64,000 nucleotides of DNA from a virus: the IMG/VR virus record IMGVR_UViG_3300007513_000007, positions 1 through 64,000 of that record; one strand, given 5' to 3'. Under the pieces are notes generated by a model. The model saw nothing but the letters and a program-made list of their open reading frames with translations, did not search any database and had not been told where the DNA came from. This document shows, one piece after another, positions 1 to 64,000 of the stretch. Every line of letters begins with the position of its first letter. Position 1 is the stretch's first letter. Both the position numbers and the translations under genes were made by a program.

Positions 1-101
1 CCCTGGCGGGACACCGTGAGGGGTCTCCGACAGGGGCCGTCGTATCGTGCAAGGCCCACCCATAGTTTGTCAGGGACGGGTCCAAGCCAAGGACAAGCAT
101 C

Positions 102-839
102 CTATCCGTCCAGAAGGCCGTCCAAGAGGTTGTCCACTTCCTTGGAGGTGTTGGCCACAGCCCCTCCCCCGTTGACGGGAGTTTCAGCCTCCCCACCGAG
201 CTTCTCGCGGATCTCGTCAACCGTCAGGTCACGAGCGAGTTCCCGGTGGATGCCGTCTGCAATCGTCTTGGCCTCGGCCATGATGCGATCAGCAGCTTCC
301 CGAAGCTGGCCTTCCTGTCCAAGCAGCTTGAACAGCAGGTTGTTGTTCTCGGGAGTGAACGTCATCTTGTGGTAGGTGGCGTCCGTGCAGGTCATGCTCA
401 AGTCATGCTCCAGCAACGAGAACTTGTTGTGGATACGCCCGATGTCCTTGTACTTGTCAGGCGAGAAGATCCAGGGCATGACCTGATAGCCAGTCCCAGC
501 CTTGAACGAGGCAGCGTCGAGGTCGCCGTTCTTGTCCGTGGGCCAGATCACCATGACAGTGGCCACGCTCTGCTTGGGCTGGCCGAACTCGGCGTAGGCA
601 GGCCCCTTGTACAGAAAGTAGCCGACACCGGGCTTGTAGATGCGTTCGCAGCCCGTGAAGCGAAGGTTGGAAGGATCAGTGGAAGGAACGCCGTCCTCTC
701 CAACATCCTTGAACCACGCGAGGCTCACACGGTAGGTGCGACCAGCCTCGGGCTTGAATCGAGTTGCTTTCTTACCGATGCGGTCGTCGCCGCTACCGAT
801 GCTAAAGTCCATGAATCCAGTGGACATATCGTTCTCCAA
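102..839 (-). CDS. probable single-stranded DNA-binding protein (gp32-like)
   Basis: 245 aa with an aromatic-rich core (YFLY, WIFS, YHKMTF) and an acidic flexible tail (EVDNLLDGLLDG); lies in the replication cluster. Fold is inferred. Confidence 0.5.
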   Translation of the reverse strand: MENDMSTGFMDFSIGSGDDRIGKKATRFKPEAGRTYRVSLAWFKDVGEDGVPSTDPSNLRFTGCERIYKPGVGYFLYKGPAYAEFGQPKQSVATVMVIWPTDKNGDLDAASFKAGTGYQVMPWIFSPDKYKDIGRIHNKFSLLEHDLSMTCTDATYHKMTFTPENNNLLFKLLGQEGQLREAADRIMAEAKTIADGIHRELARDLTVDEIREKLGGEAETPVNGGGAVANTSKEVDNLLDGLLDG

Positions 840-929
840 AAAGGCGCGGGTGAAAGTGCTTCTTACGAGCGATGTAGGAAAGGTTGCGCCTGAAACCCTT
901 TACCCACGGAAAAAGGAAAGAGACCCCCC

Positions 930-1715
930 CTACCCGAAGGAATCTCCCAAAAGTTCATCAATGTCCAAAGTGTCGGGTGAACGGGACTTTCCGGCATCCA
1001 ATGCAGCCAAGAACTCATCCACCTCATTATCGCTGCCCTGTGTAGGCAACCCTTCCTCCAGGGAAGGTTCCGACGTTACAGCTTCCGGGATGGGTGGGGG
1101 TGCATCCACCTCCACGTCCTCTCCTGTAAACATGGCCTGCAAGTCACGGATAGTGGTTGCATCAACGTGCGGGGCAGCATCGAGGTCCGGTGCCTCGACA
1201 CCAGGGGCAGGCTTGGACCCCCAACGGCCCCCCAACCCAATCTCTTCCTGACACAGCTTCATCTGATCCCGGATTCGAGCCTGGGTGTCTTTGAGGTCCG
1301 CACGCTTCGCCTTGATGACGGTCATCACAGCCTCCAAGTCCTGGAGGGTGAGTTCCTGGGAAGCAATATCTTCCTTCTCGGAGCGCAGCTTCATCGTGGC
1401 GATGGCATCCCGATCCTTGACGTTGCGGCCAGCCCGAACCTCGGGATCATTGGTCATAAGGTCTTGCATCTGGAGATCGAAGTCAGCCTGTGAACTCCGG
1501 TTCGCATGACGATACTGCTGAAGCCACTGTGAAACCTGAAGATAAACGCGCTCCGTCTGTGCCAGATGGCTACGGGCTGCTGCGATCTTCAGCGTAAGGC
1601 GACGAGGACCGTACTCCAGAGGGTTGGGGTCCAAGTGAACCTCCATATCCTCCAGACGAGAGAAGATCCCCTCGACTACCTCTTGGGTGATGTCAGGCAA
1701 GTCTCCCATTTCCAA
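930..1715 (-). CDS. coiled-coil protein, possibly a UvsY-like recombination mediator
   Basis: Long helical segment (LQDLEAVMTVIKAKRADLKDTQARIRDQMKL) with an acidic tail; between the SSB-like gene and RecD2. Confidence 0.35.
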   Translation of the reverse strand: MEMGDLPDITQEVVEGIFSRLEDMEVHLDPNPLEYGPRRLTLKIAAARSHLAQTERVYLQVSQWLQQYRHANRSSQADFDLQMQDLMTNDPEVRAGRNVKDRDAIATMKLRSEKEDIASQELTLQDLEAVMTVIKAKRADLKDTQARIRDQMKLCQEEIGLGGRWGSKPAPGVEAPDLDAAPHVDATTIRDLQAMFTGEDVEVDAPPPIPEAVTSEPSLEEGLPTQGSDNEVDEFLAALDAGKSRSPDTLDIDELLGDSFG

Positions 1716-1718
1716 CCT

Positions 1719-2174
1719 CTATGCCGCTTCTTCTTCTTCGGCTTCAGCAGCAGTCTTACCCTGAAGCTCCGAAAGATGCTCGACCGTGTTGTGCTTGATC
1801 ACGCGAACCTTGTTGTCGAACTGGCTCTTGCTGACAGCACCATCGGTGAGGGCGGCTCTCCACGCAGCAATATGGCACTCCATAGAGAGGAGGATATGGG
1901 CCACGCGAGCCTCCTCCAAGGTCATGCCGTTGGCTGCGCTGTCCTCGGTGTCCACGGAAATGTCAACGTCGGCACTGCCTCCCGCGTCGTCCTGAACAGA
2001 ATCCCAAGCTGCCGACATACCGGCAAAGAAGTCGCCGCGCTTGGTCTTGACGGCACGGGTTGCAACAACCTTGGTGACGCGCATCTTGCCTTTCACGCGG
2101 GCAACGGTTTCCTGAAGGCGCTTACGGCTCTCTTCGGTGGTACTCATGACGGCTCTCCTTTTATCCGGCCCCAA
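1719..2174 (-). CDS. hypothetical protein
   Basis: 151-aa ORF co-oriented and 3 nt from the next gene; the true start may be MSTTEES. Confidence 0.6.
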   Translation of the reverse strand: MGPDKRRAVMSTTEESRKRLQETVARVKGKMRVTKVVATRAVKTKRGDFFAGMSAAWDSVQDDAGGSADVDISVDTEDSAANGMTLEEARVAHILLSMECHIAAWRAALTDGAVSKSQFDNKVRVIKHNTVEHLSELQGKTAAEAEEEEAA

Positions 2175-2222
2175 AAAGGAGCGGTAGGACCTACTACACC
2201 CCCCACAAACAAAGGAACCCCC

Positions 2223-4562
2223 CTACTCTCCGCAGGCTTGGGAGATTCGGGTGGCAAACATCGTGTTCCGCTGATCTGCCTTGGCGTTTTGAACAGCCGA
2301 AGCAATCGCGGAAGCCTTGCCTACCAGCACCACCTTCTCTTTGGCACGGGTGATCGCGGTGTAAAAGAGGTTGCGCTGAAGCTGCCGACCGAAAGAGGGG
2401 ACAACCGGCATCACGATCACGTCGTACTCCTGCCCTTGGGATTTGTGGACCGTCTGTGCGTAGGCCAGTCGAAGGCGAGAGACAGCATCCTTGAACGCAA
2501 ACCGAACATGACGCGGAGGGGTCCCAGGCATCCCGTGGATCTTCACCTCGATTTCCCGAGCCTTGCGGTCAATCCGTGCGACCTTTCCAACATCCCCGTT
2601 GTACACGTCCAACCCATAGTCGTTCCGAACCACCATCACACGGTCATCCTCTCGAATCACCTCACCCCCCAGCCGAACCTCGACCAGCCCAGCAACACCA
2701 GGATTCAAAGATGACCGGATACGGTCGTTCAACGCAGTCACCCCCACAGAACCAGCATGGCGTGGGGAAAGGACTTGGAAGTTGGCCCTGCGCTTGTACA
2801 AACTGGCCGCCAGTTCCACGACGTAGTCAGCGGCTTCGTCGTCCGTGATCTTGGACACCAGCACGAAGTCTTTTCCGTCACTGGTGGGGACATCCCCCCG
2901 GTGAACCGCATGAGCGGCCAAGATGATTCCACTGGTATCTTCTTGTCGGAAGATAGTGTCCAGATGAGATACCGGGAACTGGGCCGAGGACACAATCTCA
3001 CGAAGAACATCCCCAGCGCCAACGGAAGGCAACTGGTCCGAGTCTCCAACGAACACAAGCCTGCAATCGGGGTCTGTTCCAGAAAGGATTCGATACAGAA
3101 GATGTTGGTCCAGCATGGAAGACTCGTCGCAAATGACGACCTTGGCAGGATGGGTGTTCCCCGGCCCGTAGTCCCACTTCTGCTTTGAGGCGTCATCCCC
3201 GACCCCTCGTTCAGAACTCTCCCCCACAACTCCGACGTAGGTGGCCTCCCTTCCACCAGCAATCTGAACGTCCTTGGCTCCAAAGGCCCGGTGAACGGTG
3301 GATGCCGGTGCCCGTGCCACAAGCGCCATGCGCTTGGCCGCGATGCCAGTAGGAGCACAAAGAAGGAAGGGGATATGCGTGTCGCGCAGAACATCGACCA
3401 CCGCCTGAAGGGTGGTGGTCTTCCCGGTGCCGGGGAGTCCGGTAAGAACCGAAACAGGGGCCGTAAGAGCACGCAGGGCGGCTTCTCGCTGGGCTTCAGT
3501 CAAGGTGACCCTGCTGCCCGCAGACCAATCCCTCAACGCCCCAGCAGCCACCCTACGAAGAGATTCTTCGGAGGCATCCTCCACCCGCTTCCGTTCCGCT
3601 TCAGCAGAAGGGCCGAACTGGCCAAAGCCATCCAGGATCTTCTCCAAAACCGGCTCTGGAGGAAGGACCCTCGCAGCCAAAAGCTCCGCTGATTCACACT
3701 CCATAGCGTGAAGGCCAGGGTCGTAGAGGGCAAAGCCTCCCCCACTGCGCGGCTCTGCAACCAAGTCTCCCTCACCCTTCATAACAACCAGGGCCTCTGT
3801 GATGAGCTTGGCGTTATCAACCACCTCGGGGACCAGGGCGCTTACATGAGACACCACCTCAACGGAGGTGGCGAAAAGGTTGCCGTTGCGGGAGCAGTCT
3901 TGAATGGCGCTCATGATCGCCCCGCAGATGCGGCGTTGGGACGACATATCGACGCCCAGCTTGCGAGCCACTTCATCTGCTTGGGAAAACTTGACCCCCC
4001 TTACACGAACAAGGGACCAAGGATCTGCGAGGAGGCGCTCCTCCACCCCGACGCCAAAAGTCTTCCAAACAAGACCCACGGATCGGGAAGAAATGCCAGC
4101 CTCTCCCATGAGGCGCATGGCGTCCATGTAGACGCGAAGGCTCTGCCATCGAGAAGCAACGAACGTGCAGGTGAAGTCATCCAACCCTGATTCACGGAGA
4201 GCCTCTTCGCCTTTATCAAGAACTGAAGGAAGGGACTCGCCGTAAAACCTCTCCAACAGGGCGCATGTTCCCGCGCCTATGCCTTGGGAAGCCAGGGCTG
4301 AAAGACAAGAGGTGAGGTTCCAGCCAGGGGTTGAGGCAGGAGAACGGATTGCATGAAGCTGGTCCCCGTAGGTTTCGTGCTTCTCCCACTTCCCATCAAA
4401 GGAGACCCACGACCCAATCGACAGGGGGCCGAAGTTCCCCTTCACTGAAACAGGGCGGCTGTGCGGACCTTCATCCAAGCTCACCCGAAGCACAAAAAAC
4501 CCAGCGTTCTCGTAAACGATAGAGGTGACCCGACCACTACATGGCACAGCCTTCCCCATCAA
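2223..4562 (-). CDS. recD2: RecD2-like SF1B helicase
   Basis: N-terminal OB/HhH region, Walker A GLPGTGKTT, CAPTGIAAKR, ICDESSM, VGDSDQLPSVGAG, AYAQTVHKSQGQEY, LFYTAITRAK. Confidence 0.93.
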   Translation of the reverse strand: MMGKAVPCSGRVTSIVYENAGFFVLRVSLDEGPHSRPVSVKGNFGPLSIGSWVSFDGKWEKHETYGDQLHAIRSPASTPGWNLTSCLSALASQGIGAGTCALLERFYGESLPSVLDKGEEALRESGLDDFTCTFVASRWQSLRVYMDAMRLMGEAGISSRSVGLVWKTFGVGVEERLLADPWSLVRVRGVKFSQADEVARKLGVDMSSQRRICGAIMSAIQDCSRNGNLFATSVEVVSHVSALVPEVVDNAKLITEALVVMKGEGDLVAEPRSGGGFALYDPGLHAMECESAELLAARVLPPEPVLEKILDGFGQFGPSAEAERKRVEDASEESLRRVAAGALRDWSAGSRVTLTEAQREAALRALTAPVSVLTGLPGTGKTTTLQAVVDVLRDTHIPFLLCAPTGIAAKRMALVARAPASTVHRAFGAKDVQIAGGREATYVGVVGESSERGVGDDASKQKWDYGPGNTHPAKVVICDESSMLDQHLLYRILSGTDPDCRLVFVGDSDQLPSVGAGDVLREIVSSAQFPVSHLDTIFRQEDTSGIILAAHAVHRGDVPTSDGKDFVLVSKITDDEAADYVVELAASLYKRRANFQVLSPRHAGSVGVTALNDRIRSSLNPGVAGLVEVRLGGEVIREDDRVMVVRNDYGLDVYNGDVGKVARIDRKAREIEVKIHGMPGTPPRHVRFAFKDAVSRLRLAYAQTVHKSQGQEYDVIVMPVVPSFGRQLQRNLFYTAITRAKEKVVLVGKASAIASAVQNAKADQRNTMFATRISQACGE

Positions 4563-5059
4563 TCCCCCTCTCCCAAATATGACTTGAGGCTCTCCAAAGT
4601 GGAGGTCATGTCCCCTGCCTGTTGAAGCAAGGACTCCAAGTCAGCCGTCTCGGAACTACCCGTCGGACGTTCTACGCTAACCCCCGTAGTGACCAAATAA
4701 ACCTGCGCTCTGTGGCCCTCCAGGGGCGAAAAGAGAACCTGGGACTCCCCCACAAACCATTTACCCCCTCTACTTTCGAGGACCCCCTCCAGGAGTTGGC
4801 GGTGTAGCCACTGGGCATCCTTATTGTGGCCAGCAGGACACATCCCCGGAGGCCACAGGCAGGCACCCCCTCCAGGAAGGAGCGTGTTGGGAGGGGTGAG
4901 CGGTGTGTGGTGGACCATCAACTTCACAGCGCGGCCTGACAGTTTCTCGAAGATGTCGTCCAACGGGATGGGGTCTTCCCCGTCTGGAAAAGCAGTGGGA
5001 AGCGTGTCCCCCTCCATGACACGGAAGATGCCCCCGGCGATAGCAACAATGAAGTCCAT
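4559..5059 (-). CDS. hypothetical protein
   Basis: Start trimmed to MDFIVAI (ATG 5059); the stop overlaps the recD2 start. Confidence 0.6.
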   Translation of the reverse strand: MDFIVAIAGGIFRVMEGDTLPTAFPDGEDPIPLDDIFEKLSGRAVKLMVHHTPLTPPNTLLPGGGACLWPPGMCPAGHNKDAQWLHRQLLEGVLESRGGKWFVGESQVLFSPLEGHRAQVYLVTTGVSVERPTGSSETADLESLLQQAGDMTSTLESLKSYLGEGD

Positions 5060-5097
5060 ACAGCGTAGTACCCCCCAGAAAAGAAAAAGTACCCCCA

Positions 5098-5131
5098 GGG
5101 GGTTCCCCTCCGACGCCACCCCCGTAAGGAG
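5098..5131 (+). promoter_or_regulatory. class-A phage promoter
   Basis: GGGGGTTCC-16 nt-CGTAAGGAG, upstream of ATG 5175. Confidence 0.75.
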
Positions 5132-5174
5132 AACAAGAGAAAAACCCGCACTGCTTGCAGTCACGGAGGACCCC

Positions 5175-5600
5175 ATGAACGAACTTTCCGCAAACAACGT
5201 CATCAGCTTCGCCAACTCACCCCGCGAGGGCCGCCGCAAGGGCGCAACGATGACCGTGGTGAATGACGCCACGGGTGGACGGGTGACCGTTCGCTTCCGT
5301 AAGCCCAAGGGCTTCAACAGCGTCCTGGTGGACGTGATGACCGGCTCCGACAACGAGGAGCACTTCAGCTTCCTCGGCACCCTCCGGGGCGAGCAGGTTG
5401 TCATCAGCCCCAAGAGCAAGGCTGGCGACAAGGGCCAACGCGCCCGGACCATCCTCAACTGGACGTTCGCTGCTGCTGGTCGTGATGACCTCCGCACCGT
5501 CCGGTGCCTCCACGAAGGTCGCTGCGGTCGCTGTGGCCGGAAGCTGACGGTGCCCGCGAGCATCGACAGCGGGCTTGGCCCGGAGTGCCGAGGCAAGTGA
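5175..5600 (+). CDS. DUF6011-like zinc-binding protein
   Basis: C-terminal CGRCGRKLTVPASIDSGLGPEC; GGAGGA RBS before ATG 5175. Confidence 0.75.
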   Translation: MNELSANNVISFANSPREGRRKGATMTVVNDATGGRVTVRFRKPKGFNSVLVDVMTGSDNEEHFSFLGTLRGEQVVISPKSKAGDKGQRARTILNWTFAAAGRDDLRTVRCLHEGRCGRCGRKLTVPASIDSGLGPECRGK

Positions 5601-6391
5601 GCCTTCGCATCGAGCACGAAGAAGGGGAGCCTCGGTTCATCCAAGGCATCCCCAACCGCCCCCAAGAGGAACTGCGCCAACTGGTGTCAGACCTTCTCTC
5701 GGGGGCCGCTGTGTCCAGCGACCAAGTACCCCCCAACATGACGGGCATGGTGTTCCTGCCTGTTGCGATGGGAGCCTTCCAACCTCCAGAGGAACTGCGA
5801 AAGGCAGCGATGGGGTCTGCGGGGCCTCCAGAGAGGTTGGAGGAAGACCCCCCAAGGCCAGAGCACCCCGGATACCCCGAAGGTCCTGGGGACCCTCCAG
5901 AGAAGCCTATGCTGGATGTTGTGAACCCCCAACTCCTCAAGGATGTAGAGTGGGGAGAGGTGGATGATGAGGCGCTAATGGAAGCCCAGTCCCGCCTCAA
6001 AGAAGCGAACAACGCCCGCATAGAGGCATGGGACAAGGCGACCCGAGAATGGGACGAAGCCCAAGAAGCCAACGACCGAGAGCGCAGACGGATCGACACC
6101 GAGTACAGGGAAGCCCTGGCCTCATGGGAGGCGAGCCTGGACCCCCACAAAGAGAAGGTCGCAGAGCGCAAACGCCTTCACGATGAATGGGTGACGAAGC
6201 ATGACCGCATCTTTGGCCGATGGGGCGAAGAAATGGGCGCTCTTGTCGGTTGGGTGAAGGATGCCTTCCCCCGAGGAGTCAACGGATACCCGATGTTCTA
6301 TAGCGTCCAGGTCGTCAACAATGACGACTGGAAGCGAGTGCGGGCAGCCCTGGAACGAGAGCAAGAACGCCGCAAAGAGATCGAGGTTTAG
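5597..6391 (+). CDS. hypothetical Pro/Glu-rich coiled-coil protein
   Basis: GTG start overlaps the upstream TGA; C-terminal FPRGVNGYPMFYSV motif. Confidence 0.65.
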   Translation: MSLRIEHEEGEPRFIQGIPNRPQEELRQLVSDLLSGAAVSSDQVPPNMTGMVFLPVAMGAFQPPEELRKAAMGSAGPPERLEEDPPRPEHPGYPEGPGDPPEKPMLDVVNPQLLKDVEWGEVDDEALMEAQSRLKEANNARIEAWDKATREWDEAQEANDRERRRIDTEYREALASWEASLDPHKEKVAERKRLHDEWVTKHDRIFGRWGEEMGALVGWVKDAFPRGVNGYPMFYSVQVVNNDDWKRVRAALEREQERRKEIEV

Positions 6392-8424
6392 CTCTGAACA
6401 GCAGCTTCCATCGACAGCTTGTCGAAGTCGATCTCACAGGCCCCGCCCACACAAGCAAGCTCCCGAGCACCTTCCCCCATGTCCTCTTTTTCGTAGTCCA
6501 CCAGAAGGTCATAGTTGATGTCCGGGAAGTCGTAGACCCGACTCTCAAACTCTTCCTTGGTGATCTCCTCGTAAGGAGCAAGGTCATACTTGTGGTCGTC
6601 ATAAGGCAAGAAGCTCAACCCAGTGACAGCATCGAAGTTCTCAAAGAGCCACTCACCTACCTCGTCCCACTCGTGCTCACGGACGTACACCGTGGCTGAC
6701 TGGTTGTGGCCTCGAACCGAACACCAAGTATTCATGACATGGAGATAGCGCCGAAGCTGCATCAAAGCAGACTCGTGGCTCCGCACCATCGCCCCTTCAG
6801 GCGACTTGACCGGGAACTCCACAACCCAAGTAGGACACTCCGCATCAGGAGTGTCCTTGTACTGGTTATCCTTGAAAACAGGTGCGCCTGAATCACGAAC
6901 CAGATGGAAGAGCGGGTCGTTAGCCGAGATGCGAACCCGACGGATGTAGTAGGGCGCATACCGAGTGTGAAAGCCACTGGCGCAATCGACAAGCTGGCTG
7001 GAGTTCCCACTGGGCTTCCCACAAGTGATGGAAGCAGGCATGGGCATGTCAAACCACGCTGCCGCCACGGCGGCAGTCTCGCGAGCAACGGCATTGAAAT
7101 GCTTGAGGGCTTCCGGGTCGCAGGACAACTCGGGATTGTCACAATGCCCTGTGATGTCCACGCCCAACAGCCGGTCCTCTTCACAGTGCTGGGACCATGC
7201 AGGACGGAGGTAGGGGAAGTTCGTGAACGTGGCCTGAATCGCGCCAATCCAAGTAGCCGTCCGAATCTTTCGAGAGAAAGATTCAACGGTATCTCCAGGG
7301 CGCATGATGGCCGCACTCAAGTTGCAGAACTGGCCGCCGCCACCTTCGCCGGTCCAGGGGTCGGTGCTCTTGGCGTACCGAAGCAGGATTTCCCCACAGG
7401 GGTTCGAGCGGCAGTCCGAACGACGCTCTGACCGCTTGGCGACAGGAAACATGAAGAACCCCCGCTCACCCGACCCGCTGTTACGGAGAGCTTCCCACTC
7501 CTTCAGGAACTCCTCCTTTCCAGGCTTCTGCTTCCAGAAAGCAGAGAAGTTGGCCATGTACCGACAGGTAGGGAAATCCCCTTTGCTCCAGTCCTTGGCG
7601 TGTCGCATCTCTTCGTCGTCTGGGTCGCTGAAGCAGATCAACGCAGCACGTCGGACACCGCCAGCCATGACGATTTCTCCAACCATGCAGGCAATATCCG
7701 AGGCTTCCACAGAGGAGAGAGGACGGCCTGAAGCAGCATCCAAAGTTTCCTGGCAGAAATCCAAGAGACGACGAAGAGGATCCGGTCCTGAAGCACGGCC
7801 TCCCTTCGTCACCAGACGAGCACCGGCAGGCCGGATCTGGGAGTAGTCGAAATCAACCGTGTCGCCTTTCCACATCATCGTCAGACCATCAAAAACCGCA
7901 TTGGCCCAGCCCTGGGTGCTGTCTTCGATGGTGTACTGGGTCGTGTGTCCAGTGCGAGGGGAAACATCCGGGAGGTTATTCACGAACTCGCGCTCGACGC
8001 TGTAGCCCACGCCTGTGCCCATCATCAGAATGTAGAGAAGCTCGCTGAAAGAACGAAGCGAATCCAAAGGGATGAACGCACAGTTGTAGAACATGGTGTT
8101 GTCACGGGCTGCCGCTGGTCCTGCGGCCCACAAAGCACGCATAGAAGGAAGGGCATCAAACCGAAGGATGGAATCACGAATATCGTTCAACACCGGGGCA
8201 GGGATATTCCGGCAACTACGCAGAAACCCGACATATCGGTCTACGGCCTCCTCCAATGTCTCCCGACGGCCCTCCTCTTCCCGCCATCGCGGATACGTCC
8301 GAGTGAACACAAACTGGGAAAGCGCATTTGGGAACCCTTCGATTGGCTCTGCGGCTTCCGTCTCCGTCCCAACGGGAAAATGAGCAAGTGACAGTGGTTG
8401 GGAGGCGGTGACATCGGGGTTCAT
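6388..8424 (-). CDS. nrdJ: class II (adenosylcobalamin-dependent) ribonucleotide reductase
   Basis: FTRTYPRW...RRET, PSMRALW, YNCAF, catalytic NPCGEI, QFCNLS, TCGKPSGNSSQL, C-terminal redox pair ACVGGACEI. Confidence 0.93.
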   Translation of the reverse strand: MNPDVTASQPLSLAHFPVGTETEAAEPIEGFPNALSQFVFTRTYPRWREEEGRRETLEEAVDRYVGFLRSCRNIPAPVLNDIRDSILRFDALPSMRALWAAGPAAARDNTMFYNCAFIPLDSLRSFSELLYILMMGTGVGYSVEREFVNNLPDVSPRTGHTTQYTIEDSTQGWANAVFDGLTMMWKGDTVDFDYSQIRPAGARLVTKGGRASGPDPLRRLLDFCQETLDAASGRPLSSVEASDIACMVGEIVMAGGVRRAALICFSDPDDEEMRHAKDWSKGDFPTCRYMANFSAFWKQKPGKEEFLKEWEALRNSGSGERGFFMFPVAKRSERRSDCRSNPCGEILLRYAKSTDPWTGEGGGGQFCNLSAAIMRPGDTVESFSRKIRTATWIGAIQATFTNFPYLRPAWSQHCEEDRLLGVDITGHCDNPELSCDPEALKHFNAVARETAAVAAAWFDMPMPASITCGKPSGNSSQLVDCASGFHTRYAPYYIRRVRISANDPLFHLVRDSGAPVFKDNQYKDTPDAECPTWVVEFPVKSPEGAMVRSHESALMQLRRYLHVMNTWCSVRGHNQSATVYVREHEWDEVGEWLFENFDAVTGLSFLPYDDHKYDLAPYEEITKEEFESRVYDFPDINYDLLVDYEKEDMGEGARELACVGGACEIDFDKLSMEAAVQS

Positions 8425-8484
8425 TCGGCGGCTCCTTCAAGGGCATAGCGGTAAAAGGCGTATTGGTCTGGGGCTATTGAAATC

Positions 8485-9489
8485 CTACCGGGATTGGGCA
8501 CGGTGACAGCCCTCTGCGAGAACGGAAACCAAAGCTACCCACGGGGCAGGGGAGCCGCGCAAAACGGCTGCCTCCACCCTTGCAAGCCCATGCACAAGCA
8601 ACCGAAGATTTGCTGTACCCCATCTTCTCGCAGCCGGAATCACGTCCCTTTCGACGGCCCAACGAGGGGTTCCCAAACGCTCTGCTATTTCCTGCGGATC
8701 TTTCGTGTTTTCAAGAAGATAACTGGCAGCCAACCACTCCATCGCGAGGTGCCCTGGACCTCCCCTTGCCCGAAGTAAAAGCATGAGAGGGTCCCCCGAG
8801 ATCGAACCTTTTATTTGATAGAGGGCTTTTACAGTTTGTGTGGCTTGGGCAGCACCCAGTGCTTTTGCGAGGGGTTGGAGGTCCATCTCTGCGGATTTCC
8901 GTACCGTGCCTCGAAGGTGCTCCACACTAATCTCGGAATCCCCTCGGGCCTTGGCCAAGGCCGAAGCCTTCAAGACCTCTTGAGAGATCATCCCCAAATC
9001 AGTCCCCACCGCGCCCACAAGCCCTGTTGCCAGTTTGGTCCCCAGCGTGCTTCCTGGAAGGAGCCTCTGGGCTTCGTAAGAGGCGAAGCGGATTGCAAGA
9101 GCCTTGCGATCCTTGCGTGAACCCGGTCGCTCAAAGGGAAGGTGGACGAGCTTGGGGTGGGAAAGCGAGGGAGCCTTCTTTTTGAGGTCCCCTTCATGCA
9201 GAAGCAGAAGCGTAGACTCCACGCCTGAAGCAACATGATCCTCGACCACTCCAGGGTCCAACTTGGCTCCGTGGCGAACCACCACCAAAAGGGACTCCCC
9301 AAAAGTCAGGGCGCACGAAAGAGCGTCTTCCACTTCAGGAGTCGGGTGAGAATCCTCAACCCGGACGATGCGTCGGCCTGCTTTGGCTGCTTCACGACAA
9401 GCCACCTGAAGTTCGCGGTTCCAGAGAAAGGCTTCAGAACCAGAGATGGAGACAAGCGGGGGAGGGGCACTCCAGGACCAGGACATCAA
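8485..9489 (-). CDS. holA: DNA polymerase III delta (HolA)-like clamp-loader subunit
   Basis: ISGSEAFLWNR N-terminus, GTDLGMISQEVLK (compare DL..L.QELEK), helical C-terminal collar. Confidence 0.6.
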   Translation of the reverse strand: MMSWSWSAPPPLVSISGSEAFLWNRELQVACREAAKAGRRIVRVEDSHPTPEVEDALSCALTFGESLLVVVRHGAKLDPGVVEDHVASGVESTLLLLHEGDLKKKAPSLSHPKLVHLPFERPGSRKDRKALAIRFASYEAQRLLPGSTLGTKLATGLVGAVGTDLGMISQEVLKASALAKARGDSEISVEHLRGTVRKSAEMDLQPLAKALGAAQATQTVKALYQIKGSISGDPLMLLLRARGGPGHLAMEWLAASYLLENTKDPQEIAERLGTPRWAVERDVIPAARRWGTANLRLLVHGLARVEAAVLRGSPAPWVALVSVLAEGCHRAQSR

Positions 9490-10091
9490 ACACCCCCTAC
9501 GAGGGCGTCAGCCGCACGCAAGGGGCTTACGGGTGTGTGTTGCAGGGCCTCACGGATGCGTACCCACAAGACCGATGCTGCGGGATCCTCGGCTTCCTCT
9601 TCCAGATGGAAAAGAATGCCGTTCAACAAATCCGTTTCTGTTCCCTTGTGTTTCCGAAGGACTCCCAGGACACCGCCGAAATCTTGCTTCTTCAAGGCAG
9701 CCCACAGATCGGAGACTCCCGCCATGTCCTCCCACCGGACTACGGGGGGTCCCGGACACCAGACAGCGTGGACTCTGGAGATGATCGTGGGAATCACCGA
9801 GTTCCGATGGTGTGCCCAAAGCAATATCTGAAGGGAGGCGGTGGTTGATTCCTCCAGAGTTTTCAGGAGGGCGTCAGCCGCTTCCGGGGTTGCTTCGTCC
9901 ACAGGACCCACCACCAGAAAGGGCTTCTTGTCTCCCACCCCTGCATGGGATGCCAGTTCCACAATGGTCCTGGAATCATCAACCTTCAATCCCCCATCTC
10001 CGATGACATCGGAGATGAGGCGACCTTCAGCCTCGGCAGTCTGTAGAGCGGTGTCCCGTGCTACGGGGCCAAAAAACAGACGAGCCGCCAT
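9486..10091 (-). CDS. holB: DNA polymerase III delta-prime (HolB)-like subunit
   Basis: LVVGPVDEATPEAADALLKTLEE and NSVIPTIISRV motifs; ATG 10091 overlaps the upstream TGA. Confidence 0.65.
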   Translation of the reverse strand: MAARLFFGPVARDTALQTAEAEGRLISDVIGDGGLKVDDSRTIVELASHAGVGDKKPFLVVGPVDEATPEAADALLKTLEESTTASLQILLWAHHRNSVIPTIISRVHAVWCPGPPVVRWEDMAGVSDLWAALKKQDFGGVLGVLRKHKGTETDLLNGILFHLEEEAEDPAASVLWVRIREALQHTPVSPLRAADALVGGV

Positions 10092-10297
10092 CAGACAGAG
10101 ACAACGAAACGGCCCTTGCAGGTTTCGCAAGAGTAGTGAATGGCAGTGCCCCCTGCGGGGAGCTTGAACTTCATAGCGATCTTTGAAGTCTTGCCTTCAC
10201 ACCCTGCTTTCGCCCGACAGGAGACCCACACAACCTTGCCCTCGTCTTTGTCGGGCTTGCGTGGAGTGGGGCGAGGTCTTTTCGGCTTCTGACTCAT
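10091..10297 (-). CDS. small zinc-ribbon protein
   Basis: C-x5-C ... CETC; translationally coupled to the holB-like gene. Confidence 0.6.
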   Translation of the reverse strand: MSQKPKRPRPTPRKPDKDEGKVVWVSCRAKAGCEGKTSKIAMKFKLPAGGTAIHYSCETCKGRFVVSV

Positions 10298-10372
10298 ACT
10301 TCACCAGTACCCAACGGAGAGGGATCCTGACCCCCTGGACAGACACGTTCAAGGGAAAAGTGTCAAGCGGCT

Positions 10373-10906
10373 TCAGGGGTATCCGGCTGCTTGGGCGTAC
10401 TCAACAAGCAGCTTCCCGACCATCTCAATGAACTGACTCCTGTCCGGGTAGAGATTGCCAACGGCCTCTCCCTGATAAAAGGCTGTCGTCCCAACAGTCG
10501 TCCCTGCTTCCAGCGCGGTCCCGGCAGAAGTCTCGGCAACAGATCCCCCGCCAGGAGCGTAGGCTGTGCTTGGCAAAACAACTGACGAGCCAGAAGAAGG
10601 AAGGGTTCCTGACCACCGCAAAAGCCGGTTATCGGACATCATGGGCACAACAACGGATTCCCACTGTTGCCCGCTAATCCAAAGGTTCCGAGGAACGAGA
10701 GCGCGGACCTCTTGAGAGACTTCCTCAACAAGACGGAATCCAACCTTGCGTGAAGGGTGTGCCCGAGTTGATGAAGGGTAAACCACCCGGAGCTTGCCCA
10801 TAAGGACGAGCCACAACGGACCTTTCAGACACTTGGAAAGTTCAGTGGCGGTACGGACAGGGACTCGACTACCGCCCCTGGAGCCACGAAAGATAGTTCG
10901 ACTCAT
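10373..10906 (-). CDS. hypothetical protein
   Basis: 177-aa ORF co-oriented with the replication operon. Confidence 0.55.
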   Translation of the reverse strand: MSRTIFRGSRGGSRVPVRTATELSKCLKGPLWLVLMGKLRVVYPSSTRAHPSRKVGFRLVEEVSQEVRALVPRNLWISGQQWESVVVPMMSDNRLLRWSGTLPSSGSSVVLPSTAYAPGGGSVAETSAGTALEAGTTVGTTAFYQGEAVGNLYPDRSQFIEMVGKLLVEYAQAAGYP

Positions 10907-11350
10907 CCGATCCTCCTACGAGTAGGAGGAGATAAGGACTTGATTGATTGTCTCTGTTGTTGTCTGGGTTCTATCTCTCTCTACTACCTTCTTCTTATCT
11001 CTCGCTACGCTCGTTCTATTTCAGTCGAACCTACGGTTCTCCTTACTTCTCTATCCTTTCTAATCCTTCCTTATGTCTGTGGAAGGCAGGACAGATTGTA
11101 AGGGGGTTCGAGGAATCCCACTCTCTAAACGGCTCTCTTCTATGAAGGCCGAGGTAAAGGCTGATTCCGAGGCTCCGCTCTTGCGAGGGGGGAGCAACCC
11201 TTGAAGTTCCCTATTTCTTATCTCCTGTGAGGTTGATCCAAACGGCGGGGTTCCTTACCGCCCTGGTTTCCCAGGTCCCGGCAATCCTCGAATCAACAAG
11301 CTCACAGTCAGACAACTGGCCACGCTGTTCAAGGATCCCAAGACACTCTT

Positions 11351-11755
11351 ATGAGGTCTGGACGTGGGTACTCTATAGGCAGCGGAGAGGTCATGCAAGG
11401 AATCCCCCAAAATCCAGGTCGCTATGAAGTATGGATTGCCAAGGAGGACGGCGATTGTGCGCGTCCTTTAGAGAAGACCGGATCTTTTGTTGACCTTGGT
11501 GAAGCTCTCTTGTGGGCGGGGCGAGTGCTCCGTGGCTTGGGTGGCTCTTCCCTCCAAGCTCAAAACAGCCGTCTTGTCGGTGAGGGGTACGCCTGCAACA
11601 GCATCGTTGTAAGGGACCCGGATGCAGCCACAACCTTCTGCACGGCCATCTCCAATGCGTCCCTCACAGAGAATGACGGGACCACCTCTTCCTCTACGCC
11701 GTCCCAGACCGTCCCAATGTGGGAGCCTGATGACCCGGACATTCCGGTGGCCTAA
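11351..11755 (+). CDS. hypothetical protein
   Basis: 134-aa ORF convergent on the sigma-like gene. Confidence 0.45.
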   Translation: MRSGRGYSIGSGEVMQGIPQNPGRYEVWIAKEDGDCARPLEKTGSFVDLGEALLWAGRVLRGLGGSSLQAQNSRLVGEGYACNSIVVRDPDAATTFCTAISNASLTENDGTTSSSTPSQTVPMWEPDDPDIPVA

Positions 11756-12924
11756 AAGAGTACGAGAGTCTCTCCTTGGGCACGGCCTGCGTCTGTTGCC
11801 AAGTAGCTGTCACCCTTATGGATGGTGAGAAGACCTCGACCTCCAAGCAGCCGGATTGCCCGGTTGAAGTGGGCGGGAGGATATTCCAGATCACCCTGAA
11901 TCTCGTTCTTGGTGGAGAAGGGTTCCTCGATGACATACTCCAGGATCGTCTTCGCCATCTTCAGCGTGATTGACGATTCCCGAAGGTCCGACCGAACACG
12001 GGCGGTCAGGTGGCCTGCACGCAGGACGGTGATCCCCTCGCTGTCTGCAATCTCTTGCCGAGAAGCCCCGCCACACATGAGGTCGAACACCCGAAGCAGC
12101 CGCTCATGGGATTGGGGACGAGCAGCACGGAGGCAGTCTCTTGCGAGGTCCAGAAACTCCGCATCAAACTCACTCTCTTCGTCTGCATCATCCATAATGT
12201 CGAACTGCCCTTGAAGAGCCTTCCCGTTGTCATCGGTGGCGTAGACAACCGAGAACGAAGTCACGTCCATCGCATCGTCCGCGATCTTCCCTTCGTTGTG
12301 GTACTCCCGGTCTGTCCGTGATCCGCGCATCTCCCGAAGCAGTGCATCCTGACCGCGACGGCGAAGCTGGTTGATGATCTTGCGGCCAATCCAGTCAGCG
12401 AGATTGGAGAGGCTGGGCTGGTATCCGCGTCGAAGGTGGGCATCGAAGGAGCCTTCAGCGCCCCACTGCCCGATAGCAATATGGACAGCGCCCACAATGT
12501 CTTCCCTGGTTTCCAGAGGGAAGCGGGCACGGAGCTTGTAGGAGAGGCGATTGACCAGCCCGCTTTCGAGCCGCTGGTTCAGCCATTCCCGAGTAGTCAC
12601 GTTGCCTTGGAGGGTGAGGGCCACGGCCTCCTGCTCCTCCCGCTTGACGCGAGCGATGAGGTCCCTCATGTCACCCTGAATAGCCTTATAGAGTTCAGCA
12701 GCGAACTCCTCCACGGCATGACGACCACGGTAGCCGTGACCGTAAACAACATCACGGTTGAACAGCTTCCGGCCACAGCCTTGGGAATCACCAAGGGAGG
12801 CAAAGGCTTCGCGAACCAAGGAGTCGCAGGTTTCGGGGGAGTCAGGGTTCTGGAGGCGAACGGCGTCAATCACTTCGATGAGACGCGCAGTTCGTGCTCG
12901 CAACACGGGCTTGGCTTGGGGCAT
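11752..12924 (-). CDS. sigma70/ECF-like sigma factor with an extra C-terminal winged helix
   Basis: Region-2-like ETREDIVGAVHIAI...LADWIGRKIINQLRRR; region-4 HTH RLLRVFDLMCGGASRQEIADSEGITVLRAGHLTARVR; start trimmed to MPQAK. Confidence 0.65.
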   Translation of the reverse strand: MPQAKPVLRARTARLIEVIDAVRLQNPDSPETCDSLVREAFASLGDSQGCGRKLFNRDVVYGHGYRGRHAVEEFAAELYKAIQGDMRDLIARVKREEQEAVALTLQGNVTTREWLNQRLESGLVNRLSYKLRARFPLETREDIVGAVHIAIGQWGAEGSFDAHLRRGYQPSLSNLADWIGRKIINQLRRRGQDALLREMRGSRTDREYHNEGKIADDAMDVTSFSVVYATDDNGKALQGQFDIMDDADEESEFDAEFLDLARDCLRAARPQSHERLLRVFDLMCGGASRQEIADSEGITVLRAGHLTARVRSDLRESSITLKMAKTILEYVIEEPFSTKNEIQGDLEYPPAHFNRAIRLLGGRGLLTIHKGDSYLATDAGRAQGETLVLF

Positions 12925-13118
12925 CGGGTTCCTCGTCTTGACCTGGGACAGCAAGCTGCTTGAGGTCTGGGTAGGGTTAGGGTGTTGCGACGGGTGACGA
13001 TGCTCTTGCCGAGCGGGTCTGGGAAGCAACGATCTGATCGTAACACGAAATCGCGTGTGTGCGAGCCAAGAGTGGCGTTTTTTCTTTGTCTATCGTCACG
13101 GTCCATATGAAACGTGGG

Positions 13119-15404
13119 ATGGCGAGCCAGAATCCCGTGGAGGTAGATATGACACGCATCATGGCGAAAGCAAGAAATCTCATGGAGTCGCTCGCAGAGG
13201 AAGATCCTCTGCGGGGCAAGCTGGCATCTTTGCTCAAAGAGGCTGGCATCCGGGACGACCTTTTCGCCCGTGCTTCAGTTCTGGAAGGGGCGCTTGGCCT
13301 CCCCGCAAACTCCTTGGCCCGCACCCCTTCCAGGGATCTTGTGGATATTCAGCGGAACTTCCCTGACATCAACGAGCAGTTCTTCGACCTTCGCCGCGAC
13401 TACGATCTCTACGGAGCGGTGATCGGAGGGGCCAGCCAGATCCGAGGAACCGAGTTCACCCCTGATGAGATTGCCCAGTCGTTGATTGCAGGGCTTACCA
13501 TCAAGAACCTGGATCGGGTGAAGGGTGGAAGCATCTACCGCCGACTGGGTGAGAAGCTCAAGAACCAAATCAAGTCAGGCCGCGTAGATATGAAGGGCCT
13601 TGCGGGCACTCTCCGCAGATGGGCTGCCACCCGAGCGATGGATGTCATCGACCGACGGCCACAAGACAGCCTCGATGAAATGTCTGATGGCGACAACGCG
13701 ACCCTTATCGACCGTTTTTACAGTGACCCTGGAACCTCCGAAACAGCACTGGCTGTCTCTTTGGTGAATGATCCCCGCCTACTTCGAGAGATCGACCGTG
13801 CGGTGCGGGGGCAGATCGGGAACGCTGAAGCACAGGTTGCTGTATGGGAGGCCATCCTGGCCAATCCCGGACTCCTGGATGTCAAACGGAATGGCGTAGG
13901 CGTAGACCAGCAGGGCCTTGCTGATGTTCTCTCCGAGGGTGGAAGGTCCGTGTCCAGGCAGAACGCCGGAAGGAAGTTCCGGGAGAAGGTTCTCCCGGCG
14001 ATGCAGAATGCCCTCGCGAATGACGAGAGGCTCCAGCAGACCCTGATGCGGGACCGAGAAATCCAAGAGGTCTTCCAGGACGCCATGCGGCTCGCTGCCG
14101 GATACGCCCGCAAGTCCATGCGCGGGGGAGACTACGGAGGGGCTGCGAGTAGCAAGCAGTTGGTGAAGGACATGATCGCCAACATGCGACGGGTGAAGAC
14201 CCCGGCTGAACGAAGCCATGCCGTTGAGCAGGTGCAACACGCGGAAGCCGCGAGGTCCATCACCCCCCAACAGGCCAAAGAGGTCATGTCAGCCATCAAT
14301 AAGGCTACATCGGCCCGCACAGCAGAATGGAAAGGCTGGACCGAGGACATGCCTGTTCAGGTAGTGACGATGAAGGGCACCGAGGTGTTCCCGAATCTCG
14401 CCGCTGCCCAGAAGAAGTACCGCGACCTGGACCCCCGCCGTAACGGGCGCAAGTTCACCTGGGCCATGAAGGATCGTGTCAAAGGCCGCCCTGCAATCCG
14501 CTTTGAGGCATGGGACGTGAACAGAATGATGTCTATGTCTGCTTCCTCGAAGAGCGGGAGGGCGATGGCTGGGCCTTGGTACGGAATGGTGTGGGGGGGT
14601 GATTATGGGAATGACCTTGTACGTTTCTTCCTTGGGAGGAACAAGGGGGCCGTTAGCCGCTGGTTCAGAGGGGTTGGGGATCACGGGCCGGATTCAAAGT
14701 TCGAGTCGGGGGCCATCTTTGACTACGGCTTCAACAGTTCGTATTCGCTCACCCGCAATGGAGTGACCCTGAAGGGGAAGGACTTTCAGGCTGCGAACGC
14801 GGCCATTCGCTTGCACGACGAATGGAAGAAAGCTCTGCATGACTTCCAAGCACAGGGGGCTACTACAAGGTCAGAGGATAAGGAGTTCACGGAAGACTAT
14901 GCAAAGAACCTGCGGCTTGCCCGTAAGGTTGCTGTGCGGTTCCTTCGCGACAGGACGGCGTGCGGTCCCGGATGCTCGTGTGGTGGAAACTGCACAGGCC
15001 AGTGCCAGTCTCACCGAGCTTCCGAGCAGGAAGCCGAAAAGCTGGAAGCAGAAGCACAGGCCAACCGTGATCAGGCCGAGGCCGATGAGGCGAAAGCAGA
15101 AGCGGCCCAGATGAAAGAGGCTGGGTTCGAGAGCCATTTCAAGAAGGGCGAGTACCTCTACGATTTCTTCTCGGAGAAGCGTCTGCCCTATCGAGTTTTC
15201 GAGAAAGAGGATCGGAACGGGGTCACCCATTTCATCCCCAATGAGGTTGTCATCGAAACGATTGCGCTGACACGCGGTGGCGAGCGACGGTCAATCGAGG
15301 ACACGATTCGGAAGATTGATTTCAAGAACGGGGATGTAAACCACTTCCTCGACCATCTGGCGGGAGCGATTGCCGACCAGTACAGCGGTGCTTTGAGCTT
15401 CTAA
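13119..15404 (+). CDS. multi-domain virion-tagged protein with an N-terminal sigma-factor-like domain
   Basis: LRRWAATRAMDVIDRR (region 2.3-2.4-like), SLDEMSDGDNATLIDRF (region 3.2-like), QQGLADVL..SVSRQNAGRKF (region 4-like); later RTA and ARKVAVRFLRDRTA tags; first gene of the terminase operon. Confidence 0.5.
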   Translation: MASQNPVEVDMTRIMAKARNLMESLAEEDPLRGKLASLLKEAGIRDDLFARASVLEGALGLPANSLARTPSRDLVDIQRNFPDINEQFFDLRRDYDLYGAVIGGASQIRGTEFTPDEIAQSLIAGLTIKNLDRVKGGSIYRRLGEKLKNQIKSGRVDMKGLAGTLRRWAATRAMDVIDRRPQDSLDEMSDGDNATLIDRFYSDPGTSETALAVSLVNDPRLLREIDRAVRGQIGNAEAQVAVWEAILANPGLLDVKRNGVGVDQQGLADVLSEGGRSVSRQNAGRKFREKVLPAMQNALANDERLQQTLMRDREIQEVFQDAMRLAAGYARKSMRGGDYGGAASSKQLVKDMIANMRRVKTPAERSHAVEQVQHAEAARSITPQQAKEVMSAINKATSARTAEWKGWTEDMPVQVVTMKGTEVFPNLAAAQKKYRDLDPRRNGRKFTWAMKDRVKGRPAIRFEAWDVNRMMSMSASSKSGRAMAGPWYGMVWGGDYGNDLVRFFLGRNKGAVSRWFRGVGDHGPDSKFESGAIFDYGFNSSYSLTRNGVTLKGKDFQAANAAIRLHDEWKKALHDFQAQGATTRSEDKEFTEDYAKNLRLARKVAVRFLRDRTACGPGCSCGGNCTGQCQSHRASEQEAEKLEAEAQANRDQAEADEAKAEAAQMKEAGFESHFKKGEYLYDFFSEKRLPYRVFEKEDRNGVTHFIPNEVVIETIALTRGGERRSIEDTIRKIDFKNGDVNHFLDHLAGAIADQYSGALSF

Positions 15405-15415
15405 AGGAGAACAAC

Positions 15416-16021
15416 ATGGGTCGTAAACTCGTCACTGGGCAAAGGCCCTTCACTATGCTGACCCCCGGACTCACTGGAGGCAGTGACCCCTCGCGGGGCG
15501 TTGGTGGCAACCCTGTCAAAATCCGAGAGAGCTATCAGATCCAGATGTTCCCCGAAGTCGCAGGGCGTGGGAATGATCGAAACGACCTCAACCCCAGCAC
15601 CCCCGGACTCACTACACGGCAAGGAAACGCTACGTTCACCACAGCCGACACCCAGGTGGCCTGCACGGCCACCTTCACGGTGGCAACCGCCGCATGGCCG
15701 GAAGCAGCCTCGTGGGTTCAGCTTGGGGAGTACAGGCTCGTTACGGGGGCTGACTTCCTTGTGGTAAATACTGACGTCAACACGACTGCCACAAACCTCG
15801 CCACGGCAATCAACAACCTTCCTGGGTTCTTGTGCGCTGGCCCCGCCGCTGCCACCATCACGGTTACGGGTCCCACCGGCCCAGCAGGCAACGACATCGT
15901 GCTCAAAGCAGGCGGCTTCAACGCGAACTGGTTGGAGGACGGCGCTGCTGGCTCTGGGGTCAACCTCAACACCACCTTCACTTCTGGGGAGCCATACATC
16001 GGGCCGCCGAGTATTAGTTGA
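15416..16021 (+). CDS. probable virion structural protein
   Basis: Thr/Ala/Gly-rich beta-type sequence (TATNLATAINNLPG...TITVTG) in the packaging operon. Confidence 0.55.
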   Translation: MGRKLVTGQRPFTMLTPGLTGGSDPSRGVGGNPVKIRESYQIQMFPEVAGRGNDRNDLNPSTPGLTTRQGNATFTTADTQVACTATFTVATAAWPEAASWVQLGEYRLVTGADFLVVNTDVNTTATNLATAINNLPGFLCAGPAAATITVTGPTGPAGNDIVLKAGGFNANWLEDGAAGSGVNLNTTFTSGEPYIGPPSIS

Positions 16022-16036
16022 TAAACAGGAGAGCCT

Positions 16037-16720
16037 ATGTCGGCAGCCCCGAAGAACCAGACCCGAGAAGACAAAGAGACGATTATCGCGGGCCTCCCGC
16101 CCGGAACACGAAGAGTCCAAGTCAAGAGTGCAGGAGGCAAGACCTCCTATAAGCGGCCCGAAGACGTCAACCTTGACACCGATGAAATCCTGCTTGCGGG
16201 CGATGGTCGAGCCATCGTGATGCGTGGAAAGCCTGGGCGCAAGACCACCAAGCTCTCCCCGGTTTCCAACAACGTCGAAGAGGTGATGGAAGCCCGAGCG
16301 GAACATATCAAGACAGACAACCTGTTGAGCACTACGCTCACCGGGGCCGAGAGCGAAGCCGTCATGGACTCGCTCCTTGCAGCGTTGGCCGAGGAAGCCG
16401 CGTCTATTGCTTTCGAGAAGGCTGAAGCAGAGAGGCACGGACACGACACCTCGTCGCTTTCAGCCAAGCGTGCCCGAATCCTCAAGATGACGGCTGATAC
16501 TTGGTTGAAGCGCCGGGACAAGAACATCGCTGGATCAATCGACCTGGATTCGCCTGCCTTCGAGACTTTGTTCGCCTTCATCCTGGAAACTGTCCGGGAG
16601 TCCATGACAGACGCGGGGCTGCGTGCCGAGCATATCGAAACGGTGTTTGCCAAGATCGGTAAGCGCCTCCAGGACAACTGGAAGGAAGAAGCGAAGGCAC
16701 GGTTGAAGGAGAAGTCGTGA
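16037..16720 (+). CDS. possible terminase small subunit
   Basis: Helical 227-aa protein whose stop overlaps the terL start; assigned by position only. Confidence 0.4.
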   Translation: MSAAPKNQTREDKETIIAGLPPGTRRVQVKSAGGKTSYKRPEDVNLDTDEILLAGDGRAIVMRGKPGRKTTKLSPVSNNVEEVMEARAEHIKTDNLLSTTLTGAESEAVMDSLLAALAEEAASIAFEKAEAERHGHDTSSLSAKRARILKMTADTWLKRRDKNIAGSIDLDSPAFETLFAFILETVRESMTDAGLRAEHIETVFAKIGKRLQDNWKEEAKARLKEKS

Positions 16721-18627
16721 GTCTTGCCGACCTCGCCATCAACATCGGAAGGCGGGATGCAGATGATGATTCCGAAATCGTAGACATCATCACGTTCATC
16801 GAGGCTCCGTGGGGCCTCAACATGAAGCTGTTCCCCGTCCAGAAGGTCATCCTAAAGGTCCACTACGGGCTGCCTTTGGACGAGAATGCCTTTGGCTTCC
16901 CTCTGGACACCCCTATTCCAGAAGACCACCCGGCCTATGACCCTCTCTTGGTGGATAACGATGGCTACTACACCCATCGTGTTCCAATCACAGACTGGCG
17001 CAGAGAAAACCCCCAGGCTTTCACTGAAGCCGGATACTTGAAGTACCTGTACGAGAACAAACGCTCCAATGTCGAAGTCCTTGTTCCGGGGCATGAGCGT
17101 CGTGAGATGATCTTGAGCATCGGTCGCCGTTCAGGAAAGACCACCATCTCGGCGTGCATCGCTGCCTACGAAACATACAAACTCATCAGCAAGGGGCACC
17201 CACAAGGGTTCTACGGGCTACCTGACTCCAACGTGATTCAGATCATCTCGGTGGCCACGGACAAAGACCAAGCTGGCCTGCTTTACCGTGAGTGTCATGG
17301 TCACTTCGTGAACTGCGATTTCTTCGCGTCCTACATGGCCAATGCGACCCAGAGCTTCGCTACGTTCCAGACTCCCAACGACATCGAGAAGTTTGGGCAC
17401 TACACAGACAATCCTCGGAGCCGGTTCTCCATCAAGGTCACCTTCCGCTCATGCGTAGCAAAGGGTCTGCGTGGTGCCGGTAACATCGTGGTGATTCTGG
17501 ACGAGGTGGCTCACTTCACGGATAAGGGCCAATCGGGAGCCGAAGAAGTCTACAACGCGGTCACCCCCTCTACGTCAGCCTTCTCCAAGAAGGACCCTGA
17601 TGATTCAAGGAAGCCCATCGGCCCGGTCGAAGGCCGGATCATCCTCATCTCCTCTCCTCTGGGACGCCAGGGACAGTTCTACAAGCTGTTCGGGATTGGA
17701 ATGCGCGGCGGCAAGGCAGCGGAGAACATGCTGTGCATCGAGGCACCGACCTGGGAAGTGAACCCCACGGTTCCCGCAACCGAGTTCGAGAAGCACTACG
17801 TCAAAGACCCCCGTGTGTTCTTTACCGAGTATGGAGGAGAGTTCTCTGACCGGACCAGGGGTTGGATTGAGGATCGCCAAGACCTCGTAGCCTGCGTCAA
17901 GCCCACCCTGCGGCCCAAGGTTCAAGCACCGCCTCGCGCTCCCCACTTTATGGGCGTCGATGTCGCCCTCGTAGGGGACTACTCTGCCCTGGCTATCGGC
18001 CATAACGACGCCGAAGGCAACATTGTGCTCGACTACATAGAGCGCATCTGTGCCGGGGAAGGGGACTTCGTAGGCCAGGACCGCCTTGAGTTCGATGACG
18101 TTGCTGACTGGATCGAGAAGTTGGCCAAACGGTTCTACATCACCGAAGGGATTTTCGACCAGTGGGCAGGCATCCCGATGGAGCAGGCCCTCCGAAAGCG
18201 AGGCTTGGGCCAACTCAAATCAGTCCACCACACACGCATGTTGTCGAGCCAGATGTTCCAGAACTTCAAGGACCAGATGCTTGACCAGCGCCTTGTGCTT
18301 TATGATTGGCCCGTCCCCGACGGAGAAGACCACTGCGCCTACATCCAAGAACTCTTGGAGCTTCAAGCCGAGGTCGTCAGTAAATACATCATTCGCGTGG
18401 AAGCCCCGCAAGTCGAAGGAAAGCACGACGACCTCTCTGACGCCTTGATGCGGATGGTGTGGTGTGCGACCCAGAACGCGAACAAGCAGCACACGGTCAT
18501 AGGCCACCGGAGAGGGGTCCCCCAATACGCAGGGAACAGCGGAAGGTTTGGACGCGCCCCAAACCACGGACGGCGAAAGACCCACAGTTCTCGGACGATC
18601 CCTTTGAAGAAGGGTCGGGGACGGTAG
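16717..18627 (+). CDS. terL: terminase large subunit
   Basis: Walker A IGRRSGKTT, Walker B VILDEVAHF, LISSP motif, nuclease GVDVALVGD ... HDDLSDALM. Confidence 0.92.
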   Translation: MSLADLAINIGRRDADDDSEIVDIITFIEAPWGLNMKLFPVQKVILKVHYGLPLDENAFGFPLDTPIPEDHPAYDPLLVDNDGYYTHRVPITDWRRENPQAFTEAGYLKYLYENKRSNVEVLVPGHERREMILSIGRRSGKTTISACIAAYETYKLISKGHPQGFYGLPDSNVIQIISVATDKDQAGLLYRECHGHFVNCDFFASYMANATQSFATFQTPNDIEKFGHYTDNPRSRFSIKVTFRSCVAKGLRGAGNIVVILDEVAHFTDKGQSGAEEVYNAVTPSTSAFSKKDPDDSRKPIGPVEGRIILISSPLGRQGQFYKLFGIGMRGGKAAENMLCIEAPTWEVNPTVPATEFEKHYVKDPRVFFTEYGGEFSDRTRGWIEDRQDLVACVKPTLRPKVQAPPRAPHFMGVDVALVGDYSALAIGHNDAEGNIVLDYIERICAGEGDFVGQDRLEFDDVADWIEKLAKRFYITEGIFDQWAGIPMEQALRKRGLGQLKSVHHTRMLSSQMFQNFKDQMLDQRLVLYDWPVPDGEDHCAYIQELLELQAEVVSKYIIRVEAPQVEGKHDDLSDALMRMVWCATQNANKQHTVIGHRRGVPQYAGNSGRFGRAPNHGRRKTHSSRTIPLKKGRGR

Positions 18628-19012
18628 TGGTTCCGTAAGTTCTGGGGGATGAGGGAGAGATTCAGGCTCCCTGAATCAGATTGCGGAGGTGCTGAATCAA
18701 CCCATCTCCGCACCTGAAGCAGTTTCGTTCTCTCCAGGAGCATGAAAAACAGGAAAGACGCGCCCTCTGAATCAGACCCATTCGCAAGGTTGAAAGCCGC
18801 TTATAAAGAAACTTGAAAAAAGTTTGGGTTTTAGTGTCCGGGAAGGGAGGTTGACCGCGTCTCGCGTGCGAGCGCGAGCGCGAGGCCGTTGTTGCTTTTC
18901 GGCCACCGCCCCGGTTCCCGCCAAGCAAAGCAACCGTTCTGCTACTCCTTTACAAAGGGTTGGGTCTCCTACGGTAGCGTCCCTATCATTCGACCCCCGA
19001 TAGGAGCACTCG

Positions 19013-19579
19013 GTGGCTATTCAGAACTCTAACATTGATGATGCCCTCGACGTGGAACTCATGTTCCCCGGCGACAGGTTCCCTGTGACCGTGGGGCCTG
19101 TCCTCCGTACAAACGGGTGGAGGGGCGGCTTGTTTGTCATGTATGCGGCAGGCAACGATGATTTTATTGTAGAGGTCAGTGACGGCACCGCAGCGGCAGG
19201 GTTCCTGTTGTTCCAGTCCGAGGACTATGCTTTGGCCCCTCCTTGGGGAACTGGTCCCGGCTCCCCCGAAAACTGGATCGCCCAACAGCCGCGATCCGGT
19301 GTGGGGGGCCAAAACGTGATGACAATGGTAAACGGGGGTACACGGGCCTACTTCAGAGTGTATGAGACCGTAGCCCTGGCAGGGGGCACACGAACCGGAG
19401 GGGCTATCACCTACAATCTCAACGACACCTTGAAGGTGAGCGAGAATGGCTTGCTCTGTAACGATTCGGATGCCCAGTTTGCATTGGCAGGCATCGCCTC
19501 ACCTATCGTTGTAGGTATCGTGTCGGCAGCCCCGTCAGCCATCAACAGCAACCGGCTGTGCATCGACATGAAGTATTGA
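19013..19579 (+). CDS. probable head decoration/cement protein
   Basis: GTG start with GGAG RBS; YNLNDTLKVSENGLL...VVGIVSAAP...LCIDM pattern typical of capsid decoration proteins; upstream of portal. Confidence 0.5.
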   Translation: MAIQNSNIDDALDVELMFPGDRFPVTVGPVLRTNGWRGGLFVMYAAGNDDFIVEVSDGTAAAGFLLFQSEDYALAPPWGTGPGSPENWIAQQPRSGVGGQNVMTMVNGGTRAYFRVYETVALAGGTRTGGAITYNLNDTLKVSENGLLCNDSDAQFALAGIASPIVVGIVSAAPSAINSNRLCIDMKY

Positions 19580-19586
19580 GGTTTCT

Positions 19587-19901
19587 TTGAGTAGATACCG
19601 TGCCAGAACCGCTCCTTCAGAGGCAGATCGCGACATCACGCGCCATCTGGACGAAGCAGCACGCCATGTTGGACTTGCCTTGGACACCATGAGGCAGCAT
19701 AAAACTGCCCGGTCGCGTGGCCGTAAGAGGCGCGTGGAGGAAGACCTTATGCGCGTGCTGGGTGCCATCAGCAACGTCGGTAGCCTGGAGCCTCGTTACG
19801 GCGGCGTGGACGATCCTGACCTCATGTCTGAAGATGCGAGAGCCGCCAAACAGCGAGCGGAGCGGGATGCCCGACGGGCAGCCGAAAGAGGTGACGGATG
19901 A
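19587..19901 (+). CDS. hypothetical protein
   Basis: 104 aa, coupled to the portal gene. Confidence 0.6.
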   Translation: MSRYRARTAPSEADRDITRHLDEAARHVGLALDTMRQHKTARSRGRKRRVEEDLMRVLGAISNVGSLEPRYGGVDDPDLMSEDARAAKQRAERDARRAAERGDG

Positions 19902-21607
19902 CCAAGAAGGGTGATCAGCCTCCTACCGTGGGAGCCGTCTCCAATGGCGACGGGAAGAAGAAGGCCAAGTCAGGCAAGCCTCGCAAGGTCACCACCGGGT
20001 CCATGCGTATGCGTACTGCATCCATCACCACAGGTTTGGGCCACGCTGGCACGATAGAAGGCGTAGGGGGAAACTTCTACAGCCCAGAGCTTTCTACGGA
20101 CTTCCTGGAGCTTCCCCAGTCTCTCCACGAACAGTGGAACTACTACCGTTTCTTCTATCGTTCCGAGCCTTTCGTGGGTCAGGCCATTGACCTGCACACC
20201 GAACTCCCCCTCTCCAAGATTCGGATTGCCACCCCTGAAGCAAAGAACCGAGACATGGCGGTTGCCGCTACTCGATTCTGTGAGAGGTGGGCCACGCAGA
20301 TTGGATTGCTTCACCGCCTCATCGCCATCGTTCACGAGAGGAACCTCATTGGCGAGGTTTTCATCTGGTGCGAAGACGACAACCCGGAAATGCCGGATGA
20401 CATCCGAAAGGAACTGCATCGGGAACTCACCGAAGACGGTGAAGTGGTTGAGGAAGAACGTGAACGCGAGGACGCCGCTGAACGGGCGGTTGCTTGGCTT
20501 CAGAAGAACTACAAGGGCTGGACCTCGATTCGGGTACTTCCCCCCGAACAAGTTCAAATGCAGTCCTTCAACTTCACGGATGAGCGAATCTTCGAGTTGA
20601 TTCCAGACTCAAAGACCAAGGACATCATCGAGAAATCCCAGCAAGGCGATGAAAACGCCATTCGCATTGTGAAGTCCATGCCTCCAGACGTGGTGTTTGC
20701 AGTGGCCGAGGGGAGCAACATCCCCCTCAACACCGATCCTGACGCGGGGAGCTTCATCTACTACCTCGCCAACCGCAAATCAGACTACGATTTGCGCGGT
20801 CGCTCCATCCTGGAACGGTGTATGCGAGCACTGGTTTACCGGGACAAGTTGCGCCAAGCGCAAACAAGCATCGCCTCCCGTCATATGACGCCCATCCGCA
20901 TCGTTAGCGGGGAGGACTTGGACATTTCTGACGTGGAAGCCTTGCGCGAGCAGGTAGACATGGCACTCCAAGACCCCGACTACTCCATCATCGCGAACTT
21001 CGAGGTTCGCTGGGAAGAGATGGGCGCGGACCAGCGGCTTCTTGATTTGGGGACCGAGTACGACCTTACTGACCGTCAGCTTTATTCAGGGCTGGGGGTC
21101 ACCGAGGGCTTGCTGTCAGGAGAGTCCCAGTACAGCGGTGACCGAATCAATCTCGAAGTGATCAACACCCGCTACATGCTCTTGCGAGAGCAGGTCCAAG
21201 AACTCGTCCAGAACCATATCTTCAAGCCAATGTGTGCCCGCATGGGGTTTGTGGAGGAGGACGAGTTTGGAGATGAGCGCGTTATCGTTCCGGGCCTTTC
21301 GTTCACAAGGCTCGCGCTTCGCGACAACCGGGACACCTTCGATGCTCTGTACAACCTCTACCAGAAGGGCAGCCTGGACGTGGACACCATCCTCGAACTG
21401 CTCAACCTGGACCCTGTGGATGTACGGAGGAAGATCCAGCGTGACCTCTTCACGGTCAACGACCCGACCTTCAATGAGGCGATGCGCGGAATCTACGGCG
21501 ACGTGGGACGCGCCTTGGCCGAAAACTCGGATGCTGCCGAACTCATCGCCAAGAACATCGGGCTGGAGTACAGCAAGCCCGCAGAAGATGACGGCGGCAG
21601 GTACTGA
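19898..21607 (+). CDS. portal protein
   Basis: YRFFYRSEPFVGQAIDLHTELPLSK, RGRSILERCMRALVYRDKLRQAQ; 569 aa, near terL. Confidence 0.85.
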   Translation: MTKKGDQPPTVGAVSNGDGKKKAKSGKPRKVTTGSMRMRTASITTGLGHAGTIEGVGGNFYSPELSTDFLELPQSLHEQWNYYRFFYRSEPFVGQAIDLHTELPLSKIRIATPEAKNRDMAVAATRFCERWATQIGLLHRLIAIVHERNLIGEVFIWCEDDNPEMPDDIRKELHRELTEDGEVVEEEREREDAAERAVAWLQKNYKGWTSIRVLPPEQVQMQSFNFTDERIFELIPDSKTKDIIEKSQQGDENAIRIVKSMPPDVVFAVAEGSNIPLNTDPDAGSFIYYLANRKSDYDLRGRSILERCMRALVYRDKLRQAQTSIASRHMTPIRIVSGEDLDISDVEALREQVDMALQDPDYSIIANFEVRWEEMGADQRLLDLGTEYDLTDRQLYSGLGVTEGLLSGESQYSGDRINLEVINTRYMLLREQVQELVQNHIFKPMCARMGFVEEDEFGDERVIVPGLSFTRLALRDNRDTFDALYNLYQKGSLDVDTILELLNLDPVDVRRKIQRDLFTVNDPTFNEAMRGIYGDVGRALAENSDAAELIAKNIGLEYSKPAEDDGGRY

Positions 21608-21658
21608 CTCGGTAGGCACCCTATCTGTGCAGAAGCACAGCAACCTTTGGGGATCTTC

Positions 21659-22891
21659 ATGTCAGACCGTAAAGCCATGACCTACCGCCATTCGTGAGGT
21701 GAGGGTGAGAAGCGGTCGCTTCCCCACCAACATCCCCATCCCCCAGATATTGACGAGTGGAACCCCGTCCTCGAAGAGGACGCCATCGAAGACGTGGACC
21801 TCCACGCACGGGCTACGCAAGATAAACAGGCGTTTCTGGACGCGACACCTATGCAGGTAGAGGTTGCCCGAAAGCATCTCTCCCAGGTGCTTGCTGTCCT
21901 GCGTGCCCAGTACCTCTCCTACCAGACCAGCCATTGGCAGGTGATTAGTGGCAACTTCTACGGCAACCACCTGCTGTTCGAGAGGCTCTACAAGAGCGTG
22001 CAGGAACAGGTAGACCAGTTGGCAGAGAAGATGGTCGGCTATTTCGGCACGGAAGCGGTAGACCTCGCCCCCTCCATGAAGAGGATGCTGGGCTGTGTGC
22101 TTCGGTGGAACGCTTACTCGTGCCACCACAAACGAGGGATTGCTTCCGAGGCTGAACTCCAGGAAACCGTCCAGGGTGCCTATGATGCAATCACTGCATC
22201 AGGAGTGATGACCCTGGGGTTGGACGACTGGCTGATGGCTACCGCCAATCAGCACGAAGAGAACACCTACCTGCTTCAGCAGGCAGTGACTCCCCTCCCC
22301 CATGAGAAGCAAGCGGCCAGACCACCACAGGTGAGGATCCCCCGAAGCCGGAAGGATTTGATTGGCTTCTACTACGCACTGCATGACGCACTGGAGAAAG
22401 ACATCAACTTCGGTGTCGAAGACCTCCAGGCCATGAGCAACTCCGTCCTTCGCCGTGAAGTCACTCGACTCGCGCAAGGGTTGGAAGACACCCCTGGAGG
22501 AGATGAGGCTGCGGAACGTGCTTTGAAGAACGCCCCTGCGGCTTACAGGATGCTGACCCGAATGACTGGGGTCGATAAACTCGCGACGGAGCCTGCGAAG
22601 GCAGTCGCCCCTACCGCTGAAGGACACTTCTTCGACAACCCTTCACACAGGGAAGTCCAGGAGTTCGCGGACTCGGATGCCATCTCGAACATCAAAGAAG
22701 TCACTGAAGAGGCGGCCCCAGAACTGGACATCCCTGAATCAGAGGCCCTCAAAGAAACAGCGGAAGCACCCCCGACCCCCGTGGAAATCGCGGAGGAGCC
22801 GGGAGGCAAGGAACTCTCTACGCTGAATCGTCTTGAGGTGAAAGGCCACGACGCGAGGATGGCAGCGTGGGAGGCCCAGCTTCGTCGGTAG
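21659..22891 (+). CDS. Dps/ferritin-like domain protein with an acidic C-terminal extension (in-frame TGA at 21695-21697)
   Basis: QTSHWQV..GNFYGNHLLFERLY..QEQVDQLAEK ferroxidase-like signature. ATG 21659 is in frame but interrupted by TGA; the ORF track starts at GTG 21794. Confidence 0.7.
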
Positions 22892-22900
22892 AGTGCGGGA

Positions 22901-23353
22901 ATGGAAAACACAGACCCCTCCGATCTCGAACACGCCCACGTTCAAATCAAGATCACTCTCCGAAAGTCGGACAGTGCCATCCGTTCCGTGATGGTTCCTG
23001 CCACGATGGAAGATGCCCAGACCTTGGTTTCGTGGCCCTCGGGAGGCTTGCACCAGTCCTGCCATGCCCTGCTGACCGAAACGATTCGGCAGGAAGCCTT
23101 CACGATGTACCTTCACCGCATGACAAAAGGTGAGCAGCCCGAAACCATCGACCCCCAGGATCTCCAGGATGCTGTAAAGCACCACCTCATCGAGATGCTC
23201 GCGAACTACGTCGAGTCTGGGGTGGCAGATGCCAAGGTTCGTGCCGAGGCCATCCCACAGGACAAGAGGCCCCAGGTAGAGCCGCCCTCGATGCCCGAGA
23301 GCAACCCTATCGTGGACCCGGACGCTCTACACGCCCCGGAACACAAGCACTAA
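22901..23353 (+). CDS. hypothetical protein
   Basis: 150-aa ORF following the Dps-like gene. Confidence 0.6.
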   Translation: MENTDPSDLEHAHVQIKITLRKSDSAIRSVMVPATMEDAQTLVSWPSGGLHQSCHALLTETIRQEAFTMYLHRMTKGEQPETIDPQDLQDAVKHHLIEMLANYVESGVADAKVRAEAIPQDKRPQVEPPSMPESNPIVDPDALHAPEHKH

Positions 23354-23784
23354 CCAGCCTTGCGAGCCTTGTGGCGGGCGCGAGCGTTACGGTTGGAGCA
23401 ATCCCTGGAACAGTAGATGGAGTTGGCCCGACGCATGGCCGATTCGCCGTTGTGCCCTTTGTCACAGGTCGCCCACGCACACTGCAAGGACTCAACTTGC
23501 CGTTGTCTCTGCTTGGCTTCGAGGCGGGCGCGTTTTGCTTCAGCCTTGATGCGTGCTGCTTCAGCAGCCTTGCGGATTTCTTCTTCCTGGATCCGCTGCT
23601 TCTTCTTTTCCTCGAAGATCCGGTGCTGCCTCTCAAGCTCCAACTGCACCCCTGCACCGTAAATGGTCTTTCCACACATTGCACAGTGGAGGTGAACGTC
23701 CTTGGGGCCAGTGTTGAATCGAGGGTCCCTCATAAGCTCCACTCGGGCAGAGTGGCACTTGGGGCATGTTAGGGAAAAGCGCAT
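23350..23784 (-). CDS. zinc-finger/coiled-coil protein
   Basis: CPKC..CAMC, a charged helix, then CAWATC...YCSRDC; AAAGGAGG RBS before ATG 23784. Confidence 0.7.
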   Translation of the reverse strand: MRFSLTCPKCHSARVELMRDPRFNTGPKDVHLHCAMCGKTIYGAGVQLELERQHRIFEEKKKQRIQEEEIRKAAEAARIKAEAKRARLEAKQRQRQVESLQCAWATCDKGHNGESAMRRANSIYCSRDCSNRNARARHKARKAG

Positions 23785-23858
23785 CGCGCCTCCTTTCGGT
23801 TTCCCTTCTATGAGAAAGGATGGGGTGAGCCGGTATCGCTCCATGGAGAGTCTCTTCA

Positions 23859-25802
23859 ATGACCTGTAAGACCGCAAAAGCTGCTGTCCAGCCAGTTCGT
23901 CAACGTACCCAGTACACCTGCATGGCTACGTCGATGATGATGTGTCTGCAAGCCCTTGGGCACGAGGTTGATGAAGACGAGGTGAACAAGGTGATGGGCG
24001 CACGGCCTATGAAGGGTGCCGCATGGGAACACGCTTTGGCCTGTGCCCAACACTATGGATGTAGGGCGACCCTTACTGTCCCTTCGACTGTGCAGCAACT
24101 AAAGGAATGGACAGATCAAGGAATCCCCGTGATGATCGCGTGGAACCCTGAAGGTAGGGAGTGGAGCCACGCAAGCGTGGTGTTTGACGTAGACGATGAT
24201 CTGAATGTTTACGTCGCAGACCCGAACATCCCGGACCCGGACGAAACAGTACGCATCGTCCCCAAGAAGGACTTCTACAACAAGTGGTACGAAAAGTGGC
24301 CTAACTATTTGGTCCGTCGTCCCGCGATGGCAGTCTCTCGGGAGATCACCACCGACGGAAAGCAGGTGATGGCTTCAGCCAAGAAGGTTGCCTCCCTGAA
24401 ACAGACCGCTCGAATCAACTGGCAACGGCTCTCCCGAGGCAAAGGTTGGAAGTACGTCACTCCTGAACTGCTGGTTCACGTCCTCCCCGTTGAATCATGG
24501 GATCACGTCCGGGACAGAGACATCCCCGACGTGCATGAGGTTGCTGATGCAGAACTCACTGCCGACGCAATCCCCCATCTGGTTGAGAGCTACAACAAGA
24601 TGGTCAAGGAGCACGCCAAGTGGGTGCGCCAAGGATGGTGGCCAAGACCTGTGCGAGTCGAGAAGTGGGAAGTGTGGGCTTACCACCGCCCCTCCAAAAA
24701 GGGATTCCGTGGTGTGTTGGATGACGAGAGAACCGCTCTGCGAAGCACCGAGAACGCTATCCCGAAGCTCCTGGAAAGGAAGAGGCCCTCTTGGCTCAAG
24801 CCTGACAATGACGGGCCAACGAGAGCCGCCAAGAGAACCACCGAGGTCCGAAAGAAGAAGGACAAGAACGCCCCGGTAAAAGTGAAGGTGGACCGGCTGC
24901 GTAACAATCCCGCTGCTGAAGCAGCAGGCGCACGGAAACCTACACGGGGACACCGAAGAAAAGAGAGAGGGCGCAACGTGGAACGAGGACATTCAAGAAA
25001 AGACAAGCACAAGGGAAGGAGGCAAGAGCGCCAATCGGCTGCTTCTCCGTCACGGGTGGCTCTGCGCCACGTCCACAGCCGCACCCTTGATTTGAGCGGC
25101 ATGGACATGGAGGATGCCCTCGATCTTGTCATGGAAAACGTAGGCATCCCCAGATCCGACTACAGTTGGAAAAGAGGCGAAATCAAACGCCGGGTGATGG
25201 GGGATTTGGCCGCTGATGGCAGTCAACAAGCCCTGATTCGAGGCGAGATTCTGTTCTCCCGTGGTGCCTTTGTTGAGGACCGGAACATCAAGGAGTTCCT
25301 AAATCAGTTCCCTCGGGGCGAGGCCGCCCTGAAGCACCGGTTTACCCAGAGCGTCTTGACGAACAGATCAGACCTCGGACGGGACATCAGAAAGAGAATC
25401 CAGCGCAGCCCCAAACAGTTCCTTGGAACACTTTTCGATGACTACCAGGAAGCCGAAGAATACGAACCCCTTGAAGTGACTGTGGCCCCTGCGGAGTTTA
25501 GTCGGCAGGTTCGCGTCGATGCTCGATGGGGAAAACTCATATCTCCCGCCACCGTCGAAGTGAACTTTTCCGCGAAGAAGCTGCCGCCAGTTGGCGAAGG
25601 TGTGTTCAGCATAATGAGCAACACCGAACTCAACCGTTGGATTGAGGGCTGGGCCAGCTACGCACCGGAGAACTTCTACATGGACGGTGAGACGGGTATG
25701 AATAGCAACCAACTGTTCCGGCACTACCGAGAGCAGTGGCGTGGCCTGTCACCCCGTAGACAAGCAGAGAAGTACAAGTCGCTCCAGCGGTATGTACGGT
25801 AG
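23859..25802 (+). CDS. multi-domain virion-tagged protein with an N-terminal C39-like cysteine peptidase
   Basis: QRTQYTC (Cys), WSHASVV (His), VADPN (Asp); linkers SAKKVASLKQTA and ASPSRVALRH. Confidence 0.7.
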   Translation: MTCKTAKAAVQPVRQRTQYTCMATSMMMCLQALGHEVDEDEVNKVMGARPMKGAAWEHALACAQHYGCRATLTVPSTVQQLKEWTDQGIPVMIAWNPEGREWSHASVVFDVDDDLNVYVADPNIPDPDETVRIVPKKDFYNKWYEKWPNYLVRRPAMAVSREITTDGKQVMASAKKVASLKQTARINWQRLSRGKGWKYVTPELLVHVLPVESWDHVRDRDIPDVHEVADAELTADAIPHLVESYNKMVKEHAKWVRQGWWPRPVRVEKWEVWAYHRPSKKGFRGVLDDERTALRSTENAIPKLLERKRPSWLKPDNDGPTRAAKRTTEVRKKKDKNAPVKVKVDRLRNNPAAEAAGARKPTRGHRRKERGRNVERGHSRKDKHKGRRQERQSAASPSRVALRHVHSRTLDLSGMDMEDALDLVMENVGIPRSDYSWKRGEIKRRVMGDLAADGSQQALIRGEILFSRGAFVEDRNIKEFLNQFPRGEAALKHRFTQSVLTNRSDLGRDIRKRIQRSPKQFLGTLFDDYQEAEEYEPLEVTVAPAEFSRQVRVDARWGKLISPATVEVNFSAKKLPPVGEGVFSIMSNTELNRWIEGWASYAPENFYMDGETGMNSNQLFRHYREQWRGLSPRRQAEKYKSLQRYVR

Positions 25803-25846
25803 AGACCTTATCCAAGACTTATTGCAGAACCCTCGGAGCACGACCC

Positions 25847-27007
25847 ATGTCTGACAAAACCCTTCTCCTCCCGTCTGAACGGGCAGCTATGGAACGGGCT
25901 GCTGGCCCTTACAACCCGCGCCCGCCGTGGCCTAAAACTCCGGGCGGCCAGGGAAAGCCGGGAACGAAGAACGTATACAACTTGCACAACGAGTATGGGT
26001 CGGGCGTCTCAAATGATCCGGCTGCTTACATGCGCCAGTGGCGTGAAAAATGGCAAGGAAACCATAAAGACCGGGCGAACTGCCCGGATGGATTCGGTGA
26101 AACAATGGATTGCTCCTCCCACGAAACAGGTAAGTCAAAGAAGGCCAGTGCTCCCGCAGGAATGTACGGCTACACCAAGAAGACCCAGCATGACGTTGAG
26201 GCGTCCATCCGCAAGGCCCAGCGCCGAGTGGCCAAGATTGCCAAGGCTCTCTGGACACGGGATTCCCGTTCTGCTGCGTTCCTGGCTACCCATGCGAAGC
26301 GTGCAAAGAGTGCTCCTGCCCGCCTTCTCGTAGCCGCTATGGCTGACATTGGCCCCAAGGTCGCCTCCGAAGAGGGAGTGGCTCGTGTGGCCGCCTACGG
26401 CCTCTACGGACACCCCGCGAAGACTGCCCGCCTTTCCCTGACCGCTTGCTCCGAGCTTCGGGAAGAAATGGGCCGCATCGCATATGATCTGCACAGCCGC
26501 CGCAGCATGAAGCACGCCAAGATCACGGGCTTCATGGATGCTCACACGAAGGCTGCGAAGTGCAGCTACTGCCGGATGCTCCTGTCCTCGTACCCAGACA
26601 GTCCTTCCGGCAAGACTGCGGAGTTCAACGCAGACGATATTGGAAAGACGGTTCCTGGCCCGCTGGTGAATGACCCGCCTGACTCGAAGATGGACGGGCA
26701 GTTCACACAAGCAGACAACTCTCAGCTTACGAATCTTGCCGAAGGCAAGGAAGTTGCTGTGAAGTCAGCGGATGAGAACACACCGGATCTTGGACCCGAG
26801 TACAACGTCGCCAAGCCCGGTATCGAAGAAGAGATCGGCGCAGAGGTCAAAGGACCCATCTACGAAGAGGACTCCTCTACGAGTGCTGACCTCAAAGGTC
26901 AGTTCACGCAGAAGGACCTCCACGAGTTGACGGACGAGGTTGAGAGCGGCAAGCAGGCGAGCGTGGACACCACCTCCGTGCGTAGCCTGCTGGAGTGGGT
27001 GGACTGA
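25847..27007 (+). CDS. probable head/scaffold-type protein
   Basis: Segments punctuated by KKASA, KVAS, KTAE, KQAS; duplicated GQFTQ acidic repeat. Confidence 0.55.
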   Translation: MSDKTLLLPSERAAMERAAGPYNPRPPWPKTPGGQGKPGTKNVYNLHNEYGSGVSNDPAAYMRQWREKWQGNHKDRANCPDGFGETMDCSSHETGKSKKASAPAGMYGYTKKTQHDVEASIRKAQRRVAKIAKALWTRDSRSAAFLATHAKRAKSAPARLLVAAMADIGPKVASEEGVARVAAYGLYGHPAKTARLSLTACSELREEMGRIAYDLHSRRSMKHAKITGFMDAHTKAAKCSYCRMLLSSYPDSPSGKTAEFNADDIGKTVPGPLVNDPPDSKMDGQFTQADNSQLTNLAEGKEVAVKSADENTPDLGPEYNVAKPGIEEEIGAEVKGPIYEEDSSTSADLKGQFTQKDLHELTDEVESGKQASVDTTSVRSLLEWVD

Positions 27008-27008
27008 G

Positions 27009-27470
27009 ATGCGTTTGCCGGACACACGAAAATCCGAGGGGTGGTCTGACTCCGACTGGGTGGATGCCGAAAAGGCTCAGGATGAGTTGTGGGATCAAGC
27101 GCAGGAGCACATCCAAGGCTTCTACGACAAGATCAAAGAAGACATCCGCTTCGCAGAGGACGACCTCAAGCAGATCCGTGATGGCTTCGCCTGGGCTGAG
27201 ACGCGGGGCGACATCGGCAGGCTTCGGAAGCGTTTTGAGGGTTCCGTGGGCAGCAAGGCCCTCTCCAAGAAGGAGTGGGAATGGCTCGACGAGATGCTTT
27301 CTGTTCAGTCGAGGAAACTCCCCGATTCAATCTTCCGCATGAACGCCTCAGAGACAGATAAAGCCATGAGCATCACCGCATATGAGCGCGGTGCGCTCAT
27401 CAGGCTTGCTTCCACCCTCCCTGTAGGGGACGAGAAGCGTAGGGCCATCCTTTCCGGTCTGGTGCGGTAA
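27009..27470 (+). CDS. tagged protein (C-terminal LIRLAST tag)
   Basis: Ends ERGALIRLASTLPVGDEKRRAILSGLVR; ATG 1 nt after the upstream stop. Confidence 0.7.
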   Translation: MRLPDTRKSEGWSDSDWVDAEKAQDELWDQAQEHIQGFYDKIKEDIRFAEDDLKQIRDGFAWAETRGDIGRLRKRFEGSVGSKALSKKEWEWLDEMLSVQSRKLPDSIFRMNASETDKAMSITAYERGALIRLASTLPVGDEKRRAILSGLVR

Positions 27471-27530
27471 AGGCTTCAGCAACTTCAAGGTTGCCTCTCA
27501 AGCCATCCCTTTTTGAGACTGGGCTTCTGA

Positions 27531-27836
27531 CTAAGACTGGTCCGGGCGTACATTCTCTCTGCCCTCAAAGGGGCGCGTGAAGGTGTGAGCCTTCAAAGCC
27601 TCAAAGCCGTTGTCCATCAAGATGGGCACAGGGGTAAGGCTGTCCTTGGTCTTGACGAACCACTGGCACCGCCATTCCACGTCATTGTGAAGGAACTTGA
27701 ACACCATGAGGTGTGTCCCCTCTGGATCGAGTTGATTTGCGAACTCGTCCACTGGACCCTGGTTACGGTTTTCGTACCGAGAGTCAGCCATGAGGGCCAG
27801 GAAGCCCTCTGTTGTTGCCATCACCATTTCAGCCAT
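27531..27836 (-). CDS. hypothetical protein
   Basis: 101-aa ORF with a GAGGTGAG RBS. Confidence 0.65.
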   Translation of the reverse strand: MAEMVMATTEGFLALMADSRYENRNQGPVDEFANQLDPEGTHLMVFKFLHNDVEWRCQWFVKTKDSLTPVPILMDNGFEALKAHTFTRPFEGRENVRPDQS

Positions 27837-27853
27837 CGCTCACCTCTTGTAAA

Positions 27854-28189
27854 TCAAACACCCCACCCCATCGAACGGGCTTCGTCGCCACACTCGGGAC
27901 AGTGGTGAGTGTTGTTCTTGCAGACAGCATCACTGCCATCACGGAACTGCATCCAGTTGCAGTGTTGCCCAGCGGTCTTGACCTGCTGGATATGCTTGCA
28001 GTGCTTCCCGTTCCCGAACTTGTACGCGGAACAGGTACACGAATAGTCGTACTGAACGCTGTGCTGGTTCCTGTGACCGCTTTTGTTCCACGACACCGTG
28101 TAAGTGTTCCCCGTAGAACCTGGGACAGTTGTGGACCAGTTCTCGGACGTAACGCAGTGCCAGAAGTATTCAGTCGTCAGATCGGGCAT
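27854..28189 (-). CDS. SWIM zinc-finger protein
   Basis: YSCTCSAYKFGNGKHCKHI plus C-terminal CPEC; class-A promoter upstream. Confidence 0.8.
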   Translation of the reverse strand: MPDLTTEYFWHCVTSENWSTTVPGSTGNTYTVSWNKSGHRNQHSVQYDYSCTCSAYKFGNGKHCKHIQQVKTAGQHCNWMQFRDGSDAVCKNNTHHCPECGDEARSMGWGV

Positions 28190-28208
28190 TGGGGGTTCTC
28201 TCCTCCCC

Positions 28209-28242
28209 CTCTCTACGGCGAGGCGTGATTCCTGGAACCCCC
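28209..28242 (-). promoter_or_regulatory. class-A phage promoter
   Basis: GGGGGTTCC-16 nt-CGTAGAGAG on the minus strand. Confidence 0.75.
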
Positions 28243-28467
28243 TGCAACAACTCCGGTCTGCTTTCGAGAAGGGAAGCCGTTTTTGTTGTTGTAACGTGCA
28301 TAAATCCCCGAAAAACCTACACTTTTAGCTAAATCCCCGGTTGATTCCAGGCCAAATCAGGGTTGGGTCTTGCTTCCAGGAGCTTGAATCTTGGCGGGTC
28401 CAAGAGTTTTTATAGATGCCTTATCTGTCGGTAGTGGTGCTATTGGGGAGGGGAGAAGGAGAGAATC

Positions 28468-28714
28468 ATGGCTTCCCCTTGTCCCGTCCGTGTAGCGACT
28501 GCCTACAAATGGGCAGCACGCTCCTGCTTGGACCACAGCCATCACCGACAAGCAAGGACGGGTGGTGTTTACTGGCTCAAGCACACCCCGCGCAAACCCC
28601 GGACAGGTAGTGATTGCGCTGCTGATGGATATGCCCCGCTTCGTAGACTCTAAACGCTGGGACGAGGCGACCTACATGCGTGAAGAACGAGTCCGAGACT
28701 GGGCTTCCGACTAA
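28468..28714 (+). pseudogene. apparently frameshifted small tagged gene
   Basis: Starts MASPCPVRVATAYK (tag); a protein-like continuation (WTTAITDKQGRVVFTG...RVRDWASD) lies in the +1 frame, which has no upstream start of its own. Confidence 0.35.
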
Positions 28715-28720
28715 CCCGCT

Positions 28721-29149
28721 CTACTTGAGTCCCAGCTTCGCCATGCGATGAGCAGTCGTAGAGGCATCCCAATCGAACGAGAAGCCACGGCTGTCTGTCG
28801 CGACGTTCGGGGAAACATCACAGTCGGACCCCATCCAGGTAGCGATCTGCTTGATCTGTTCCTGTGAAATGGTGGGAACACGATCCTCCACAACCTTCAT
28901 ATGGGCCGGGTTACAGCAAACCTTGGTCATGCAGGTCTGCACAAGGGAGCTATCAGAGGGGACTGTCCCCCGCGAAATAACGTACATAGCCTTGTGTGCG
29001 GCGAGTGTTTCGCCTTTGCCGTTGGGAGAGTATTCCCCATAGCCTTCAGGCCCCAGCTTTCCTTCCCAGTTCCAACAGCCACTCTCATCGTGACCAATCG
29101 AACCCAAGATGGCTTTCGCGTGTTCCAGGCCCAAATCTGCATACCTCAT
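28721..29149 (-). CDS. degenerate HNH endonuclease-like protein
   Basis: CWNWEG...GYGEY...AHKAMY...LVQTC...CCNPAHM; the catalytic His position reads Q. Confidence 0.7.
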   Translation of the reverse strand: MRYADLGLEHAKAILGSIGHDESGCWNWEGKLGPEGYGEYSPNGKGETLAAHKAMYVISRGTVPSDSSLVQTCMTKVCCNPAHMKVVEDRVPTISQEQIKQIATWMGSDCDVSPNVATDSRGFSFDWDASTTAHRMAKLGLK

Positions 29150-29486
29150 ACTTCACCTCGCTTTGATGTTCTACCTATACCCCTATATCGACAAGATAAT
29201 CCCCCTCTTTAGGGAGTCACCACAAAAAACGCGGAGATAATCGAGCTTCTCGGGGTTCCGAAGAGCGATTTTCCCCCGTAAAGAGGACAGGGAGGCCGTA
29301 TAGCCGGAAGACCCATGATCATCAAGACCAACTGCCAAAAGTGCGGAAAGAAGAAAGCCATCAAGAACAAGGTGGTGTTCATTCCGGGCGACTGCATCAT
29401 CACCACCGTAGGGAAGGGATGCCATAAGTGCGGCTGGAAGCCCGGTGATTGATTCTCTATAGGGGGTGAGCCATAGGAGTACGATC

Positions 29487-30467
29487 ATGTCCAAGCCCTC
29501 CCCTGCGAATGTAGTCAAAGCCTACGGAGCCATAGGTCCCGATGGGGACTGGTACGAAGATGACGGCTACGACCGCTATTCCGATGCGGACTACGGCTAC
29601 GACGCGCCACCATGCGAAGAACAAGATTTCTTCCATGATCTGGAGAAGATGACGGCCCAAACCGCCGAAAGGTTCTTCAGACAAAAGGTGATTCCAGAAC
29701 TGAAGAGTATGCGCTGGAGCGTCAAAGCAAGTTTTGACTACGGGCTTGGCGAAGACATGGTTTCTGACCGGGAAGGGTGGGTCTACTATGTTGGAGGCGC
29801 AGAGCTAAAAGGCAAGGCAGGGCAAAAGCTCCTCCTCCCCCGCAACAAAGCCATTGTTCTTGATCGGAACGTGGACTTCGACATCGGCTTCTGGGTTGCT
29901 ATGGGGGACGGCGACGAAGAGATAGCGGTGGGGACCGGCAAGTACACGGGGGATGGCTGGAATGAACCCCGCCAAGAACTTGAAGCCTACATAGACATTG
30001 AGTGTCCTGACCCAAAAGACATCATCGGGATCGCGTTCGCTTGGGAAGGCGAAGAGCCTCGCAGATGGTTCAAGCCCTCCCAAGTAAACAAGATGCTTGA
30101 ACTGTTCTCCGTCACCTTTCCGAAAGAGGTGAAGATCAGGTCCAAGATCAAGAAGAGGGCAGCAGACGAGACCGGAGGGTCCTTTCGGGCGGCCAGTGCT
30201 GGTCGGGTTGCATCGGCTTACCGGATCGCCCGATCCCAAAGGACTGGCACGGAGCACGCCACCGAGGAAGCCCGCAAGAAGCACCTCAAGGAACACCCGA
30301 ACGCTGATCCAAGCGACCACACGGTAGAGAAGAAAGAGAAGCCCGAGAAGAAGCTGGACCTCGGAAAGTCCCTGGAGAAAAGCAAGGGCGTGAAGAAAAA
30401 GGTCGATGAAAAGCTCGATGAACTCTTCGATTTCGCCGGGGCCAGTCAGTACACCAGCAAGGGCTGA
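29487..30467 (+). CDS. tagged multi-domain virion protein
   Basis: N-terminal SKPSPANVVKAY; internal ASAGRVASAYRIA; basic C-terminal HATEEARKKHLKEHPNADPSDH segment. Confidence 0.65.
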   Translation: MSKPSPANVVKAYGAIGPDGDWYEDDGYDRYSDADYGYDAPPCEEQDFFHDLEKMTAQTAERFFRQKVIPELKSMRWSVKASFDYGLGEDMVSDREGWVYYVGGAELKGKAGQKLLLPRNKAIVLDRNVDFDIGFWVAMGDGDEEIAVGTGKYTGDGWNEPRQELEAYIDIECPDPKDIIGIAFAWEGEEPRRWFKPSQVNKMLELFSVTFPKEVKIRSKIKKRAADETGGSFRAASAGRVASAYRIARSQRTGTEHATEEARKKHLKEHPNADPSDHTVEKKEKPEKKLDLGKSLEKSKGVKKKVDEKLDELFDFAGASQYTSKG

Positions 30468-30468
30468 T

Positions 30469-30669
30469 TCAGCGGGACAGCCCCAGGAACCGCTTCCAGG
30501 ACGTAGGCTTTTCAGCTTCCGGGGGTTCTGCTTCAGGCTCCGAAGCCTTGGGAACAGAGCACTCAAGCAGAGTGCGTTCCAACTCCTCGGTGATGTTCAC
30601 CATGTCCATGTCGGACACGTCCACCGTGGTTGCATCCTGTCGAGGAGCCTTCCTCGCTGGAGGCAGCAT
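30469..30669 (-). CDS. hypothetical protein
   Basis: ATG overlaps the upstream TGA. Confidence 0.5.
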   Translation of the reverse strand: MLPPARKAPRQDATTVDVSDMDMVNITEELERTLLECSVPKASEPEAEPPEAEKPTSWKRFLGLSR

Positions 30670-31058
30670 CAGGGACGACCACGCAGCTTGAACAGCAAAT
30701 CCTGGGCTTTCTTCGCCACGTCCTTCGAGTCGGAACGGCGGCCAGAGAACTCAATGTCGCCATCCACTGTGGTTCCGTCTGGTCGGCTGATCACAATGGC
30801 TACAACACCCTTCTTTCCAGTCCAGTACACGTCCAAGGCGTAAGGAAGCATCGCGTTGAAGGGTTCGGCATTGTAAGCCTCACCCTCGATATGCGCCCCA
30901 GCCCACCCATAAGAGGTATCTACCTTTGCAGGACCAATGGGGTTCACGGCAGCCTTGGTAGCAATCATCAGCATCTGCTTGGTGACTGCTTCGTATACGT
31001 TGCTTACCCTGGCTTCCTTTCGCATGACGTTGCGAATCGCTGTTCTTTTGGGATCCAT
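30669..31058 (-). CDS. hypothetical protein (possible virion cargo)
   Basis: Start trimmed to MDPKRTAIRNVMRKEA; in an operon with tagged genes. Confidence 0.6.
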   Translation of the reverse strand: MDPKRTAIRNVMRKEARVSNVYEAVTKQMLMIATKAAVNPIGPAKVDTSYGWAGAHIEGEAYNAEPFNAMLPYALDVYWTGKKGVVAIVISRPDGTTVDGDIEFSGRRSDSKDVAKKAQDLLFKLRGRP

Positions 31059-31060
31059 CT

Positions 31061-31516
31061 TCAACTCCTGAATCCCTTGGGTCCTGCTCGCCAACCGCTC
31101 CAGGTAAGGCGATAGCCTTGTTGGCCTGTTCGGGGCGACGTAACGGGTTCGACCTTGATTCGAGCCTTCTCGGCTTCCTCGGATCGGCGCAACCATGCCT
31201 CACTCAAGCCATACCTTTCGCTTTCAGCGAGGTAGCCTGCTTCCTCGTGGACGTATGCCCAAAGCTGGTCCTGGACGGCCTTTGGCGTCAAAGCAGGGCC
31301 GATGAGGTCATGGTTGTCCTTGAGGAAGACCTTCCCCTGGCTGTTCAACAGCTTGGCGATGTAGAACCCCAAGTCCCGAAGCACACCTTTAGGGCTGCCT
31401 TTTCCTCGACCGAGCTTATCCACGTCGATGAAATCCGTGCCTGCGACCCGAGTCCAATCATAGGACGATAGGACCGCATACGCCGCAGCAACACGACTTG
31501 GGGAAGCAACGGGCAT
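31061..31516 (-). CDS. tagged protein
   Basis: N-terminal MPVASPSRVAAAY. Confidence 0.7.
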   Translation of the reverse strand: MPVASPSRVAAAYAVLSSYDWTRVAGTDFIDVDKLGRGKGSPKGVLRDLGFYIAKLLNSQGKVFLKDNHDLIGPALTPKAVQDQLWAYVHEEAGYLAESERYGLSEAWLRRSEEAEKARIKVEPVTSPRTGQQGYRLTWSGWRAGPKGFRS

Positions 31517-32299
31517 TCATCCCCCGCAGAGGGAAAGACGCTTGTTGAGGTAGCGAAGCATGGTTCCAATCTCGCGAACCGTCTTGGACTTCTCGGGGAT
31601 GATCCCCAACGCAAGGTCCTGACGTGCGCCCTGCATACGACCGAGAGGCTTACGCATCATCTTCGTAAGGGCTTGTGACAGGTCGGAACGCTCCATGCGA
31701 AGCAGCGTGCCCTGTGCATCTTCCAGGGCACTCAAGAGGCCCTGTGCGTCCTCACGGGAGGATGCGCCCATCGCCTGTCCCAGACTGTCCATCATGTAGC
31801 GGAGTTCTGGCACGCAGGCAGCGGCCTCCTCGCCCTTCCAAAGACCACCGACATCACCCAGACCGACCGGATACTCGCCCATAGGCAGCTTCTTTCCGTC
31901 CGGGGTGCGGTGCTTGTTACCGAAAGCGTCGATGTAGCCGGAACGCAAGGACTTCATGTACCGACTCTGCATCTCGCGCTGGGCTTCGGGGAGCGAGTCC
32001 TTGTAGATGATCTTCTGCCGCTTCTGGTCCACGGAGCCTTTGTCTGTAAGACGGCCCCACTGACGAAGCAGCTTGTAGCCACCGCCCTGTTCCGGGGTGA
32101 TCAACTGCTCATAGAACTTGGAACTGTTCTTCGCTCGATCCAGGAACCAGACCATCGTGGCCATGCCGTCACGCACGGAGTTCTTATTCACGCCTGGGGT
32201 AAGAGCGCCACGACGCGCTTCCTTCAGTAGTGGAAGCAGGTGGGCACGGAGTTCCGGCTTCTCGTAAGCCAGCTTGATGCAAGCGATGCGAAGGTTCAT
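31517..32299 (-). CDS. tagged WGR-domain protein
   Basis: N-terminal RIACIKLAYEKPELRAHLLPLLKEA; NSSKFYEQLI...LLRQWGRL is a WGR domain signature. Confidence 0.7.
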   Translation of the reverse strand: MNLRIACIKLAYEKPELRAHLLPLLKEARRGALTPGVNKNSVRDGMATMVWFLDRAKNSSKFYEQLITPEQGGGYKLLRQWGRLTDKGSVDQKRQKIIYKDSLPEAQREMQSRYMKSLRSGYIDAFGNKHRTPDGKKLPMGEYPVGLGDVGGLWKGEEAAACVPELRYMMDSLGQAMGASSREDAQGLLSALEDAQGTLLRMERSDLSQALTKMMRKPLGRMQGARQDLALGIIPEKSKTVREIGTMLRYLNKRLSLCGG

Positions 32300-32354
32300 G
32301 GGGTTCTCCAGAAATGTTTGCTGTTCGTTCGGTATAGGCTGTTGATTCAAGGGG

Positions 32355-32732
32355 TTACCCGTCCACGTTTACAAAGGCGTAGACACGAGCACCGCTGGAA
32401 TCAGGATCCAGGGCGACGACGAGGGAACCGGTGAGCGTTCTTTCGTAGTCCTCGGCGTTGGGGTCATCGTTCTCCATCGTGAGGTTAGAGAACATGCGGC
32501 CACCCATCGCCTTCGTCACCTTTCGATCAATCTCCAGAGATCCGGGACGAGCCATCGGGTAGTGCTTCAAGAACATCTTTTCGATGTCCCGAGGTTTGAG
32601 GTTGACTTCAAACTTCGAGAAGATCGGAACCTTGTCCACCGCCCCTTGCTTCAGGATCGGGAGGAGGTCCTCCCTAAGCTCAGGGCGGGCATGAGCCAGC
32701 TTGATGAGCTTTTCGCGTAGGGGATCTGACAT
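32355..32732 (-). CDS. tagged protein
   Basis: N-terminal LREKLIKLAHARPELREDLLPILKQGA. Confidence 0.7.
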   Translation of the reverse strand: MSDPLREKLIKLAHARPELREDLLPILKQGAVDKVPIFSKFEVNLKPRDIEKMFLKHYPMARPGSLEIDRKVTKAMGGRMFSNLTMENDDPNAEDYERTLTGSLVVALDPDSSGARVYAFVNVDG

Positions 32733-32849
32733 AGCAGGGTGCTCCTTCTCGGAACCCTACCGGAATAGACACTTCACCGAAGCAGAGGCGGTAAACCGCC
32801 TATCAAACACGGACGGTGGTAGCAGAACCACCTGATCCCTTGGAAGAAG

Positions 32850-34028
32850 ATGGAAAACCCCTCCTCTAATCGCGTAGCGACTGCCTTTTTACGGAAGGCC
32901 CGTCACAGCATGAAGATCAGGGGCATGAGTCCCATCGACATGCTGGGCCGGATACGAGACCTCTCCGATTTGATCAAAGGTGGTGCTGACCATCTGTGGG
33001 AGGGGCGCAACACCCCTGATCCCACGCCTGCCCAGGTGAAGGCTTGGAGACAAGAGCGTAAAGCTCTCCTGGAGTTGTTTGGTCAGTTCGAGTTGGGTGC
33101 AGTGCATCTGCATGACATCAAGGACTGGAAGATGTACCAGAAGATGAAGGTGGCCTATGGCGGTTATCCGGGCGGCCCCGGTCAGTACGGGGACGCAACC
33201 GAGGACCCAAGCATCTACCATGAAGAGGAGGTGGACCCCTGCGAGGAGAACCCCGAGTACATCGGCATGTCACTGGATGATGTAGTTGGGTGTGCCCCCG
33301 ATGCGGTCGATGATTGGATGGAGGCTGCCGAAGGCGTCATGGCAGGCTTGAAAAGGCTCGGGTTCAAGGTGCGCGAGGGCAAGGATTGGCACGAGGACGG
33401 TCAACTCAGGATGAGGATTTTCATCCAGGGGCCGCTCGGAAAAGCCGAGATCGACATCACAGGGAACATCGACCCCAACGGACAACTCAAGAGGGGCTGG
33501 GGTCTTTACGCTGGGATCGTGAGGGGTGCCGACTGGTGGGACCTCAAGCATCTCAAGCACGGTGAGATCGAGATGGACGGCGGCAACGTCAGGCGGTTCG
33601 TCAAGAAGGTGCTGGATGTCTGGGCTGACGGCGGCATGAACCGCACCCGGAGGGCTTCTTCTAAGGCCAGTGCCGAGAGGGTCGCTGCCGCTTTCTTGAA
33701 GCAAGGATCATGGGAGATTCACAAGGAGTGGCAGGCTGCGTATCGTTCAGGGATGGGCGACATGCAGAAAAGATGGACCGCCCTACTCAATAAAGCAGGG
33801 CGACAGTTCAAGAAGGACGACTGGAAGCTGGAGCCTCAAAGCTGGCTTGGCCACTACAACCACGGCTCAGATGGCGCTCGCATGGACGGGATGTTGTTTT
33901 TTGAGGATCTCCGCAACGAGGCACGAGGCACACGCGAGACCGAAGACTGGCTGGAAGCGAACCTTGGCCTCAGCTACAACCTGACGGGTCGCGGCTACGG
34001 CAAGTGGTCCTTGAGCCTTGAAGAATAA
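32850..34028 (+). CDS. tagged multi-domain protein
   Basis: N-terminal PSSNRVATAFLRKA and internal ASAERVAAAFLKQG. Confidence 0.7.
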   Translation: MENPSSNRVATAFLRKARHSMKIRGMSPIDMLGRIRDLSDLIKGGADHLWEGRNTPDPTPAQVKAWRQERKALLELFGQFELGAVHLHDIKDWKMYQKMKVAYGGYPGGPGQYGDATEDPSIYHEEEVDPCEENPEYIGMSLDDVVGCAPDAVDDWMEAAEGVMAGLKRLGFKVREGKDWHEDGQLRMRIFIQGPLGKAEIDITGNIDPNGQLKRGWGLYAGIVRGADWWDLKHLKHGEIEMDGGNVRRFVKKVLDVWADGGMNRTRRASSKASAERVAAAFLKQGSWEIHKEWQAAYRSGMGDMQKRWTALLNKAGRQFKKDDWKLEPQSWLGHYNHGSDGARMDGMLFFEDLRNEARGTRETEDWLEANLGLSYNLTGRGYGKWSLSLEE

Positions 34029-34251
34029 GGGAGTTCAGAATGTCTGAAGCAGGAATGGTTGCATGTAAGATCGGGCTTCAAGCTCCCGTAGCCGCCCCCG
34101 GCTGAAATCAGTTGGGCGTAGCTATCGCCGCTATGGGCATCAAGATCGACAACGCTACGATTGCCCAGCATGTCTGGGACGGTATCAAGTCCGGTTACAC
34201 GGAAGTAGACAGCCTGAGTGAATACCTGTGCCGGGAAATGGGCGCGGACGG

Positions 34252-34536
34252 CTAACCCTCGACCATGTTCAGGAGCACTTGCTCCCCTACTACGTCCTCG
34301 ATGGTGTCTGCGATATGGCACGCGGCCTCATCCAAGATCGTATCGGGTGCATAGTGGGCACGCGGGGACGGGACCCACTGACTCTTGAACACAGTGACCC
34401 AAGCAGCCGTGTTCTCGTTGTACTTCTGAATCATCGTGCGGATTCGGTTCTTACGGGCCTCAACACAGCACCGCAACGGAAGCACTATCTCTACGTCTTT
34501 GACGAGGTACGAAGTCTCCACCCACTTCGACTTCAC
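34252..34536 (-). CDS. hypothetical protein
   Basis: 94-aa ORF, GTG start. Confidence 0.45.
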   Translation of the reverse strand: MKSKWVETSYLVKDVEIVLPLRCCVEARKNRIRTMIQKYNENTAAWVTVFKSQWVPSPRAHYAPDTILDEAACHIADTIEDVVGEQVLLNMVEG

Positions 34537-34641
34537 AGAGCAAATCCAAAAACTTGAGCGGCTGGCATATACACCTCGGGGAGTCAGCCCTTTTGAATAC
34601 GGTTTTCGCCGTTCAGAAAGACCCCCCTCTGTGGAGGCGCT

Positions 34642-35070
34642 TTATCTCCAGAGTTGAACCGTAGGGGGCTTGCCTTCGCCTCCCCAGGAAACCGACACAG
34701 CGATTCGGATGTAGCCTTTCCATGCTCGAATCTCCATTTCGTTGCCGACCATCCCTTCGTACCGATTCATTCCACCACGGCCCCATCCTTCCTTCTTCAG
34801 CTTCTTGATCTTGGCCAAGGCGCGGGCCATAGCATCCCACTCCTCCTTCACCCTGACCTCATGCGTGACGACCCTGGTCATGGACTCAAGCGTGTACTCG
34901 TGCCTGCCCGTTTGGCTGTCTACGCCCTGGTAGATGAAAGACCGTGTCCAGCCCTTTGCGGTCTTTTTCAAACCTGAAAGGATAGTCCTACGCTCCTCCG
35001 AACCTTTGGGGAGAGTAGAAGCGAGTCGAATGAGCTTCTTACGATCAGATCCGGTAAGGGTTTTAGACAT
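34642..35070 (-). CDS. tagged protein
   Basis: MSKTLTGSDRKKLIRLASTLPKGSEERRTILSGLKKTA followed by a unique domain. Confidence 0.75.
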   Translation of the reverse strand: MSKTLTGSDRKKLIRLASTLPKGSEERRTILSGLKKTAKGWTRSFIYQGVDSQTGRHEYTLESMTRVVTHEVRVKEEWDAMARALAKIKKLKKEGWGRGGMNRYEGMVGNEMEIRAWKGYIRIAVSVSWGGEGKPPTVQLWR

Positions 35071-35142
35071 AGGGGATTTCCTACAGGGTGTTTGTACTTG
35101 TGTCGGGGCAATAGGGAATCAACCAAGTTCGCGGAGCCATGC

Positions 35143-35433
35143 TTACTTACCAAACGCACCGCGAATGTCTCGGAAAGCGAGTTCCACAGCAGCTTCAGCC
35201 AGACGGTAAGCGTCTGGGCCGTAGACCCCATGCTTCTGCAAAGCAGGGTACATCACGTCGTACCATGCTTTCTTGGGTGACAGTCGCGCAGTCTTGTCGG
35301 TTTTTGGCTGAACCACACCCGAAGCCTTAGACAATCCAGCGAGGATAGCCTTACGCTCGGGGGAACCCTTCTCCATCGTGGAGGCGAGTCGAATGAGGGT
35401 TTTTCGATCTGAAGCGGTGAGGGTTTTAGACAT
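35143..35433 (-). CDS. tagged protein (paralogous head)
   Basis: MSKTLTASDRKTLIRLASTMEKGSPERKAILAGLSKA followed by a different short domain. Confidence 0.75.
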   Translation of the reverse strand: MSKTLTASDRKTLIRLASTMEKGSPERKAILAGLSKASGVVQPKTDKTARLSPKKAWYDVMYPALQKHGVYGPDAYRLAEAAVELAFRDIRGAFGK

Positions 35434-35488
35434 AGGGGATTTCCTATACGCAAGGGATTGGTTCTACCTTTGCTGGGCAATAGGGAAC

Positions 35489-35665
35489 CTACTGGTCAGT
35501 CTTGGGACGGGCGTCCTGCTCACTCTTGTTGAAAAGGTCGCCCTGTTCCCCCAAGCGTTGGAAAGCAGCAGAGGGATCTCGGGTCTGTGGCTTCTTGGGT
35601 GCCGTTCGCACCCGTTTCGTCACCACCTCAATCTCTTTGCCTTGTCTGTCCTTGATGATCTTCAT
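35489..35665 (-). CDS. small hypothetical protein (58 aa, below the ORF-track cut-off)
   Basis: Read by eye: MKIIKDRQGKEIEVVTKRVRTAPKK...RPKTDQ stop. Confidence 0.45.
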   Translation of the reverse strand: MKIIKDRQGKEIEVVTKRVRTAPKKPQTRDPSAAFQRLGEQGDLFNKSEQDARPKTDQ

Positions 35666-35842
35666 GTTGTTGTAGCCTCGCCTAAAAGGGTTTGAAAACA
35701 GTCTGCGATTTTCAATGCGGTTTCAATGTGCTGGATTTGAGCAAGATAGGGGTCCCAAAAAGTTTTCTGCGCGGTTCTACAAGGCTGTCCGTTGAAGGTC
35801 CTCGTTCGACTTGGCGAAGGCTCGCCTCATCCTTCGGGTGCC

Positions 35843-36094
35843 CTACGCCTCTCCCCAAGAACAGGTACGCCATGCAAGCCACGCGATCCCCGCAGGGACG
35901 TTACGCACGACGTACTCTGCATGGTCGGCACTGTGGGTGGAGGTGATGCAGCCGCGTAGCCATGCCAGGGCCAACGCCAACTCATCAGCCGTACCGCTGG
36001 CACCGCAGATCACCGCAGACACAGAGGCCCCAAGTTCGTTCGTTCGTTCGTCTTTTACGTCGTCACTCATAATGTTGAAATCCTCGGTTCCCAT
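35843..36094 (-). CDS. hypothetical protein
   Basis: 83-aa ORF. Confidence 0.4.
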   Translation of the reverse strand: MGTEDFNIMSDDVKDERTNELGASVSAVICGASGTADELALALAWLRGCITSTHSADHAEYVVRNVPAGIAWLAWRTCSWGEA

Positions 36095-36175
36095 CTGATT
36101 CGTGTTCGTTCGAGTCGAACGAACGCGAACGAACTCAGAGCGGGTAGCTGTTCTCCCTGACTCGAACGAACGAAC
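36034..36175. repeat. TTCG/CGAA tandem and inverted repeat cluster
   Basis: GTTCGTTCGTTCGTTCG 36034-36050; GTTCGTTCGA-g-TCGAACGAAC palindrome 36104-36124; CGAACGAACGAAC 36163-36175. Confidence 0.8.
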
Positions 36176-36350
36176 ATGCAGTCATCCGCAGCGAGGACAG
36201 GGGTGATGGTGTGTGCCGTGGGTTAGGGTGTGACGGCAAGGTCGGATCTTGCGAAGCCTCTGATACATGCCCGAGGCCCTGGCCCGCTCCTGGTAGTGGG
36301 GCAACACTACACAGGTCACTGACACCACGTCTTACCCTCTCTCCCACTAT

Positions 36351-36824
36351 CTACCCTCCCAAGGTAGACTTGAACGATACCCGTGGAGTCGGGTCCCTGT
36401 ACTCGATGGACTTGAGCAGCAGGTCACGGACTCCCGTAGAAGCCACCCTGGACTCGATGAGGTCAGGGAAGTTCTTACGGGGCTTATGCGTCACCACAGT
36501 CTCGAAGTAGGCCGAGAACTGGTCAGCACCCAGCAGAGCGATGAGGCTCTCGGTGTCAGCCGACTTGGCGAGTTTGACAGTCTTGCGGGGAATGGTGACC
36601 TTGACTTGGCCATCAGTGACAGGGAACTCATGGGTATAGGGGAGTTCACCCCCATTCCAGGTGTCTGCCACCTCTTCCCGCAGCCGGGTCTTCAGGGGTT
36701 CCAGGGCTGCCTGGATCTGGTCACCGATAGCAGCCAAGGCCAGAGCACTGGCTGCCACCTGTTCAGGGGTGCCGGTAGACACCAGCTTTCCTGCATCCTG
36801 GATCATTTCACGGATTGAGGACAT
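36351..36824 (-). CDS. hypothetical protein
   Basis: 157-aa ORF with an AGAGG RBS. Confidence 0.7.
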   Translation of the reverse strand: MSSIREMIQDAGKLVSTGTPEQVAASALALAAIGDQIQAALEPLKTRLREEVADTWNGGELPYTHEFPVTDGQVKVTIPRKTVKLAKSADTESLIALLGADQFSAYFETVVTHKPRKNFPDLIESRVASTGVRDLLLKSIEYRDPTPRVSFKSTLGG

Positions 36825-36861
36825 GGTTTACCTCTACTGGTAGGGAGCCTACTGCTGGGAA

Positions 36862-37755
36862 TCAGCAGCAGGACTCATGGAACAGTCCCTTGCCCGGAAT
36901 GTGGATAGCGCCCTCTCCCTTGGAGATGATGCCGCCACAGGTGGAGCAGGGGGAATCGAAGTAGGCTTTGAGGGAGGTAGCACCCTCGGGAAGCGTCTTG
37001 TTGGCTTCAGGCTGGGCTGCTTCCGGCTCCTCTTCCTCGACCACAGGGGGAGTAGGAAGGATGCCACTGTTGGCTGCCTGCTCCCGAAGGCTCTGCTCGA
37101 AGCTGGCATCAGCCTGCTCCAGCAGGGAGGCCATCGTGGTGACAGCAGCAGCCTTGCAGGCTTCCAGCAAGGGGCAACCCTCACAGGACTTGGAGCGGGT
37201 AGAGAAGTGGCCGTAGCACCGGGTGCTCTCGATCTGGAGCCGATGCAGGTAGGCGTCTTCCACGACGTGCTGGCTCTTCTCCACAGGGGGAAGCCAGCAG
37301 ACACCCTCGTTGACTGCTTCTACAGTCAGGGTCTCGATGGCAGGAAGGGTAGCCTCTGCTGCCTCGTCCACGACGGGAGCCTCGGGAACCGTGTTCTCCA
37401 CCTCGTGAGGAGTGCTCTCATCACGGTAGGGGGTCTGGCTCTTGATGAGGTCCACACCAGCCTGGGTAGCCGCGTAGTAGCGACGACGAGGGCACTCGAT
37501 GAGAAACTCTTGCTTGAGGACACCAGCAGTCAGGGTGACTGCACGCTGGGCCTTGGGGTAGTTGGCGTTCTGGCCGCTACGGGTGGTCCCGTAAGCCATC
37601 CAGTCGATGCCGGGAACCAGAGTCTCGATGAAGTGGATGAGCCGGTCCCAGCCGACTTCGCGACCAGGGGCATAGCCGCTGGCTTCTACGATGGCGTGAA
37701 GGACGATGAGCCGCCACTGCTTGGGATAGTGGGCTTGGGGCTGGGAGTAGGTCAT
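36862..37755 (-). CDS. winged-helix (Mrr-N-like) plus zinc-binding protein
   Basis: N-terminal wHTH ending RRYYAATQAGVDLI; CYGHF..CEGC and C-terminal CSTC..HESC. Confidence 0.55.
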   Translation of the reverse strand: MTYSQPQAHYPKQWRLIVLHAIVEASGYAPGREVGWDRLIHFIETLVPGIDWMAYGTTRSGQNANYPKAQRAVTLTAGVLKQEFLIECPRRRYYAATQAGVDLIKSQTPYRDESTPHEVENTVPEAPVVDEAAEATLPAIETLTVEAVNEGVCWLPPVEKSQHVVEDAYLHRLQIESTRCYGHFSTRSKSCEGCPLLEACKAAAVTTMASLLEQADASFEQSLREQAANSGILPTPPVVEEEEPEAAQPEANKTLPEGATSLKAYFDSPCSTCGGIISKGEGAIHIPGKGLFHESCC

Positions 37756-37819
37756 GTTCTCGGTCTCCTGTGGCCTGCTCCCGAAGGATGAGGCGAGAGG
37801 GTTGGGGTAGTGGGTCTTT

Positions 37820-37854
37820 CTCTATACGAGGTGAAGGGGGGCGGGGAACCCCCC
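37820..37854 (-). promoter_or_regulatory. class-A phage promoter
   Basis: GGGGGGTTCC-16 nt-CGTATAGAG. Confidence 0.75.
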
Positions 37855-37864
37855 TTCAGGGGGA

Positions 37865-39064
37865 TTAGTAGCTCTCCTCATCCAGAGCGCCACCAGACAG
37901 ATGGGGGTCGATGAGCCGACGGGCGATGAGCCGGTTGTCAGCATCCAGCTTGTGGGTCCAGGCGCGGAAGGCCCGAGCACCGAACTTGGAGGGCATCGAA
38001 TCGTCCCGGCGAAGCATACGCTCTGCACGGGAGAGGACCGAGCACAGGGCACGGTGGCTGAACTCTGCGTAAAGCTCATCCTTGTCGATGGCTTCGCGGA
38101 GAGCGCGAGTAGCGTTACCCACCTGCTCGATGAACTGGGGAGCCTTCTCGGCCAGGGCCGGGAACTTCTCACGGACGATGATGACCTCATCATCCCAGTG
38201 GAGGTAGGCGAACTGAACGGCGCTGTCGAAGCGGTCCAGGATGGAGGCGTCCAGGCAGCCTGCGCTGACCATACGGCCACGGTCATCACCGGAGCCATTG
38301 GTGTTGGCAGTAGCCACGAACTGCGTTCCGGGGAACACGCTCACGACCTCACCCTCGGGTCCGACGATACGGCCCTGCGTGCTGTCCATGAGCAGCCGAA
38401 GCCACTCGACCTGTGCCGGGTCAGCCCGGTCGAGGTCGGTGAGCACCACGATGGCGGGGCGAGCCACACCGTCACGGCCCATGACACCCTTGGTCACGAC
38501 GTTCCAGAGGTGGCCGAAGTCCCAGCCAGTGCCGTCCTTGTCCATCGAACGCTGGTAGAACCAGGGGCCAATGTCACGGTCAGGAACGATGTTGTTCATG
38601 ACGAGGGGCTTGCGAGCCATGCCAGAGAGGGCCAGCAGGAAGCCGTCCTTTCCGGTTCCGGGGAAGCCCCAGATGTAGACGTTGAGGCCATCAAGAATGT
38701 CCATGATGGCATCCTTCATCATTTCGCGGGCCTTACCCTTGGTGGGGAAGCGGTACGCCTCGGGGATCATGGCGCAGGTATCGGGGTCTGCACCAGCATC
38801 CACCTCGACCTTGAAGCCACAGGCATCGAAGGTCAGGTTGTCGATACCGGGGGCTGCGTTCCGACGCATACCCTTGAACTCGGTCTCGACATGGTCGAGG
38901 TAGTCCTGGCTCACCGTGGGAGCCTTGGGGTACGCAGCGACATACTCGTGCAGAGTCATGCCGTGGTCAGCCGCGAGGTGCGGTCCCAGGAAGTGAGACT
39001 TGTGCCCACAGCCGTCTACTTGGCACTCGGGGCGGGGGTCGATGAGCTTGGGGGTCGGGGTCAT
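37865..39064 (-). CDS. MoxR/CobS-like AAA+ ATPase with an N-terminal C2H2-type zinc finger
   Basis: CQVDGC...HLAADH; Walker A GFPGTGKD; Walker B VLTDLDRA; ATANTNG; LDASILDRF. Confidence 0.85.
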   Translation of the reverse strand: MTPTPKLIDPRPECQVDGCGHKSHFLGPHLAADHGMTLHEYVAAYPKAPTVSQDYLDHVETEFKGMRRNAAPGIDNLTFDACGFKVEVDAGADPDTCAMIPEAYRFPTKGKAREMMKDAIMDILDGLNVYIWGFPGTGKDGFLLALSGMARKPLVMNNIVPDRDIGPWFYQRSMDKDGTGWDFGHLWNVVTKGVMGRDGVARPAIVVLTDLDRADPAQVEWLRLLMDSTQGRIVGPEGEVVSVFPGTQFVATANTNGSGDDRGRMVSAGCLDASILDRFDSAVQFAYLHWDDEVIIVREKFPALAEKAPQFIEQVGNATRALREAIDKDELYAEFSHRALCSVLSRAERMLRRDDSMPSKFGARAFRAWTHKLDADNRLIARRLIDPHLSGGALDEESY

Positions 39065-39120
39065 GGTCTGAATCTCCTATGAGCCTTGCTTTCGCTGGGC
39101 TACCAGGGTTGCTGTTCTCT

Positions 39121-39155
39121 CTCACTACGGGGTGCCAGCCGAGGGGGAACCCCCC
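39121..39155 (-). promoter_or_regulatory. class-A phage promoter
   Basis: GGGGGGTTCC-16 nt-CGTAGTGAG upstream of the AAA+ gene. Confidence 0.75.
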
Positions 39156-39295
39156 TAACTAACTTTCACCGCCACAATATGCGGAGCATAGCCTTGGGCA
39201 ATCTCCTTGAACTCGGCCTTGCCGAAATGGGAATGGCACTTCCTGGTGCTCCAATGCACCGTCTTGCCGCTGTCGATGAACGTGATCTCCCACAT
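39155..39295 (-). CDS. small hypothetical protein
   Basis: MWEITFIDSGKTVHW... with a GGAG RBS. Confidence 0.5.
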   Translation of the reverse strand: MWEITFIDSGKTVHWSTRKCHSHFGKAEFKEIAQGYAPHIVAVKVS

Positions 39296-39305
39296 GGGGT
39301 ATCTC

Positions 39306-39476
39306 CTAAATACTGAAGTCGATGATGGCGATGCCGCGCTTGGGAGGGTCCTCGGAAGGGCGCTCCTGCTGCTCTTGGGGCCGACGAGGCTGCGGGGCAT
39401 GGATAGCGGGGCGCTCGCGCTCCTCACGGTTCTCACGCTCTTGTCGCAGTTTCTCGATTTGCCAGGGTTGAAGCAT
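39306..39476 (-). CDS. small charged protein ending RGIAIIDFSI
   Basis: MLQPWQIEKLRQERE...; class-A promoter at 39493-39527. Confidence 0.6.
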   Translation of the reverse strand: MLQPWQIEKLRQERENREERERPAIHAPQPRRPQEQQERPSEDPPKRGIAIIDFSI

Positions 39477-39492
39477 CGTTGAATCTCCTGCG

Positions 39493-39527
39493 CTCCTTAC
39501 GGGCCACGAAGGGGGCCGGAACCCCCC
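39493..39527 (-). promoter_or_regulatory. class-A phage promoter
   Basis: GGGGGGTTCC-16 nt-CGTAAGGAG. Confidence 0.75.
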
Positions 39528-39533
39528 TCGCAA

Positions 39534-39671
39534 CTACCGACCGAAGATGGCGTCTCCACGACGAATCTTGAAGATGCGGTAGATGTCCGCACGGACCTTG
39601 CCATCCTGTCCCACGGGGAGACGAACGAACACGGTACGACCGTTGACGGAAACCATAGTGAGCTTGGTCAT
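39534..39671 (-). CDS. small hypothetical protein
   Basis: MTKLTMVSVNGRTVFVRLP... with a GGAGG RBS. Confidence 0.55.
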   Translation of the reverse strand: MTKLTMVSVNGRTVFVRLPVGQDGKVRADIYRIFKIRRGDAIFGR

Positions 39672-39686
39672 GACGACCTCCTTTCC

Positions 39687-39841
39687 CACTCTACGGGACA
39701 GTGCTGATTCGGGAACCCCCCGAATCAGCAATCCAGGACCGCGCTGACAGCAACCGAGGATTTCAACACCACGGCGAGCTACCGCCGCGCCAACAAAGTT
39801 GCGCGACGGGGGTTCCCGCTACGCACAACTCCCGTAGTGAG
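39687..39841. promoter_or_regulatory. divergent pair of class-A promoters
   Basis: Minus copy 39687-39721 (CGTAGAGTG) and plus copy 39808-39841 (CGTAGTGAG); the minus copy's -35 sits inside the inverted repeat GCTGATTCGGG...CCCGAATCAGC. Confidence 0.75.
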
Positions 39842-39858
39842 TCCATCAGGAGATCCCA

Positions 39859-40317
39859 ATGCTCATCAACGACGCCATCGTAGACCCCGCTGACATGATC
39901 GTGCCCGAGGTACGCTTCGCTGACAGCTATGAGGGGTCCCGTACCCCGAACCGGATCCGCTTCTGCGGTCGCTACGGTGACGGCTACAGTGCTGACTTCC
40001 TCTACCACCGGGGAACCGGCGTTGTCGTCCGTAAGGAAGAGGACGGCCTCTGGCGTGCGTCCTACAACGGTCGCCCCTCTATCTGGAATGGCTGGGTCCG
40101 AGAGACTCGCCCTTACATGGGCACGGGACTCTCCCTGTCCTGTAGCTGCCCCCGCGTGAAGCTCACCCAGGGCTTCAGGACTCGTCGGGAAGCTGCTCTT
40201 GCTGGTCTGGCCGTCGTCCGTAAGGAAGAGGCCCTCTGCCGCAACAGTGAGCGTGTGGACCGCAACCGCATCCGTAACAAGGCCGTGCTCACGAAGGATG
40301 GATGGCTGTATTCTTGA
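39859..40317 (+). CDS. hypothetical protein
   Basis: 152 aa, AGGAG RBS, downstream of a class-A promoter. Confidence 0.7.
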   Translation: MLINDAIVDPADMIVPEVRFADSYEGSRTPNRIRFCGRYGDGYSADFLYHRGTGVVVRKEEDGLWRASYNGRPSIWNGWVRETRPYMGTGLSLSCSCPRVKLTQGFRTRREAALAGLAVVRKEEALCRNSERVDRNRIRNKAVLTKDGWLYS

Positions 40318-40318
40318 T

Positions 40319-40353
40319 GGGGGGTTCCCTGTCAGAAGTCGCCCCGTAGTGAG
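40319..40353 (+). promoter_or_regulatory. class-A phage promoter
   Basis: GGGGGGTTCC-16 nt-CGTAGTGAG. Confidence 0.75.
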
Positions 40354-40376
40354 TCTACAAGTTCAAGGAGAACCCA

Positions 40377-41726
40377 ATGGCCCCTCGCCCGAACAAAGCA
40401 GACGAATCCTGGCTCTCTGGAGCCAAGTACCGTGCAACCCACCAGAGCACCATCGACGGTGTGTTGGGTGCTGGTGTGCGCTCCGTCTCCAGCCGGGGGC
40501 AGAACTTCTACAACAAGGACAAGTGGCCTGCACGCCAGTTCACTGCTGCCTTCTGTAAGTGGGCTGCGTCCAACCCTGACAACAGCATCCCGCTGACCCC
40601 CGAGATCGTGCGGGCCTTCTGTCTGGCCGGGAACGAGGACCTCCCCTGTTGGGAGCACCCCGAGATCGTCATCGCCTCTACGCCTGACAACCTCTCTGCT
40701 TTCATGCGGGATGCTCTGGTTGGCGGTGGCTACCATGAGGCATGGCACACAGAGTACAGCCGTCGTGCTGACCTCGACGTGGCTGAAGTCTGGAACCGTA
40801 TCGAGTCCCTGTGGGGCCTCGTCCCGAACTGGGCACCCTACGTCAAGGCGTTGCTCACCTGGGGCAACATCATCGAGGACATTCGCATCGAGCGTTGCGG
40901 GTGCCGCAAGTACCCTGGCTCCCCCAAGAAGATGGAGGCTCTGCAAGACCTCATTCTCATGCAGGAAGAGAAGGGCCGTGAAGCCTCCGAGCACCGTGGG
41001 CTTCCCACGAACGATGACATGGCTACGGTTGTCGGCACCTTCCGGGACCTGGGCCTGGGATACGACACGACGCGCCAGAACGCCGCCTACACGCAGTACC
41101 AGCGCCGTAGCTCCCAAGGGTATGCCCTCGTCACTGAAGGCCCTCTGCGGCCCCTCCTGGACCGCGCAATCGCCCTTGGAGACGAGGATGACATGGAGCA
41201 CCTCTGGATCGCTATGGAAGTAGTGGCAGTGCTTGTGGCTCTCGGCCAGCCTCCCCAGGAAGGTGACGGTCCCGAAGGTGACGGTCCTGGCGATCCTCCT
41301 CAAGACCAGGATGCCACTTGCCCCAAGTGTCGGAGCAAGGACGTGGTGTACCGTCCCTCGCAGAAGGTCATCCACTGCAACGCCTGTGGCTTCGAGCAGA
41401 AGATGGAAGAAGGCGGCGGCGGCGGCGGCAAGGGACCTTCCGTGAACGTGAAGGTGGACCCCAACGATCCCGGTGCCCAAGACGAGGGTAGTGAGTCTGG
41501 TGAGTCCAGCGAGTCTGGCGAAGGTCAGGAAGGCGAAGGTCAGGAAGGCGAAGGCTCTGGCGAGGGCGGTAGCAGCGACAAGAAGCCTGTCTTCAAGGTC
41601 GGTGACCGTGCCCGAGTCAAGGCTGGCCCCCTGGCTGGCAAGACGGTCGAGGTGACCTCTGCCTCCGCACCTGACAGCGAGGGTAACCAGGAACTTCAGT
41701 ACGCAGTGGTGGAGGATGCAGCGTAG
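40377..41726 (+). CDS. HExxH (CobT-N/metallopeptidase-like) protein with zinc ribbon, acidic linker and KOW/SH3-like end
   Basis: GGGYHEAWH, NIIEDIRIER, CPKC..CNAC, GE-rich linker, FKVGDRARVKAGPLAGKTVEV. Confidence 0.7.
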   Translation: MAPRPNKADESWLSGAKYRATHQSTIDGVLGAGVRSVSSRGQNFYNKDKWPARQFTAAFCKWAASNPDNSIPLTPEIVRAFCLAGNEDLPCWEHPEIVIASTPDNLSAFMRDALVGGGYHEAWHTEYSRRADLDVAEVWNRIESLWGLVPNWAPYVKALLTWGNIIEDIRIERCGCRKYPGSPKKMEALQDLILMQEEKGREASEHRGLPTNDDMATVVGTFRDLGLGYDTTRQNAAYTQYQRRSSQGYALVTEGPLRPLLDRAIALGDEDDMEHLWIAMEVVAVLVALGQPPQEGDGPEGDGPGDPPQDQDATCPKCRSKDVVYRPSQKVIHCNACGFEQKMEEGGGGGGKGPSVNVKVDPNDPGAQDEGSESGESSESGEGQEGEGQEGEGSGEGGSSDKKPVFKVGDRARVKAGPLAGKTVEVTSASAPDSEGNQELQYAVVEDAA

Positions 41727-41759
41727 GGGGTTCCCCCTCCCTCGTTGCCCCGTAGAGAG
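41726..41759 (+). promoter_or_regulatory. class-A phage promoter
   Basis: GGGGGTTCC-16 nt-CGTAGAGAG. Confidence 0.75.
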
Positions 41760-41774
41760 TCCAAGGAGAGTTCT

Positions 41775-43185
41775 CATGTCTATGTCCATTCTGCTCAAGC
41801 TCGGTGAAGCCATCTTTGGCACCAACAACGACCTGTCCCTCATCAGCGATGGTGAAGGTGGAGAGGGCACTGATGGTGACGGCGAAGGCGAGGGCGGTGA
41901 GCAGGACGGCCCCGAAGGTGGCGACGAAGGCCAGCCCGGTGACGGTGAGGGCAAGGACGGCGAAGGGAAGGGCAAGGGCCAACCCCAAGCTGGAAATGAG
42001 TTCTCTGGCGAGATTGGCGAAGGTGACACCACCTCTGACACCACAGGCCAGCACACCAACGGCGCTGGCGGGCACTGTGATTCAGGCTCTGCCCGTGACG
42101 ACAGGGCTATTGCCCAAGCACTCCTCGCAGCCATCGAGAACGGCGAACTGTCCGGTCTGGTGGACAACAACGATGCTCTTGGTGACGCCTTGGGTGAACT
42201 CCGGGACAAGGACCAGCCCTGTGAGGATAACGAGAAGCCCTGGAACCCCTATGACCGCTCCTCTGACACCGTAGAGCTTGTGAGAGCGCGTTCTGGTGAC
42301 AAGGAGCACGCTCTGCGCCTTGCCAACTCGGTGAAGAAGGAAGTGGCTGCTATCCGCACACGCCTCCGTTCCAAGTTCCTCCAGAACCGTGGTCGCCGCA
42401 CCATTCATGGTGTTCAGAACGGTCGTGGACTGTCCGAGCGCCGTCTGGTCCAGAGCATGGTCGAGATCACCGCAGGGTCCCGTCCTACTCGCCCTGACTA
42501 CACCAAGGTTCGCAAGCCTGACTGCTCGCTGGCTGTGGCCATCGTCCTCGATGAGTCTGGTTCAATGGGAAGCCACCTCCGGGATGCCTCTCGCGCCATG
42601 ATGGCGATTGCAGAGCCTCTGGATGCAGTGGGCGCTCCGGTCATGGCCATCGGCTTCCGTGATAGCAGCGGTTCGGGACACCACCCCAACCGTGACGAGA
42701 TTTATGCTCCCGACGGCAGCTACAACTTCCATCGCTGGGGAAGCATCCGCATCGACGTGTTCAAGCAGTGGGACGAGAAGTGGCGCAAGGTGATGCCCCG
42801 TATGGCGCGTACACGGGCCACAGGAGGCACTCCGATGTCTGATGGCGTCCAGTATGCCCTCCAGGCCCTCTCCGAGCGTCCAGAGCGCCACAGGGTCATG
42901 CTGGTCATCACTGATGGCTACCCGAATGGAGGCCACGCAGAGGTCATCAAGCGCCAGATCCGTATCGCACGGGAAGCAGGTATCGCTATCGTCGGTATCG
43001 GCATCGACTCGGGCTGCGATGCAGTGTCCCACCACTTCGACCTCTCGGTTCAGTGCCACGACATCTCCCAGCTTCCCAAGAACCTGCTGGACGTGCTGGA
43101 GGAGATCGTCTTCCCCTCCAAGTCCAAGAAGGCTGTCATCGACACCAAGATGAAGCAGTTGAAGGGGCGCAGGAAGAGTGCTTGA
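41775..43185 (+). CDS. CobT-like von Willebrand A domain protein
   Basis: Acidic Gly-rich N-terminus; MIDAS DESGS, GGTP, LVITDG; start trimmed to MSMSILL. Confidence 0.85.
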
Positions 43186-43189
43186 AAGA

Positions 43190-43224
43190 GGGGGGTTCCC
43201 GCTCGGAGCCTCTCCCGTATAGAG
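43190..43224 (+). promoter_or_regulatory. class-A promoter facing a non-coding region
   Basis: GGGGGGTTCC-16 nt-CGTATAGAG. Confidence 0.75.
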
Positions 43225-43225
43225 G

Positions 43226-43905
43226 TCAGCACAGCGAGACACCTCGCTGGTAAGTCTCAAGTCCTTGGTCTTTGTTGACCCTGACTGGAAGTGCTGGCTC
43301 ACATGGGACGTTCGAGATCGAAACCATGCAGCGCGGACGGATACGGAGAGAAGACCAGGGCAACCTCTTTGACATTCAAGTAAGTGTTTTGAGTAGCGAT
43401 CCGTATGGTCAGGGGTAAGGAAACGACCCCTCTTGGTGAGTTAGAGTCTCATCCGGTTCAAAGTAACCGAAGGGCGAATCGAGAGCAGCCCGACCCTCTA
43501 TAAGTGCCGCGCAACCCGTGACGAGCGGGGGAGGGTGCGGATTGAAGGTTCCTGTGGCGGTCGCGAACGTCACAGAAGCACCTTGGGGCGGGAGCCTCAA
43601 GGGGAACAGAAGCACGGCCCACTCTGTGGAGGCCATATCCAGGTCAGAAGCAGAGCGTCGTGTTCTACTCAAAACCCTTACTTGAATGCCAAGGAAACGC
43701 ATCACCAATAGAGCCGTTGATCCGCTTGATTGCGAGTAAAGGACCCCGCCAGGGGTCAGACGGTCATGTTCTCGGACGAAGGGTGATGTAGCGAGACAGC
43801 CTGCCGAGATTCAGGTCCTCGCTTCCCTTGGACCTCGGACATATTCTGTCCGGGTTCCATAAAATCGCCCCTCTGGGGGTGTACAAGCCCGATTCTGTGA
43901 TAAGA
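43226..43905 (+). ncRNA. large structured ncRNA candidate (ROOL-like/unclassified)
   Basis: About 680 nt with no credible gene; long-range helix 43373-43396 with 43665-43688 (23/24 complementary); more than 10 local hairpins, several with GNRA loops; own promoter. Ends are approximate. Confidence 0.65.
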
Positions 43906-43917
43906 TTTATTTCGAGA

Positions 43918-43952
43918 GGGGGGTTCCCCACAGTTCCTCCCTCCGTATTGAG
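43918..43952 (+). promoter_or_regulatory. class-A phage promoter
   Basis: GGGGGGTTCC-16 nt-CGTATTGAG. Confidence 0.75.
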
Positions 43953-44013
43953 ACCATCACCCCATCACCCCAGCGCCTCAACCCATTCCGGGTGCAGGCC
44001 AAAGGAGTTCCGA

Positions 44014-44820
44014 ATGACCATCGACGCCACCAACGCATCTTCCTTCGCCACCGCAGCCGCTCTCGCAGAAGCTCGGAACGGCACCTTCACCGGCCTGATC
44101 ACCACCAAGCGTGGCAAGGTCGTGGGTGGAACCCTCTACGGTGACGACACCGTTCACGCCGTCATCATCACTGGCTTCAGCTACATGGGTCTGGTCGAGC
44201 GTTCGCTCGCCAAGCTCCAGGCCATGTCTGCTGCTGACCTCGCTGCCCTCGTGGCCGACGGTCGGGAAGGCTACGACAGCCGCAAGAAGACTGCGAGCCT
44301 CGTGGCCCTCACTCAGGCTGACTACGTTGCCGCTCGCGATGCCCTCGTGGCTTCCTTCCAGAAGACTCTGGCGGGCACCAACAGCGCCACGACCGATCAC
44401 GTCTATGAGTCCCTTCAGGTTCTCCACGACGACGGCACGGTCGAGAGCGTCCGGGGCGCACGGGTCTACCGCTGCGTGGCTTCCAACCCCAACCACGAGT
44501 GCAAGTGCCGCGACTGCTCCGGTGACAAGCGTGCCCCCGTGGACGGTCAGGTGAACCTCTCTGGCCTGCTCATCGGCTCCAAGGTCATCACTGCTGCTGC
44601 TAACGGCCCCAAGCCTGCTGCCCGGAGTGGCGTGGCGACCGTCGCCAAGAACGCTCTTCGGAGCCGCCTGCCCATCAGCCGCTACGTCAGCTACCGTCTG
44701 GAGCAGGGTGGTTCCTGGATTCTGAACGCAGGTGGCACCGCTGCCGCAGCCGCCACCAACGGTGCGGTGACCTTCAACGAGGACCGTGTGGCTGATGCCC
44801 TCGACCTCCTGGTTGCCTAA
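44014..44820 (+). CDS. hypothetical protein
   Basis: AAAGGAG RBS before MTIDAT; strong C-ending codon bias; followed by a hairpin at 44842-44866. Confidence 0.8.
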   Translation: MTIDATNASSFATAAALAEARNGTFTGLITTKRGKVVGGTLYGDDTVHAVIITGFSYMGLVERSLAKLQAMSAADLAALVADGREGYDSRKKTASLVALTQADYVAARDALVASFQKTLAGTNSATTDHVYESLQVLHDDGTVESVRGARVYRCVASNPNHECKCRDCSGDKRAPVDGQVNLSGLLIGSKVITAAANGPKPAARSGVATVAKNALRSRLPISRYVSYRLEQGGSWILNAGGTAAAAATNGAVTFNEDRVADALDLLVA

Positions 44821-44919
44821 ACCTCAACCTCTAACCAACTGAACCCCCGTCCCTGTGGCGGGGGTTCTTGCGTCTCGTGTCCGGGTAGTAGAGGGAGGGC
44901 CTCTTGCTGGAGGTGTGCC

Positions 44920-45246
44920 ATCCCTATCTGGCCCAACACAGAACCCGGAACACAACAGAGCACCATTCTCGACTGGCTCTATGAGAACGGTCCAGACTTC
45001 ACCCCCACCACCGCCTCCATCGCTGATCACCTTGGGTTCGAGCGCAAGTACCGAACCAAGCGTGGCAAGGGTGGGTCAGTGCAGTGGCAACTGATCGCGG
45101 ATCCTGACGTGAACCTGGAGGCCCACGAGGAGCATCTCCTCGCCCACAAGATCCAGGAGGTACGGATGCGACGACTCGAACAACGCATCAAGGTTCTCGA
45201 AGACTTGATCCTGGAGATGGGGTCCCGCCTCGAAGACGCTCCATAG
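44920..45246 (+). CDS. hypothetical protein with an apparent ATC start
   Basis: 109-codon frame (IPIWPNTEPG...LEQRIKVLEDLILEMGSRLEDAP) missed by the ORF track; GGAGG lies 6 nt before ATC. Confidence 0.45.
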   Translation: MPIWPNTEPGTQQSTILDWLYENGPDFTPTTASIADHLGFERKYRTKRGKGGSVQWQLIADPDVNLEAHEEHLLAHKIQEVRMRRLEQRIKVLEDLILEMGSRLEDAP

Positions 45247-45256
45247 GGGACAACCC

Positions 45257-45478
45257 TTATTCAGAGTCGCTGGAGTCGCGTTTCTTGGTGAGCAGTCCGA
45301 GCGCAGCACGAGCAATCATGACAGTTCCAGCAAGCTGGTGCGCCGCCTCGCCGCTTTGGATGACGCCCTTGGCTTGGTCCCACCACACCGAGAGTTGAGC
45401 ACAAGCTCCAAAGGCACGAGCCACCTTGACAGGGTCATGGCCGCAGGCGGGGCAAGGTCGATGGGATCGGTCAGTCAT
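45257..45478 (-). CDS. small hypothetical protein
   Basis: 73 aa with CPAC and a purine-rich RBS. Confidence 0.5.
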   Translation of the reverse strand: MTDRSHRPCPACGHDPVKVARAFGACAQLSVWWDQAKGVIQSGEAAHQLAGTVMIARAALGLLTKKRDSSDSE

Positions 45479-45511
45479 TCTCTTCCCTCCTCCCTACGAA
45501 GACAAAAGGCT

Positions 45512-45648
45512 CACCACCGGCAGTGGTCTGCAACACCACCGGCAGTGGTTTCCTGAAGCAACGCGGGAGTCACACCCACCTGTCCCGAGACGACACGAAG
45601 CGACAAGAGACGACAAGAGACGACAAGAGACGACACGAGGTGTCCCGA
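45512..45648. repeat. iteron-like direct repeats
   Basis: CACCACCGGCAGTGGT x2 (22-bp period); seven 10-bp units at 45579-45648 (GACGACAAGA core, flanked by TGTCCCGA). Confidence 0.85.
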
Positions 45649-45832
45649 CGGGATGGACAAGAACTGGTTTGTCCGTCCCGTCGGCAGCCTGAATCAGTTT
45701 CACTGTGCCCATGCAGCCGAGCGTCACACGAGAACTCGCCAGCGATTTTGCTGGCGAACCCCGTTCGGTATGATTTCAACACCAGCTTGATGGCTGCTAC
45801 CCATAATCGCCGTTTTCAGCGTTCTACGAGAG

Positions 45833-46501
45833 GTGGTTCATATCGAAACACCTCTCACGCAACATGGACAACCCCCCGTGAAACTCCCCGCAAGCAACAC
45901 CCCAAGCAACACGGAGCCAGTAAGCCTCGCGGTGTCCCTACTGAACCAACCCTTCCTTCAGTACGAGAGGAAGCCTGCTACACAGAAAGCTCTCTCTGGA
46001 CCGCCTACGGACCCAACGTGGTGGATTCCATACAGGGACAGGGCACTCCTACATACATGCCTATGGACAGGGTGGGGTATGAACCCTCTCCTCCAGGTAT
46101 CCCTACAGCAAGCAAAGGACGCCCTCGAAGACTCTCCACTTGCTTCAAGCCTCATCCCCGAACCTCTATGGAACGACTGCTGGGAATCTCTCCAGCTATG
46201 GGAACAGGCAGCCAACCTCCTGGTATGCACACCCAAGCATCGCTACTGTGGAAATCACCTGCTATTCATCTCCCGAAAGCACACAGACCTTTCCAGGTAT
46301 CCCGGAGGACGTGTCTCTTGCAGGGAGTCTCTCTGGCGCACCTTCCACCGAATCAGGGAGGGACTCACCATCACGGAGATCCAGGAAGTGAGTGCTTCTC
46401 TCTCTGAAGTGTCTGGTATCAGTCTTCCCTCTCCCCCTCCAAGCAGACCTCGGGTATTCACTCCGCGATCTATGGCCCTGTGGCTCTCCTCGCAGAAGTA
46501 G
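45833..46501 (+). CDS. hypothetical protein (start uncertain)
   Basis: The C-terminal ~150 aa look protein-like; the stop abuts the next promoter. Confidence 0.4.
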   Translation: MVHIETPLTQHGQPPVKLPASNTPSNTEPVSLAVSLLNQPFLQYERKPATQKALSGPPTDPTWWIPYRDRALLHTCLWTGWGMNPLLQVSLQQAKDALEDSPLASSLIPEPLWNDCWESLQLWEQAANLLVCTPKHRYCGNHLLFISRKHTDLSRYPGGRVSCRESLWRTFHRIREGLTITEIQEVSASLSEVSGISLPSPPPSRPRVFTPRSMALWLSSQK

Positions 46502-46535
46502 GGGGGTTCTTACTGCTCTCCAAAAACGTAGAGAG
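46501..46535 (+). promoter_or_regulatory. class-A phage promoter
   Basis: GGGGGGTTCT-16 nt-CGTAGAGAG. Confidence 0.7.
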
Positions 46536-46559
46536 CAAGAAGACAAGGAGTTGATCCCC

Positions 46560-47021
46560 ATGCCCTCTGACCTCTACGACCTCTTTGGAACCAAGACCGA
46601 GGGACCTGCGGGTGCCCCTTACACCAAAGGGTCCATCACCTCTATGGAAGCTGCTGAAGCCATCGCTGACGTTGCTGGTAGGCTACGCAGGCAGGTGTAC
46701 CAGTACATCGTGTCCTGTGGCGCTTCAGGCACTACGGATGATGCTGCTGAAGTAGCCCTCGACATGAAGCACACCACTTACACTGCCCGTAGGGGTGAAC
46801 TGGTCAAGCGGGGACTCGTTGCTGACTCTGGGCACAAGGCAAAGACCCGTTCTGGCCGTAGGGCTACCATCTGGGTTGCCGTGAACCCCAAGAACGCTGC
46901 GAACCTCAAGGAAGTGTCGGACCTCAACAAGATCCGCACCAAGCTGAAGGGCAAGGTCAGCAAGATGTCCGAGGAACAGTGCGAAAAGGTCCTCAACGCC
47001 ATTGAAGGCTGGGGGCTGTAG
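46560..47021 (+). CDS. winged-helix DNA-binding protein
   Basis: LRRQVYQYI..GTTDDAAEVAL...YTARRGELVKRGLVADSG..TRSGRRATIW; AAGGAG RBS. Confidence 0.75.
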   Translation: MPSDLYDLFGTKTEGPAGAPYTKGSITSMEAAEAIADVAGRLRRQVYQYIVSCGASGTTDDAAEVALDMKHTTYTARRGELVKRGLVADSGHKAKTRSGRRATIWVAVNPKNAANLKEVSDLNKIRTKLKGKVSKMSEEQCEKVLNAIEGWGL

Positions 47022-47026
47022 CGCAT

Positions 47027-47251
47027 ATGTCTGATTGGGAACACCAACACACGATGGGGGAGATCCAAGAACCCTTGAAGGTCGAACTCGATGAGAACGG
47101 TACGACCCTCTTTGACATCAACCTGGGCAGCTATGTCCTCTTTGATGGCGAGGGTCGGTGTCTCCTCATCCAGAAGGACTTGCCCTTCCCCCCGGAGTAC
47201 TTGCCTGACGAGTACACCATCCTCCAGGTCGTGGAGAAGGTCGAGAAGTAG
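47027..47251 (+). CDS. hypothetical protein
   Basis: 74 aa, co-transcribed with the upstream gene. Confidence 0.6.
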   Translation: MSDWEHQHTMGEIQEPLKVELDENGTTLFDINLGSYVLFDGEGRCLLIQKDLPFPPEYLPDEYTILQVVEKVEK

Positions 47252-47254
47252 GGC

Positions 47255-47716
47255 TTACCCCAGGATCTGCAAAGGCCCCGGCCCCACATCCAGAACCGCA
47301 TCGCACTCCCAGACATACTCAAAGCCTGAGTCCGTCAGCCTGAACCACACCGTGGTGTTGTCCGCTGTACGCCTGCCACGAAAGAGCATGTTCTCAGCCG
47401 GGGGAGGGAACTCTTCGTCTGTGTGGTACTGGGAGGTATGAAGCCCGTCGATTCCGGGCATCTCGTGCCCTACGCTTGGCTCCCACCCGCGTCCCCGGCC
47501 CAACTCGTACTGCTCTCGAACGTGTGCGTTGCTGGAAACATTGCTGACGAGGTGCCATGTCAGGAACCTTTCCGGGCCTTCCCACCTGCTGATGCACCCC
47601 TCGAAGCCTTCCTCAAGCTGGATGACGCCGATGGAGTAGCCTGACGGGTGGGGATTTACGGTTTGGGCTTCTTCGCGGCTTAGCGAGTTGTAGCCATCGT
47701 CACTGTGTAGGCGCAT
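47255..47716 (-). CDS. hypothetical protein
   Basis: 153 aa, class-A promoter upstream. Confidence 0.65.
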   Translation of the reverse strand: MRLHSDDGYNSLSREEAQTVNPHPSGYSIGVIQLEEGFEGCISRWEGPERFLTWHLVSNVSSNAHVREQYELGRGRGWEPSVGHEMPGIDGLHTSQYHTDEEFPPPAENMLFRGRRTADNTTVWFRLTDSGFEYVWECDAVLDVGPGPLQILG

Positions 47717-47736
47717 GGTGCTCCCCTCCTTCTACC

Positions 47737-47810
47737 CTCCTTACGGGGGAATCCGAATCGTGGAACCTACGAGAGTGGGGGTTCCCCCTGGCTTTTCGAG
47801 CCGTAGGGAA
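47737..47810. promoter_or_regulatory. back-to-back class-A promoters
   Basis: Minus copy 47737-47767 (GGTTCC-16-CGTAAGGAG); plus copy 47777-47810 (GGGGGTTCC-16-CGTAGGGAA). Confidence 0.7.
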
Positions 47811-47813
47811 CTC

Positions 47814-47990
47814 ATGGACACTTACAAATCCCGCATCATCAAATGCCCTGGCCGCAGATGCTTCTGCTTTGGCCCCGGCTACCCCTGCGACCGTGAATCC
47901 TCAAGCAAACGCAAGGCTGCCCGTCTTGCCCGTCGTCGCCTCAAAACCGACGACCGCAAAACCTTCCGACGCCACACCCTTCCTCGTTAG
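47814..47990 (+). CDS. small basic Cys-containing protein
   Basis: MDTYKSRIIKCPGRRCFC...KRKAARLARRRLK; 58 aa. Confidence 0.5.
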   Translation: MDTYKSRIIKCPGRRCFCFGPGYPCDRESSSKRKAARLARRRLKTDDRKTFRRHTLPR

Positions 47991-48027
47991 GGTTCCTATC
48001 CGCACCTACGGGTATAGGAGAACCCTC

Positions 48028-48483
48028 ATGAAGACACCCTCACCTATCCCTTCGCTCCCAACCGACAGGAAGGGGTTGATTCGCATGGCTTCGGAACTCC
48101 CCCTCGGTGACCGGAAGCGTAGAGCTATCCTGTCTGGGTTGAAGGCTGGCGCTGGGAAGACCGCCAAGATTGACGACGAGGATCTAAACAAGGTTCTCAT
48201 TGTGATGAAGGCTCATGTAAGCAGACGCCCTGACAAGGGTTGGCGGATGATGGCCGCGCCCGAAGACGCGGCTTCTGGGCCAGCCGATTCTGGCATTGTC
48301 GCTGACTGGCTGGGCTGGGGTGGCGGTGCAGCTACAACTGCTTTGAGGGTGCTTCAGAGACAAGGGCTTGTGAACTCTGTAAAGGGCCGCACACGCAAGA
48401 ATCGGTGGTATTTGACCCCCAAGGGTTTGCAAGCGGCGGTGAGGGCGAAGACCACAACGAAACTGGCCCAGAAGAAGCCCTGA
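48028..48483 (+). CDS. tagged winged-helix protein
   Basis: DRKGLIRMASELPLGDRKRRAILSGLKAGAGKTA, then ATTALRVLQRQGLVNSVKG..NRWYLTPKG. Confidence 0.7.
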   Translation: MKTPSPIPSLPTDRKGLIRMASELPLGDRKRRAILSGLKAGAGKTAKIDDEDLNKVLIVMKAHVSRRPDKGWRMMAAPEDAASGPADSGIVADWLGWGGGAATTALRVLQRQGLVNSVKGRTRKNRWYLTPKGLQAAVRAKTTTKLAQKKP

Positions 48484-48490
48484 TTAGAAG

Positions 48491-49582
48491 CTACCCCCAG
48501 ATTTCGTTGAGTGCTTTTTCGTGTTCTGTGGGCAGTATTCCCAGGGCACTCAAGGCCACTGCTTCAGCGAAGTGTTCTTCATCGCTCTTTGAAGAGTACG
48601 GCGTCGGGAAGTTCTTGAGCGCCTTGTTCTGCTTCAGCAGAAACTTGTGGATGTCCCGTACTGGGTGACTTTGCAGGCCGTGGTTTGGGGTGTCGAAGAA
48701 GTATTGCCCGTGTTGGATCATCTTCACCACAGGGCGTTCCTTCATGCCTCGGATCTTCAGGGGGATCTCGTCCCCGACTCCGGGCATGTCGAAATCCGGG
48801 TCCTTGTTCCCGACGTTCCAGTGGTGGTGGTGCCAAGTACGCTTGGCACCCTTGTCAGCAAACTTCTTCCAGTATCGGTGGGCGAGTTCGTGGACCAGGG
48901 CGTGGACCTCATCCATCCCCGTGGCCTTACCCCGGCGAAGGTACATGCTGTCATCCCCCGGCATGTACCAAGCGGCATGGTGCGCTTGGCTGAGTCGGGA
49001 CACGATATGAAGGTCGCCGTATAGGGTCTTGGCGAAGCCTGGAACCGGGTTCTTCTTGGCGAGCTTCTCTGCTCTCTGGATAGCTTTCTTCAGTGCCTCA
49101 AGCTCTGCACCCTCGGCGTTCACCGTGTTGTGGATCCTGAACCTACCCAGCTTGAACAACTCGTCCGTGCCTTCTTGCTTCTCGGGCCAGTTGTAGGCTC
49201 CTCTAATCAGAAGGTCGATCCGCTTTTCGTTCTTGGCCCACCACTTGTAGACATCCTTGGGCATCCGACGGCTGTTGTTGAACAGCCGGTACGCCATTTC
49301 CATGCCCTTTGAATCACGGCGGGGAACACTCCTGGAGGACAGCAAGCCATCCGAAATCCGTGAGCCTTTGTTGATCAAAGCAACCCAGGGACGGTTGGCC
49401 CAGACCCGGACGGTGCGGCTATCACCTGAAAGACCACGATCCTTCCCGTCCTGGACGGCCTTGATGAAATCCTGGCGTGCGATCTCGAACGCATCCAGGT
49501 TGTTCATGATGTCCTGTTCCGTTCCTGCCGCCTGCTTCAAGGAGAAGCGCAGAGCTACTCTGGCCGAATCAGCTTTCATCAT
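48491..49582 (-). CDS. tagged zincin-like metallopeptidase
   Basis: N-terminal DSARVALRFSLKQAA; LVHELAHRYW and PYSSKSDEEHFAEAV motifs. Confidence 0.7.
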   Translation of the reverse strand: MMKADSARVALRFSLKQAAGTEQDIMNNLDAFEIARQDFIKAVQDGKDRGLSGDSRTVRVWANRPWVALINKGSRISDGLLSSRSVPRRDSKGMEMAYRLFNNSRRMPKDVYKWWAKNEKRIDLLIRGAYNWPEKQEGTDELFKLGRFRIHNTVNAEGAELEALKKAIQRAEKLAKKNPVPGFAKTLYGDLHIVSRLSQAHHAAWYMPGDDSMYLRRGKATGMDEVHALVHELAHRYWKKFADKGAKRTWHHHHWNVGNKDPDFDMPGVGDEIPLKIRGMKERPVVKMIQHGQYFFDTPNHGLQSHPVRDIHKFLLKQNKALKNFPTPYSSKSDEEHFAEAVALSALGILPTEHEKALNEIWG

Positions 49583-50208
49583 GGGTCCAGCAACGTGACT
49601 ATGCACCTTCCCTCGAAGGTGGTTCCGATGGGGAAGTTGACTCCATCATTCGGGTTTTGGATGAAGAACACGAACTGGGCAGGCGTAGGCCCAGAGGCCG
49701 CGACGTATGTAACGGAGCAACCCGCGTCGATAGGGCCGATCCCCGTGGAGGCTGAAGCGCCTCCGATTTTGTCGATGTTCCCAGACTGGAGGGTTTCATC
49801 GGTGGCGAAGACGTACTCTCCGATTTCACTGTTGCTGGTGCCTTGGGCCTTCATGTGGACCGTGATTCGACCGCCTACGAAGTCTGAAGCAGTGTAGACG
49901 AGCACCTCGATGTTTTCTTGGACCGCTGTGGAGGTCGTATGGGTGAACTGCTCGCAGAACACCCTGCCGCAGGAGTACACCGAAGCCAACTGATGGACTT
50001 CTGCCCACTGGCGTTCCGTGCCTGGGGTCCCGTCCCCGCTGTGCCCCAGGTTCCTGGTGAGGTTCGCGTCTGGAGTGAGGTCCGATGCGATTGATGCTGT
50101 GACCTCAAGGGTGTCTGTTGCCTCATCGTTCCCGATGGTCATGCTTCCAGGAACATCCAGGTGGTCGATGTCGATCCCGATAGCGTCAGTGATCAATACT
50201 CTGGGCAT
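49579..50208 (-). CDS. probable virion (fibre-like) protein
   Basis: SDLTPDANLTRNLG....W.EVH fibre-type motif with a beta-rich C-terminus; in a late-type operon. Confidence 0.45.
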   Translation of the reverse strand: MPRVLITDAIGIDIDHLDVPGSMTIGNDEATDTLEVTASIASDLTPDANLTRNLGHSGDGTPGTERQWAEVHQLASVYSCGRVFCEQFTHTTSTAVQENIEVLVYTASDFVGGRITVHMKAQGTSNSEIGEYVFATDETLQSGNIDKIGGASASTGIGPIDAGCSVTYVAASGPTPAQFVFFIQNPNDGVNFPIGTTFEGRCIVTLLDP

Positions 50209-50825
50209 CAGGACCTCATAGACCAGCGTAGAGCCACGCTGGCAGCATTAGGGGTGGAAGCCCAGCGCCGAGTCGGATGTCTGCGCCGCCCCCGTGGCTT
50301 TATGGGATTGCGCGGGGGCTTCCTCCGACCGGATTTATCCGTCCAGGAACTCCCGGAGTTGGCGAAGTTGTCTCGCATGTATTTCTCGGCGGCTTCTTCC
50401 GACATGAATGGCCCGTAAGAGGACATGTCCCCTTCGATCTGGTAGCCATCCTCGTCTTCTTGGTAGTCCTCATTATCGACGTACCACTTGCCGTCTGACG
50501 CCTTGTAGAACTCCCGCTCGGTGTTGGTGCTTCCCTTTTTCTTTTTCTTGATCTTGCCCTTCCAGTAGGACTTCGCATCGGAGCGGGCATCAGGGGATTC
50601 TTTCTTGTTCTTCTGACGCCAACCGGGCATCTGCCAGTCAGCAAGGCCACCGCAAAAGGCACCAGGGTTGCTGATGTTGTCGGTCATCTTCTCGATGCAG
50701 TCCCAGACCTTGTGTTCAGGCGTGCCTTTACCCAGCGTCTTCCAGAACTTCTTGACGGACTTATCCGTCCATCCCGGAGGGAGGTTCTTCCATTTCTTGG
50801 CTACGCGGGCAGCGGATGGCTTCAT
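50208..50825 (-). CDS. tagged protein
   Basis: MKPSAARVAKKWK...CIEKM..ISNPGAFC; second segment after KKKKG. Confidence 0.65.
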   Translation of the reverse strand: MKPSAARVAKKWKNLPPGWTDKSVKKFWKTLGKGTPEHKVWDCIEKMTDNISNPGAFCGGLADWQMPGWRQKNKKESPDARSDAKSYWKGKIKKKKKGSTNTEREFYKASDGKWYVDNEDYQEDEDGYQIEGDMSSYGPFMSEEAAEKYMRDNFANSGSSWTDKSGRRKPPRNPIKPRGRRRHPTRRWASTPNAASVALRWSMRS

Positions 50826-50880
50826 GGGATTCCTTCCCCCTTCCGAAAGGATAGGAACCTTACCGTGCCCCAAATAAGAG

Positions 50881-51646
50881 AGGGGGCCACCCTTTCGGAT
50901 GACCCCCTCATGAGGGAACAAACAAGCACACATGCACTTGCTCCCAGCCGTGACCTCCAAGCCTTTTGAGCCTGTCCCCGTTCGGGTTAGGAGTGTGAAC
51001 ACCAGCAAGTAAAGCTGTTCACGACGTTCCTCCCTGTTCTTCGCAGTCTCCTACGACGGAACAGCACGCGATACTGCTGCCTACATTCTGTGTATCGGAG
51101 GGTAAGCTGTACACTTCTCCCTTCCTCCACACGACAACCTTTGATCTCTTGGGAAGATCGCCACTTGCCCCCTTTCGGGACGGTTGCCAGATTGCTCTGA
51201 CAACCAGAGAGGCTTCTGCATTCAGCAGTCCGATTCTGGGGAACAACCCCCTTCCCAAGACTTTGTTCTTGGTTATTGCCCTGCAACCGTTTCCTCAGTG
51301 AATCAGCAAGTCCGAGGATGCCCTTCGCAGCACTCCGACAGTGGAATGTCGGCTCATGCTCTGGACCACTGGGTGATTCTCGGAGCAACCACGCTCCATA
51401 ACTCACCCCCCTTCATAGTCAGGCGGCAGAGTGTGTGAACACCCCTTTCCTGAACAGGGTTCTGGCTACCTCCCGAAGGAGCCGACGACCCGGCAAGGGT
51501 ACGAAGGTTTTAGGACCCGTCAGCAGGGTCCACTCGCCACCCCTGCAAGCAGGAGCTTTGAGATTCGTTGAAACTGTAAAAGAACTATGCCGCTCTATGG
51601 TGACGGCTACCTGTTTTTTGGCGCTCTGCCAGTCATCAATGACTTG
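50881..51646 (-). ncRNA. large structured ncRNA candidate (GOLLD-like)
   Basis: About 770 nt with no credible gene; more than 15 hairpins including UUCG- and GAAA-capped stems; class-A promoter at 51651-51683 points into it; closing stem at 50882-50907. Ends are approximate. Confidence 0.65.
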
Positions 51647-51650
51647 TAAC

Positions 51651-51683
51651 CTCTACGCGGTCACACTACCAAGGGAACCCCCC
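51651..51683 (-). promoter_or_regulatory. class-A promoter facing a non-coding region
   Basis: GGGGGGTTCC-16 nt-CGTAGAG, embedded in the 3' end of the SWIM gene. Confidence 0.7.
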
Positions 51684-52054
51684 CTCAAAACCTTTTCTGC
51701 ATTTTTCAACGCACGCCACGCAGGACGGCCCTTCTTCTCGATCCAACGGTTAGCGACAGCAATAACATGCTTGCACGCTCCAGCACGCCCGTGGTCGGGG
51801 CACGAGCAGCTATGCCGACGTACCGCGTTCCGGTCGATGCTGATGGTCACCATGTAGTCCTGACGGCCCCTACAGAGAGCACGGAGGCCATGCTGACCAT
51901 CCCTGGCCCAAACGATATGGACACCGCTTGCACGGTACACGCGGCCAGTCTCGGACACCTTGATGAGTGCCCGCAGCCCACGCCCACGGTCTTCGACCTG
52001 GGAGATAGCCCACAAGAGGGACTCGGCTGCGCTCTTGGTGATGGTTCCTTTCAT
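51653..52054 (-). CDS. SWIM zinc-finger protein
   Basis: HSCSCPDHGRAGACKHVIAV; GGAGG RBS before MKGT; promoter variant at 52071-52103. Confidence 0.8.
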   Translation of the reverse strand: MKGTITKSAAESLLWAISQVEDRGRGLRALIKVSETGRVYRASGVHIVWARDGQHGLRALCRGRQDYMVTISIDRNAVRRHSCSCPDHGRAGACKHVIAVANRWIEKKGRPAWRALKNAEKVLRGGSLGSVTA

Positions 52055-52073
52055 CGGGACCTCCTGCTCTCCT

Positions 52074-52592
52074 TTACGCGGAAGGAGGGGTATCAGAACC
52101 CCCCTCCGCAGCTTCCGCAGCAATCTTTTTCAGGTACTCGGCACTCGCCTTGGATTCAACGGCTGCATTAGCAACTACGGTGGGGTGATCCTCCCCCATG
52201 TCCTCTGTCACGAACCCTGCATGGACGAACCTCTCGCCATCAGAGTTCACGAGGTGGCTGTCATCGTCACAGTGAAAGTGTGCGTACCAGATGGTCGGGC
52301 CATCCCCTTCCTCAGTACTCCTCGTAGCCTCGAAGTAGGTGGGCTTCTTCAACCCCTCGTACCACTCCTTGACGCCTTCCTCGTTGAAGTGCTCCAGGTA
52401 GAACTCCTGGGGTGCTGCCACGCTCTCATGCAGGGTTCCAGGGAGGGTTTCCATGGTGTGGAAGAAGAACCTCATCACGGAGTCAAGGTTCTGCCACCAT
52501 GTCGTCAGTTCTTCGGCGGTGAAGCCTGTTTCCCAGACCCAATGCCGATAGCCGTATTCTTCTTGGACGTAGACCGTAATGAGGTCGCTCAA
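52074..52592 (-). CDS. hypothetical acidic protein
   Basis: TTG start overlapping the HNH stop, with an AAGGAG RBS. Confidence 0.65.
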   Translation of the reverse strand: MSDLITVYVQEEYGYRHWVWETGFTAEELTTWWQNLDSVMRFFFHTMETLPGTLHESVAAPQEFYLEHFNEEGVKEWYEGLKKPTYFEATRSTEEGDGPTIWYAHFHCDDDSHLVNSDGERFVHAGFVTEDMGEDHPTVVANAAVESKASAEYLKKIAAEAAEGGSDTPPSA

Positions 52593-53104
52593 GGCAGTCT
52601 CCTTGGCTTCGAGAAGTTGGGGCGCTCGACCTCCCGGTATCGCTTTGCCCGACGATCCTTCTGACACGTTCGGCATTTGCGACGGCCCGTAGAAGGACTC
52701 TTCCAGGTGTTCTCCTCCGTGAACTCGTGCCCGTACTTGCAGTGCGTCTTGGCTGCGTTCGTCACAGCGAAGCTCGTACCCCTTCGGGTGTTCTCCTGTG
52801 TGGTGACTGGTTCCATATGGTCGAGATTGCAGCACAGGCGGTTTCTACAAAGGTGGTCGATTTCCAGTGTGGGATCAATGGGACCTCTTTCGAGAACATA
52901 GAGGACCCGATGTGGGGGCAGGTATCGCTTCTTACCGTCTACACAGACGGCGATGTTGCCGTAGCCTTTAGAGGTCTTGGCTCCTGCCCATTCGAGGCAC
53001 CCCGAAGCAGGCCGTTCTACGCACCGGCTTCGTATTCTTTTGGCGTACTTCTCTGGGATTCCAGCATAGTTGGATGCCTTGACCTTTCGCACCGCCCCCT
53101 TCAA
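52589..53104 (-). CDS. HNH endonuclease
   Basis: CLEW..GYG...HRVLY..EIDHLCRNRLCCNLDHMEPVTTQEN, plus C-terminal HCKYGHEF..CRTC. Confidence 0.88.
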   Translation of the reverse strand: MKGAVRKVKASNYAGIPEKYAKRIRSRCVERPASGCLEWAGAKTSKGYGNIAVCVDGKKRYLPPHRVLYVLERGPIDPTLEIDHLCRNRLCCNLDHMEPVTTQENTRRGTSFAVTNAAKTHCKYGHEFTEENTWKSPSTGRRKCRTCQKDRRAKRYREVERPNFSKPRRLP

Positions 53105-53361
53105 GGCTTCTCCTGGGCCTTCTTGGCCTCGTACTCTTCCTTAGCCAGCCCTCCGAGCGCACCGATGCTCCCCAGGAAGTCCTGGAGGTTCTCATCCCCC
53201 CGCTTGGAGCCTGTGAAATAGGCAGGCCCTCCAATGCGGACAGCCTTGTGACCGCCCTTGAAGATGCCTTTCTTCATGGATTCGCGGATCTCTTCGTCAG
53301 TCTCTCCCTCGTAAGGGGAAGTGCCGTCTGCGAATCTACCGTCAGGTCCAAGTACCGCCAT
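53101..53361 (-). CDS. hypothetical protein
   Basis: ATG overlaps the TAA of the upstream gene. Confidence 0.6.
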   Translation of the reverse strand: MAVLGPDGRFADGTSPYEGETDEEIRESMKKGIFKGGHKAVRIGGPAYFTGSKRGDENLQDFLGSIGALGGLAKEEYEAKKAQEKP

Positions 53362-54242
53362 TAGCTTGCAGCCCTCTCTTCTTGCCTCTGCTTGTTGATG
53401 ATGAACCCGCCCAAGACCGAAGGAGTCTTGAGAGGAGGAAGCTCGTCCCAGGTACGTCCGTCCAACGTCCGTCCTGCTGCCTTCTTTCCTACACGGGTTC
53501 CCTGGTCGCCGTACTCCCCCCACTGCTTGAAGTGGAAAGGAATAGCCTCCTGCACGCTCTGATCGCGCAGTCCACGCACCCACTTGACCTCACTCGGACG
53601 AGCCTTGTGACCGCTTTCGCCGCCCACGATGACCCACTCCAGCTTCTTGGCCCAGCTTTTGAGGATGCGAACATTGCCGAGCAGCGGTTCACAACTCAAG
53701 TAGCGAACATGAGCGTTGACTTTGATGAGGTGAGGAACCCTTTCCTTTGCCCACTTCTGGTCCTCTACGGTGACGCCGACCCAAACCTGGGGAGGCAACC
53801 CCTTCGGGAAATAGTGTTTCTGCCACGCCAGGAGCCTCTCTGGCCGCTTTGTGAGGAACATGACTACCTGGGGAGCCTTGCACCCTTTGTCAAGGCTCCT
53901 GACCTCATCAGCGAGCAGTTCCAGTTCTTCCCCCGTGATGTCCAGGCTTTCATGGAAGAGGTCCGTCATCGAACCATAGAAAGTCCGACGAGGCTTCAAA
54001 GCGTTTCGGATCTCCGCGAAGTTCCTACGCCGAATGTTGAGGTCACACTGGACCTTCCCCGTCCACGCAGGCTTCTTCATACTGCCGTTCGTAACCCCGT
54101 CGTATCGAGCATGGTTCCCCATGTTCGCGATGCGAACGGAAAGGGTCATCGCATAGCAGTAAGTACATGCAGGAGAGTTCTTGGAACACCCCGCCTGATC
54201 ATTCATCGTATGAGTAGCCCATTCGATTTTGGTTCGTGCCAT
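53361..54242 (-). CDS. DUF5131 (phage Gp37/Gp68, radical-SAM-like) protein
   Basis: TKIEWAT..GCSKNSPACTYCYA, SMTDLFH, LTKRP, SCEPLLG, WVIVGGESG, FHFKQWG. Confidence 0.9.
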   Translation of the reverse strand: MARTKIEWATHTMNDQAGCSKNSPACTYCYAMTLSVRIANMGNHARYDGVTNGSMKKPAWTGKVQCDLNIRRRNFAEIRNALKPRRTFYGSMTDLFHESLDITGEELELLADEVRSLDKGCKAPQVVMFLTKRPERLLAWQKHYFPKGLPPQVWVGVTVEDQKWAKERVPHLIKVNAHVRYLSCEPLLGNVRILKSWAKKLEWVIVGGESGHKARPSEVKWVRGLRDQSVQEAIPFHFKQWGEYGDQGTRVGKKAAGRTLDGRTWDELPPLKTPSVLGGFIINKQRQEERAAS

Positions 54243-54331
54243 TTTCTCCTACCTCGTAGGTTTGTAGAAAAGGCTGTCTCTTGCAGCCCACAGGCCCTAC
54301 TACACGGAACGCCTCGCAGTAGGACCCCCTC

Positions 54332-54532
54332 CTACCGCCCAGTCTCGTCTACACCTGCGGCTACGAGGCTGCGAGCAAGGCTTTCTTCGTCCTCTGTCAG
54401 AACGATCTCGTTGCCGTTCTCATCCAGGATATGGGTGAAGAACCACTCCCCTCCGCGCAAAGCGAAGGCAACGGTGATGTAGAGGGTTCCCGAGAGGGTT
54501 TCACGCTGAAGCGAAACGGTGGCGTTGTCCAT
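54332..54532 (-). CDS. small hypothetical protein
   Basis: MDNATVSL... with an AGGAG RBS. Confidence 0.55.
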   Translation of the reverse strand: MDNATVSLQRETLSGTLYITVAFALRGGEWFFTHILDENGNEIVLTEDEESLARSLVAAGVDETGR

Positions 54533-54534
54533 GT

Positions 54535-54738
54535 CTACTCCTGGTGGTCTTGGCGACCTTGGGGACGACGATACCGCTTCCGGTTGCGGGTGACGGTGTG
54601 GATGCCACGCCATTGGGCCAAGGTTCCACCAGCCGCGAAGTGGGCAGCACGGTCGAGGCCGCTCTGGGCCTTTCGGTCCCTACGGATACGGTCGGCCCGC
54701 TCACCTTTCTGACGTTGATGTTTGACCTTGCGAGCCAT
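54535..54738 (-). CDS. small basic protein
   Basis: 67 aa, AAGGAGG RBS; class-A promoter at 54754-54787. Confidence 0.65.
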   Translation of the reverse strand: MARKVKHQRQKGERADRIRRDRKAQSGLDRAAHFAAGGTLAQWRGIHTVTRNRKRYRRPQGRQDHQE

Positions 54739-54753
54739 GACGGCCTCCTTGAA

Positions 54754-54787
54754 CCCTCTACGGCTACAGCCACTTCAGGGAACCCCC
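54754..54787 (-). promoter_or_regulatory. class-A phage promoter
   Basis: GGGGGTTCC-16 nt-CGTAGAGGG. Confidence 0.75.
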
Positions 54788-54930
54788 TCAAAAAATCTAA
54801 AAAAGATTGTCCGTCAGCGTCACCAAACCGCGTCTTTGGTTGTGAGGCAGTCAGAAATGTTCGCACCGTGCGTCCTACTTCTGAAAGCCCGGTCATCTAC
54901 CCCGTGTCCCGTTTCAACCTTTCCAATCTC

Positions 54931-55165
54931 CCCCAGAAAACACCCCACCGTTCTACTACTTGAGGAAGCCAAAACCCATGACCTATACCCCCACTTCCGT
55001 TTGATCGTTCTGTACAGAGAGGAGTTCCGGCTCAACTCAAGTGCCGAGGCCCGCCGACCCATGTCCGCGAAAACCGGTTCACGTCGTTCTGTCGGGTGAG
55101 TGTCCGGTTTTCGCGCCGTTGCTCGTCTTTCAACTGTCCCCCAGAAAACACTCCACCGTTCTGTT
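54931..55165. repeat. degenerate ~60-80 bp repeat array, cluster 1
   Basis: CCCCAGAAAACAC(C/T)CCACCGTTCT x2; CCCATGTCC...GTTCTGTCGGGTGAG; four CGTTCT cores. Confidence 0.7.
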
Positions 55166-55315
55166 TAGTGAGAAGCCCATGACCCAATGCCGCGACCCGC
55201 CGTAGAAACCCCAGTGATTAGGGGGGTAAAGAACCCCCCCTGCCATCTCGCTTATCTTCTTGAAATACCTACGGTTTACCCCTTTCTATAACCCCCTTCA
55301 GCACCCGAGTTCAAG

Positions 55316-56038
55316 ATGAAGTTCCACGAACCCCCCACTGCTCACAAGAAGCCCTTTAGTCGCATCATTCATATCCGGGTTCCTACGCGCCCCGAGTTCG
55401 ACTACACGGCTTATGTCCAAGAGTGCGTGGAGCGTGAGGCGGCCAGCTATGAGCGCACCCGTTCTATCCTCTCCTCTATTCGGGATACCGACTACACCGA
55501 GGAGAAGTGGCAGGAGGCCCAAGAGCGCCGCAGGGAAGCCAAGGAAAGGAGCATGAGGTACTACCTGTCGCTCCCTCCTGCGGATCGGTTGCTCCGCGAG
55601 GTGGTGTGGTTCATCAAGGAATACACCACCCAGGGCGGCATCTACGCTGACGAGCATATCCGCATCCGGGAACTCATGGTGGGCCTCTTGAAGAAGATCA
55701 AAGACCACCTGATTGCAGGCCGGGACGAGGAAGCCTTCTATGCTCTCTACTGCATCAGCGGTTTCGAGGGGCTTTGTTGGGAAGAGGAGACAGCGGAGGA
55801 CGGCTACCTCTACTTCTGGTGTCCTTCGGATCTCGAATGGTACACAGACCAGTGGGCTGACGTGGAGTGGCGCTGGGAAACCTGCATCCAGCACACCGAC
55901 GTTCCCGTAGCCCCTCCTATAGCGGCTCCCTCCGGGCACCTTTCCCATCAGCGGGAGTGTGCCGAATGCTTGGCCGCCGACGCTGCGGCCAAGCAGCAGT
56001 TTTACGCGGCCCAGCCCCAGGCTGCGGCGAAAGCCTGA
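55316..56038 (+). CDS. hypothetical protein
   Basis: 240-aa ORF flanked by the two repeat clusters. Confidence 0.7.
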   Translation: MKFHEPPTAHKKPFSRIIHIRVPTRPEFDYTAYVQECVEREAASYERTRSILSSIRDTDYTEEKWQEAQERRREAKERSMRYYLSLPPADRLLREVVWFIKEYTTQGGIYADEHIRIRELMVGLLKKIKDHLIAGRDEEAFYALYCISGFEGLCWEEETAEDGYLYFWCPSDLEWYTDQWADVEWRWETCIQHTDVPVAPPIAAPSGHLSHQRECAECLAADAAAKQQFYAAQPQAAAKA

Positions 56039-56045
56039 ATCAGTT

Positions 56046-56250
56046 GACCCATGTCCGGCTCAAAGGGGCTTTGCGTTCTATCGGGTGAGGGAAGCCCGAA
56101 ACAGCATTTTGTCCACAGGAGAAAACCCCATCGTTCTGTTTGATGAAAGCTCCTGAATCAGAGCCATGTCCACATTGCCAAACCTCCCGGTTCTGTCGGG
56201 TGAGATCGAAAATCTCAAAACACACAGCACACAACACACAGCACACAACA
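56046..56250. repeat. degenerate repeat array, cluster 2, and a CA-rich tandem
   Basis: CCATGTCC...GTTCT(A/G)TCGGGTGAG x2; AGAAAACCCCATCGTTCTGTTT; CACACAGCACACAA x2. Confidence 0.7.
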
Positions 56251-56342
56251 AAGGAGGGCCGCCATGACCAGACGTCACCGCCGCCGCAAAATGCGGTAGG
56301 GAGTGAGACCCACTCCCTGGCTCCGATATACGCCCCGGCCCA

Positions 56343-56816
56343 GTGCCAGCCCAGCGTGAGGGGATGCTCGCGCCAACACCCAATCAAAGGATGATTGTGG
56401 ACCCATACTACGAAATGATAGATGCAGAGAGACCGCTGTTCAGCGTCATCGACTACATCAACCCCCGTACTGGGGCGAGGAATAGTCACCGACCCGGCAT
56501 CTCGCCGGAAATGCGCTGTCTCGGGATTCTGCGGCAGGACGGCACTTACGAGGCCGTTACTGCCCGTGACTACGTTTCTTGGATCAGGCCCATGTCCCCT
56601 CGCAAGTATTTCCCAACAGGGTTGGCTTGCGACCAGAGAATCATGGAGGCGCTCGTACCGCGCTTGAATGAACTCTTTGCGAAGGACAAGTACCCTCCGG
56701 TCACTGCCATGCGGCAAGTCTGGAGACAGGTCTGGCGAGATGCGCTCGATGAGATCGGCTTCACCCGAAAGACTCCCACAGGAGAGTGGTTCGGTGAGCC
56801 GAAGGAAGAGCTTTAG
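56343..56816 (+). CDS. hypothetical protein (start uncertain)
   Basis: 157-aa ORF. Confidence 0.55.
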   Translation: MPAQREGMLAPTPNQRMIVDPYYEMIDAERPLFSVIDYINPRTGARNSHRPGISPEMRCLGILRQDGTYEAVTARDYVSWIRPMSPRKYFPTGLACDQRIMEALVPRLNELFAKDKYPPVTAMRQVWRQVWRDALDEIGFTRKTPTGEWFGEPKEEL

Positions 56817-56869
56817 GTAGCGCCTGGAGCTATGGGAGGCCGCCTTGATTCAGGGCGGCCTCCACTTCA

Positions 56870-57724
56870 TCACTGTGAGGCGACCCAGTCCCGGACGCTC
56901 TGGTGGTTGATGGCCAGACGGCACATGCTCACCTCGGTGGAGCTTGCGATACGCTCCTCCCACGTCGTGTGTACCCTCTGCTTCCAGTCGGCTGCGTTGG
57001 TGCTTCGGATAGGCCCCAAGTTCCAGAACCCCACCCCATCCAGCCCCGTGCCGCTGGTGTTAGATTCCAGGGTCAGGATCTTCCCCGTCTCCTCGTCGTA
57101 GTCGAGGACCATCCAGGAGTGCCCGCTCGGCCAGCCTCGGATCGTCTGAAGCAGATAAACGCCGTCCTTGGGAACAGCGCCCTTGGGCATCATCTCACCG
57201 ACACCCCATTCAGCGCACACACCGGGGCCGTACCCTTGGTAGGCGTAGCCTTCTGGCTTGGTGAGCGCCCACCGCGCCCATTGGTCTCCCGAGAAGGGGC
57301 CGCCAAAACCATTCCCCAGCAGATAGCCGGTGAACATGACGCAGTTGGTGGTGTCGTCCCCTACATACTTGCTGTTGAGGCGTAGGCCCGGAGGGAGGGT
57401 GGGCATCTGGCCCCCTGATAGGGAGTAGGTCGCCGCCATCGCAGGTCCCAGGAGAGGGACGAAGGAACCCCACAGTTTTTCGTTGCTCTTGGGCAAGTCT
57501 TGGGTGTCTTCCTCTTTGTCCCATAGCTGAAGAGTGGTCCAGGTGTTCGGACCCACGATCCCGTCTACGTCCAGACCGTTCGCGGTCTGGAAGGCTTTGA
57601 CCTCCTTTTCGGTCAAAGCCCCAAAGATGCCGTCAGCATCGCACGGGTAACCCCGCTGGGTGAGGAGTCCTTGGCAAAGGGAAACGTCGTCCCCTCTCGA
57701 TCCCTTCTTGATGGTAGCTGGCAT
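56870..57724 (-). CDS. endolysin: peptidoglycan-binding domain plus CHAP/NlpC-P60-like amidase
   Basis: KKGSRGDDV..Q..L..DGIFG.LT..VKAFQ..NGL.VDGIVGPNTW; catalytic-like TTNCV (Cys), GHSW (His), TLESN. Confidence 0.8.
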   Translation of the reverse strand: MPATIKKGSRGDDVSLCQGLLTQRGYPCDADGIFGALTEKEVKAFQTANGLDVDGIVGPNTWTTLQLWDKEEDTQDLPKSNEKLWGSFVPLLGPAMAATYSLSGGQMPTLPPGLRLNSKYVGDDTTNCVMFTGYLLGNGFGGPFSGDQWARWALTKPEGYAYQGYGPGVCAEWGVGEMMPKGAVPKDGVYLLQTIRGWPSGHSWMVLDYDEETGKILTLESNTSGTGLDGVGFWNLGPIRSTNAADWKQRVHTTWEERIASSTEVSMCRLAINHQSVRDWVASQ

Positions 57725-57762
57725 CTGCGTGTCCTTTGTTGTCTACGCTTCACCAGTACCGG

Positions 57763-58149
57763 TCAGTTCAGGTAGCCCGGAGGATTTTTACCCGCCAAGG
57801 TTCCCCGGTACTTCCACCAGCTAAACCAGGAGCGGTTGTCCAGGTAGCCTTCCTCGTGTTCGTGCATGTACGCCTCAACCTCGAAGGGGATGAGCTTGTA
57901 CGCCTTGGCCCCACCCTTGTGTCGAATCACCAGGATGAGCCAGAACAAAGGGTAGAGGACGAGAAACCCAACCAACAGAAGCTCCATCCACTGCTTGAAG
58001 TGGATGGTCTCGTGGCGTTTCCCGCGCTCTGAAAGCACCTCTCGGCAGAACACGAAGAAGCCAAGACTGATGGCGTATATGTTGATCGGAGACAGGCGAC
58101 TCAAGAAGACTGGCAATCTGCTGTTGTCTACAAAGACAGGCAGCTTCAT
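57763..58149 (-). CDS. small membrane protein with an HExxH motif
   Basis: KRHETIHFKQW, one hydrophobic segment, IPFEVEAY; start trimmed to MKLPV. Confidence 0.7.
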   Translation of the reverse strand: MKLPVFVDNSRLPVFLSRLSPINIYAISLGFFVFCREVLSERGKRHETIHFKQWMELLLVGFLVLYPLFWLILVIRHKGGAKAYKLIPFEVEAYMHEHEEGYLDNRSWFSWWKYRGTLAGKNPPGYLN

Positions 58150-59168
58150 CCCTTTCTCTTGAAGCAAGACCTGACCCAACTCCAAAGGTACTTCAGGAGT
58201 TCCACGAAGGTAACGTCCTCTACGTCCATGTACTCCTGAACACTGGTTTCGGTGGAGAGCCATGAGGTCGGGACATACTGCCACTCGTACATCATCGCTT
58301 GCTTGATTCCGTACTTGGCTTCCACGGCGTCGAGGAACTTGAGGAAATCCTCCCTCGACCAAGTGCCGAAGGCGTCCATGATTCCACAAGCGTTGTGGGA
58401 CGTGTAAGGCGCTGCCACACACGCGGGCTTTGACAGAGATTCCAGGCTGAACATGGGCCACACGTTGTCTTGGGAGAGCCAGTCCTTGTGGTTCTCGATG
58501 TAGTCGCCCATCGGTCCTGCCAGGAGGCCAGCCGGATCACCGTTGTTCTTGCAGTAGGGGGTGTTGGGGCACCTGCACTTCGGCCCTTCGTCACCCTTGC
58601 AGCCACAAGCTGCCATCTCACCGACCCAGTAGATTTCCGGGTAGGAGTGGTTCCCCTGGTCGTTGGGGGGCGGCCCTTTGGGGGCGTACCCGTAGTCGAG
58701 AGGCACCTTGGGCCAATACTGTGCCCACAGCTTCTCGATCCAGGCTTCCCCTTCCTTGCCGTAGTAGACGTTCACGTTCTCGTAGTCGAAGGCAAGGCAA
58801 GTGACCTTTTGCCCAGTGCTGGACTTGTTCATCTCGTCCACGATCTTGAACGCCATGTCCATCGTGTCACCCGGCTCAAAGGTCTTGGCGGCTCCGGGCC
58901 ACGGATACTGGGCTTCAGTGTCCAGAACCAGACCTGCCTGACAGGTGGAGGGTAGCGCCTCCAGCCAATACTTCTGGAGCCAGCCCTCTTTGACGTAGGT
59001 GCCAGCGGGGATCTCCGGGTCCATCATGATGAAGAACGCCCGCTCGATGTTGTTGTCCTTGATGAACTGGATGTACTGCCCTGCGTAGTCTTTGAAGGTT
59101 TCCTCGTCTGTCGCAGGCTTGCCGACGATAGCTTCGTGCCAAATACCAAGTTTCATTTGCCCATCCAT
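58146..59168 (-). CDS. hypothetical protein, possibly an alpha/beta-barrel enzyme
   Basis: About 340 aa, aromatic and acidic, with a Cys cluster; motif LAFDYEN; function not assigned. Confidence 0.6.
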   Translation of the reverse strand: MDGQMKLGIWHEAIVGKPATDEETFKDYAGQYIQFIKDNNIERAFFIMMDPEIPAGTYVKEGWLQKYWLEALPSTCQAGLVLDTEAQYPWPGAAKTFEPGDTMDMAFKIVDEMNKSSTGQKVTCLAFDYENVNVYYGKEGEAWIEKLWAQYWPKVPLDYGYAPKGPPPNDQGNHSYPEIYWVGEMAACGCKGDEGPKCRCPNTPYCKNNGDPAGLLAGPMGDYIENHKDWLSQDNVWPMFSLESLSKPACVAAPYTSHNACGIMDAFGTWSREDFLKFLDAVEAKYGIKQAMMYEWQYVPTSWLSTETSVQEYMDVEDVTFVELLKYLWSWVRSCFKRKG

Positions 59169-59319
59169 CCATTGAGCACGTCTTGCATGTAGTCGTGCAT
59201 ATGGTTTGTCCAATCCATCAGGTTGCTGATGTTGGACTGGGCCTGTTGGACTTGACTCGGGGTGGGTCCATTGTCGGACATGGGGAACCTCCATTCCCCT
59301 GCCTGTGCGTATCGGCTTT

Positions 59320-59679
59320 CTACCGCTTCGGAGCCTTCATTAGATAAGTGCGCTTGACGTAAATGGTGTGGCCCGTGAGAGGGTCCAACACGGAGGTCAT
59401 CTTCTTCGCCATCGCTCCCGTCCCGCCAGGGTGCCGCATATCACAACTCCCCTCCACTACCTTGTAGACGACCCCTCGGTGAAGGGGGAACCTTTTGGTA
59501 AGCGGGGGTTGCGGATCGCCTGCCCTGATAGACCACGCGCCATTCTTCTTGTTGTGTTGCCTCTTCCAGCGTTCCCATTCATCCGCGTCTATTGGTCGAA
59601 ACCCTTGCAGTGAAAGCTCCTTTTCACCCATCACGTCTGGATTCAGTTGAACCCAGTCACCCTTACACAGCTTTGTCAT
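59320..59679 (-). CDS. hypothetical protein
   Basis: 119-aa ORF. Confidence 0.6.
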   Translation of the reverse strand: MTKLCKGDWVQLNPDVMGEKELSLQGFRPIDADEWERWKRQHNKKNGAWSIRAGDPQPPLTKRFPLHRGVVYKVVEGSCDMRHPGGTGAMAKKMTSVLDPLTGHTIYVKRTYLMKAPKR

Positions 59680-59725
59680 ACCTTACCTGTACCCGGATTT
59701 ACGGAGAAACTACCCCTGCGATCTC

Positions 59726-59760
59726 GGGGGGTTCCGGGGCGATGCCTTGTCCGTAGAGAG
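59726..59760 (+). promoter_or_regulatory. class-A phage promoter
   Basis: GGGGGGTTCC-16 nt-CGTAGAGAG. Confidence 0.75.
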
Positions 59761-59778
59761 TTCAAAGGAGGACGAATC

Positions 59779-60207
59779 ATGTCGTTCAAGATTGGAGATA
59801 AGGTACTTTTTGGCCGTAAGCACGGTCAGCAGAGCCTTGGCGAAGTGGTCAAGGTCAACCGCAAGAGCCTGAAGGTGAAGCTCTTGGAACCACGCGGTGT
59901 CTATAAGGCTCACGCGGTGGGAGGCATCTGGCGGTGTGCTCCTTCCCTTTGCACTCTTGTGGCTGACCACAGTCAGTCCCAGTTCCCGGTGATCGAGAAG
60001 CGGTCGGAAGAGGAACTGATGCGTAGCATCGACATTCTCTACTCCCGTATGTCCCCGGAGAACATTTCCTGGGACGGTGAGCGGTCCCGCACCGAGGTCA
60101 AGCGGGCTTACAGCCGACTCAAGGCTCAACTGCGGGTCTGCTTCAAGGAGCTTGGCCGAGAGGTTAGCGAGCACGAAGCGTACACTTACTGCAAGAACAT
60201 GAGGTAG
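59779..60207 (+). CDS. SH3-like domain protein
   Basis: FKIGDKVLF..GEVVKVNRKSLKV; C-terminal SPENISWDGERS; AAAGGAGG RBS. Confidence 0.7.
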   Translation: MSFKIGDKVLFGRKHGQQSLGEVVKVNRKSLKVKLLEPRGVYKAHAVGGIWRCAPSLCTLVADHSQSQFPVIEKRSEEELMRSIDILYSRMSPENISWDGERSRTEVKRAYSRLKAQLRVCFKELGREVSEHEAYTYCKNMR

Positions 60208-60218
60208 CAAAAGCTGTC

Positions 60219-60632
60219 ATGATTATCGAAAGGCTCTACCAGGGGAAGGGTATCCCTGAAGGGACTCGCCCCGACCGCATTAGGCAGGTCCAGAAAGTGC
60301 TGGAAACCCGACTGAAGAACAAGATGCACCAACAGTACAACTGGTTCGCTGTCGCTACCAAGGCAGTGGAGGCTGGGCACTGGGGTGGCGTGCGCCGCAT
60401 CAGGGCCAGACGCAAGTTGGCTGACATGATTGACGAGTGCCGGGTCTTCTTGGGGAAGAGGCCGGTCGAACGCCCAAAGGGGTGGGAGAACTACGGGCTT
60501 CGCTTCGGCTATGGTGCGTGTAGCCGTCAGGACGTGATGGAAAGGTTCGGAACCATCGAGGCTCTGGTCAGCTTCATGCTCTACTTCAGGACCGAACTCG
60601 GCATGGAGATACCGACCTCTTACCGGATTTAG
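60219..60632 (+). CDS. hypothetical protein
   Basis: 137 aa, co-transcribed with the upstream gene. Confidence 0.65.
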   Translation: MIIERLYQGKGIPEGTRPDRIRQVQKVLETRLKNKMHQQYNWFAVATKAVEAGHWGGVRRIRARRKLADMIDECRVFLGKRPVERPKGWENYGLRFGYGACSRQDVMERFGTIEALVSFMLYFRTELGMEIPTSYRI

Positions 60633-60964
60633 CCCTCTACCGCGCCGGTCAAGGCGGGCATGTCGAGTTCAGTGACGTAGGGTGTGCCTTCGCCAACGTA
60701 GGACCCTTCTGTGTTGTGGGACACCCACTCTTCGGCTTCAGTCCACCGCATACGTTCGACATCCATCAGCGCCTTTACCAAGAGGCATCGTCGGTACACA
60801 AGCACACGCTCACCGTTCGCCTCGATGCTGCCGATGATGGCGCGGTCGTAGGTGTCTCGTGGTTCGAGAACCAGAGCCTTTCCCAGATCCGGTGCGTCCA
60901 CACCGTTGTGCTGCTTGAAGGACTTTGCGTTCAGGGAGCGGCCCCAGTGGTCATCCAATGGCAT
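60629..60964 (-). CDS. hypothetical protein
   Basis: YDRAIIG..VLVY..AEEWVSHNTEGSYVGEGTP pattern; start trimmed. Confidence 0.65.
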   Translation of the reverse strand: MPLDDHWGRSLNAKSFKQHNGVDAPDLGKALVLEPRDTYDRAIIGSIEANGERVLVYRRCLLVKALMDVERMRWTEAEEWVSHNTEGSYVGEGTPYVTELDMPALTGAVEG

Positions 60965-61038
60965 GAGATCCTCGCTTGATGGGTTTTCGCTTCGCGTCTT
61001 CCCGTACCTTGGGGCCAGGATAGCCACACTATCGCGCC

Positions 61039-61377
61039 TCACGCCTGCGGGAACCCCGCCATGTACTCCTTGGCGGCTTCCTCCAACGCCACCTTGAGGG
61101 ATCTTTGCTTCTCCAAGGGCAACGGGATGGACTCGCCGTCCGGTCGAGGGTGAAAGACCAGCGCCGCCCCAACGATTTGTTGGCCGCACAGGCAAGACGC
61201 CAGAAGGTTGAAGGGGAGGTCCTTGGAAAGCCCGTCTTCGTCAACGTAGACCAACACTCCTGGGATAACAGTGGTGACTGCCTCCAGGTAGCCTCCGTTG
61301 AGAGCTTGTCTGGCTACGTCGTGGCTGATCGGATCGGTGTTCAGCGTCTCTACTGTTCCGTCAGGCTTGAGAATCAT
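61039..61377 (-). CDS. DUF3846-like protein
   Basis: QALNGGYLEAV..VYVDEDGLSKDLPFNLLAS..IVGAALV; AGGAGG RBS. Confidence 0.75.
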   Translation of the reverse strand: MILKPDGTVETLNTDPISHDVARQALNGGYLEAVTTVIPGVLVYVDEDGLSKDLPFNLLASCLCGQQIVGAALVFHPRPDGESIPLPLEKQRSLKVALEEAAKEYMAGFPQA

Positions 61378-61645
61378 TGAGGTGCCTCCTAATCGCACCT
61401 CTGCTTCTACGTTGGAGGGGGTGGTAACAGCCCCCCTGAAACTTTTTTGAAGGTAGCTGTCAGAAAGAGTGATGTCGGACGTCCCCCCACTGTTTCTTTC
61501 GACCGTAGGAGTTGTTGCTGAATCATCTAAAAGATGAAGACATAGTAATATCAACTACTTACGTCGATCCTTTGATTCGATGGCCGGGAATCGCGGATGT
61601 TGAATCACGGGTTTTAGAGGCTCAAATCAGAGCCAACCGGTGGAC

Positions 61646-62644
61646 TCAGTCCTGGTATTGAGGCTTCAATCCGAGGTGAGTTCCCAAGGTTTTGAACATT
61701 TCGTTGTGCGGTTCCCCGCCGTTTGAAGCAACGACGATATGGATGCACTCATGCAAGACCACTTGCTTTAGGTACTCCATGCTCTTCCCCGCCGCAGGGG
61801 AGATGGAAACCACAGTGTATGGCCGACGGTCGCTTGGCTGTTCTGTAAGGCCAACGGCTCCGGGTGGCAGCCGGATCTTGGAAAAGCCTACCGAGATGCT
61901 CTGGGGGCCTCCCACTAAAGCAAGGTTGCCTGGGAAGAGTTCCTCCCTCGCGGCAAGAGCCTTGTTCAAAGTCATGATGAACAAGGGCCTCAATACTTCC
62001 GCAGAAGCGGTTGCCCGCATCAGCAACCCTTCCAGTGCTTCAGCCCAAGGATAGCCTTGGACTACCATCTCATTCCCGATGTAGTAGGCCCAGTCGAATA
62101 CCCGTGCCCAGTGATCTGGTATCCGGGGTGCCTCGAACACTGCGCCTTCCGTGGGGTACACCACTGTTCCCAACGACCAGATGTTCGAGGGTTGGAATAC
62201 CGTTCGGCAATCAACGCTGGTGTACTGGCCCATTCCTCGAACATCCGGGACCTTGAATCTCCAGCCCTCGGGCAAAGGTTCGAGAGCAGCTTGTGGGGTT
62301 GACGACGCCAGTGCAAAGCAGAGAGCTTCCACTCCTTCCAGGGAGGGTCCCCAGTAGTCTCGCTGCTGTCCCCAGTGGGAGAGGGCTTCTTTGACGGCCT
62401 GTGATGTAGGTGTGGGGGGTTGGATGTCTTCGAGGATCTGGCGGCGAACATAGAAATCCTTCTTGGACCCCCGAAACGAACGCTCACCCAGTTCCACCTC
62501 GTAGCCGACTACCACACCCAGCCGAATCACCACACCCTGAATGGTTCCGGTCTTGCCTCGCTCTGGCAGCAGGTCGCCCCCAGCCGCCTGGGATACTTCG
62601 GCCCGCTTCCCCACAAGATGGTGCTTCCGCTGGATGTCTTCCAT
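61646..62644 (-). CDS. SprT-like zinc metalloprotease domain protein
   Basis: C-terminal VVLHECIHI...EPHNEMFK. Confidence 0.7.
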   Translation of the reverse strand: MEDIQRKHHLVGKRAEVSQAAGGDLLPERGKTGTIQGVVIRLGVVVGYEVELGERSFRGSKKDFYVRRQILEDIQPPTPTSQAVKEALSHWGQQRDYWGPSLEGVEALCFALASSTPQAALEPLPEGWRFKVPDVRGMGQYTSVDCRTVFQPSNIWSLGTVVYPTEGAVFEAPRIPDHWARVFDWAYYIGNEMVVQGYPWAEALEGLLMRATASAEVLRPLFIMTLNKALAAREELFPGNLALVGGPQSISVGFSKIRLPPGAVGLTEQPSDRRPYTVVSISPAAGKSMEYLKQVVLHECIHIVVASNGGEPHNEMFKTLGTHLGLKPQYQD

Positions 62645-62699
62645 GCCTGCTTCGAGGGGCAAGTCTCGATCCCCAATCGGGGCGCTATGGGATGTTCGC

Positions 62700-63032
62700 T
62701 CACGCACCCTTCACCCCAATCAGCTTGAGCTTCGTGTCTACCAGGGCATCTGAAAAGGCTGTCTCGAACACTTCGAGGACCTCGTCCGTCCCTGACCCCG
62801 ATACCATCCGCACAGTGTTGAAGTCCTCAATCTCGAAGTCTCCGTCCTCGAAGACTTGGATGCGAGCCTTGAACTTGACGGGCTTCACCTTGCTTGTCGG
62901 CTTTTGGCGCATGTCGATCTTCCCTTTGGCGAAGATCAATGGCTCGTCTTCGGCTTGGGATACCCGAGGGCGCACGTCCATCATGCGGATCACCGTTCGG
63001 ACAATCACGCTTTGCTGATAGATGGGGATCAT
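62700..63032 (-). CDS. hypothetical protein
   Basis: 110-aa ORF. Confidence 0.55.
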   Translation of the reverse strand: MIPIYQQSVIVRTVIRMMDVRPRVSQAEDEPLIFAKGKIDMRQKPTSKVKPVKFKARIQVFEDGDFEIEDFNTVRMVSGSGTDEVLEVFETAFSDALVDTKLKLIGVKGA

Positions 63033-63096
63033 GGCTCTGCTCGACTGTTCAAGGAGGTTACCTCCGTCGAGCGGTTGGGATAGCCTTGCTACCGCA

Positions 63097-63621
63097 TCAG
63101 GCGTTCAACCAAAACGGAGGGTCACACCGGGTCCAGGTAGGAACCTTGCCCCGCTTTCCCCAGTTGGCGTACTTCTCCTGAAGCACCTTACGGTACGCCT
63201 TGTGCGTGTCATCGCCCTCAAACCCCTTGGCTGCTTCGCAGCGAGGCCATTCGGAAGGGGTCTGGAGATCGGCTCGGGTCTGAATCACCATCAGGCGACC
63301 CATCTGGCCGCAAGCCAGGATTTCGGACGTGGCCTTGTGAACAGTGCCGAAGCGGAACTCATGCTCTTCTACCAAGGCCATCCCGTAGTAAACAAGCCAG
63401 AAGAAGTTGTCCCAGGACTCGCCCGCCCATTGGGCGAAACGGCCACCTGGGTTGTAGGGCTTTCCAAACAAAGGTCCTTCTGCCAACCCTTTGGTGTGCA
63501 GTGCAGTCGTGAGGATGCGGGCCGTCTCGCCCAGTTGAGAGCGGACGTGTTGGTCTGACAGGTGGGTAGCTGCCACCATCGGGTCAGTATCGGTCGCAAA
63601 GACGTTCATCTGTGCCTCCAT
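63097..63621 (-). CDS. pyrimidine-dimer DNA glycosylase (T4 endonuclease V-like family)
   Basis: MNVFATDTDPMVAATHLSDQHVRSQLGETARILTTA..WAGES..YYGMAL..EFRFG..H...PPFW. Confidence 0.75.
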   Translation of the reverse strand: MEAQMNVFATDTDPMVAATHLSDQHVRSQLGETARILTTALHTKGLAEGPLFGKPYNPGGRFAQWAGESWDNFFWLVYYGMALVEEHEFRFGTVHKATSEILACGQMGRLMVIQTRADLQTPSEWPRCEAAKGFEGDDTHKAYRKVLQEKYANWGKRGKVPTWTRCDPPFWLNA

Positions 63622-63648
63622 ACGAGAAACTACGCATAAGCAAAGGAT

Positions 63649-64000
63649 TCAAGACCCCCCATTATCCCCAGAGTTATCCACAGGGGGCTTGGTGCCAACC
63701 AAAACAGGCTCCCATGAGGGCTTGAGTGCCGTACCCCAACCTTCCCACAGTTGTGCTGCTTCGGATGCGGGTAGCGTCACGGGCATCTCGCTCGGCCCAT
63801 CACTGCTGAACGCCACACCGGGAACGACTTTCTTGAAACCGATGACCTCGCGCTCGGCTTCGGCAAAGAACCCGTCGAGTTCTGCCTCCCTGTCGGTGCC
63901 TTCAACCCCCAACACCTGCTTCATCACCTGCCACTTGGCCTGTGACGGAAGCACGTTGAACCACGGATCGGGCTGCTTTCCCGGCTCCGGGTACGACAGG
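63649..64000 (-). CDS. DNA methyltransferase (N6/N4 type), C-terminal part; truncated by the window end
   Basis: AQLWEGWGTALKPSWEPVL motif typical of phage methylases; the frame is open to the window edge. Confidence 0.6.
   Translation of the reverse strand, partial: LSYPEPGKQPDPWFNVLPSQAKWQVMKQVLGVEGTDREAELDGFFAEAEREVIGFKKVVPGVAFSSDGPSEMPVTLPASEAAQLWEGWGTALKPSWEPVLVGTKPPVDNSGDNGGS

What the first reader, a model, noticed from the sequence alone, without database searches (positions are those of the whole stretch)
13119..15404. Candidate virion-delivered sigma factor in a tagged polyprotein
The first ~330 aa (about 13450-14100) show sigma70-family landmarks in order: LAGTLRRWAATRAMDVIDRR (region 2.3-2.4), SLDEMSDGDNATLIDRFYSD (the SLD...GD..TL.D region-3.2 pattern) and QQGLADVLSEGGRSVSRQNAGRKFREKV (region-4 HTH). 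The rest is broken by RLAA, RTA and ARKVAVRFLRDRTA motifs shared with the cargo family. The gene heads the terminase operon, has the late-type motif, and is divergent from a second sigma-like gene. Hypothesis: a sigma made late, packaged, proteolytically released and injected to switch host RNAP onto the non-sigma70 class-A early promoters. This would explain how those promoters fire before phage protein synthesis.
Basis: inference. Interest (0 to 1): 0.88.

Follow-up and report, generated by a model that had tools for sequence, protein, structure and literature searches.

The report
Mosaic huge-phage protein, sigma-like core
This gene of an uncultured huge phage fuses a conserved, possibly sigma-factor-like DNA-binding core to four small mobile modules joined by a recurring peptide tag; neither a true sigma factor nor virion delivery is shown.

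Summary
The ORF is real: 13119/13149-15404 (+), 761/751 aa, in a 180-kb fragment of an uncultured huge phage.

**Architecture.** Homology mapping splits it into:
- a conserved N-module (residues 11-325);
- four smaller modules (B, C, D, E) that occur alone or in other fusions in hundreds of metagenomic proteins.

They match a significantly enriched peptide tag, [AST]x[RKQ][VIL]Axx[FYWH].

**Sigma call: inconclusive.**
- Pfam and NCBIfam give no sigma hit.
- Profile-profile comparison with ECF sigmas gives P=0.03, no better than block-shuffled controls.

**Context.**
- The gene is divergently paired with a recognisable ECF-like sigma gene in at least four diverged lineages.
- A third, clearer ECF-like sigma lies at 79.5 kb.
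- The "class-A" promoters are ECF-type and bipartite (GGGGGTTCC-N16-CCGTAGAG).
- In more distant relatives the N-module is a stand-alone protein heading a RecD2/RecA cluster, not the terminase cluster.

**Delivery.** Packaging, cleavage and injection remain untested inference.

The scan had noted the tags before, on this genome and on one other.

The parts
13078..13096 (+). Conserved upstream block TTTTTTCTTTGTCTATCGT (the 'late-type' motif core is GTCTAT)
   Evidence: Conserved in relative L005 while the flanks diverge. GTCTAT has 36 sites, 7 of them within 80 nt upstream of ORFs against 3.6% expected.
13139..13151 (+). Shine-Dalgarno GGAGGT plus the probable true start ATG at 13149
   Evidence: Sequence. 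Homologues P0002, P0003 and P0004 begin at query residue 11-12.
13149..14093 (+). N-module (residues 11-325): a conserved family of about 330 aa, stand-alone in relatives
   Evidence: About 36 of the 150 listed representatives cover only this part. Alignments A1, A2 and A4. AF2 with the alignment gives pLDDT 82.8.
13407..13658 (+). Helical sub-domain (residues 97-180) weakly resembling sigma region 2, with local motifs PDEIAQSL and RRWAATRAMDVIDRR
13659..13736 (+). Acidic disordered linker (residues 181-206) with a conserved SLD...L.D pattern
   Evidence: pLDDT below 50. The pattern is conserved across the family.
13737..14051 (+). HTH domain (residues 207-311) of the sigma4/LuxR type, with a beta-hairpin insertion
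14082..14105 (+). Tag III copy a (AMRLAAGY), directly after the N-module
   Evidence: Regex hit. 15 of 27 N-module homologues carry tag III after the module, often within 4-11 residues of the C-terminus.
14106..14303 (+). Module B (residues 330-395)
   Evidence: About 10 representatives match only this part, for example P0008, P0011 and P0030. It is absent from the 65%-identical P0002, where ...AMRLA joins RTAEWKGW directly.
14304..14546 (+). Module C (residues 396-476); starts with a tag-like (K/R)(T/V)AEWKGW and ends MSMSAS
   Evidence: About 35 representatives, at varied positions or as stand-alone proteins of about 90 aa.
14547..14918 (+). Module D (residues 477-600)
   Evidence: Shared only with P0002, P0003 and P0053.
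14919..14942 (+). Tag III copy b (ARKVAVRF)
   Evidence: P0002 has tag II (IRLASENPELR..LLPLL) after its module D, at its residues 520-548.
14961..15014 (+). Cys-rich knuckle CGPGCSCGGNCTGQCQSH
   Evidence: A similar ACGGDCPCAPCQ follows the tag-like stretch in P0110.
15015..15122 (+). Glu/Ala/Lys-rich helical spacer (residues 633-668)
   Evidence: Sequence. A single long helix in the model, pLDDT 63-65.
15123..15404 (+). Module E (residues 669-761, phrog_6004) plus the stop codon
   Evidence: PHROG E=1.3e-8. About 72 of the 150 listed representatives, many stand-alone at about 90 aa. gp35 of phage FtMidnight, next to its primase.
11752..12924 (-). Divergent partner gene: ECF-like sigma with an extra C-terminal winged-helix-like tail
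   Evidence: TIGR02937 E=1e-3, below the cut-off. Family A3 against ECF: P=1.3e-4, probability 54%. The pairing is conserved in L005, L006-L009, L162-L163 and L164.
15416..18627 (+). Downstream same-strand genes: 201-aa ORF, 227-aa ORF (TerS position), TerL
   Evidence: TerL matches phrog_2 at E=3.7e-30. The same order is seen in L005. Gaps between genes are at most 15 nt.

Best explanation
The gene encodes a mosaic fusion protein typical of a lineage of uncultured huge phages.

Its ancestral, conserved part is the N-module of about 315 aa. This is an all-helical domain, a conserved acidic disordered linker, and a sigma4/LuxR-type helix-turn-helix domain. I read it as a DNA-binding transcription factor with sigma-like architecture. 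It probably works with, or on, the ECF-like sigma encoded divergently next to it, to control one phage promoter class on host RNA polymerase.

In this phage and its closest relative, the family's usual C-terminal tag has been pushed downstream. Small mobile modules (B, C, D, E) of unknown function have accreted between and after tag copies.

The tags ([AST]x[RKQ][VIL]Axx[FYWH]) are conserved at the peptide level. They most likely act as docking peptides that take many unrelated proteins to one common partner.

Shown: module boundaries, tag enrichment, conserved gene pairing, and the HTH fold at modest Z.

Inferred: DNA binding, partnership with the sigma, tag function, and co-transcription with the terminase genes.
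For: Mosaic. An exhaustive HMMER search gives 439 hits that fall into separate blocks: 10-325, 325-400, 400-475, 475-605 and 670-760. The 65%-identical P0002 lacks module B, lacks module E and carries a tag II after module D.

Tags. 14 against 2.8 expected in the record and 18 against 0.7 in homologues. Codons differ between copies. 15 of 27 N-module homologues carry the tag after the module.

Context. The divergent pairing with an ECF-like sigma homologue holds at 26-64% identity.
Confidence: 0.45

Rival explanations
1. First reader's model. The N-module is a true sigma factor made late. It is loaded into the capsid through the tags, cut from the other modules by a head protease, and injected with the DNA. 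Host RNAP can then fire the phage's ECF-type (class-A) promoters before any phage protein is made.
For: Sigma-like two-domain model. The gene heads the terminase string and has a conserved non-class-A upstream motif. The tag is a conserved feature of the N-module family. Many tag-bearing ORFs lie just downstream of the portal gene, at 23-35 kb. Canonical sigma70-type promoters are scarce: 1 found against 4.5 expected in 20 kb.
Against: Sigma homology is not significant. Two clearer ECF-like sigma genes exist that could serve class-A promoters as ordinary early or middle products. In more distant relatives the gene heads a RecD2/RecA cluster. No known prohead protease family was found in the fragment. 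Tags at the extreme C-terminus fit docking better than polyprotein cleavage. Only about 40% of the genome is in hand.
Confidence: 0.08
2. The N-module is a true but extremely diverged sigma factor that is not packaged. It is made inside the cell and directs host RNAP to one promoter class, for example the single-element GTCTAT motif, much as T4 gp55 serves late promoters. The neighbour and the 79.5-kb sigma would serve the other classes.
For: The same structural evidence. Local motif matches to ECF regions 2.2 and 2.4 in the right order, and to region 2.2 of the phage's own sigma. Conserved residues inside the disordered linker, as in sigma region 3.2. At least two promoter-like motif classes in the record.
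Confidence: 0.2
3. The N-module is a regulator of the neighbouring ECF-like sigma, either anti-sigma-like or a co-factor, rather than a DNA-reading sigma itself.
For: Conserved divergent pairing across lineages. The second ECF-like sigma at 79.5 kb is likewise divergent from a tag-bearing protein, this one with hydrophobic helices.
Against: The two tagged partners are not homologous (P=0.08). Classical anti-sigmas are co-transcribed with their sigma, not divergent from it. The N-module has its own HTH.
Confidence: 0.12
4. The protein has no role in transcription. It is a packaging or head accessory, or an ejection protein, whose HTH merely binds phage DNA or nothing at all.
For: Position at the head of the terminase string here and in L005. 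Weak TIGR01558 (small terminase) similarity at E=0.07 in residues 551-593. No family assignment at all for any part except module E (phrog_6004, function unknown).
Against: In relatives at about 30-37% identity the N-module is not near packaging genes. The TIGR01558 hit is far below the cut-off and lies in the rare module D.
Confidence: 0.12

Closest known systems
ECF (group 4) sigma70-family factors, e.g. E. coli RpoE; phage examples such as the two ECF-like genes of this same record
   Same: A helical domain, a flexible acidic linker, then a C-terminal four-helix HTH. Local strings resemble regions 2.2 (EDIAQ) and 2.4 (L..A..RA.DV.R). The gene sits beside a sigma gene, in a genome full of ECF-style promoters.
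   Different: No significant profile similarity. About 95 extra N-terminal residues. An insertion inside the sigma2-like part and a hairpin inside the HTH domain. A C-terminal tag and four extra modules.
Phage T4 late transcription factors gp55 and gp33 (own knowledge; gp33 is also discussed in PMC7824862)
   Same: They are sigma-derived phage proteins so diverged that sequence methods barely see them. They serve a single-element late promoter. Each carries a short C-terminal peptide that docks it to a shared hub, the sliding clamp.
   Different: No detectable homology. T4 splits the two sigma functions over two small proteins. The tag here also occurs on many non-transcription proteins.
Polyvalent proteins of phages and conjugative elements (Iyer et al. 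2017, PMC5512222, cited in PMC7824862)
   Same: Long chains of domains that also occur alone or in other combinations, with rapid module turnover. They are proposed to travel with the DNA into the host. A stand-alone ArdC/MPTase-PolyVal gene lies near a module-C protein in relative L166.
   Different: None of the known polyvalent-protein domains or head-anchoring domains was detected here. The modules are small, non-enzymatic by any test run, and separated by short conserved tags.
Capsid-targeting sequence of T4 internal proteins (IPI-III, Alt); encapsulin cargo-loading peptides (own knowledge; PMC3012670 for T4)
   Same: A short peptide shared by otherwise unrelated proteins, proposed to send them to one place.
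   Different: The T4 sequence is strictly N-terminal and is removed at a defined protease site. Here tags are N-terminal, C-terminal or internal, no cleavage site is defined, and no T4-type (S77) or S78-type protease was found in the fragment.
Virion RNA polymerases of N4, crAss-like and phiKZ-like phages (PMC7598289)
   Same: The concept of injecting transcription machinery to fire non-host promoters at time zero.
   Different: Those are polymerases, not sigma-like adaptors, and they are shown to be in virions. Nothing is shown here. The giant ORFs of this record gave no hit to anything.

Membership tests
sigma70 family (ECF / group 4) | Significant match to Sigma70_r2/r4 or TIGR02937 profiles | tested here: not met
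   No hit at E<=10 on the protein. No six-frame hit on this gene. 33 family members scanned with no sigma family found. hhalign against an ECF alignment gives P=0.03, equalled by 10 of 40 block-shuffled controls. Positive controls: the 79.5-kb sigma at P=1.7e-6 and the neighbour at P=1.3e-4.
sigma70 family (ECF / group 4) | Sigma2 helical fold (regions 2.1-2.4) | tested here: inconclusive
sigma70 family (ECF / group 4) | Sigma4 HTH fold C-terminal to a flexible linker | tested here: met
sigma70 family (ECF / group 4) | Binds core RNA polymerase and confers promoter-specific initiation | not testable with these tools
   Needs biochemistry. The host is unknown.
Polyvalent proteins | Chain of domains that each occur independently elsewhere | tested here: met
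   Five blocks, each with its own set of homologues, many of them stand-alone.
Polyvalent proteins | Carries known polyvalent-associated enzymatic or head-anchoring domains | tested here: not met
   No Pfam hit in the protein or in nine long module-sharing relatives except DUF7717, Mg_chelatase and OAS1_C.
Polyvalent proteins | Packaged in the virion and delivered with the DNA | not testable with these tools
   No cultured relative and no virion proteome. The only phage-database match is module E in FtMidnight gp35, in a replication region.
T4-type capsid-targeting sequence | N-terminal position and removal by the prohead protease at a defined site | tested here: not met
   The tags in this protein are internal (residues 322-329 and 601-608). 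In relatives they are mostly C-terminal. Peptidase_S77 and S78 were not found in the 180-kb fragment; the fragment is about 40% of the genome.

The most novel reading that the evidence does not exclude
A sigma-like transcription adaptor is loaded into the capsid through a short docking peptide and injected with the genome. A huge phage without its own polymerase could then switch host RNA polymerase onto its ECF-type promoters before any phage gene is translated. The same tag code would load a varied set of small effector modules.
Probability: 0.08. Interest if true: 0.85.

Novelty: new variant of a known kind. Interest (0 to 1): 0.48.

Why it matters
Huge phages without their own RNA polymerase must reprogram the host enzyme. 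How they do this is known only for T4-like models.

This locus defines an undescribed protein family of about 36 clusters at 50% identity, all from metagenomes. The family has a sigma-like layout and is conserved next to an ECF-like sigma gene, in a genome with about 46 ECF-style promoters.

It also shows that the lineage's short peptide tags mark the seams at which small modules are gained and lost. If the tags prove to be a cargo-loading code, this family would be the first candidate for an injected sigma-like factor. If not, it is still a tractable new transcription regulator and a clear example of tag-bounded module shuffling.

Tried and rejected
- **Single-sequence AF2 of the whole protein:** useless, pLDDT 37.
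- **Fold searches:** Foldseek against PDB gave nothing at E<=0.001. BFVD and ESM-Atlas gave no meaningful match.
- **Protein-language-model atlas:** the nearest named clusters were HTH_7 at 0.91 and a viral Sigma70_r2 cluster at 0.90, leads only. Module E had no usable hit.
- **Complex prediction** of residues 1-182 with E. coli beta-prime 235-335: no verdict. It is not used as evidence either way.
- **RpoE word search:** The search for homologous proteins with RpoE returned only near-identical RpoE orthologues, useless as a diverse profile. The ECF alignment was built from genome loci instead.
- **Word search with alignment A4:** only 6 known hits, no names.
- **The search for related loci:** the alignment was too diverse. 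The single protein found no relative in viral or bacterial genome collections.
- **Phage database:** megablast found no match.
- **Paralogy rejected:** between the N-module and the neighbouring sigma, and between the N-module and the tagged ORF 78491-79336. There are no paralogues of any module within the record.
- **Tags as DNA repeats or recombination scars:** rejected, because codons differ between copies.
- **Giant ORFs as virion RNA polymerase:** no Pfam or PHROG hit, and no clear catalytic motif.
- **PHROGs on nine head-region and tagged ORFs:** only a DNA-binding hit for 21794-22891.
- **Module E profile** against PDB and Pfam: nothing.
- **Literature searches:** no description of this family or of the tags.
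Full report
**Setting.** The window is the first 64 kb of a 180,576-bp IMG/VR virus record that CheckV rates about 40% complete, so the phage is roughly 0.45 Mb. No similar DNA exists in the phage collection. TerL (16717-18627) and portal (19898-21607) are recognisable by PHROGs.

**The ORF.**
- One frame is open from 13059 to 15404.
- ATG 13149 has GGAGGT 5 nt upstream and is where the closest homologues start. The product is therefore probably 751 aa.
- I keep the 761-aa numbering, counted from 13119.
- The next genes on the same strand are 15416-16021, 16037-16720 and TerL. They follow with gaps of at most 15 nt, in the same order as in relative L005. 'Heads the terminase string' is therefore a fair description.

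**Upstream region.**
- TTTTTTCTTTGTCTATCGT (13078-13096) is conserved in L005 although the flanks differ.
- GTCTAT is about five-fold enriched upstream of ORFs.
- There is no class-A promoter and no sigma70-type promoter in front of the gene.

**Mosaic structure.** An exhaustive HMMER search of 1.84 billion representatives gave 439 hits. Mapped back on the query, they fall into discrete blocks:

| Block | Residues | Occurrence |
|---|---|---|
| N-module | 10-325 | about 36 of the 150 listed hits; in relatives proteins of 305-560 aa with the module at the N-terminus |
| Module B | 325-400 | about 10 |
| Module C | 400-475 | about 35 |
| Module D | 475-605 | 3 |
| Module E | 670-760 | about 72; equals phrog_6004 |

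- Modules C and E often occur as stand-alone proteins of about 90 aa, or at other positions in long proteins.
- The closest relative P0002 (65% identity) lacks module B: ...AMRLA joins RTAEWKGW directly.
- P0002 has tag II after its module D, at its residues 520-548, and lacks module E.
- The C-terminal 430 residues are therefore a recent, fast-changing accretion. The N-module is the conserved unit.

**The junction motifs.**
- They match the tag [AST]x[RKQ][VIL]Axx[FYWH]. It occurs 14 times in the record's 161 long ORFs against 2.8 in shuffles, maximum 7.
- Among the 150 homologues the strict form occurs 18 times against 0.7 expected.
- A second tag, (I/L)(R/K)LA...PELR..LLPLL, occurs 13 times against 0 expected.
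- Codons differ between copies, so selection acts on the peptide and not on a DNA repeat.
- 15 of 27 N-module homologues carry the tag after the module. It is often 4-11 residues from the C-terminus, or followed by one further domain of about 80 aa.
- The tag is thus a normal attribute of this family. In the window's protein, modules have been inserted around it.

**Is the N-module a sigma factor? Sequence evidence says not detectably.**
- Pfam and NCBIfam give nothing even at E<=10.
- Six-frame searches with PF04542 and TIGR02937 hit a different gene.
- None of 33 family members hits a sigma family.
- A family profile finds no sigma among PDB sequences.
- I built a 29-sequence ECF alignment from E. 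coli and five other genomes. hhalign gives a collinear alignment covering regions 2.1-2.4 and region 4, but P=0.03 and probability 1.7%.
- In controls the score (21.4) beats all 40 column-shuffles. However, 10 of 40 shuffles of 12-column blocks equal or exceed it. It therefore reflects a few local motif resemblances, not ordered homology.
- The method does work on this phage. The ORF at 79552-80472 scores P=1.7e-6, probability 90%, as a single sequence. The neighbour's five-member family scores P=1.3e-4, probability 54%.

**Structure.**
- With the 33-sequence alignment, AlphaFold gives pLDDT 82.8. The model has a helical domain (to residue 178), a disordered acidic linker (181-206) and a second domain (207-325).
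- The linker's SLD...L.D pattern is conserved.
- LuxR-type and Fur HTH domains match equally well. Four sigma chains align both domains in order.
- The top Foldseek rows are sigma-A chains, but only at E 0.4-1.
- I accept 'sigma4/LuxR-type HTH after a flexible linker' as moderately supported. I treat 'sigma2' as unproven.

**Context.**
- The gene is divergent from 11752-12924(-), an ECF-like sigma with an extra C-terminal tail.
- Homologues of both genes keep this head-to-head arrangement in L005, L006-L009, L162-L163 and L164. There the N-module is only 28-37% identical to ours.
- In L006 and L162 the N-module is a stand-alone protein of 350-386 aa. It is followed by a RecD2-like helicase and RecA, with ribonucleotide reductase and a clamp-loader-like gene upstream. 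This is a replication neighbourhood, not a packaging one.
- The conserved feature is the sigma partnership. The terminase link is local.

**The promoters.**
It has about 46 copies in the record.
- That is the bipartite layout with a CGT-containing -10 element that is typical of ECF sigmas (own knowledge).
- E. coli-type sigma70 promoters are scarce: 1 against 4.5 expected in 20 kb.
- The simplest reading is that one of the two clear ECF-like sigmas serves class A after being made in the cell.
- How the very first genes are transcribed stays open. About 60% of the genome is missing.

**Delivery.**
- Nothing tested here bears on packaging, cleavage or injection.
- Known prohead protease families are absent from the fragment.
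- Module-sharing proteins in other contigs sit among helicase, RNA ligase, release-factor and homing-endonuclease genes. One sits near a stand-alone ArdC/MPTase-PolyVal gene.
- The one cultured-phage match, FtMidnight gp35, lies beside the primase.
- Many tagged ORFs of this record do cluster at 23-35 kb, just after the portal. That is compatible with head cargo but does not prove it.
It is not independent evidence.

**Verdict.**
- It overstated the sigma landmarks.
- The best-supported reading is a tag-bearing, sigma-like or HTH transcription regulator partnered with an ECF-like sigma, which here has acquired four accessory modules.
- I put the chance of a true sigma function at about 0.3 in total, and of an injected sigma at about 0.08.

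Noticed in passing
G000 (whole record), e.g. window 39808, 40320, 41726, 43191, 43919, 47777, 59727 (+); 2222, 28242, 37853, 39154, 39526, 39720, 51682, 54787 (-): About 46 copies of a bipartite promoter-like motif: GGGGGTTCC, about 16 nt, CCGTAGAG, followed by an RBS. The layout and the CGTA -10 element look like ECF-sigma promoters rather than a non-sigma70 class.
   Followed up: partly
G000 79552-80472 (+), outside the window (loci L002, L003, L161): A 306-aa ORF that is the clearest sigma of the record. hhalign against ECF gives P=1.7e-6, probability 90%; TIGR02937 gives E=8.6e-5, below the cut-off. It is divergent from a tagged ORF.
   Followed up: partly
G000 78491-79336 (-): A 281-aa protein with tag III at both ends (AQRVAQRY and ATQVAAAY) and a hydrophobic, probably membrane-spanning C-terminal half. 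It is divergent from the 79.5-kb sigma and preceded by TGTCTAT. It is an anti-sigma-like candidate.
   Followed up: no
window 11752-12924 (-): The neighbouring ECF-like sigma has about 120 N-terminal residues and a C-terminal winged-helix-like tail of about 70 aa beyond the sigma core. Its annotated TTG start at 13029 is probably too early; Met at 12924 fits the homologues.
   Followed up: partly
G000 156946-168564, 116490-122459, 128787-134609, 171512-176344 (all -): Giant ORFs of 3872, 1989, 1940 and 1610 aa with no Pfam or PHROG hit at all. The 3872-aa one carries one tag-like match.
   Followed up: partly
window 1-20000: E. coli-type sigma70 promoter matches are fewer than in shuffles (1 against 4.5).
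   Followed up: no
window 15401-16444 (-): A 347-aa minus-strand ORF overlaps the two plus-strand ORFs between the target and TerL. The plus-strand pair is conserved in L005, so the minus-strand ORF is probably spurious.
   Followed up: partly
window 26940-27470, 34642-35070, 47869-48483; 31517-32350, 32355-32732: Two further helical tags recur. One is LIR(L/M)AS.LP.G...RR.ILSGL, on three ORFs. The other is IKLA...PELR..LLP(L/I)LK, on two adjacent ORFs. Both had zero matches in shuffles. The same tags flank modules C and E in metagenomic homologues.
   Followed up: partly
window 14961-15014; P0110 C-terminus: A Cys-rich knuckle (C..C.C...C...C) directly follows the tag, both here and in a distant N-module homologue. 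It may be a small metal-binding or disulfide element.
   Followed up: no
L166 165-1181: A stand-alone ArdC-N plus MPTase-PolyVal (polyvalent-protein metallopeptidase) gene lies 3.7 kb upstream of a 923-aa module-C protein in a related metagenomic contig.
   Followed up: no
window 21794-22891 (+): The ORF just after the portal has an N-terminal DNA-binding domain (phrog_3636, E=2.5e-9).
   Followed up: no

Follow-up and report, generated by a model that had tools for sequence, protein, structure and literature searches.

Portable helical tags on unrelated proteins of a phage-G-like huge phage: possible address peptides for a common phage partner

The cargo-loading peptides of encapsulins, the shells of which share the HK97 fold, and the encapsulation peptides of bacterial microcompartments are short terminal helices that work as transferable addresses, by which diverse cargo is brought into a protein shell. 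In phage T4, the capsid-targeting sequence (CTS) is found on IPI-III and Alt, the payloads including enzymes that are injected with the DNA (PMC7411985), and both the CTS and the N-terminal targeting propeptides of SPN3US/phiKZ-like head proteins are short N-terminal peptides on otherwise unrelated proteins. A further contact with the capsid is made by the helix-turn-helix of scaffolding proteins (the C-terminus of P22 gp8, phi29 gp7, and residues 286-326 of Pa193 gp24), a hairpin of about 40 residues with a charged surface, which in Pa193 is capsid-bound (PMC11456595). Lastly, the polyvalent proteins of phages and conjugative elements comprise metallopeptidases, papain-like peptidases, and ADP-ribosyltransferases and are predicted to be packaged and delivered (Iyer et al. 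2017, PMC5512222).

The DNA analysed in this work (64 kb, hereafter the window) represents the first part of a 180-kb fragment of a phage-G-like huge phage, about 40% complete, in which no genes for MCP, scaffold, or protease were found. The original prediction had described three short helical tags in the window, and those of types I and II were found in every protein that it had listed for them (Table 1). As for Tag III, the sites in 23859, 31516, 32850 (two copies), 49582, and 50825 were present, as was the variant in 13119 (ARKVAVRFL); in 29487, for which two copies had been claimed, the one at residue 237 is as described and the N-terminal one is a degenerate variant (PANVVKAY), and the ORF at 28468 is probably not a gene. 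Further copies of Tag III lie beyond the window on the same fragment, in 75466, 78491, 82188, and 89220 (twice). Gene 13119 opens the terminase-portal block, of which 27009 is the final gene and inside which 23859 also lies.

Table 1. Tags and related reading frames in the window.
Feature	Coordinates	Strand	Location and remarks
Tag I helix-loop-helix	34945..35058	-	N-terminus of 142-aa protein 34642-35070; 76 bits vs profile A1
Tag I	35308..35421	-	N-terminus of 96-aa protein 35143-35433
Tag I	48052..48165	+	N-terminus of 151-aa protein 48028-48483
Tag I	27372..27467	+	C-terminus of 153-aa protein 27009-27470
Tag II subtype	32210..32299	-	N-terminus of WGR-domain protein 31517-32299
Tag II subtype	32631..32729	-	N-terminus of 125-aa protein 32355-32732
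Tag III, internal	25038..25088	+	residue ~396 of 647-aa protein 23859-25802
Tag III, degenerate (PSPANVVKAY)	29496..29528	+	N-terminus of protein 29487-30467
Tag III, internal	30189..30242	+	protein 29487-30467; LKEHPNADPxxHTV mini-module follows
Tag III	31457..31510	-	N-terminus of 151-aa protein 31061-31516
Tag III	32856..32906	+	N-terminus of protein 32850-34028 (start 32850)
Tag III, second copy, internal	33663..33713	+	protein 32850-34028
Tag III	49526..49576	-	N-terminus of HExxH protein 48491-49582
Tag III	50769..50822	-	N-terminus of protein 50208-50825
Tag III, degenerate (ASVALRW)	50211..50249	-	C-terminus of protein 50208-50825; weak, 3.3 bits
Large protein with Tag III-like ARKVAVRFL	13119..15404	+	variant near C-terminal third
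ORF, tagged in the original prediction	28468..28653	+	coding score -9.5; passed over by the gene caller

The tags are real, and their recurrence is far above chance. Indeed, in the 184-protein set, LI[RK][LM]A occurs 5 times (0.19 expected) and [SAT]xxRVAxx[FYWH] 9 times (0.48 expected); moreover, RVAxx[FYWH] lies inside the first 20 residues 5 times, against 0.11 expected. What did not stand is the partition into three separate families. Tag I (LIR[LM]AS..G...R[RK].IL.GL) and Tag II can be aligned as a single family, in which R, I, A, R, L, and L are invariant, and a form intermediate between the two is present in the relative LR745208; both belong, as subtypes, to a single arginine-rich helix-loop-helix of about 30 residues, and Tag III ([RK]xASAxRVAxR[YFW]) is a separate helix of about 12 residues. 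No Pfam family covers Tag I/II, and a literature search for the tag motifs returned nothing relevant. The mixed alignment (A1) varied too much to be used in scanning for a pattern; scanning with a Tag I/II profile, a check that had been proposed together with the prediction, matched 2,738 representative proteins (clusters) from public metagenomes at E<=1e-3, with one to four copies each. The tagged phages would appear to form a widespread, globally distributed clade of phage-G-like huge phages; the cultured relatives phage G and Tunturi_5 are without tags, and no cultured relative with tags was found. The tagged share of the proteome in related genomes ranges from 3 to 14%, the tags being mostly N-terminal, and each genome has its own tag dialect. 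In LR745208, the peptide identity among 11 tag copies is 80%, and the same codon is used for only 46% of the identical residues, which argues for selection on the peptide and not for recent copying of DNA.

The AF2 model of the tag is a confident hairpin (pLDDT 84.6; helices 7-19 and 25-43). When it was compared with 48,161 chains, the best structural match was the capsid-bound helix-turn-helix of the Pa193 scaffolding protein gp24 (9b40_G; Z 5.7, rmsd 2.1 A over 40 residues), in a tie with numerous generic helical hairpins; Z>=5 was reached by 19 chains, Phi29 gp7 fusions were also among the matches, and a search of the ESM Atlas returned generic helical matches only. As modelled, the tag would resemble the hairpin of the scaffolding proteins both in size (about 30-40 residues) and in its charged surface. 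However, the turn is acidic in Pa193, whereas the tags are basic, and the hairpin is carried here by many non-scaffold proteins, its binding to MCP or scaffold being a prediction by analogy.

As in the case of the T4 CTS, a shared N-terminal peptide is found on unrelated proteins, since 100 of the 121 tag copies in the IMG/VR loci are N-terminal and the 103 tagged proteins of these loci fall into 81 payload clusters. The tags, however, have no sequence similarity to the CTS, are either longer, as is the 30-residue hairpin, or of a different type, as is Tag III, occur also at C-termini, internally, and in multiple copies, and mark up to 14% of a proteome. Sequences of the T4 type are cut off by the prohead protease at a defined motif beside the tag; for the present tags, packaging would be a prediction from this analogy. 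From the peptides of encapsulins and microcompartments they differ in sequence, in their phage context, in the far larger number of cargo families, and in the presence of internal copies. The payload repertoire is similar to that of the polyvalent proteins of PMC5512222, a paper in which a term search revealed no comparable tag, but most of the domains found here stand as small individual proteins that carry a tag each.

The claim that the tags sit on unrelated payloads was borne out, since BLASTP among the tagged proteins revealed the tags as the only part that they share; at least 81 unrelated payload groups can be counted. Pfam recognized the WGR domain in 32299 (2.3e-7), Peptidase_C39_2 in 23859, where the C39-like peptidase is the N-terminal part, and WLM in 75466, and 49582 is a candidate zincin on the basis of its HExxH motif, and 48028 a putative winged-helix protein. 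The protein of gene 25847 had no match in the related-locus search, and PDB sequence searches with 25847 and 169061 gave no meaningful match.

Homologous payloads carry different tags. Tag III occupies, in protein 29487, the two positions that are taken by Tag II in the homologue P0012 (E 5e-12 for the internal site), the payload of 50825 is joined to Tag III here and in G002 and to Tag II in P0085 (E 5e-15), and a GDILxxxWGYDQTN domain stands behind Tag III in L088 and behind Tag II in P0036 and P0012. The Tag I protein P0011 has a payload with 85% identity to a piece inside the 13119 protein. Moreover, the homologues of 78491 and 89220 begin directly past the tag position, and the LR745208 orthologue of 23859 is a stand-alone peptidase of 162 aa, without extension and without tag; both LR745208 homologues of 49582 retain an N-terminal Tag III variant. 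As judged from these comparisons, the tags are exchangeable between homologous payloads. The idea that they are modular and portable and placed on unrelated payloads is strongly supported by the number of metagenomic clusters and of payload groups, together with these swaps and losses.

We tentatively suggest that the tags are portable address peptides that dock payloads to a common phage partner, most likely inside the assembling prohead. According to this model, dozens of unrelated proteins would carry either tag, in most cases N-terminally but in some at the C-terminus or where two domains meet, and through it each payload would be docked to a partner encoded by the phage and common to all. 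The interior of the assembling prohead, whether the scaffold core or the inner surface of the capsid, would be the most likely destination, and the payloads (C39-like and WLM/zincin peptidases, the WGR protein, and numerous proteins of unknown type) would travel in the particle and enter the host with the DNA, in analogy to the T4 CTS and to the capsid-binding hairpin of scaffolding proteins. We infer that the tags bind a common partner, and that this is the prohead, from the scaffold match of the hairpin, from the tagged genes in three head modules, and from the injected type of the payloads. Indeed, in LR745208 tagged genes are flanked by scaffold on one side and decoration/MCP on the other, in L087-L089 they come immediately past MCP, and in G002 immediately past portal, and in the window 23859 and 27009 belong to the terminase-portal block; this adjacency is not universal, since the head module of G003, from MCP to portal, contains no Tag I/II gene. 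The payload types resemble known packaged proteins, namely peptidases and, among the wider matches, an ADP-ribosyltransferase and a pentapeptide-repeat protein. Of the plug-in system for head loading that had been predicted, the modular tags on unrelated payloads stand, the removal at K-x-A is not supported, and the capsid as destination is plausible but unproven.

Other findings count against capsid loading: most tagged genes are dispersed among small non-structural genes, many follow a promoter motif (described below) that was not seen before head or tail genes, the fragment itself is without MCP, scaffold, and protease genes, the internal and multiple copies poorly match a simple N-terminal propeptide, and the tagged share in G000 and G002 (9-14% of proteins) is large, all the packaged protein sets of which we are aware being smaller. 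It is possible, if doubtful, that a swappable two-tag code directs dozens of proteins per genome, amounting to as much as about 14% of the proteome, to the capsid, from which they would be injected. The cargo would in that case comprise proteases, an ADP-ribosyltransferase, and DNA-mimic-like and nucleic-acid-binding proteins. A complex prediction with the G002 MCP and scaffold and a Tag I peptide gave an ipSAE of 0.01, without controls, and carries no weight either way. Relatives of the tags were also sought among head proteins. The C-terminal helix of the protease (SxAElRVVVRVGTLLSrWES, conserved in 120 homologues, with TLIRLAS in LR745208) is tag-like by eye and was rejected because its best hhalign match lay elsewhere (P 0.12); the likeness of the scaffold segments CIR[LI]A[ST]AMLG and of the KKARALRAKALRMLRLAD repeats is not significant either, the hhalign P of the tags vs the protease helix or the scaffold segment being about 0.12-0.13.

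A different destination, which we regard as unlikely, would be a non-capsid common partner, such as other tagged proteins joined in tag-tag helical bundles; multi-tag proteins rich in lysine and glutamate might then be scaffolds on which clients with one tag are gathered, forming an assembly or factory inside the cell. This would fit the many matches in which two to four tags are separated by low-complexity K/E/D-rich linkers, the two Tag I copies in 5 of the 18 Tag I proteins of G002, and the dispersal of tagged genes with a promoter motif common to small non-structural genes. This motif, GGGGGTTCC-N17-CCGTAGAG, precedes several tagged genes of the window (29487, 48028, and the 50825 operon), and in its strict form it was not found upstream of any head or tail gene that this fragment contains; in G002, a looser version is missing both from the head module and from the tagged genes of that genome. 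The tag dialects would also be in agreement with coevolution with any phage-encoded partner. However, the head modules of three lineages contain tagged genes, and Tag III, a single short helix, takes the place of the hairpin at corresponding sites, a substitution not easily reconciled with homotypic hairpin pairing.

This replacement of the hairpin by a 12-residue helix at homologous positions also argues against a small nucleic-acid-binding module (HeH/SAP-like) tethering the payloads to DNA or RNA, a reading that we consider improbable and for which lineage-specific dialects would be unexpected, if binding is to the backbone. The conserved arginines of the two-helix motif, the payloads that act on nucleic acids (WGR, WLM, and, in three matches, a Fusello_VP2-like family), and the tandem tag copies in charged proteins would be in agreement with it; in eight multi-tag proteins, Pfam gave no match to SAP, HeH, or Rho_N at E<=1, short motifs being easily missed in this way.

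Still less probable is that the tags are leader peptides, comparable to the double-glycine leaders of bacteriocins, that are recognized and cut by peptidases which the phage itself encodes (the C39-like 23859 and the zincins), for activation or export and not for packaging. Although the tags are predominantly N-terminal and the C39-like peptidase is conserved in G000 and LR745208, alignments A1 and A5 display no conserved GG, GA, or GS at the junction between tag and payload, Pfam sees only Peptidase_C39_2 and no ABC-transporter domain in 23859, and tags are C-terminal and internal too. Tag removal at K-x-A is not supported: K.A occurs at 1.03-1.08 times expectation across three proteomes, Ala stands at +6 or +8 past Tag III in only 11-13 of 36 cases, and K-x-A falls within the predicted helix 2 of the tag; on these counts, it was rejected as a cleavage motif. 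Finally, the idea that the shared segments are functionless remnants of a shared ancestry or of recombination between genes with like 5' cassettes, as the upstream element, RBS, and first ~38 codons that 35070 and 35433 have in common at the DNA level might suggest, was already disfavoured and is very improbable, given that the tag peptide is kept while synonymous sites have diverged, that it recurs in so many clusters and payload families, and that it is retained at N-terminal, C-terminal, and internal positions.

For the majority of huge-phage genes, no function is known. A tag that marks a functional class of proteins, be it packaged cargo or the clients of one hub, would allow hundreds of uncharacterized proteins, from thousands of metagenomic phages, to be sorted at once, and it would also lead to the common partner of the tagged proteins. 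The tag swaps on homologous payloads show a route by which these phages might recruit cargo. If the tags are a capsid address, they would represent a natural portable handle to load foreign proteins into large HK97-type capsids; if the capsid-injection code is true, the tagged proteins would be the largest known virion-delivered effector arsenal, the members of which might be predicted from sequence alone.

Translation of the tagged ORFs, which are named here by their start coordinates, returned the sequences given in the original prediction; one of the listed ORFs, 28468, scores negative for coding potential and is unlikely to be a real gene. In the 184 gene calls of the whole contig, LI[RK][LM]A was observed 5 times (0.19 expected), [SAT]xxRVAxx[FYWH] 9 times (0.48 expected) and, among the first 20 residues, RVAxx[FYWH] 5 times (0.11 expected), and BLASTP comparison of the tagged proteins revealed a similarity confined to the tags. 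Three separate tags had been proposed: Tag III, a helix of ~12 residues, is indeed distinct, but Tags I and II, when aligned, form a single arginine-rich family of ~30 residues in which R, I, A, R, L and L are invariant, and LR745208, an uncultured huge phage, harbors an intermediate between them (LRSKLIRLAHENPALRPHLLPLLKEA). A joint Tag I/II profile detected exactly six copies over the whole contig, those already described, while Tag III also occurs beyond the window, in 75466 (a WLM metalloprotease), 78491, 82188 and 89220. With both tags taken together, tagged proteins make up 16 of the 184 of this contig, 41 of the 300 of the related genome G002 and 22 of the 663 of LR745208.

The contig is a single virus sequence of 180,576 bp with 57.6% GC, about 40% complete according to CheckV, whose first 64 kb form the window. 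It contains replication and baseplate genes, and no major capsid protein (MCP), scaffold or maturation protease was found in this 180-kb fragment. Among the nearest records, its portal shares 65% identity with that of the 485-kb LR745208.1, 36% with that of Tunturiibacter phage Tunturi_5 and 26% with that of Bacillus phage G; G002, a 297-kb IMG/VR contig, is a closer relative (79%). The next gene past the portal (21794-22891) encodes a weakly Dps/ferritin-like N-terminus (DUF5856; phrog_3636 DNA-binding protein) and a C-terminal part in common with an LR745208 protein bearing a Tag III-like motif. At the IMG/VR locus L047, the terminase (5845-8634, 930 aa) and the portal (9511-12837, 1109 aa) each align to their window counterparts in two pieces, flanking inserts of ~290 and ~520 residues, respectively, which are probably inteins or homing elements.

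Coordinates of the terminase and portal genes and of example sites of the promoter-like motif in the window
Feature	Position	Strand
Large terminase	16717-18627	
Portal	19898-21607	
GGGGGTTCC-N17 motif	37852	-
GGGGGTTCC-N17 motif	39153	-
GGGGGTTCC-N17 motif	39809	+
GGGGGTTCC-N17 motif	40321	+
GGGGGTTCC-N17 motif	41727	+
GGGGGTTCC-N17 motif	43192	+
GGGGGTTCC-N17 motif	46503	+
GGGGGTTCC-N17 motif	59728	+

The profile scan suggested at the outset placed the family far outside this genome: among 1.84 billion representative proteins, the Tag I/II profile matched 2,738 at E<=1e-3, of which 307 reach E<=1e-10. The best 150 matches, a list biased toward multi-copy proteins, carry 1-4 copies each in N-terminal, C-terminal or internal position; of the 121 copies in 55 IMG/VR loci, 100 sit at the N-terminus, 9 at the C-terminus and 12 inside the protein. 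In a Pfam scan no family spans the tag. Tag I/II copies number 11 in LR745208, 23 (on 18 proteins) in G002 and 11 in the related genome G003, and the profile search found none in phage G and Tunturi_5. Exact Tag III matches in G002 number 26, ~30 times a residue-composition expectation extrapolated from the counts of this contig; their extended consensus is [RK]-x-[AP]-S-[AP]-x-R-V-A-x-R-[YFW].

The idea of modular tags on unrelated payloads is borne out both by the 81 BLAST clusters into which 103 tagged proteins fell once the tags were masked and by tag swaps between homologues. The payload of 50825 (PxGWTxxSxKxFW) is preceded by Tag III both here and in G002, but by Tag II in the metagenomic protein P0085, and the GDILxxxWGYDQTN domain comes after Tag III in locus L088 and after Tag II in the metagenomic proteins P0036 and P0012. 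In a collinear alignment of protein 29487 with P0012 (E 5e-12), the former has a Tag III form at both Tag II sites of the latter, degenerate at the N-terminus and full at the junction before the LKEHPNADPxxHTV module. Since homologous payloads bear differing tags, the two kinds behave like equivalent and interchangeable cassettes. Moreover, homologues of 78491 and 89220 start directly past the tag position, and in LR745208 the counterpart of the 23859 C39-like peptidase stands alone as a protein of 162 residues.

Further shuffled mini-modules (LKEHPNADPxxHTV, GCEKLPEGPMRDNCEKK, KV+NPDTGN.VK.KSL, GYIAFYK and the GDILxxxWGYDQTN domain, which is C-terminal) were seen in 29487 (window 30270-30330), P0003, P0012, P0015, P0018 and P0036; these tagged proteins have a mosaic build, in which K/E/D-rich linkers connect short conserved segments. 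On the TARA scaffold holding P0036 (L003), the gene for a four-tag protein of 1097 residues adjoins genes for four N6/N4 methyltransferases and for a homologue of the anti-CBASS protein Acb5, a counter-defence neighbourhood.

A strong promoter-like motif, GGGGGTTCC-N17-CCGTAGAG (also given as GGGGGTTCC-N17-CCGTA[GTA]AG), precedes ~35 mostly small genes and ends ~20-40 nt upstream of the gene start; two copies (43192, 51681) run into ORF-free stretches. Several tagged genes of the window lie behind it (29487, 48028 and the 50825 operon), and a weaker variant, GGT.GGTTCCCTAT, precedes 35070, 35433, 48028, 50825, 32732 and 19013. The G002 counterpart is GGGTTCAACTC-N-TCCGTATAG. No strict motif was found ahead of this fragment's head or tail genes, and a looser version is missing from the G002 head module.

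AlphaFold2, run on a 12-row alignment, confidently predicts the tag as a hairpin with helices at 7-19 and 25-43 (pLDDT 84.6, pTM 0.58). Among 48,161 PDB representatives, its top structural match is residues 286-325 of Pa193 gp24 (9b40 chain G; Z 5.7, rmsd 2.1 A over 40 residues), whose helix-turn-helix is located on the capsid inner face (PMC11456595); fusions to gp7, the scaffolding protein of phi29, come at ranks 5 and 35. The predicted hairpin thus resembles the capsid-binding element of gp24, but 19 chains at Z>=5 are effectively tied with this match, which is a lead, not proof.

Tagged genes also occur in some head modules. In LR745208 the order is maturation protease (phrog_18299, 1.9e-10), acidic scaffold-like protein, 134-residue Tag II protein, decoration protein and MCP (phrog_2522, 2e-47). 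In loci L087-L089 the first gene past the MCP has Tag I at both ends and the second an N-terminal Tag III; in G002 a Tag I gene comes after the portal, and between portal and protease lie two proteins that begin with Tag III or a leader resembling it. The terminase-portal block of the window includes 23859 and 27009. As side observations, the LR745208 stretch 402114-402947, between head genes, encodes a protein whose N-terminus looks by eye like a GIY-YIG homing endonuclease, and that part of the module is flanked by the small paralogues 401416 and 403540. Maturation protease and scaffold have in common a near-C-terminal LS.[LW]WES motif (L001:26304-29005; L088:5137-7888; G002 19609-22431), and the scaffold has a K[KR]AS site ~35-45 residues before its end; the motif may represent a capsid-binding peptide common to both proteins, and the K[KR]AS site a cleavage site.

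The proposed loading of cargo into the capsid is favored in part, by these head modules and the gp24 match; against it, the G003 head module has no Tag I/II gene and the majority of tagged genes are scattered. As destination, the interior of the prohead is the foremost candidate, tentatively and at somewhat less than even probability. There, the scaffold would be a likelier partner than the near-invariant MCP, because between lineages with different tag dialects scaffolds are ~40% and MCPs ~84% identical. That the tags dock payloads on a non-capsid hub, or assemble with one another, is possible but rather unlikely, and that these arginine-rich helices bind nucleic acid is improbable. Still more doubtful are leaders for processing, and remnants without function are the least likely of all; the 11 LR745208 copies share 80% peptide identity and use the same codon in only 46% of identical residues, so that the peptide has been kept by selection rather than by recent DNA copying. 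Some spread by cassette duplication is visible in 35070 and 35433, whose upstream element, RBS and leader are common at the DNA level. The predicted removal of tags at K-x-A gains no support: K.A occurs at only 1.03-1.08 times expectation in three proteomes, no strong K-x-A signal follows Tag III, and the GL-x-K-x-A stretch falls within helix 2 of the predicted hairpin. [KR]xAS is enriched 2.3-fold upstream of tags in G002, which may simply reflect a helix N-cap.

The tags are thus a real, very widespread and uncharacterised pair of portable peptides, best interpreted as peptides that address or dock proteins to a single partner encoded by the phage.

Follow-up and report, generated by a model that had tools for sequence, protein, structure and literature searches.

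Between a SWIM zinc-finger gene (51653-52054, minus strand; PF04434 confirmed) and a downstream gene for a 205-aa protein (50208-50825, minus strand, ATG at 50825) lies a gap of 827 nt without a single convincing ORF, which raises the question of whether this locus encodes a large structured RNA and, if so, whether that RNA belongs to a known family, the initial annotation having proposed a GOLLD-like non-coding RNA of about 770 nt on the minus strand. The stretch of DNA analysed here (the window, 64,000 nt) is the first 64 kb of an IMG/VR record of 180,576 nt (G000) with an estimated completeness of 40%, and contains genes encoding a large terminase, a portal protein, a ribonucleotide reductase and a helicase. 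The terminase has 57% identity to that of LR745208.1, an uncultured 485-kb phage, and 59-75% identity to those of about 39 IMG/VR contigs of up to 316 kb; since these terminase relatives are huge-phage contigs, the RNA locus is taken to sit in the genome of a huge phage. Judged by the terminase (TerL), the nearest cultured relative is Tunturiibacter phage Tunturi_5, with an identity of only 28%.

Regarding coding potential, the stretch assigned to the RNA (window positions 50872-51647, minus strand, ~775 nt) has no conserved reading frame. Its longest ORF (50987-51406, 139 aa) begins with GTG, is not preceded by a Shine-Dalgarno sequence and occupies a frame that is not conserved. This ORF, those of 119-124 aa that overlap the region in the homologous record G002, and the tblastn matches of these ORFs between homologues, as any conserved DNA would give, could suggest a decayed or unusual protein-coding region, or a small conserved ORF as the real function; however, the substitutions between the window and G002 show no periodicity by codon phase (45/48/41), four 1-nt indels break the frame, stops are found in all frames and at differing places, and stretches of 49-65 identical nt are interspersed with blocks of compensatory change, all of which leaves a coding function hardly credible. 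Conservation of the region is patchy, with identical blocks of up to 65 nt in the comparison of two sequences and up to 49 nt in that of four alternating with heavily changing blocks, and at the nucleotide level the RNA is conserved more strongly than the terminase gene (window versus G002: ~81% identity for the RNA core, 67.5% for the terL gene and 70% for a neighbouring gene). The minimum free energy fold of the single sequence (-344.9 kcal/mol) is more stable than that of shuffled sequences (z -3.8), but as the opposite strand also outperforms its shuffles (z -3.55) the single-sequence fold alone proves little.

Regarding transcription signals, a class-A promoter within the end of the SWIM gene had been proposed, and a copy of this motif (GGGGTTCC-N16-CGTA) does overlap the SWIM stop codon (51681-51654, minus strand). 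The motif occurs 17 times in the window, where 0.34 copies are expected, and as 29 exact copies across the 180-kb record, most of them 9-70 nt ahead of a Shine-Dalgarno sequence and ATG, which fits a promoter with a short leader. Within the window it stands before non-structural genes, typically 20-25 nt 5' of the ATG. The copy next to the RNA and just two others of the 29 have no ORF behind them, and transcription of the RNA probably starts at about 51647, a few nucleotides past the motif. At the other end, the closing stem that the initial annotation had placed at 50882-50907 is retained as 50880-50909 and was recognised by a terminator scan as part of an intrinsic terminator with a UCUUAUUU tail; the stem covaries in two homologues (L097 and L110; A-U to G-C and G-C to C-G), and in all homologues it leads into a U-rich tail. 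Thus, the motif at the start and the terminator at the end delimit what appears to be a self-contained unit of ~775 nt that carries signals for both start and stop. A second motif, class B (CGGT-N7-CTAT; nine copies in the window against 0.68 expected), lies between the terminator and the ATG of the 205-aa gene and may serve that gene. Several class-B copies precede head genes (18972, 21610 and 23797), and the two motifs look like two promoter classes of the phage.

The other two class-A copies without an ORF lie elsewhere in the record. One exact copy (43192-43219, plus strand) precedes a second ORF-less unit (43192-43950), which has no Rfam match and, over 43220-43910, no similarity to the large RNA, to G001 or G002, or to any of the homologous or related loci compared. 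The third copy lies beyond the window (84976-85003, minus strand), is not followed by any ORF of 60 aa or more in the next 400 nt and may drive another non-coding unit.

Homologues of the RNA were found by several routes. The 297-kb record G002 contains a copy with 82% identity, located elsewhere in its genome than the relative of the 205-aa gene; an exact-word scan of metagenomes yielded two further sequences (L033 and L023) together with identical copies of the G002 type from other samples, one of them in a 552-kb contig, and L097 and L110 came from another word scan, the matches of which were filtered with a central-domain covariance model. Including the window there are six distinct sequences, which are 77-94% identical over ~710 nt. 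Homology begins at AGUUCUUU (window position 51586) and ends with the terminator stem, and the flanks are unrelated. In G002 and L023 the conserved core begins only ~10-15 nt past the promoter-like motif, and a motif consisting of a G-run, N19-21 and GTA is present 10-60 nt upstream in five of the six sequences. In L110 a repeated GAGAGTTGGAACACC motif precedes the RNA instead. The hallmarks of a putative independent transcription unit, namely a promoter-like motif, a terminator and conservation independent of the flanks, are all present.

The neighbouring genes of the RNA differ in all five contexts, the exception being the small SWIM protein gene upstream of it in the window and in the G002 type (L009:491-859, plus strand). 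The two SWIM proteins have 32% mutual identity, the genes downstream differ between both loci, the SWIM gene is absent from the L097, L110 and L023 loci, and a search for related loci with the SWIM protein confirmed none; its upstream position may be a remnant of synteny and not a sign of functional linkage. No conserved neighbour protein was found near the RNA when one was sought across the RNA loci. In L110, genes encoding a patatin-like phospholipase and a fatty-acid hydroxylase lie just upstream of the RNA (4891-6455, plus strand).

These contexts bear on the possibility that the RNA is a long cis-acting leader, an attenuator or riboswitch-like element controlling the 205-aa gene through the terminator. 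The RNA does lie directly upstream of this gene on the same strand, and its terminator could in principle be regulated. However, the downstream gene differs in every homologue, relatives of the 205-aa gene elsewhere are found without the RNA (it is absent from loci L002-L008, where the gene forms a section of far larger proteins), an alternative anti-terminator pairing was not observed, and the 205-aa gene has an enriched promoter-like motif of its own past the terminator. Since the downstream genes differ and the gene has its own promoter motif, a cis-regulatory role is considered highly improbable.

The distribution of the RNA was surveyed in related records with blastn (28 huge-phage records) and with two covariance models (32-34 records). 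The model R1, built from domain B (Table 1), scores 168-197 bits on the homologues, and R2, for domain C, scores 177-189 bits on four virus records. One copy each was detected in four of 34 related records (G000, G002, G032 and G033), while the RNA was absent from the other 30, among them three relatives with a completeness of 93% or more; given these absences, the RNA must be dispensable. Outside this group, no match to the RNA was obtained by blastn against 50,697 GenBank phage records, a 19-mer from the RNA was not found in 185,579 prokaryote genomes, and exact-word scans with the 16-mers GTAGGCAGCAGTATCG and TTCACACTCCTAACCC returned only the known copies and chance matches in coding DNA. 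No description of such an RNA was found in the literature on huge or jumbo phages. The distribution suggests that the RNA is an accessory, moron-like unit of one huge-phage clade.

Covariation analysis, which had been proposed as a check of the candidate, supports a conserved fold. In the alignment of six sequences, 97.5% of the cells of 214 consensus pairs are paired, compared to 91.4 ± 0.5% in shuffled alignments, and 53 of these pairs show changes on both sides with pairing kept, compared to 26.0 ± 3.1 in shuffles, none of 500 of which reach 53. At least one compensatory pair is present in 22 of the 32 helices, and in the alignment of four sequences there are 40 compensatory pairs against 17.1 in shuffles. 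The counted structure was predicted on the same alignment; a control in which the partners were slid by 1-3 columns gave only 3-9 compensatory pairs and, like the shuffled control, argues against circularity. The six sequences are all at least 77% identical and come from a single phage clade, so that the compensatory events are few and partly inherited together. Regarding the strand, there are 138 cells with G·U against one with A·C, and the opposite strand would be only 82% paired, which shows that it is the minus-strand RNA that folds; the same asymmetry rules out a DNA cruciform. With its homologues, covariation, G·U asymmetry and conserved terminator, the gene-free candidate on the minus strand is therefore upheld.

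The resulting anatomy of the RNA is summarised in Table 1.

Table 1. Features of the RNA locus in window coordinates, listed in the direction of the minus strand.
Feature	Position	Strand	Description
Class-A promoter-like motif GGGGTTCC-N16-CGTA	51654..51681	-	Overlaps the SWIM stop codon
5' leader, variable	51590..51647	-	This phage only; not alignable between homologues
Conserved core, ~707 nt	50880..51586	-	AGUUCUUU to the end of the terminator stem; six sequences
Span within putative long-range helix P1	51026..51585	-	51578-51585 (GUUCUUUU) with 51026-51033 (GGAGGAAC)
Domain A, run of covarying hairpins	51238..51531	-	Helices 4-15; 27 pairs with both-side changes; most helices 100% paired
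Domain B, multi-helix junction	51069..51232	-	Helices 16-23; 14-bp closing helix, 51217-51232 with 51069-51085
GNRA-capped hairpin (GAGA/GAAA)	51034..51064	-	Helix 24; 4 pairs with both-side changes; 100% paired
Domain C (51025-50947) and next hairpin (50914-50945)	50914..51025	-	Helices 25-31
Intrinsic terminator	50872..50909	-	13-bp GC-rich stem, GAAA loop, then UCUUAUUU; terminator scan
Class-B motif CGGT-N7-CTAT	50851..50865	-	Boundary marker outside the RNA, between the terminator and ATG 50825

The putative helix P1, which encloses domains A and B, is predicted by RNAalifold in the alignments of two, four and six sequences and is nearly invariant, so that covariation speaks neither for nor against it; several other long-range helices never vary. 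The fold of the first 70-250 nt shifts between the predictions from four and six sequences, and helices 2 and 3 are weak (86-90% paired). In domain A, the nested stem at 51371-51408, which the initial annotation had already recognised, is kept with six compensatory pairs and contains the internal loop UAUG/CGAGA, which is invariant, lies between covarying helices and looks receptor-like. Two further invariant loops of this domain, GUGG (~51389) and UUCCAC (~51343), are mutually complementary, and because of this invariance and complementarity a loop-loop pairing between them is inferred. Of the other stems drawn from the single sequence, those at 51513-51531 (as 51514-51531) and 51335-51352 and the UUCG-capped stem near 51465-51483 (as 51470-51481) also recur in the consensus, and several of the initially drawn stems covary across the six homologues.

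In domain B, hairpins are capped by GCAA and GAAA loops, and GAAGCCUCUCU forms an invariant single strand; the helix that closes the domain has a single exchange, U-A to C-G, which occurs in L097. The stem CGAUAC/GUAUCG formerly placed at 51069-51097 is specific to the window, as the 5' arm in the homologues is CGGAGC or CGAAGC, and its 3' arm belongs instead to a conserved long-range helix, 51223-51232 with 51069-51079. A possible, weakly supported pseudoknot may connect a 13-nt loop at ~51305 (UUGCU) with AGCAA at ~51195, with one compensatory change. The junction of domain C carries the hairpins CAGC/GCUG, GUG/CAC, CCC-GNRA-GGG and CAGGCU-CAAAA-GGCUUG, and the GGCUCAAAAGGC hairpin (50958-50974) is kept in the homologues. 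The previously proposed stem at 50995-51022 is retained as a candidate, with a competing alternative pairing of bases that never vary.

Regarding known RNA families, the whole window gave no match to Rfam 15 (4227 families) at gathering scores. At E <= 10, cmscan of 50600-51900 against Rfam 15 returned only two sub-threshold or fragment matches, neither of them GOLLD or ROOL: BjrC68 sRNA, rejected as the match covers only the terminator hairpin (24 bits, with 39 needed), and a fragment of the Moco riboswitch, likewise rejected. The homologues did not match any Rfam family either. A likeness to conserved regions of RNase P (AAAGUC... / CAGAAUCGG...) was dropped, no RNase P model matching at E <= 10. 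The GOLLD model (RF02032, gathering score 150 bits), with which the resemblance noted initially was to be checked, gave no match at E <= 10 anywhere in the 180-kb record, and the same was the case for the ROOL model (RF03087, gathering score 99.1 bits); in the ROOL search the control genomes were silent too, so the cmscan with the whole library is the stronger test.

A divergent GOLLD or ROOL RNA would share the similar size (~0.75 kb), the phage origin and the high degree of structure of the present RNA, and GOLLD has a variable 5' end and conserved 3' two-thirds (bioRxiv 10.1101/2024.12.08.627333), which the RNA recalls, its leader and first ~70 nt of core varying between subgroups and the rest being conserved; this is, however, a general pattern that is not specific to the GOLLD 3' domain. 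One homologue, that in L110, also abuts a tRNA gene: a tRNA-Asn gene (7442-7517, minus strand) converges on the terminator of the RNA. It is the only tRNA gene beside the RNA in six loci, none having been detected in the 64-kb window, where ARAGORN was used, or at four of the five other homologue loci, and the RNA is thus not generally associated with tRNA arrays, in or beside which GOLLD and ROOL are frequently located. Neither RF02032 nor RF03087, nor any other Rfam family, matches the stretch or its homologues, and the element CCGAUAC...GUAUCG, named as GOLLD-like in the initial annotation, is not a conserved helix. Membership in either family is therefore regarded as extremely improbable, and an assignment to GOLLD is not supported; the resemblance is of kind only, that of a large multi-domain phage-borne RNA.

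Compared to GOLLD, the RNA is likewise a giant (~0.8 kb for GOLLD), intricately folded phage or prophage RNA that would be expressed as its own unit, and its division into a variable 5' and a conserved 3' part may be comparable; it differs in the missing covariance-model match, in the lack of a tRNA-island link save for the one tRNA in one homologue, and in its hosts and phages, being found in a clade of uncultured phages of 150-550 kb. For GOLLD, assembly into a nanocage is reported. Like the present RNA, ROOL is a large ornate RNA of phages and prophages for which no protein partner is known, and it is rich in GNRA-type loops and pseudoknot candidates; it is, however, ~580 nt long and found near tRNA genes, whereas the present RNA measures ~720-775 nt and the window contains no tRNA gene. 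OLE and raiA RNAs share a length of >200-600 nt, multi-domain folds supported by covariation and highly conserved junction nucleotides; unlike the phage-borne and narrowly distributed RNA described here, they are chromosomal, occur in Gram-positive bacteria and have known protein partners or phenotypes.

The sporadic occurrence of the RNA among relatives and its different genomic position in each phage might also be explained by mobility of its own, as a selfish or catalytic RNA such as an intron remnant, a self-cleaving or other ribozyme or a mobile-element RNA, and highly conserved junction nucleotides are typical of catalytic cores. Against this, no intron, ribozyme or omega/HEARO model in Rfam matches, the RNA does not split a gene, the SWIM frame running to a stop codon of its own, genes for a transposase, reverse transcriptase or homing endonuclease are not among the immediate neighbours, and the ends of the unit coincide with the promoter-like motif and the terminator. 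A selfish or catalytic origin is considered very unlikely.

The reading preferred here, with a probability of roughly 0.8, is that the locus is an autonomous gene for a structured, trans-acting RNA of ~720-775 nt representing a new, uncatalogued family; the conserved core of ~707 nt is longer than 500 nt, non-coding and folded into several covarying domains, as is characteristic of large ornate structured non-coding RNAs. As judged from the motifs, the RNA would be transcribed from the non-late class-A promoter at ~51647, end at ~50872 and act in trans as a compactly folded molecule. The invariant junctions and loops (the GNRA loops, UAUG/CGAGA and GUGG/CCAC) may form a tertiary core, which would bind a partner during infection: a protein, an RNA or further copies of itself.

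GOLLD and ROOL multimerise (bioRxiv 10.1101/2024.12.08.627333). Within the new-family reading, an RNA-only multimer like GOLLD or ROOL is doubtful; a role as the RNA part of a ribonucleoprotein is a tentative possibility with slightly more in its favour, and a ribozyme is unlikely. Equally as doubtful as the GOLLD- or ROOL-like multimer is a protein-free giant phage RNA of early or mid infection, either a multimer with a fold unrelated to GOLLD and ROOL or a new large ribozyme.

Structured non-coding RNAs longer than ~500 nt are rare, and to our knowledge nearly every class of large non-coding RNA that has been studied is a ribozyme, the core of a ribonucleoprotein or, more recently, an RNA-only nanocage. 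The RNA has defined ends, a map backed by covariation, six natural variants and no detectable relation to catalogued families; these ends, map and variants make it directly accessible to in vitro transcription, native sizing and cryo-EM. Its presence suggests that the large RNAs of huge phages extend beyond GOLLD and ROOL, and alongside the ORF-less unit at 43.2-43.9 kb it would be a second case in which this promoter class of the phage drives a non-coding unit.

Regarding the downstream gene, the 205-aa protein has no match in Pfam or PHROG. Its first ~100 residues are 72-82% identical to the N-termini of proteins of 515-850 aa in related phages (L003:3983-6535, L005:3992-6187 and L008:4001-5548), its C-terminal part has matches in other contigs (L006 and L007), and the protein gives the impression of a modular one that has been shuffled or split. 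Upstream of its relative in L005 there is a gap of ~600 nt (3385-3991, plus strand) without a plus-strand ORF of at least 60 aa, the sequence of which is unrelated to the large RNA of the window.
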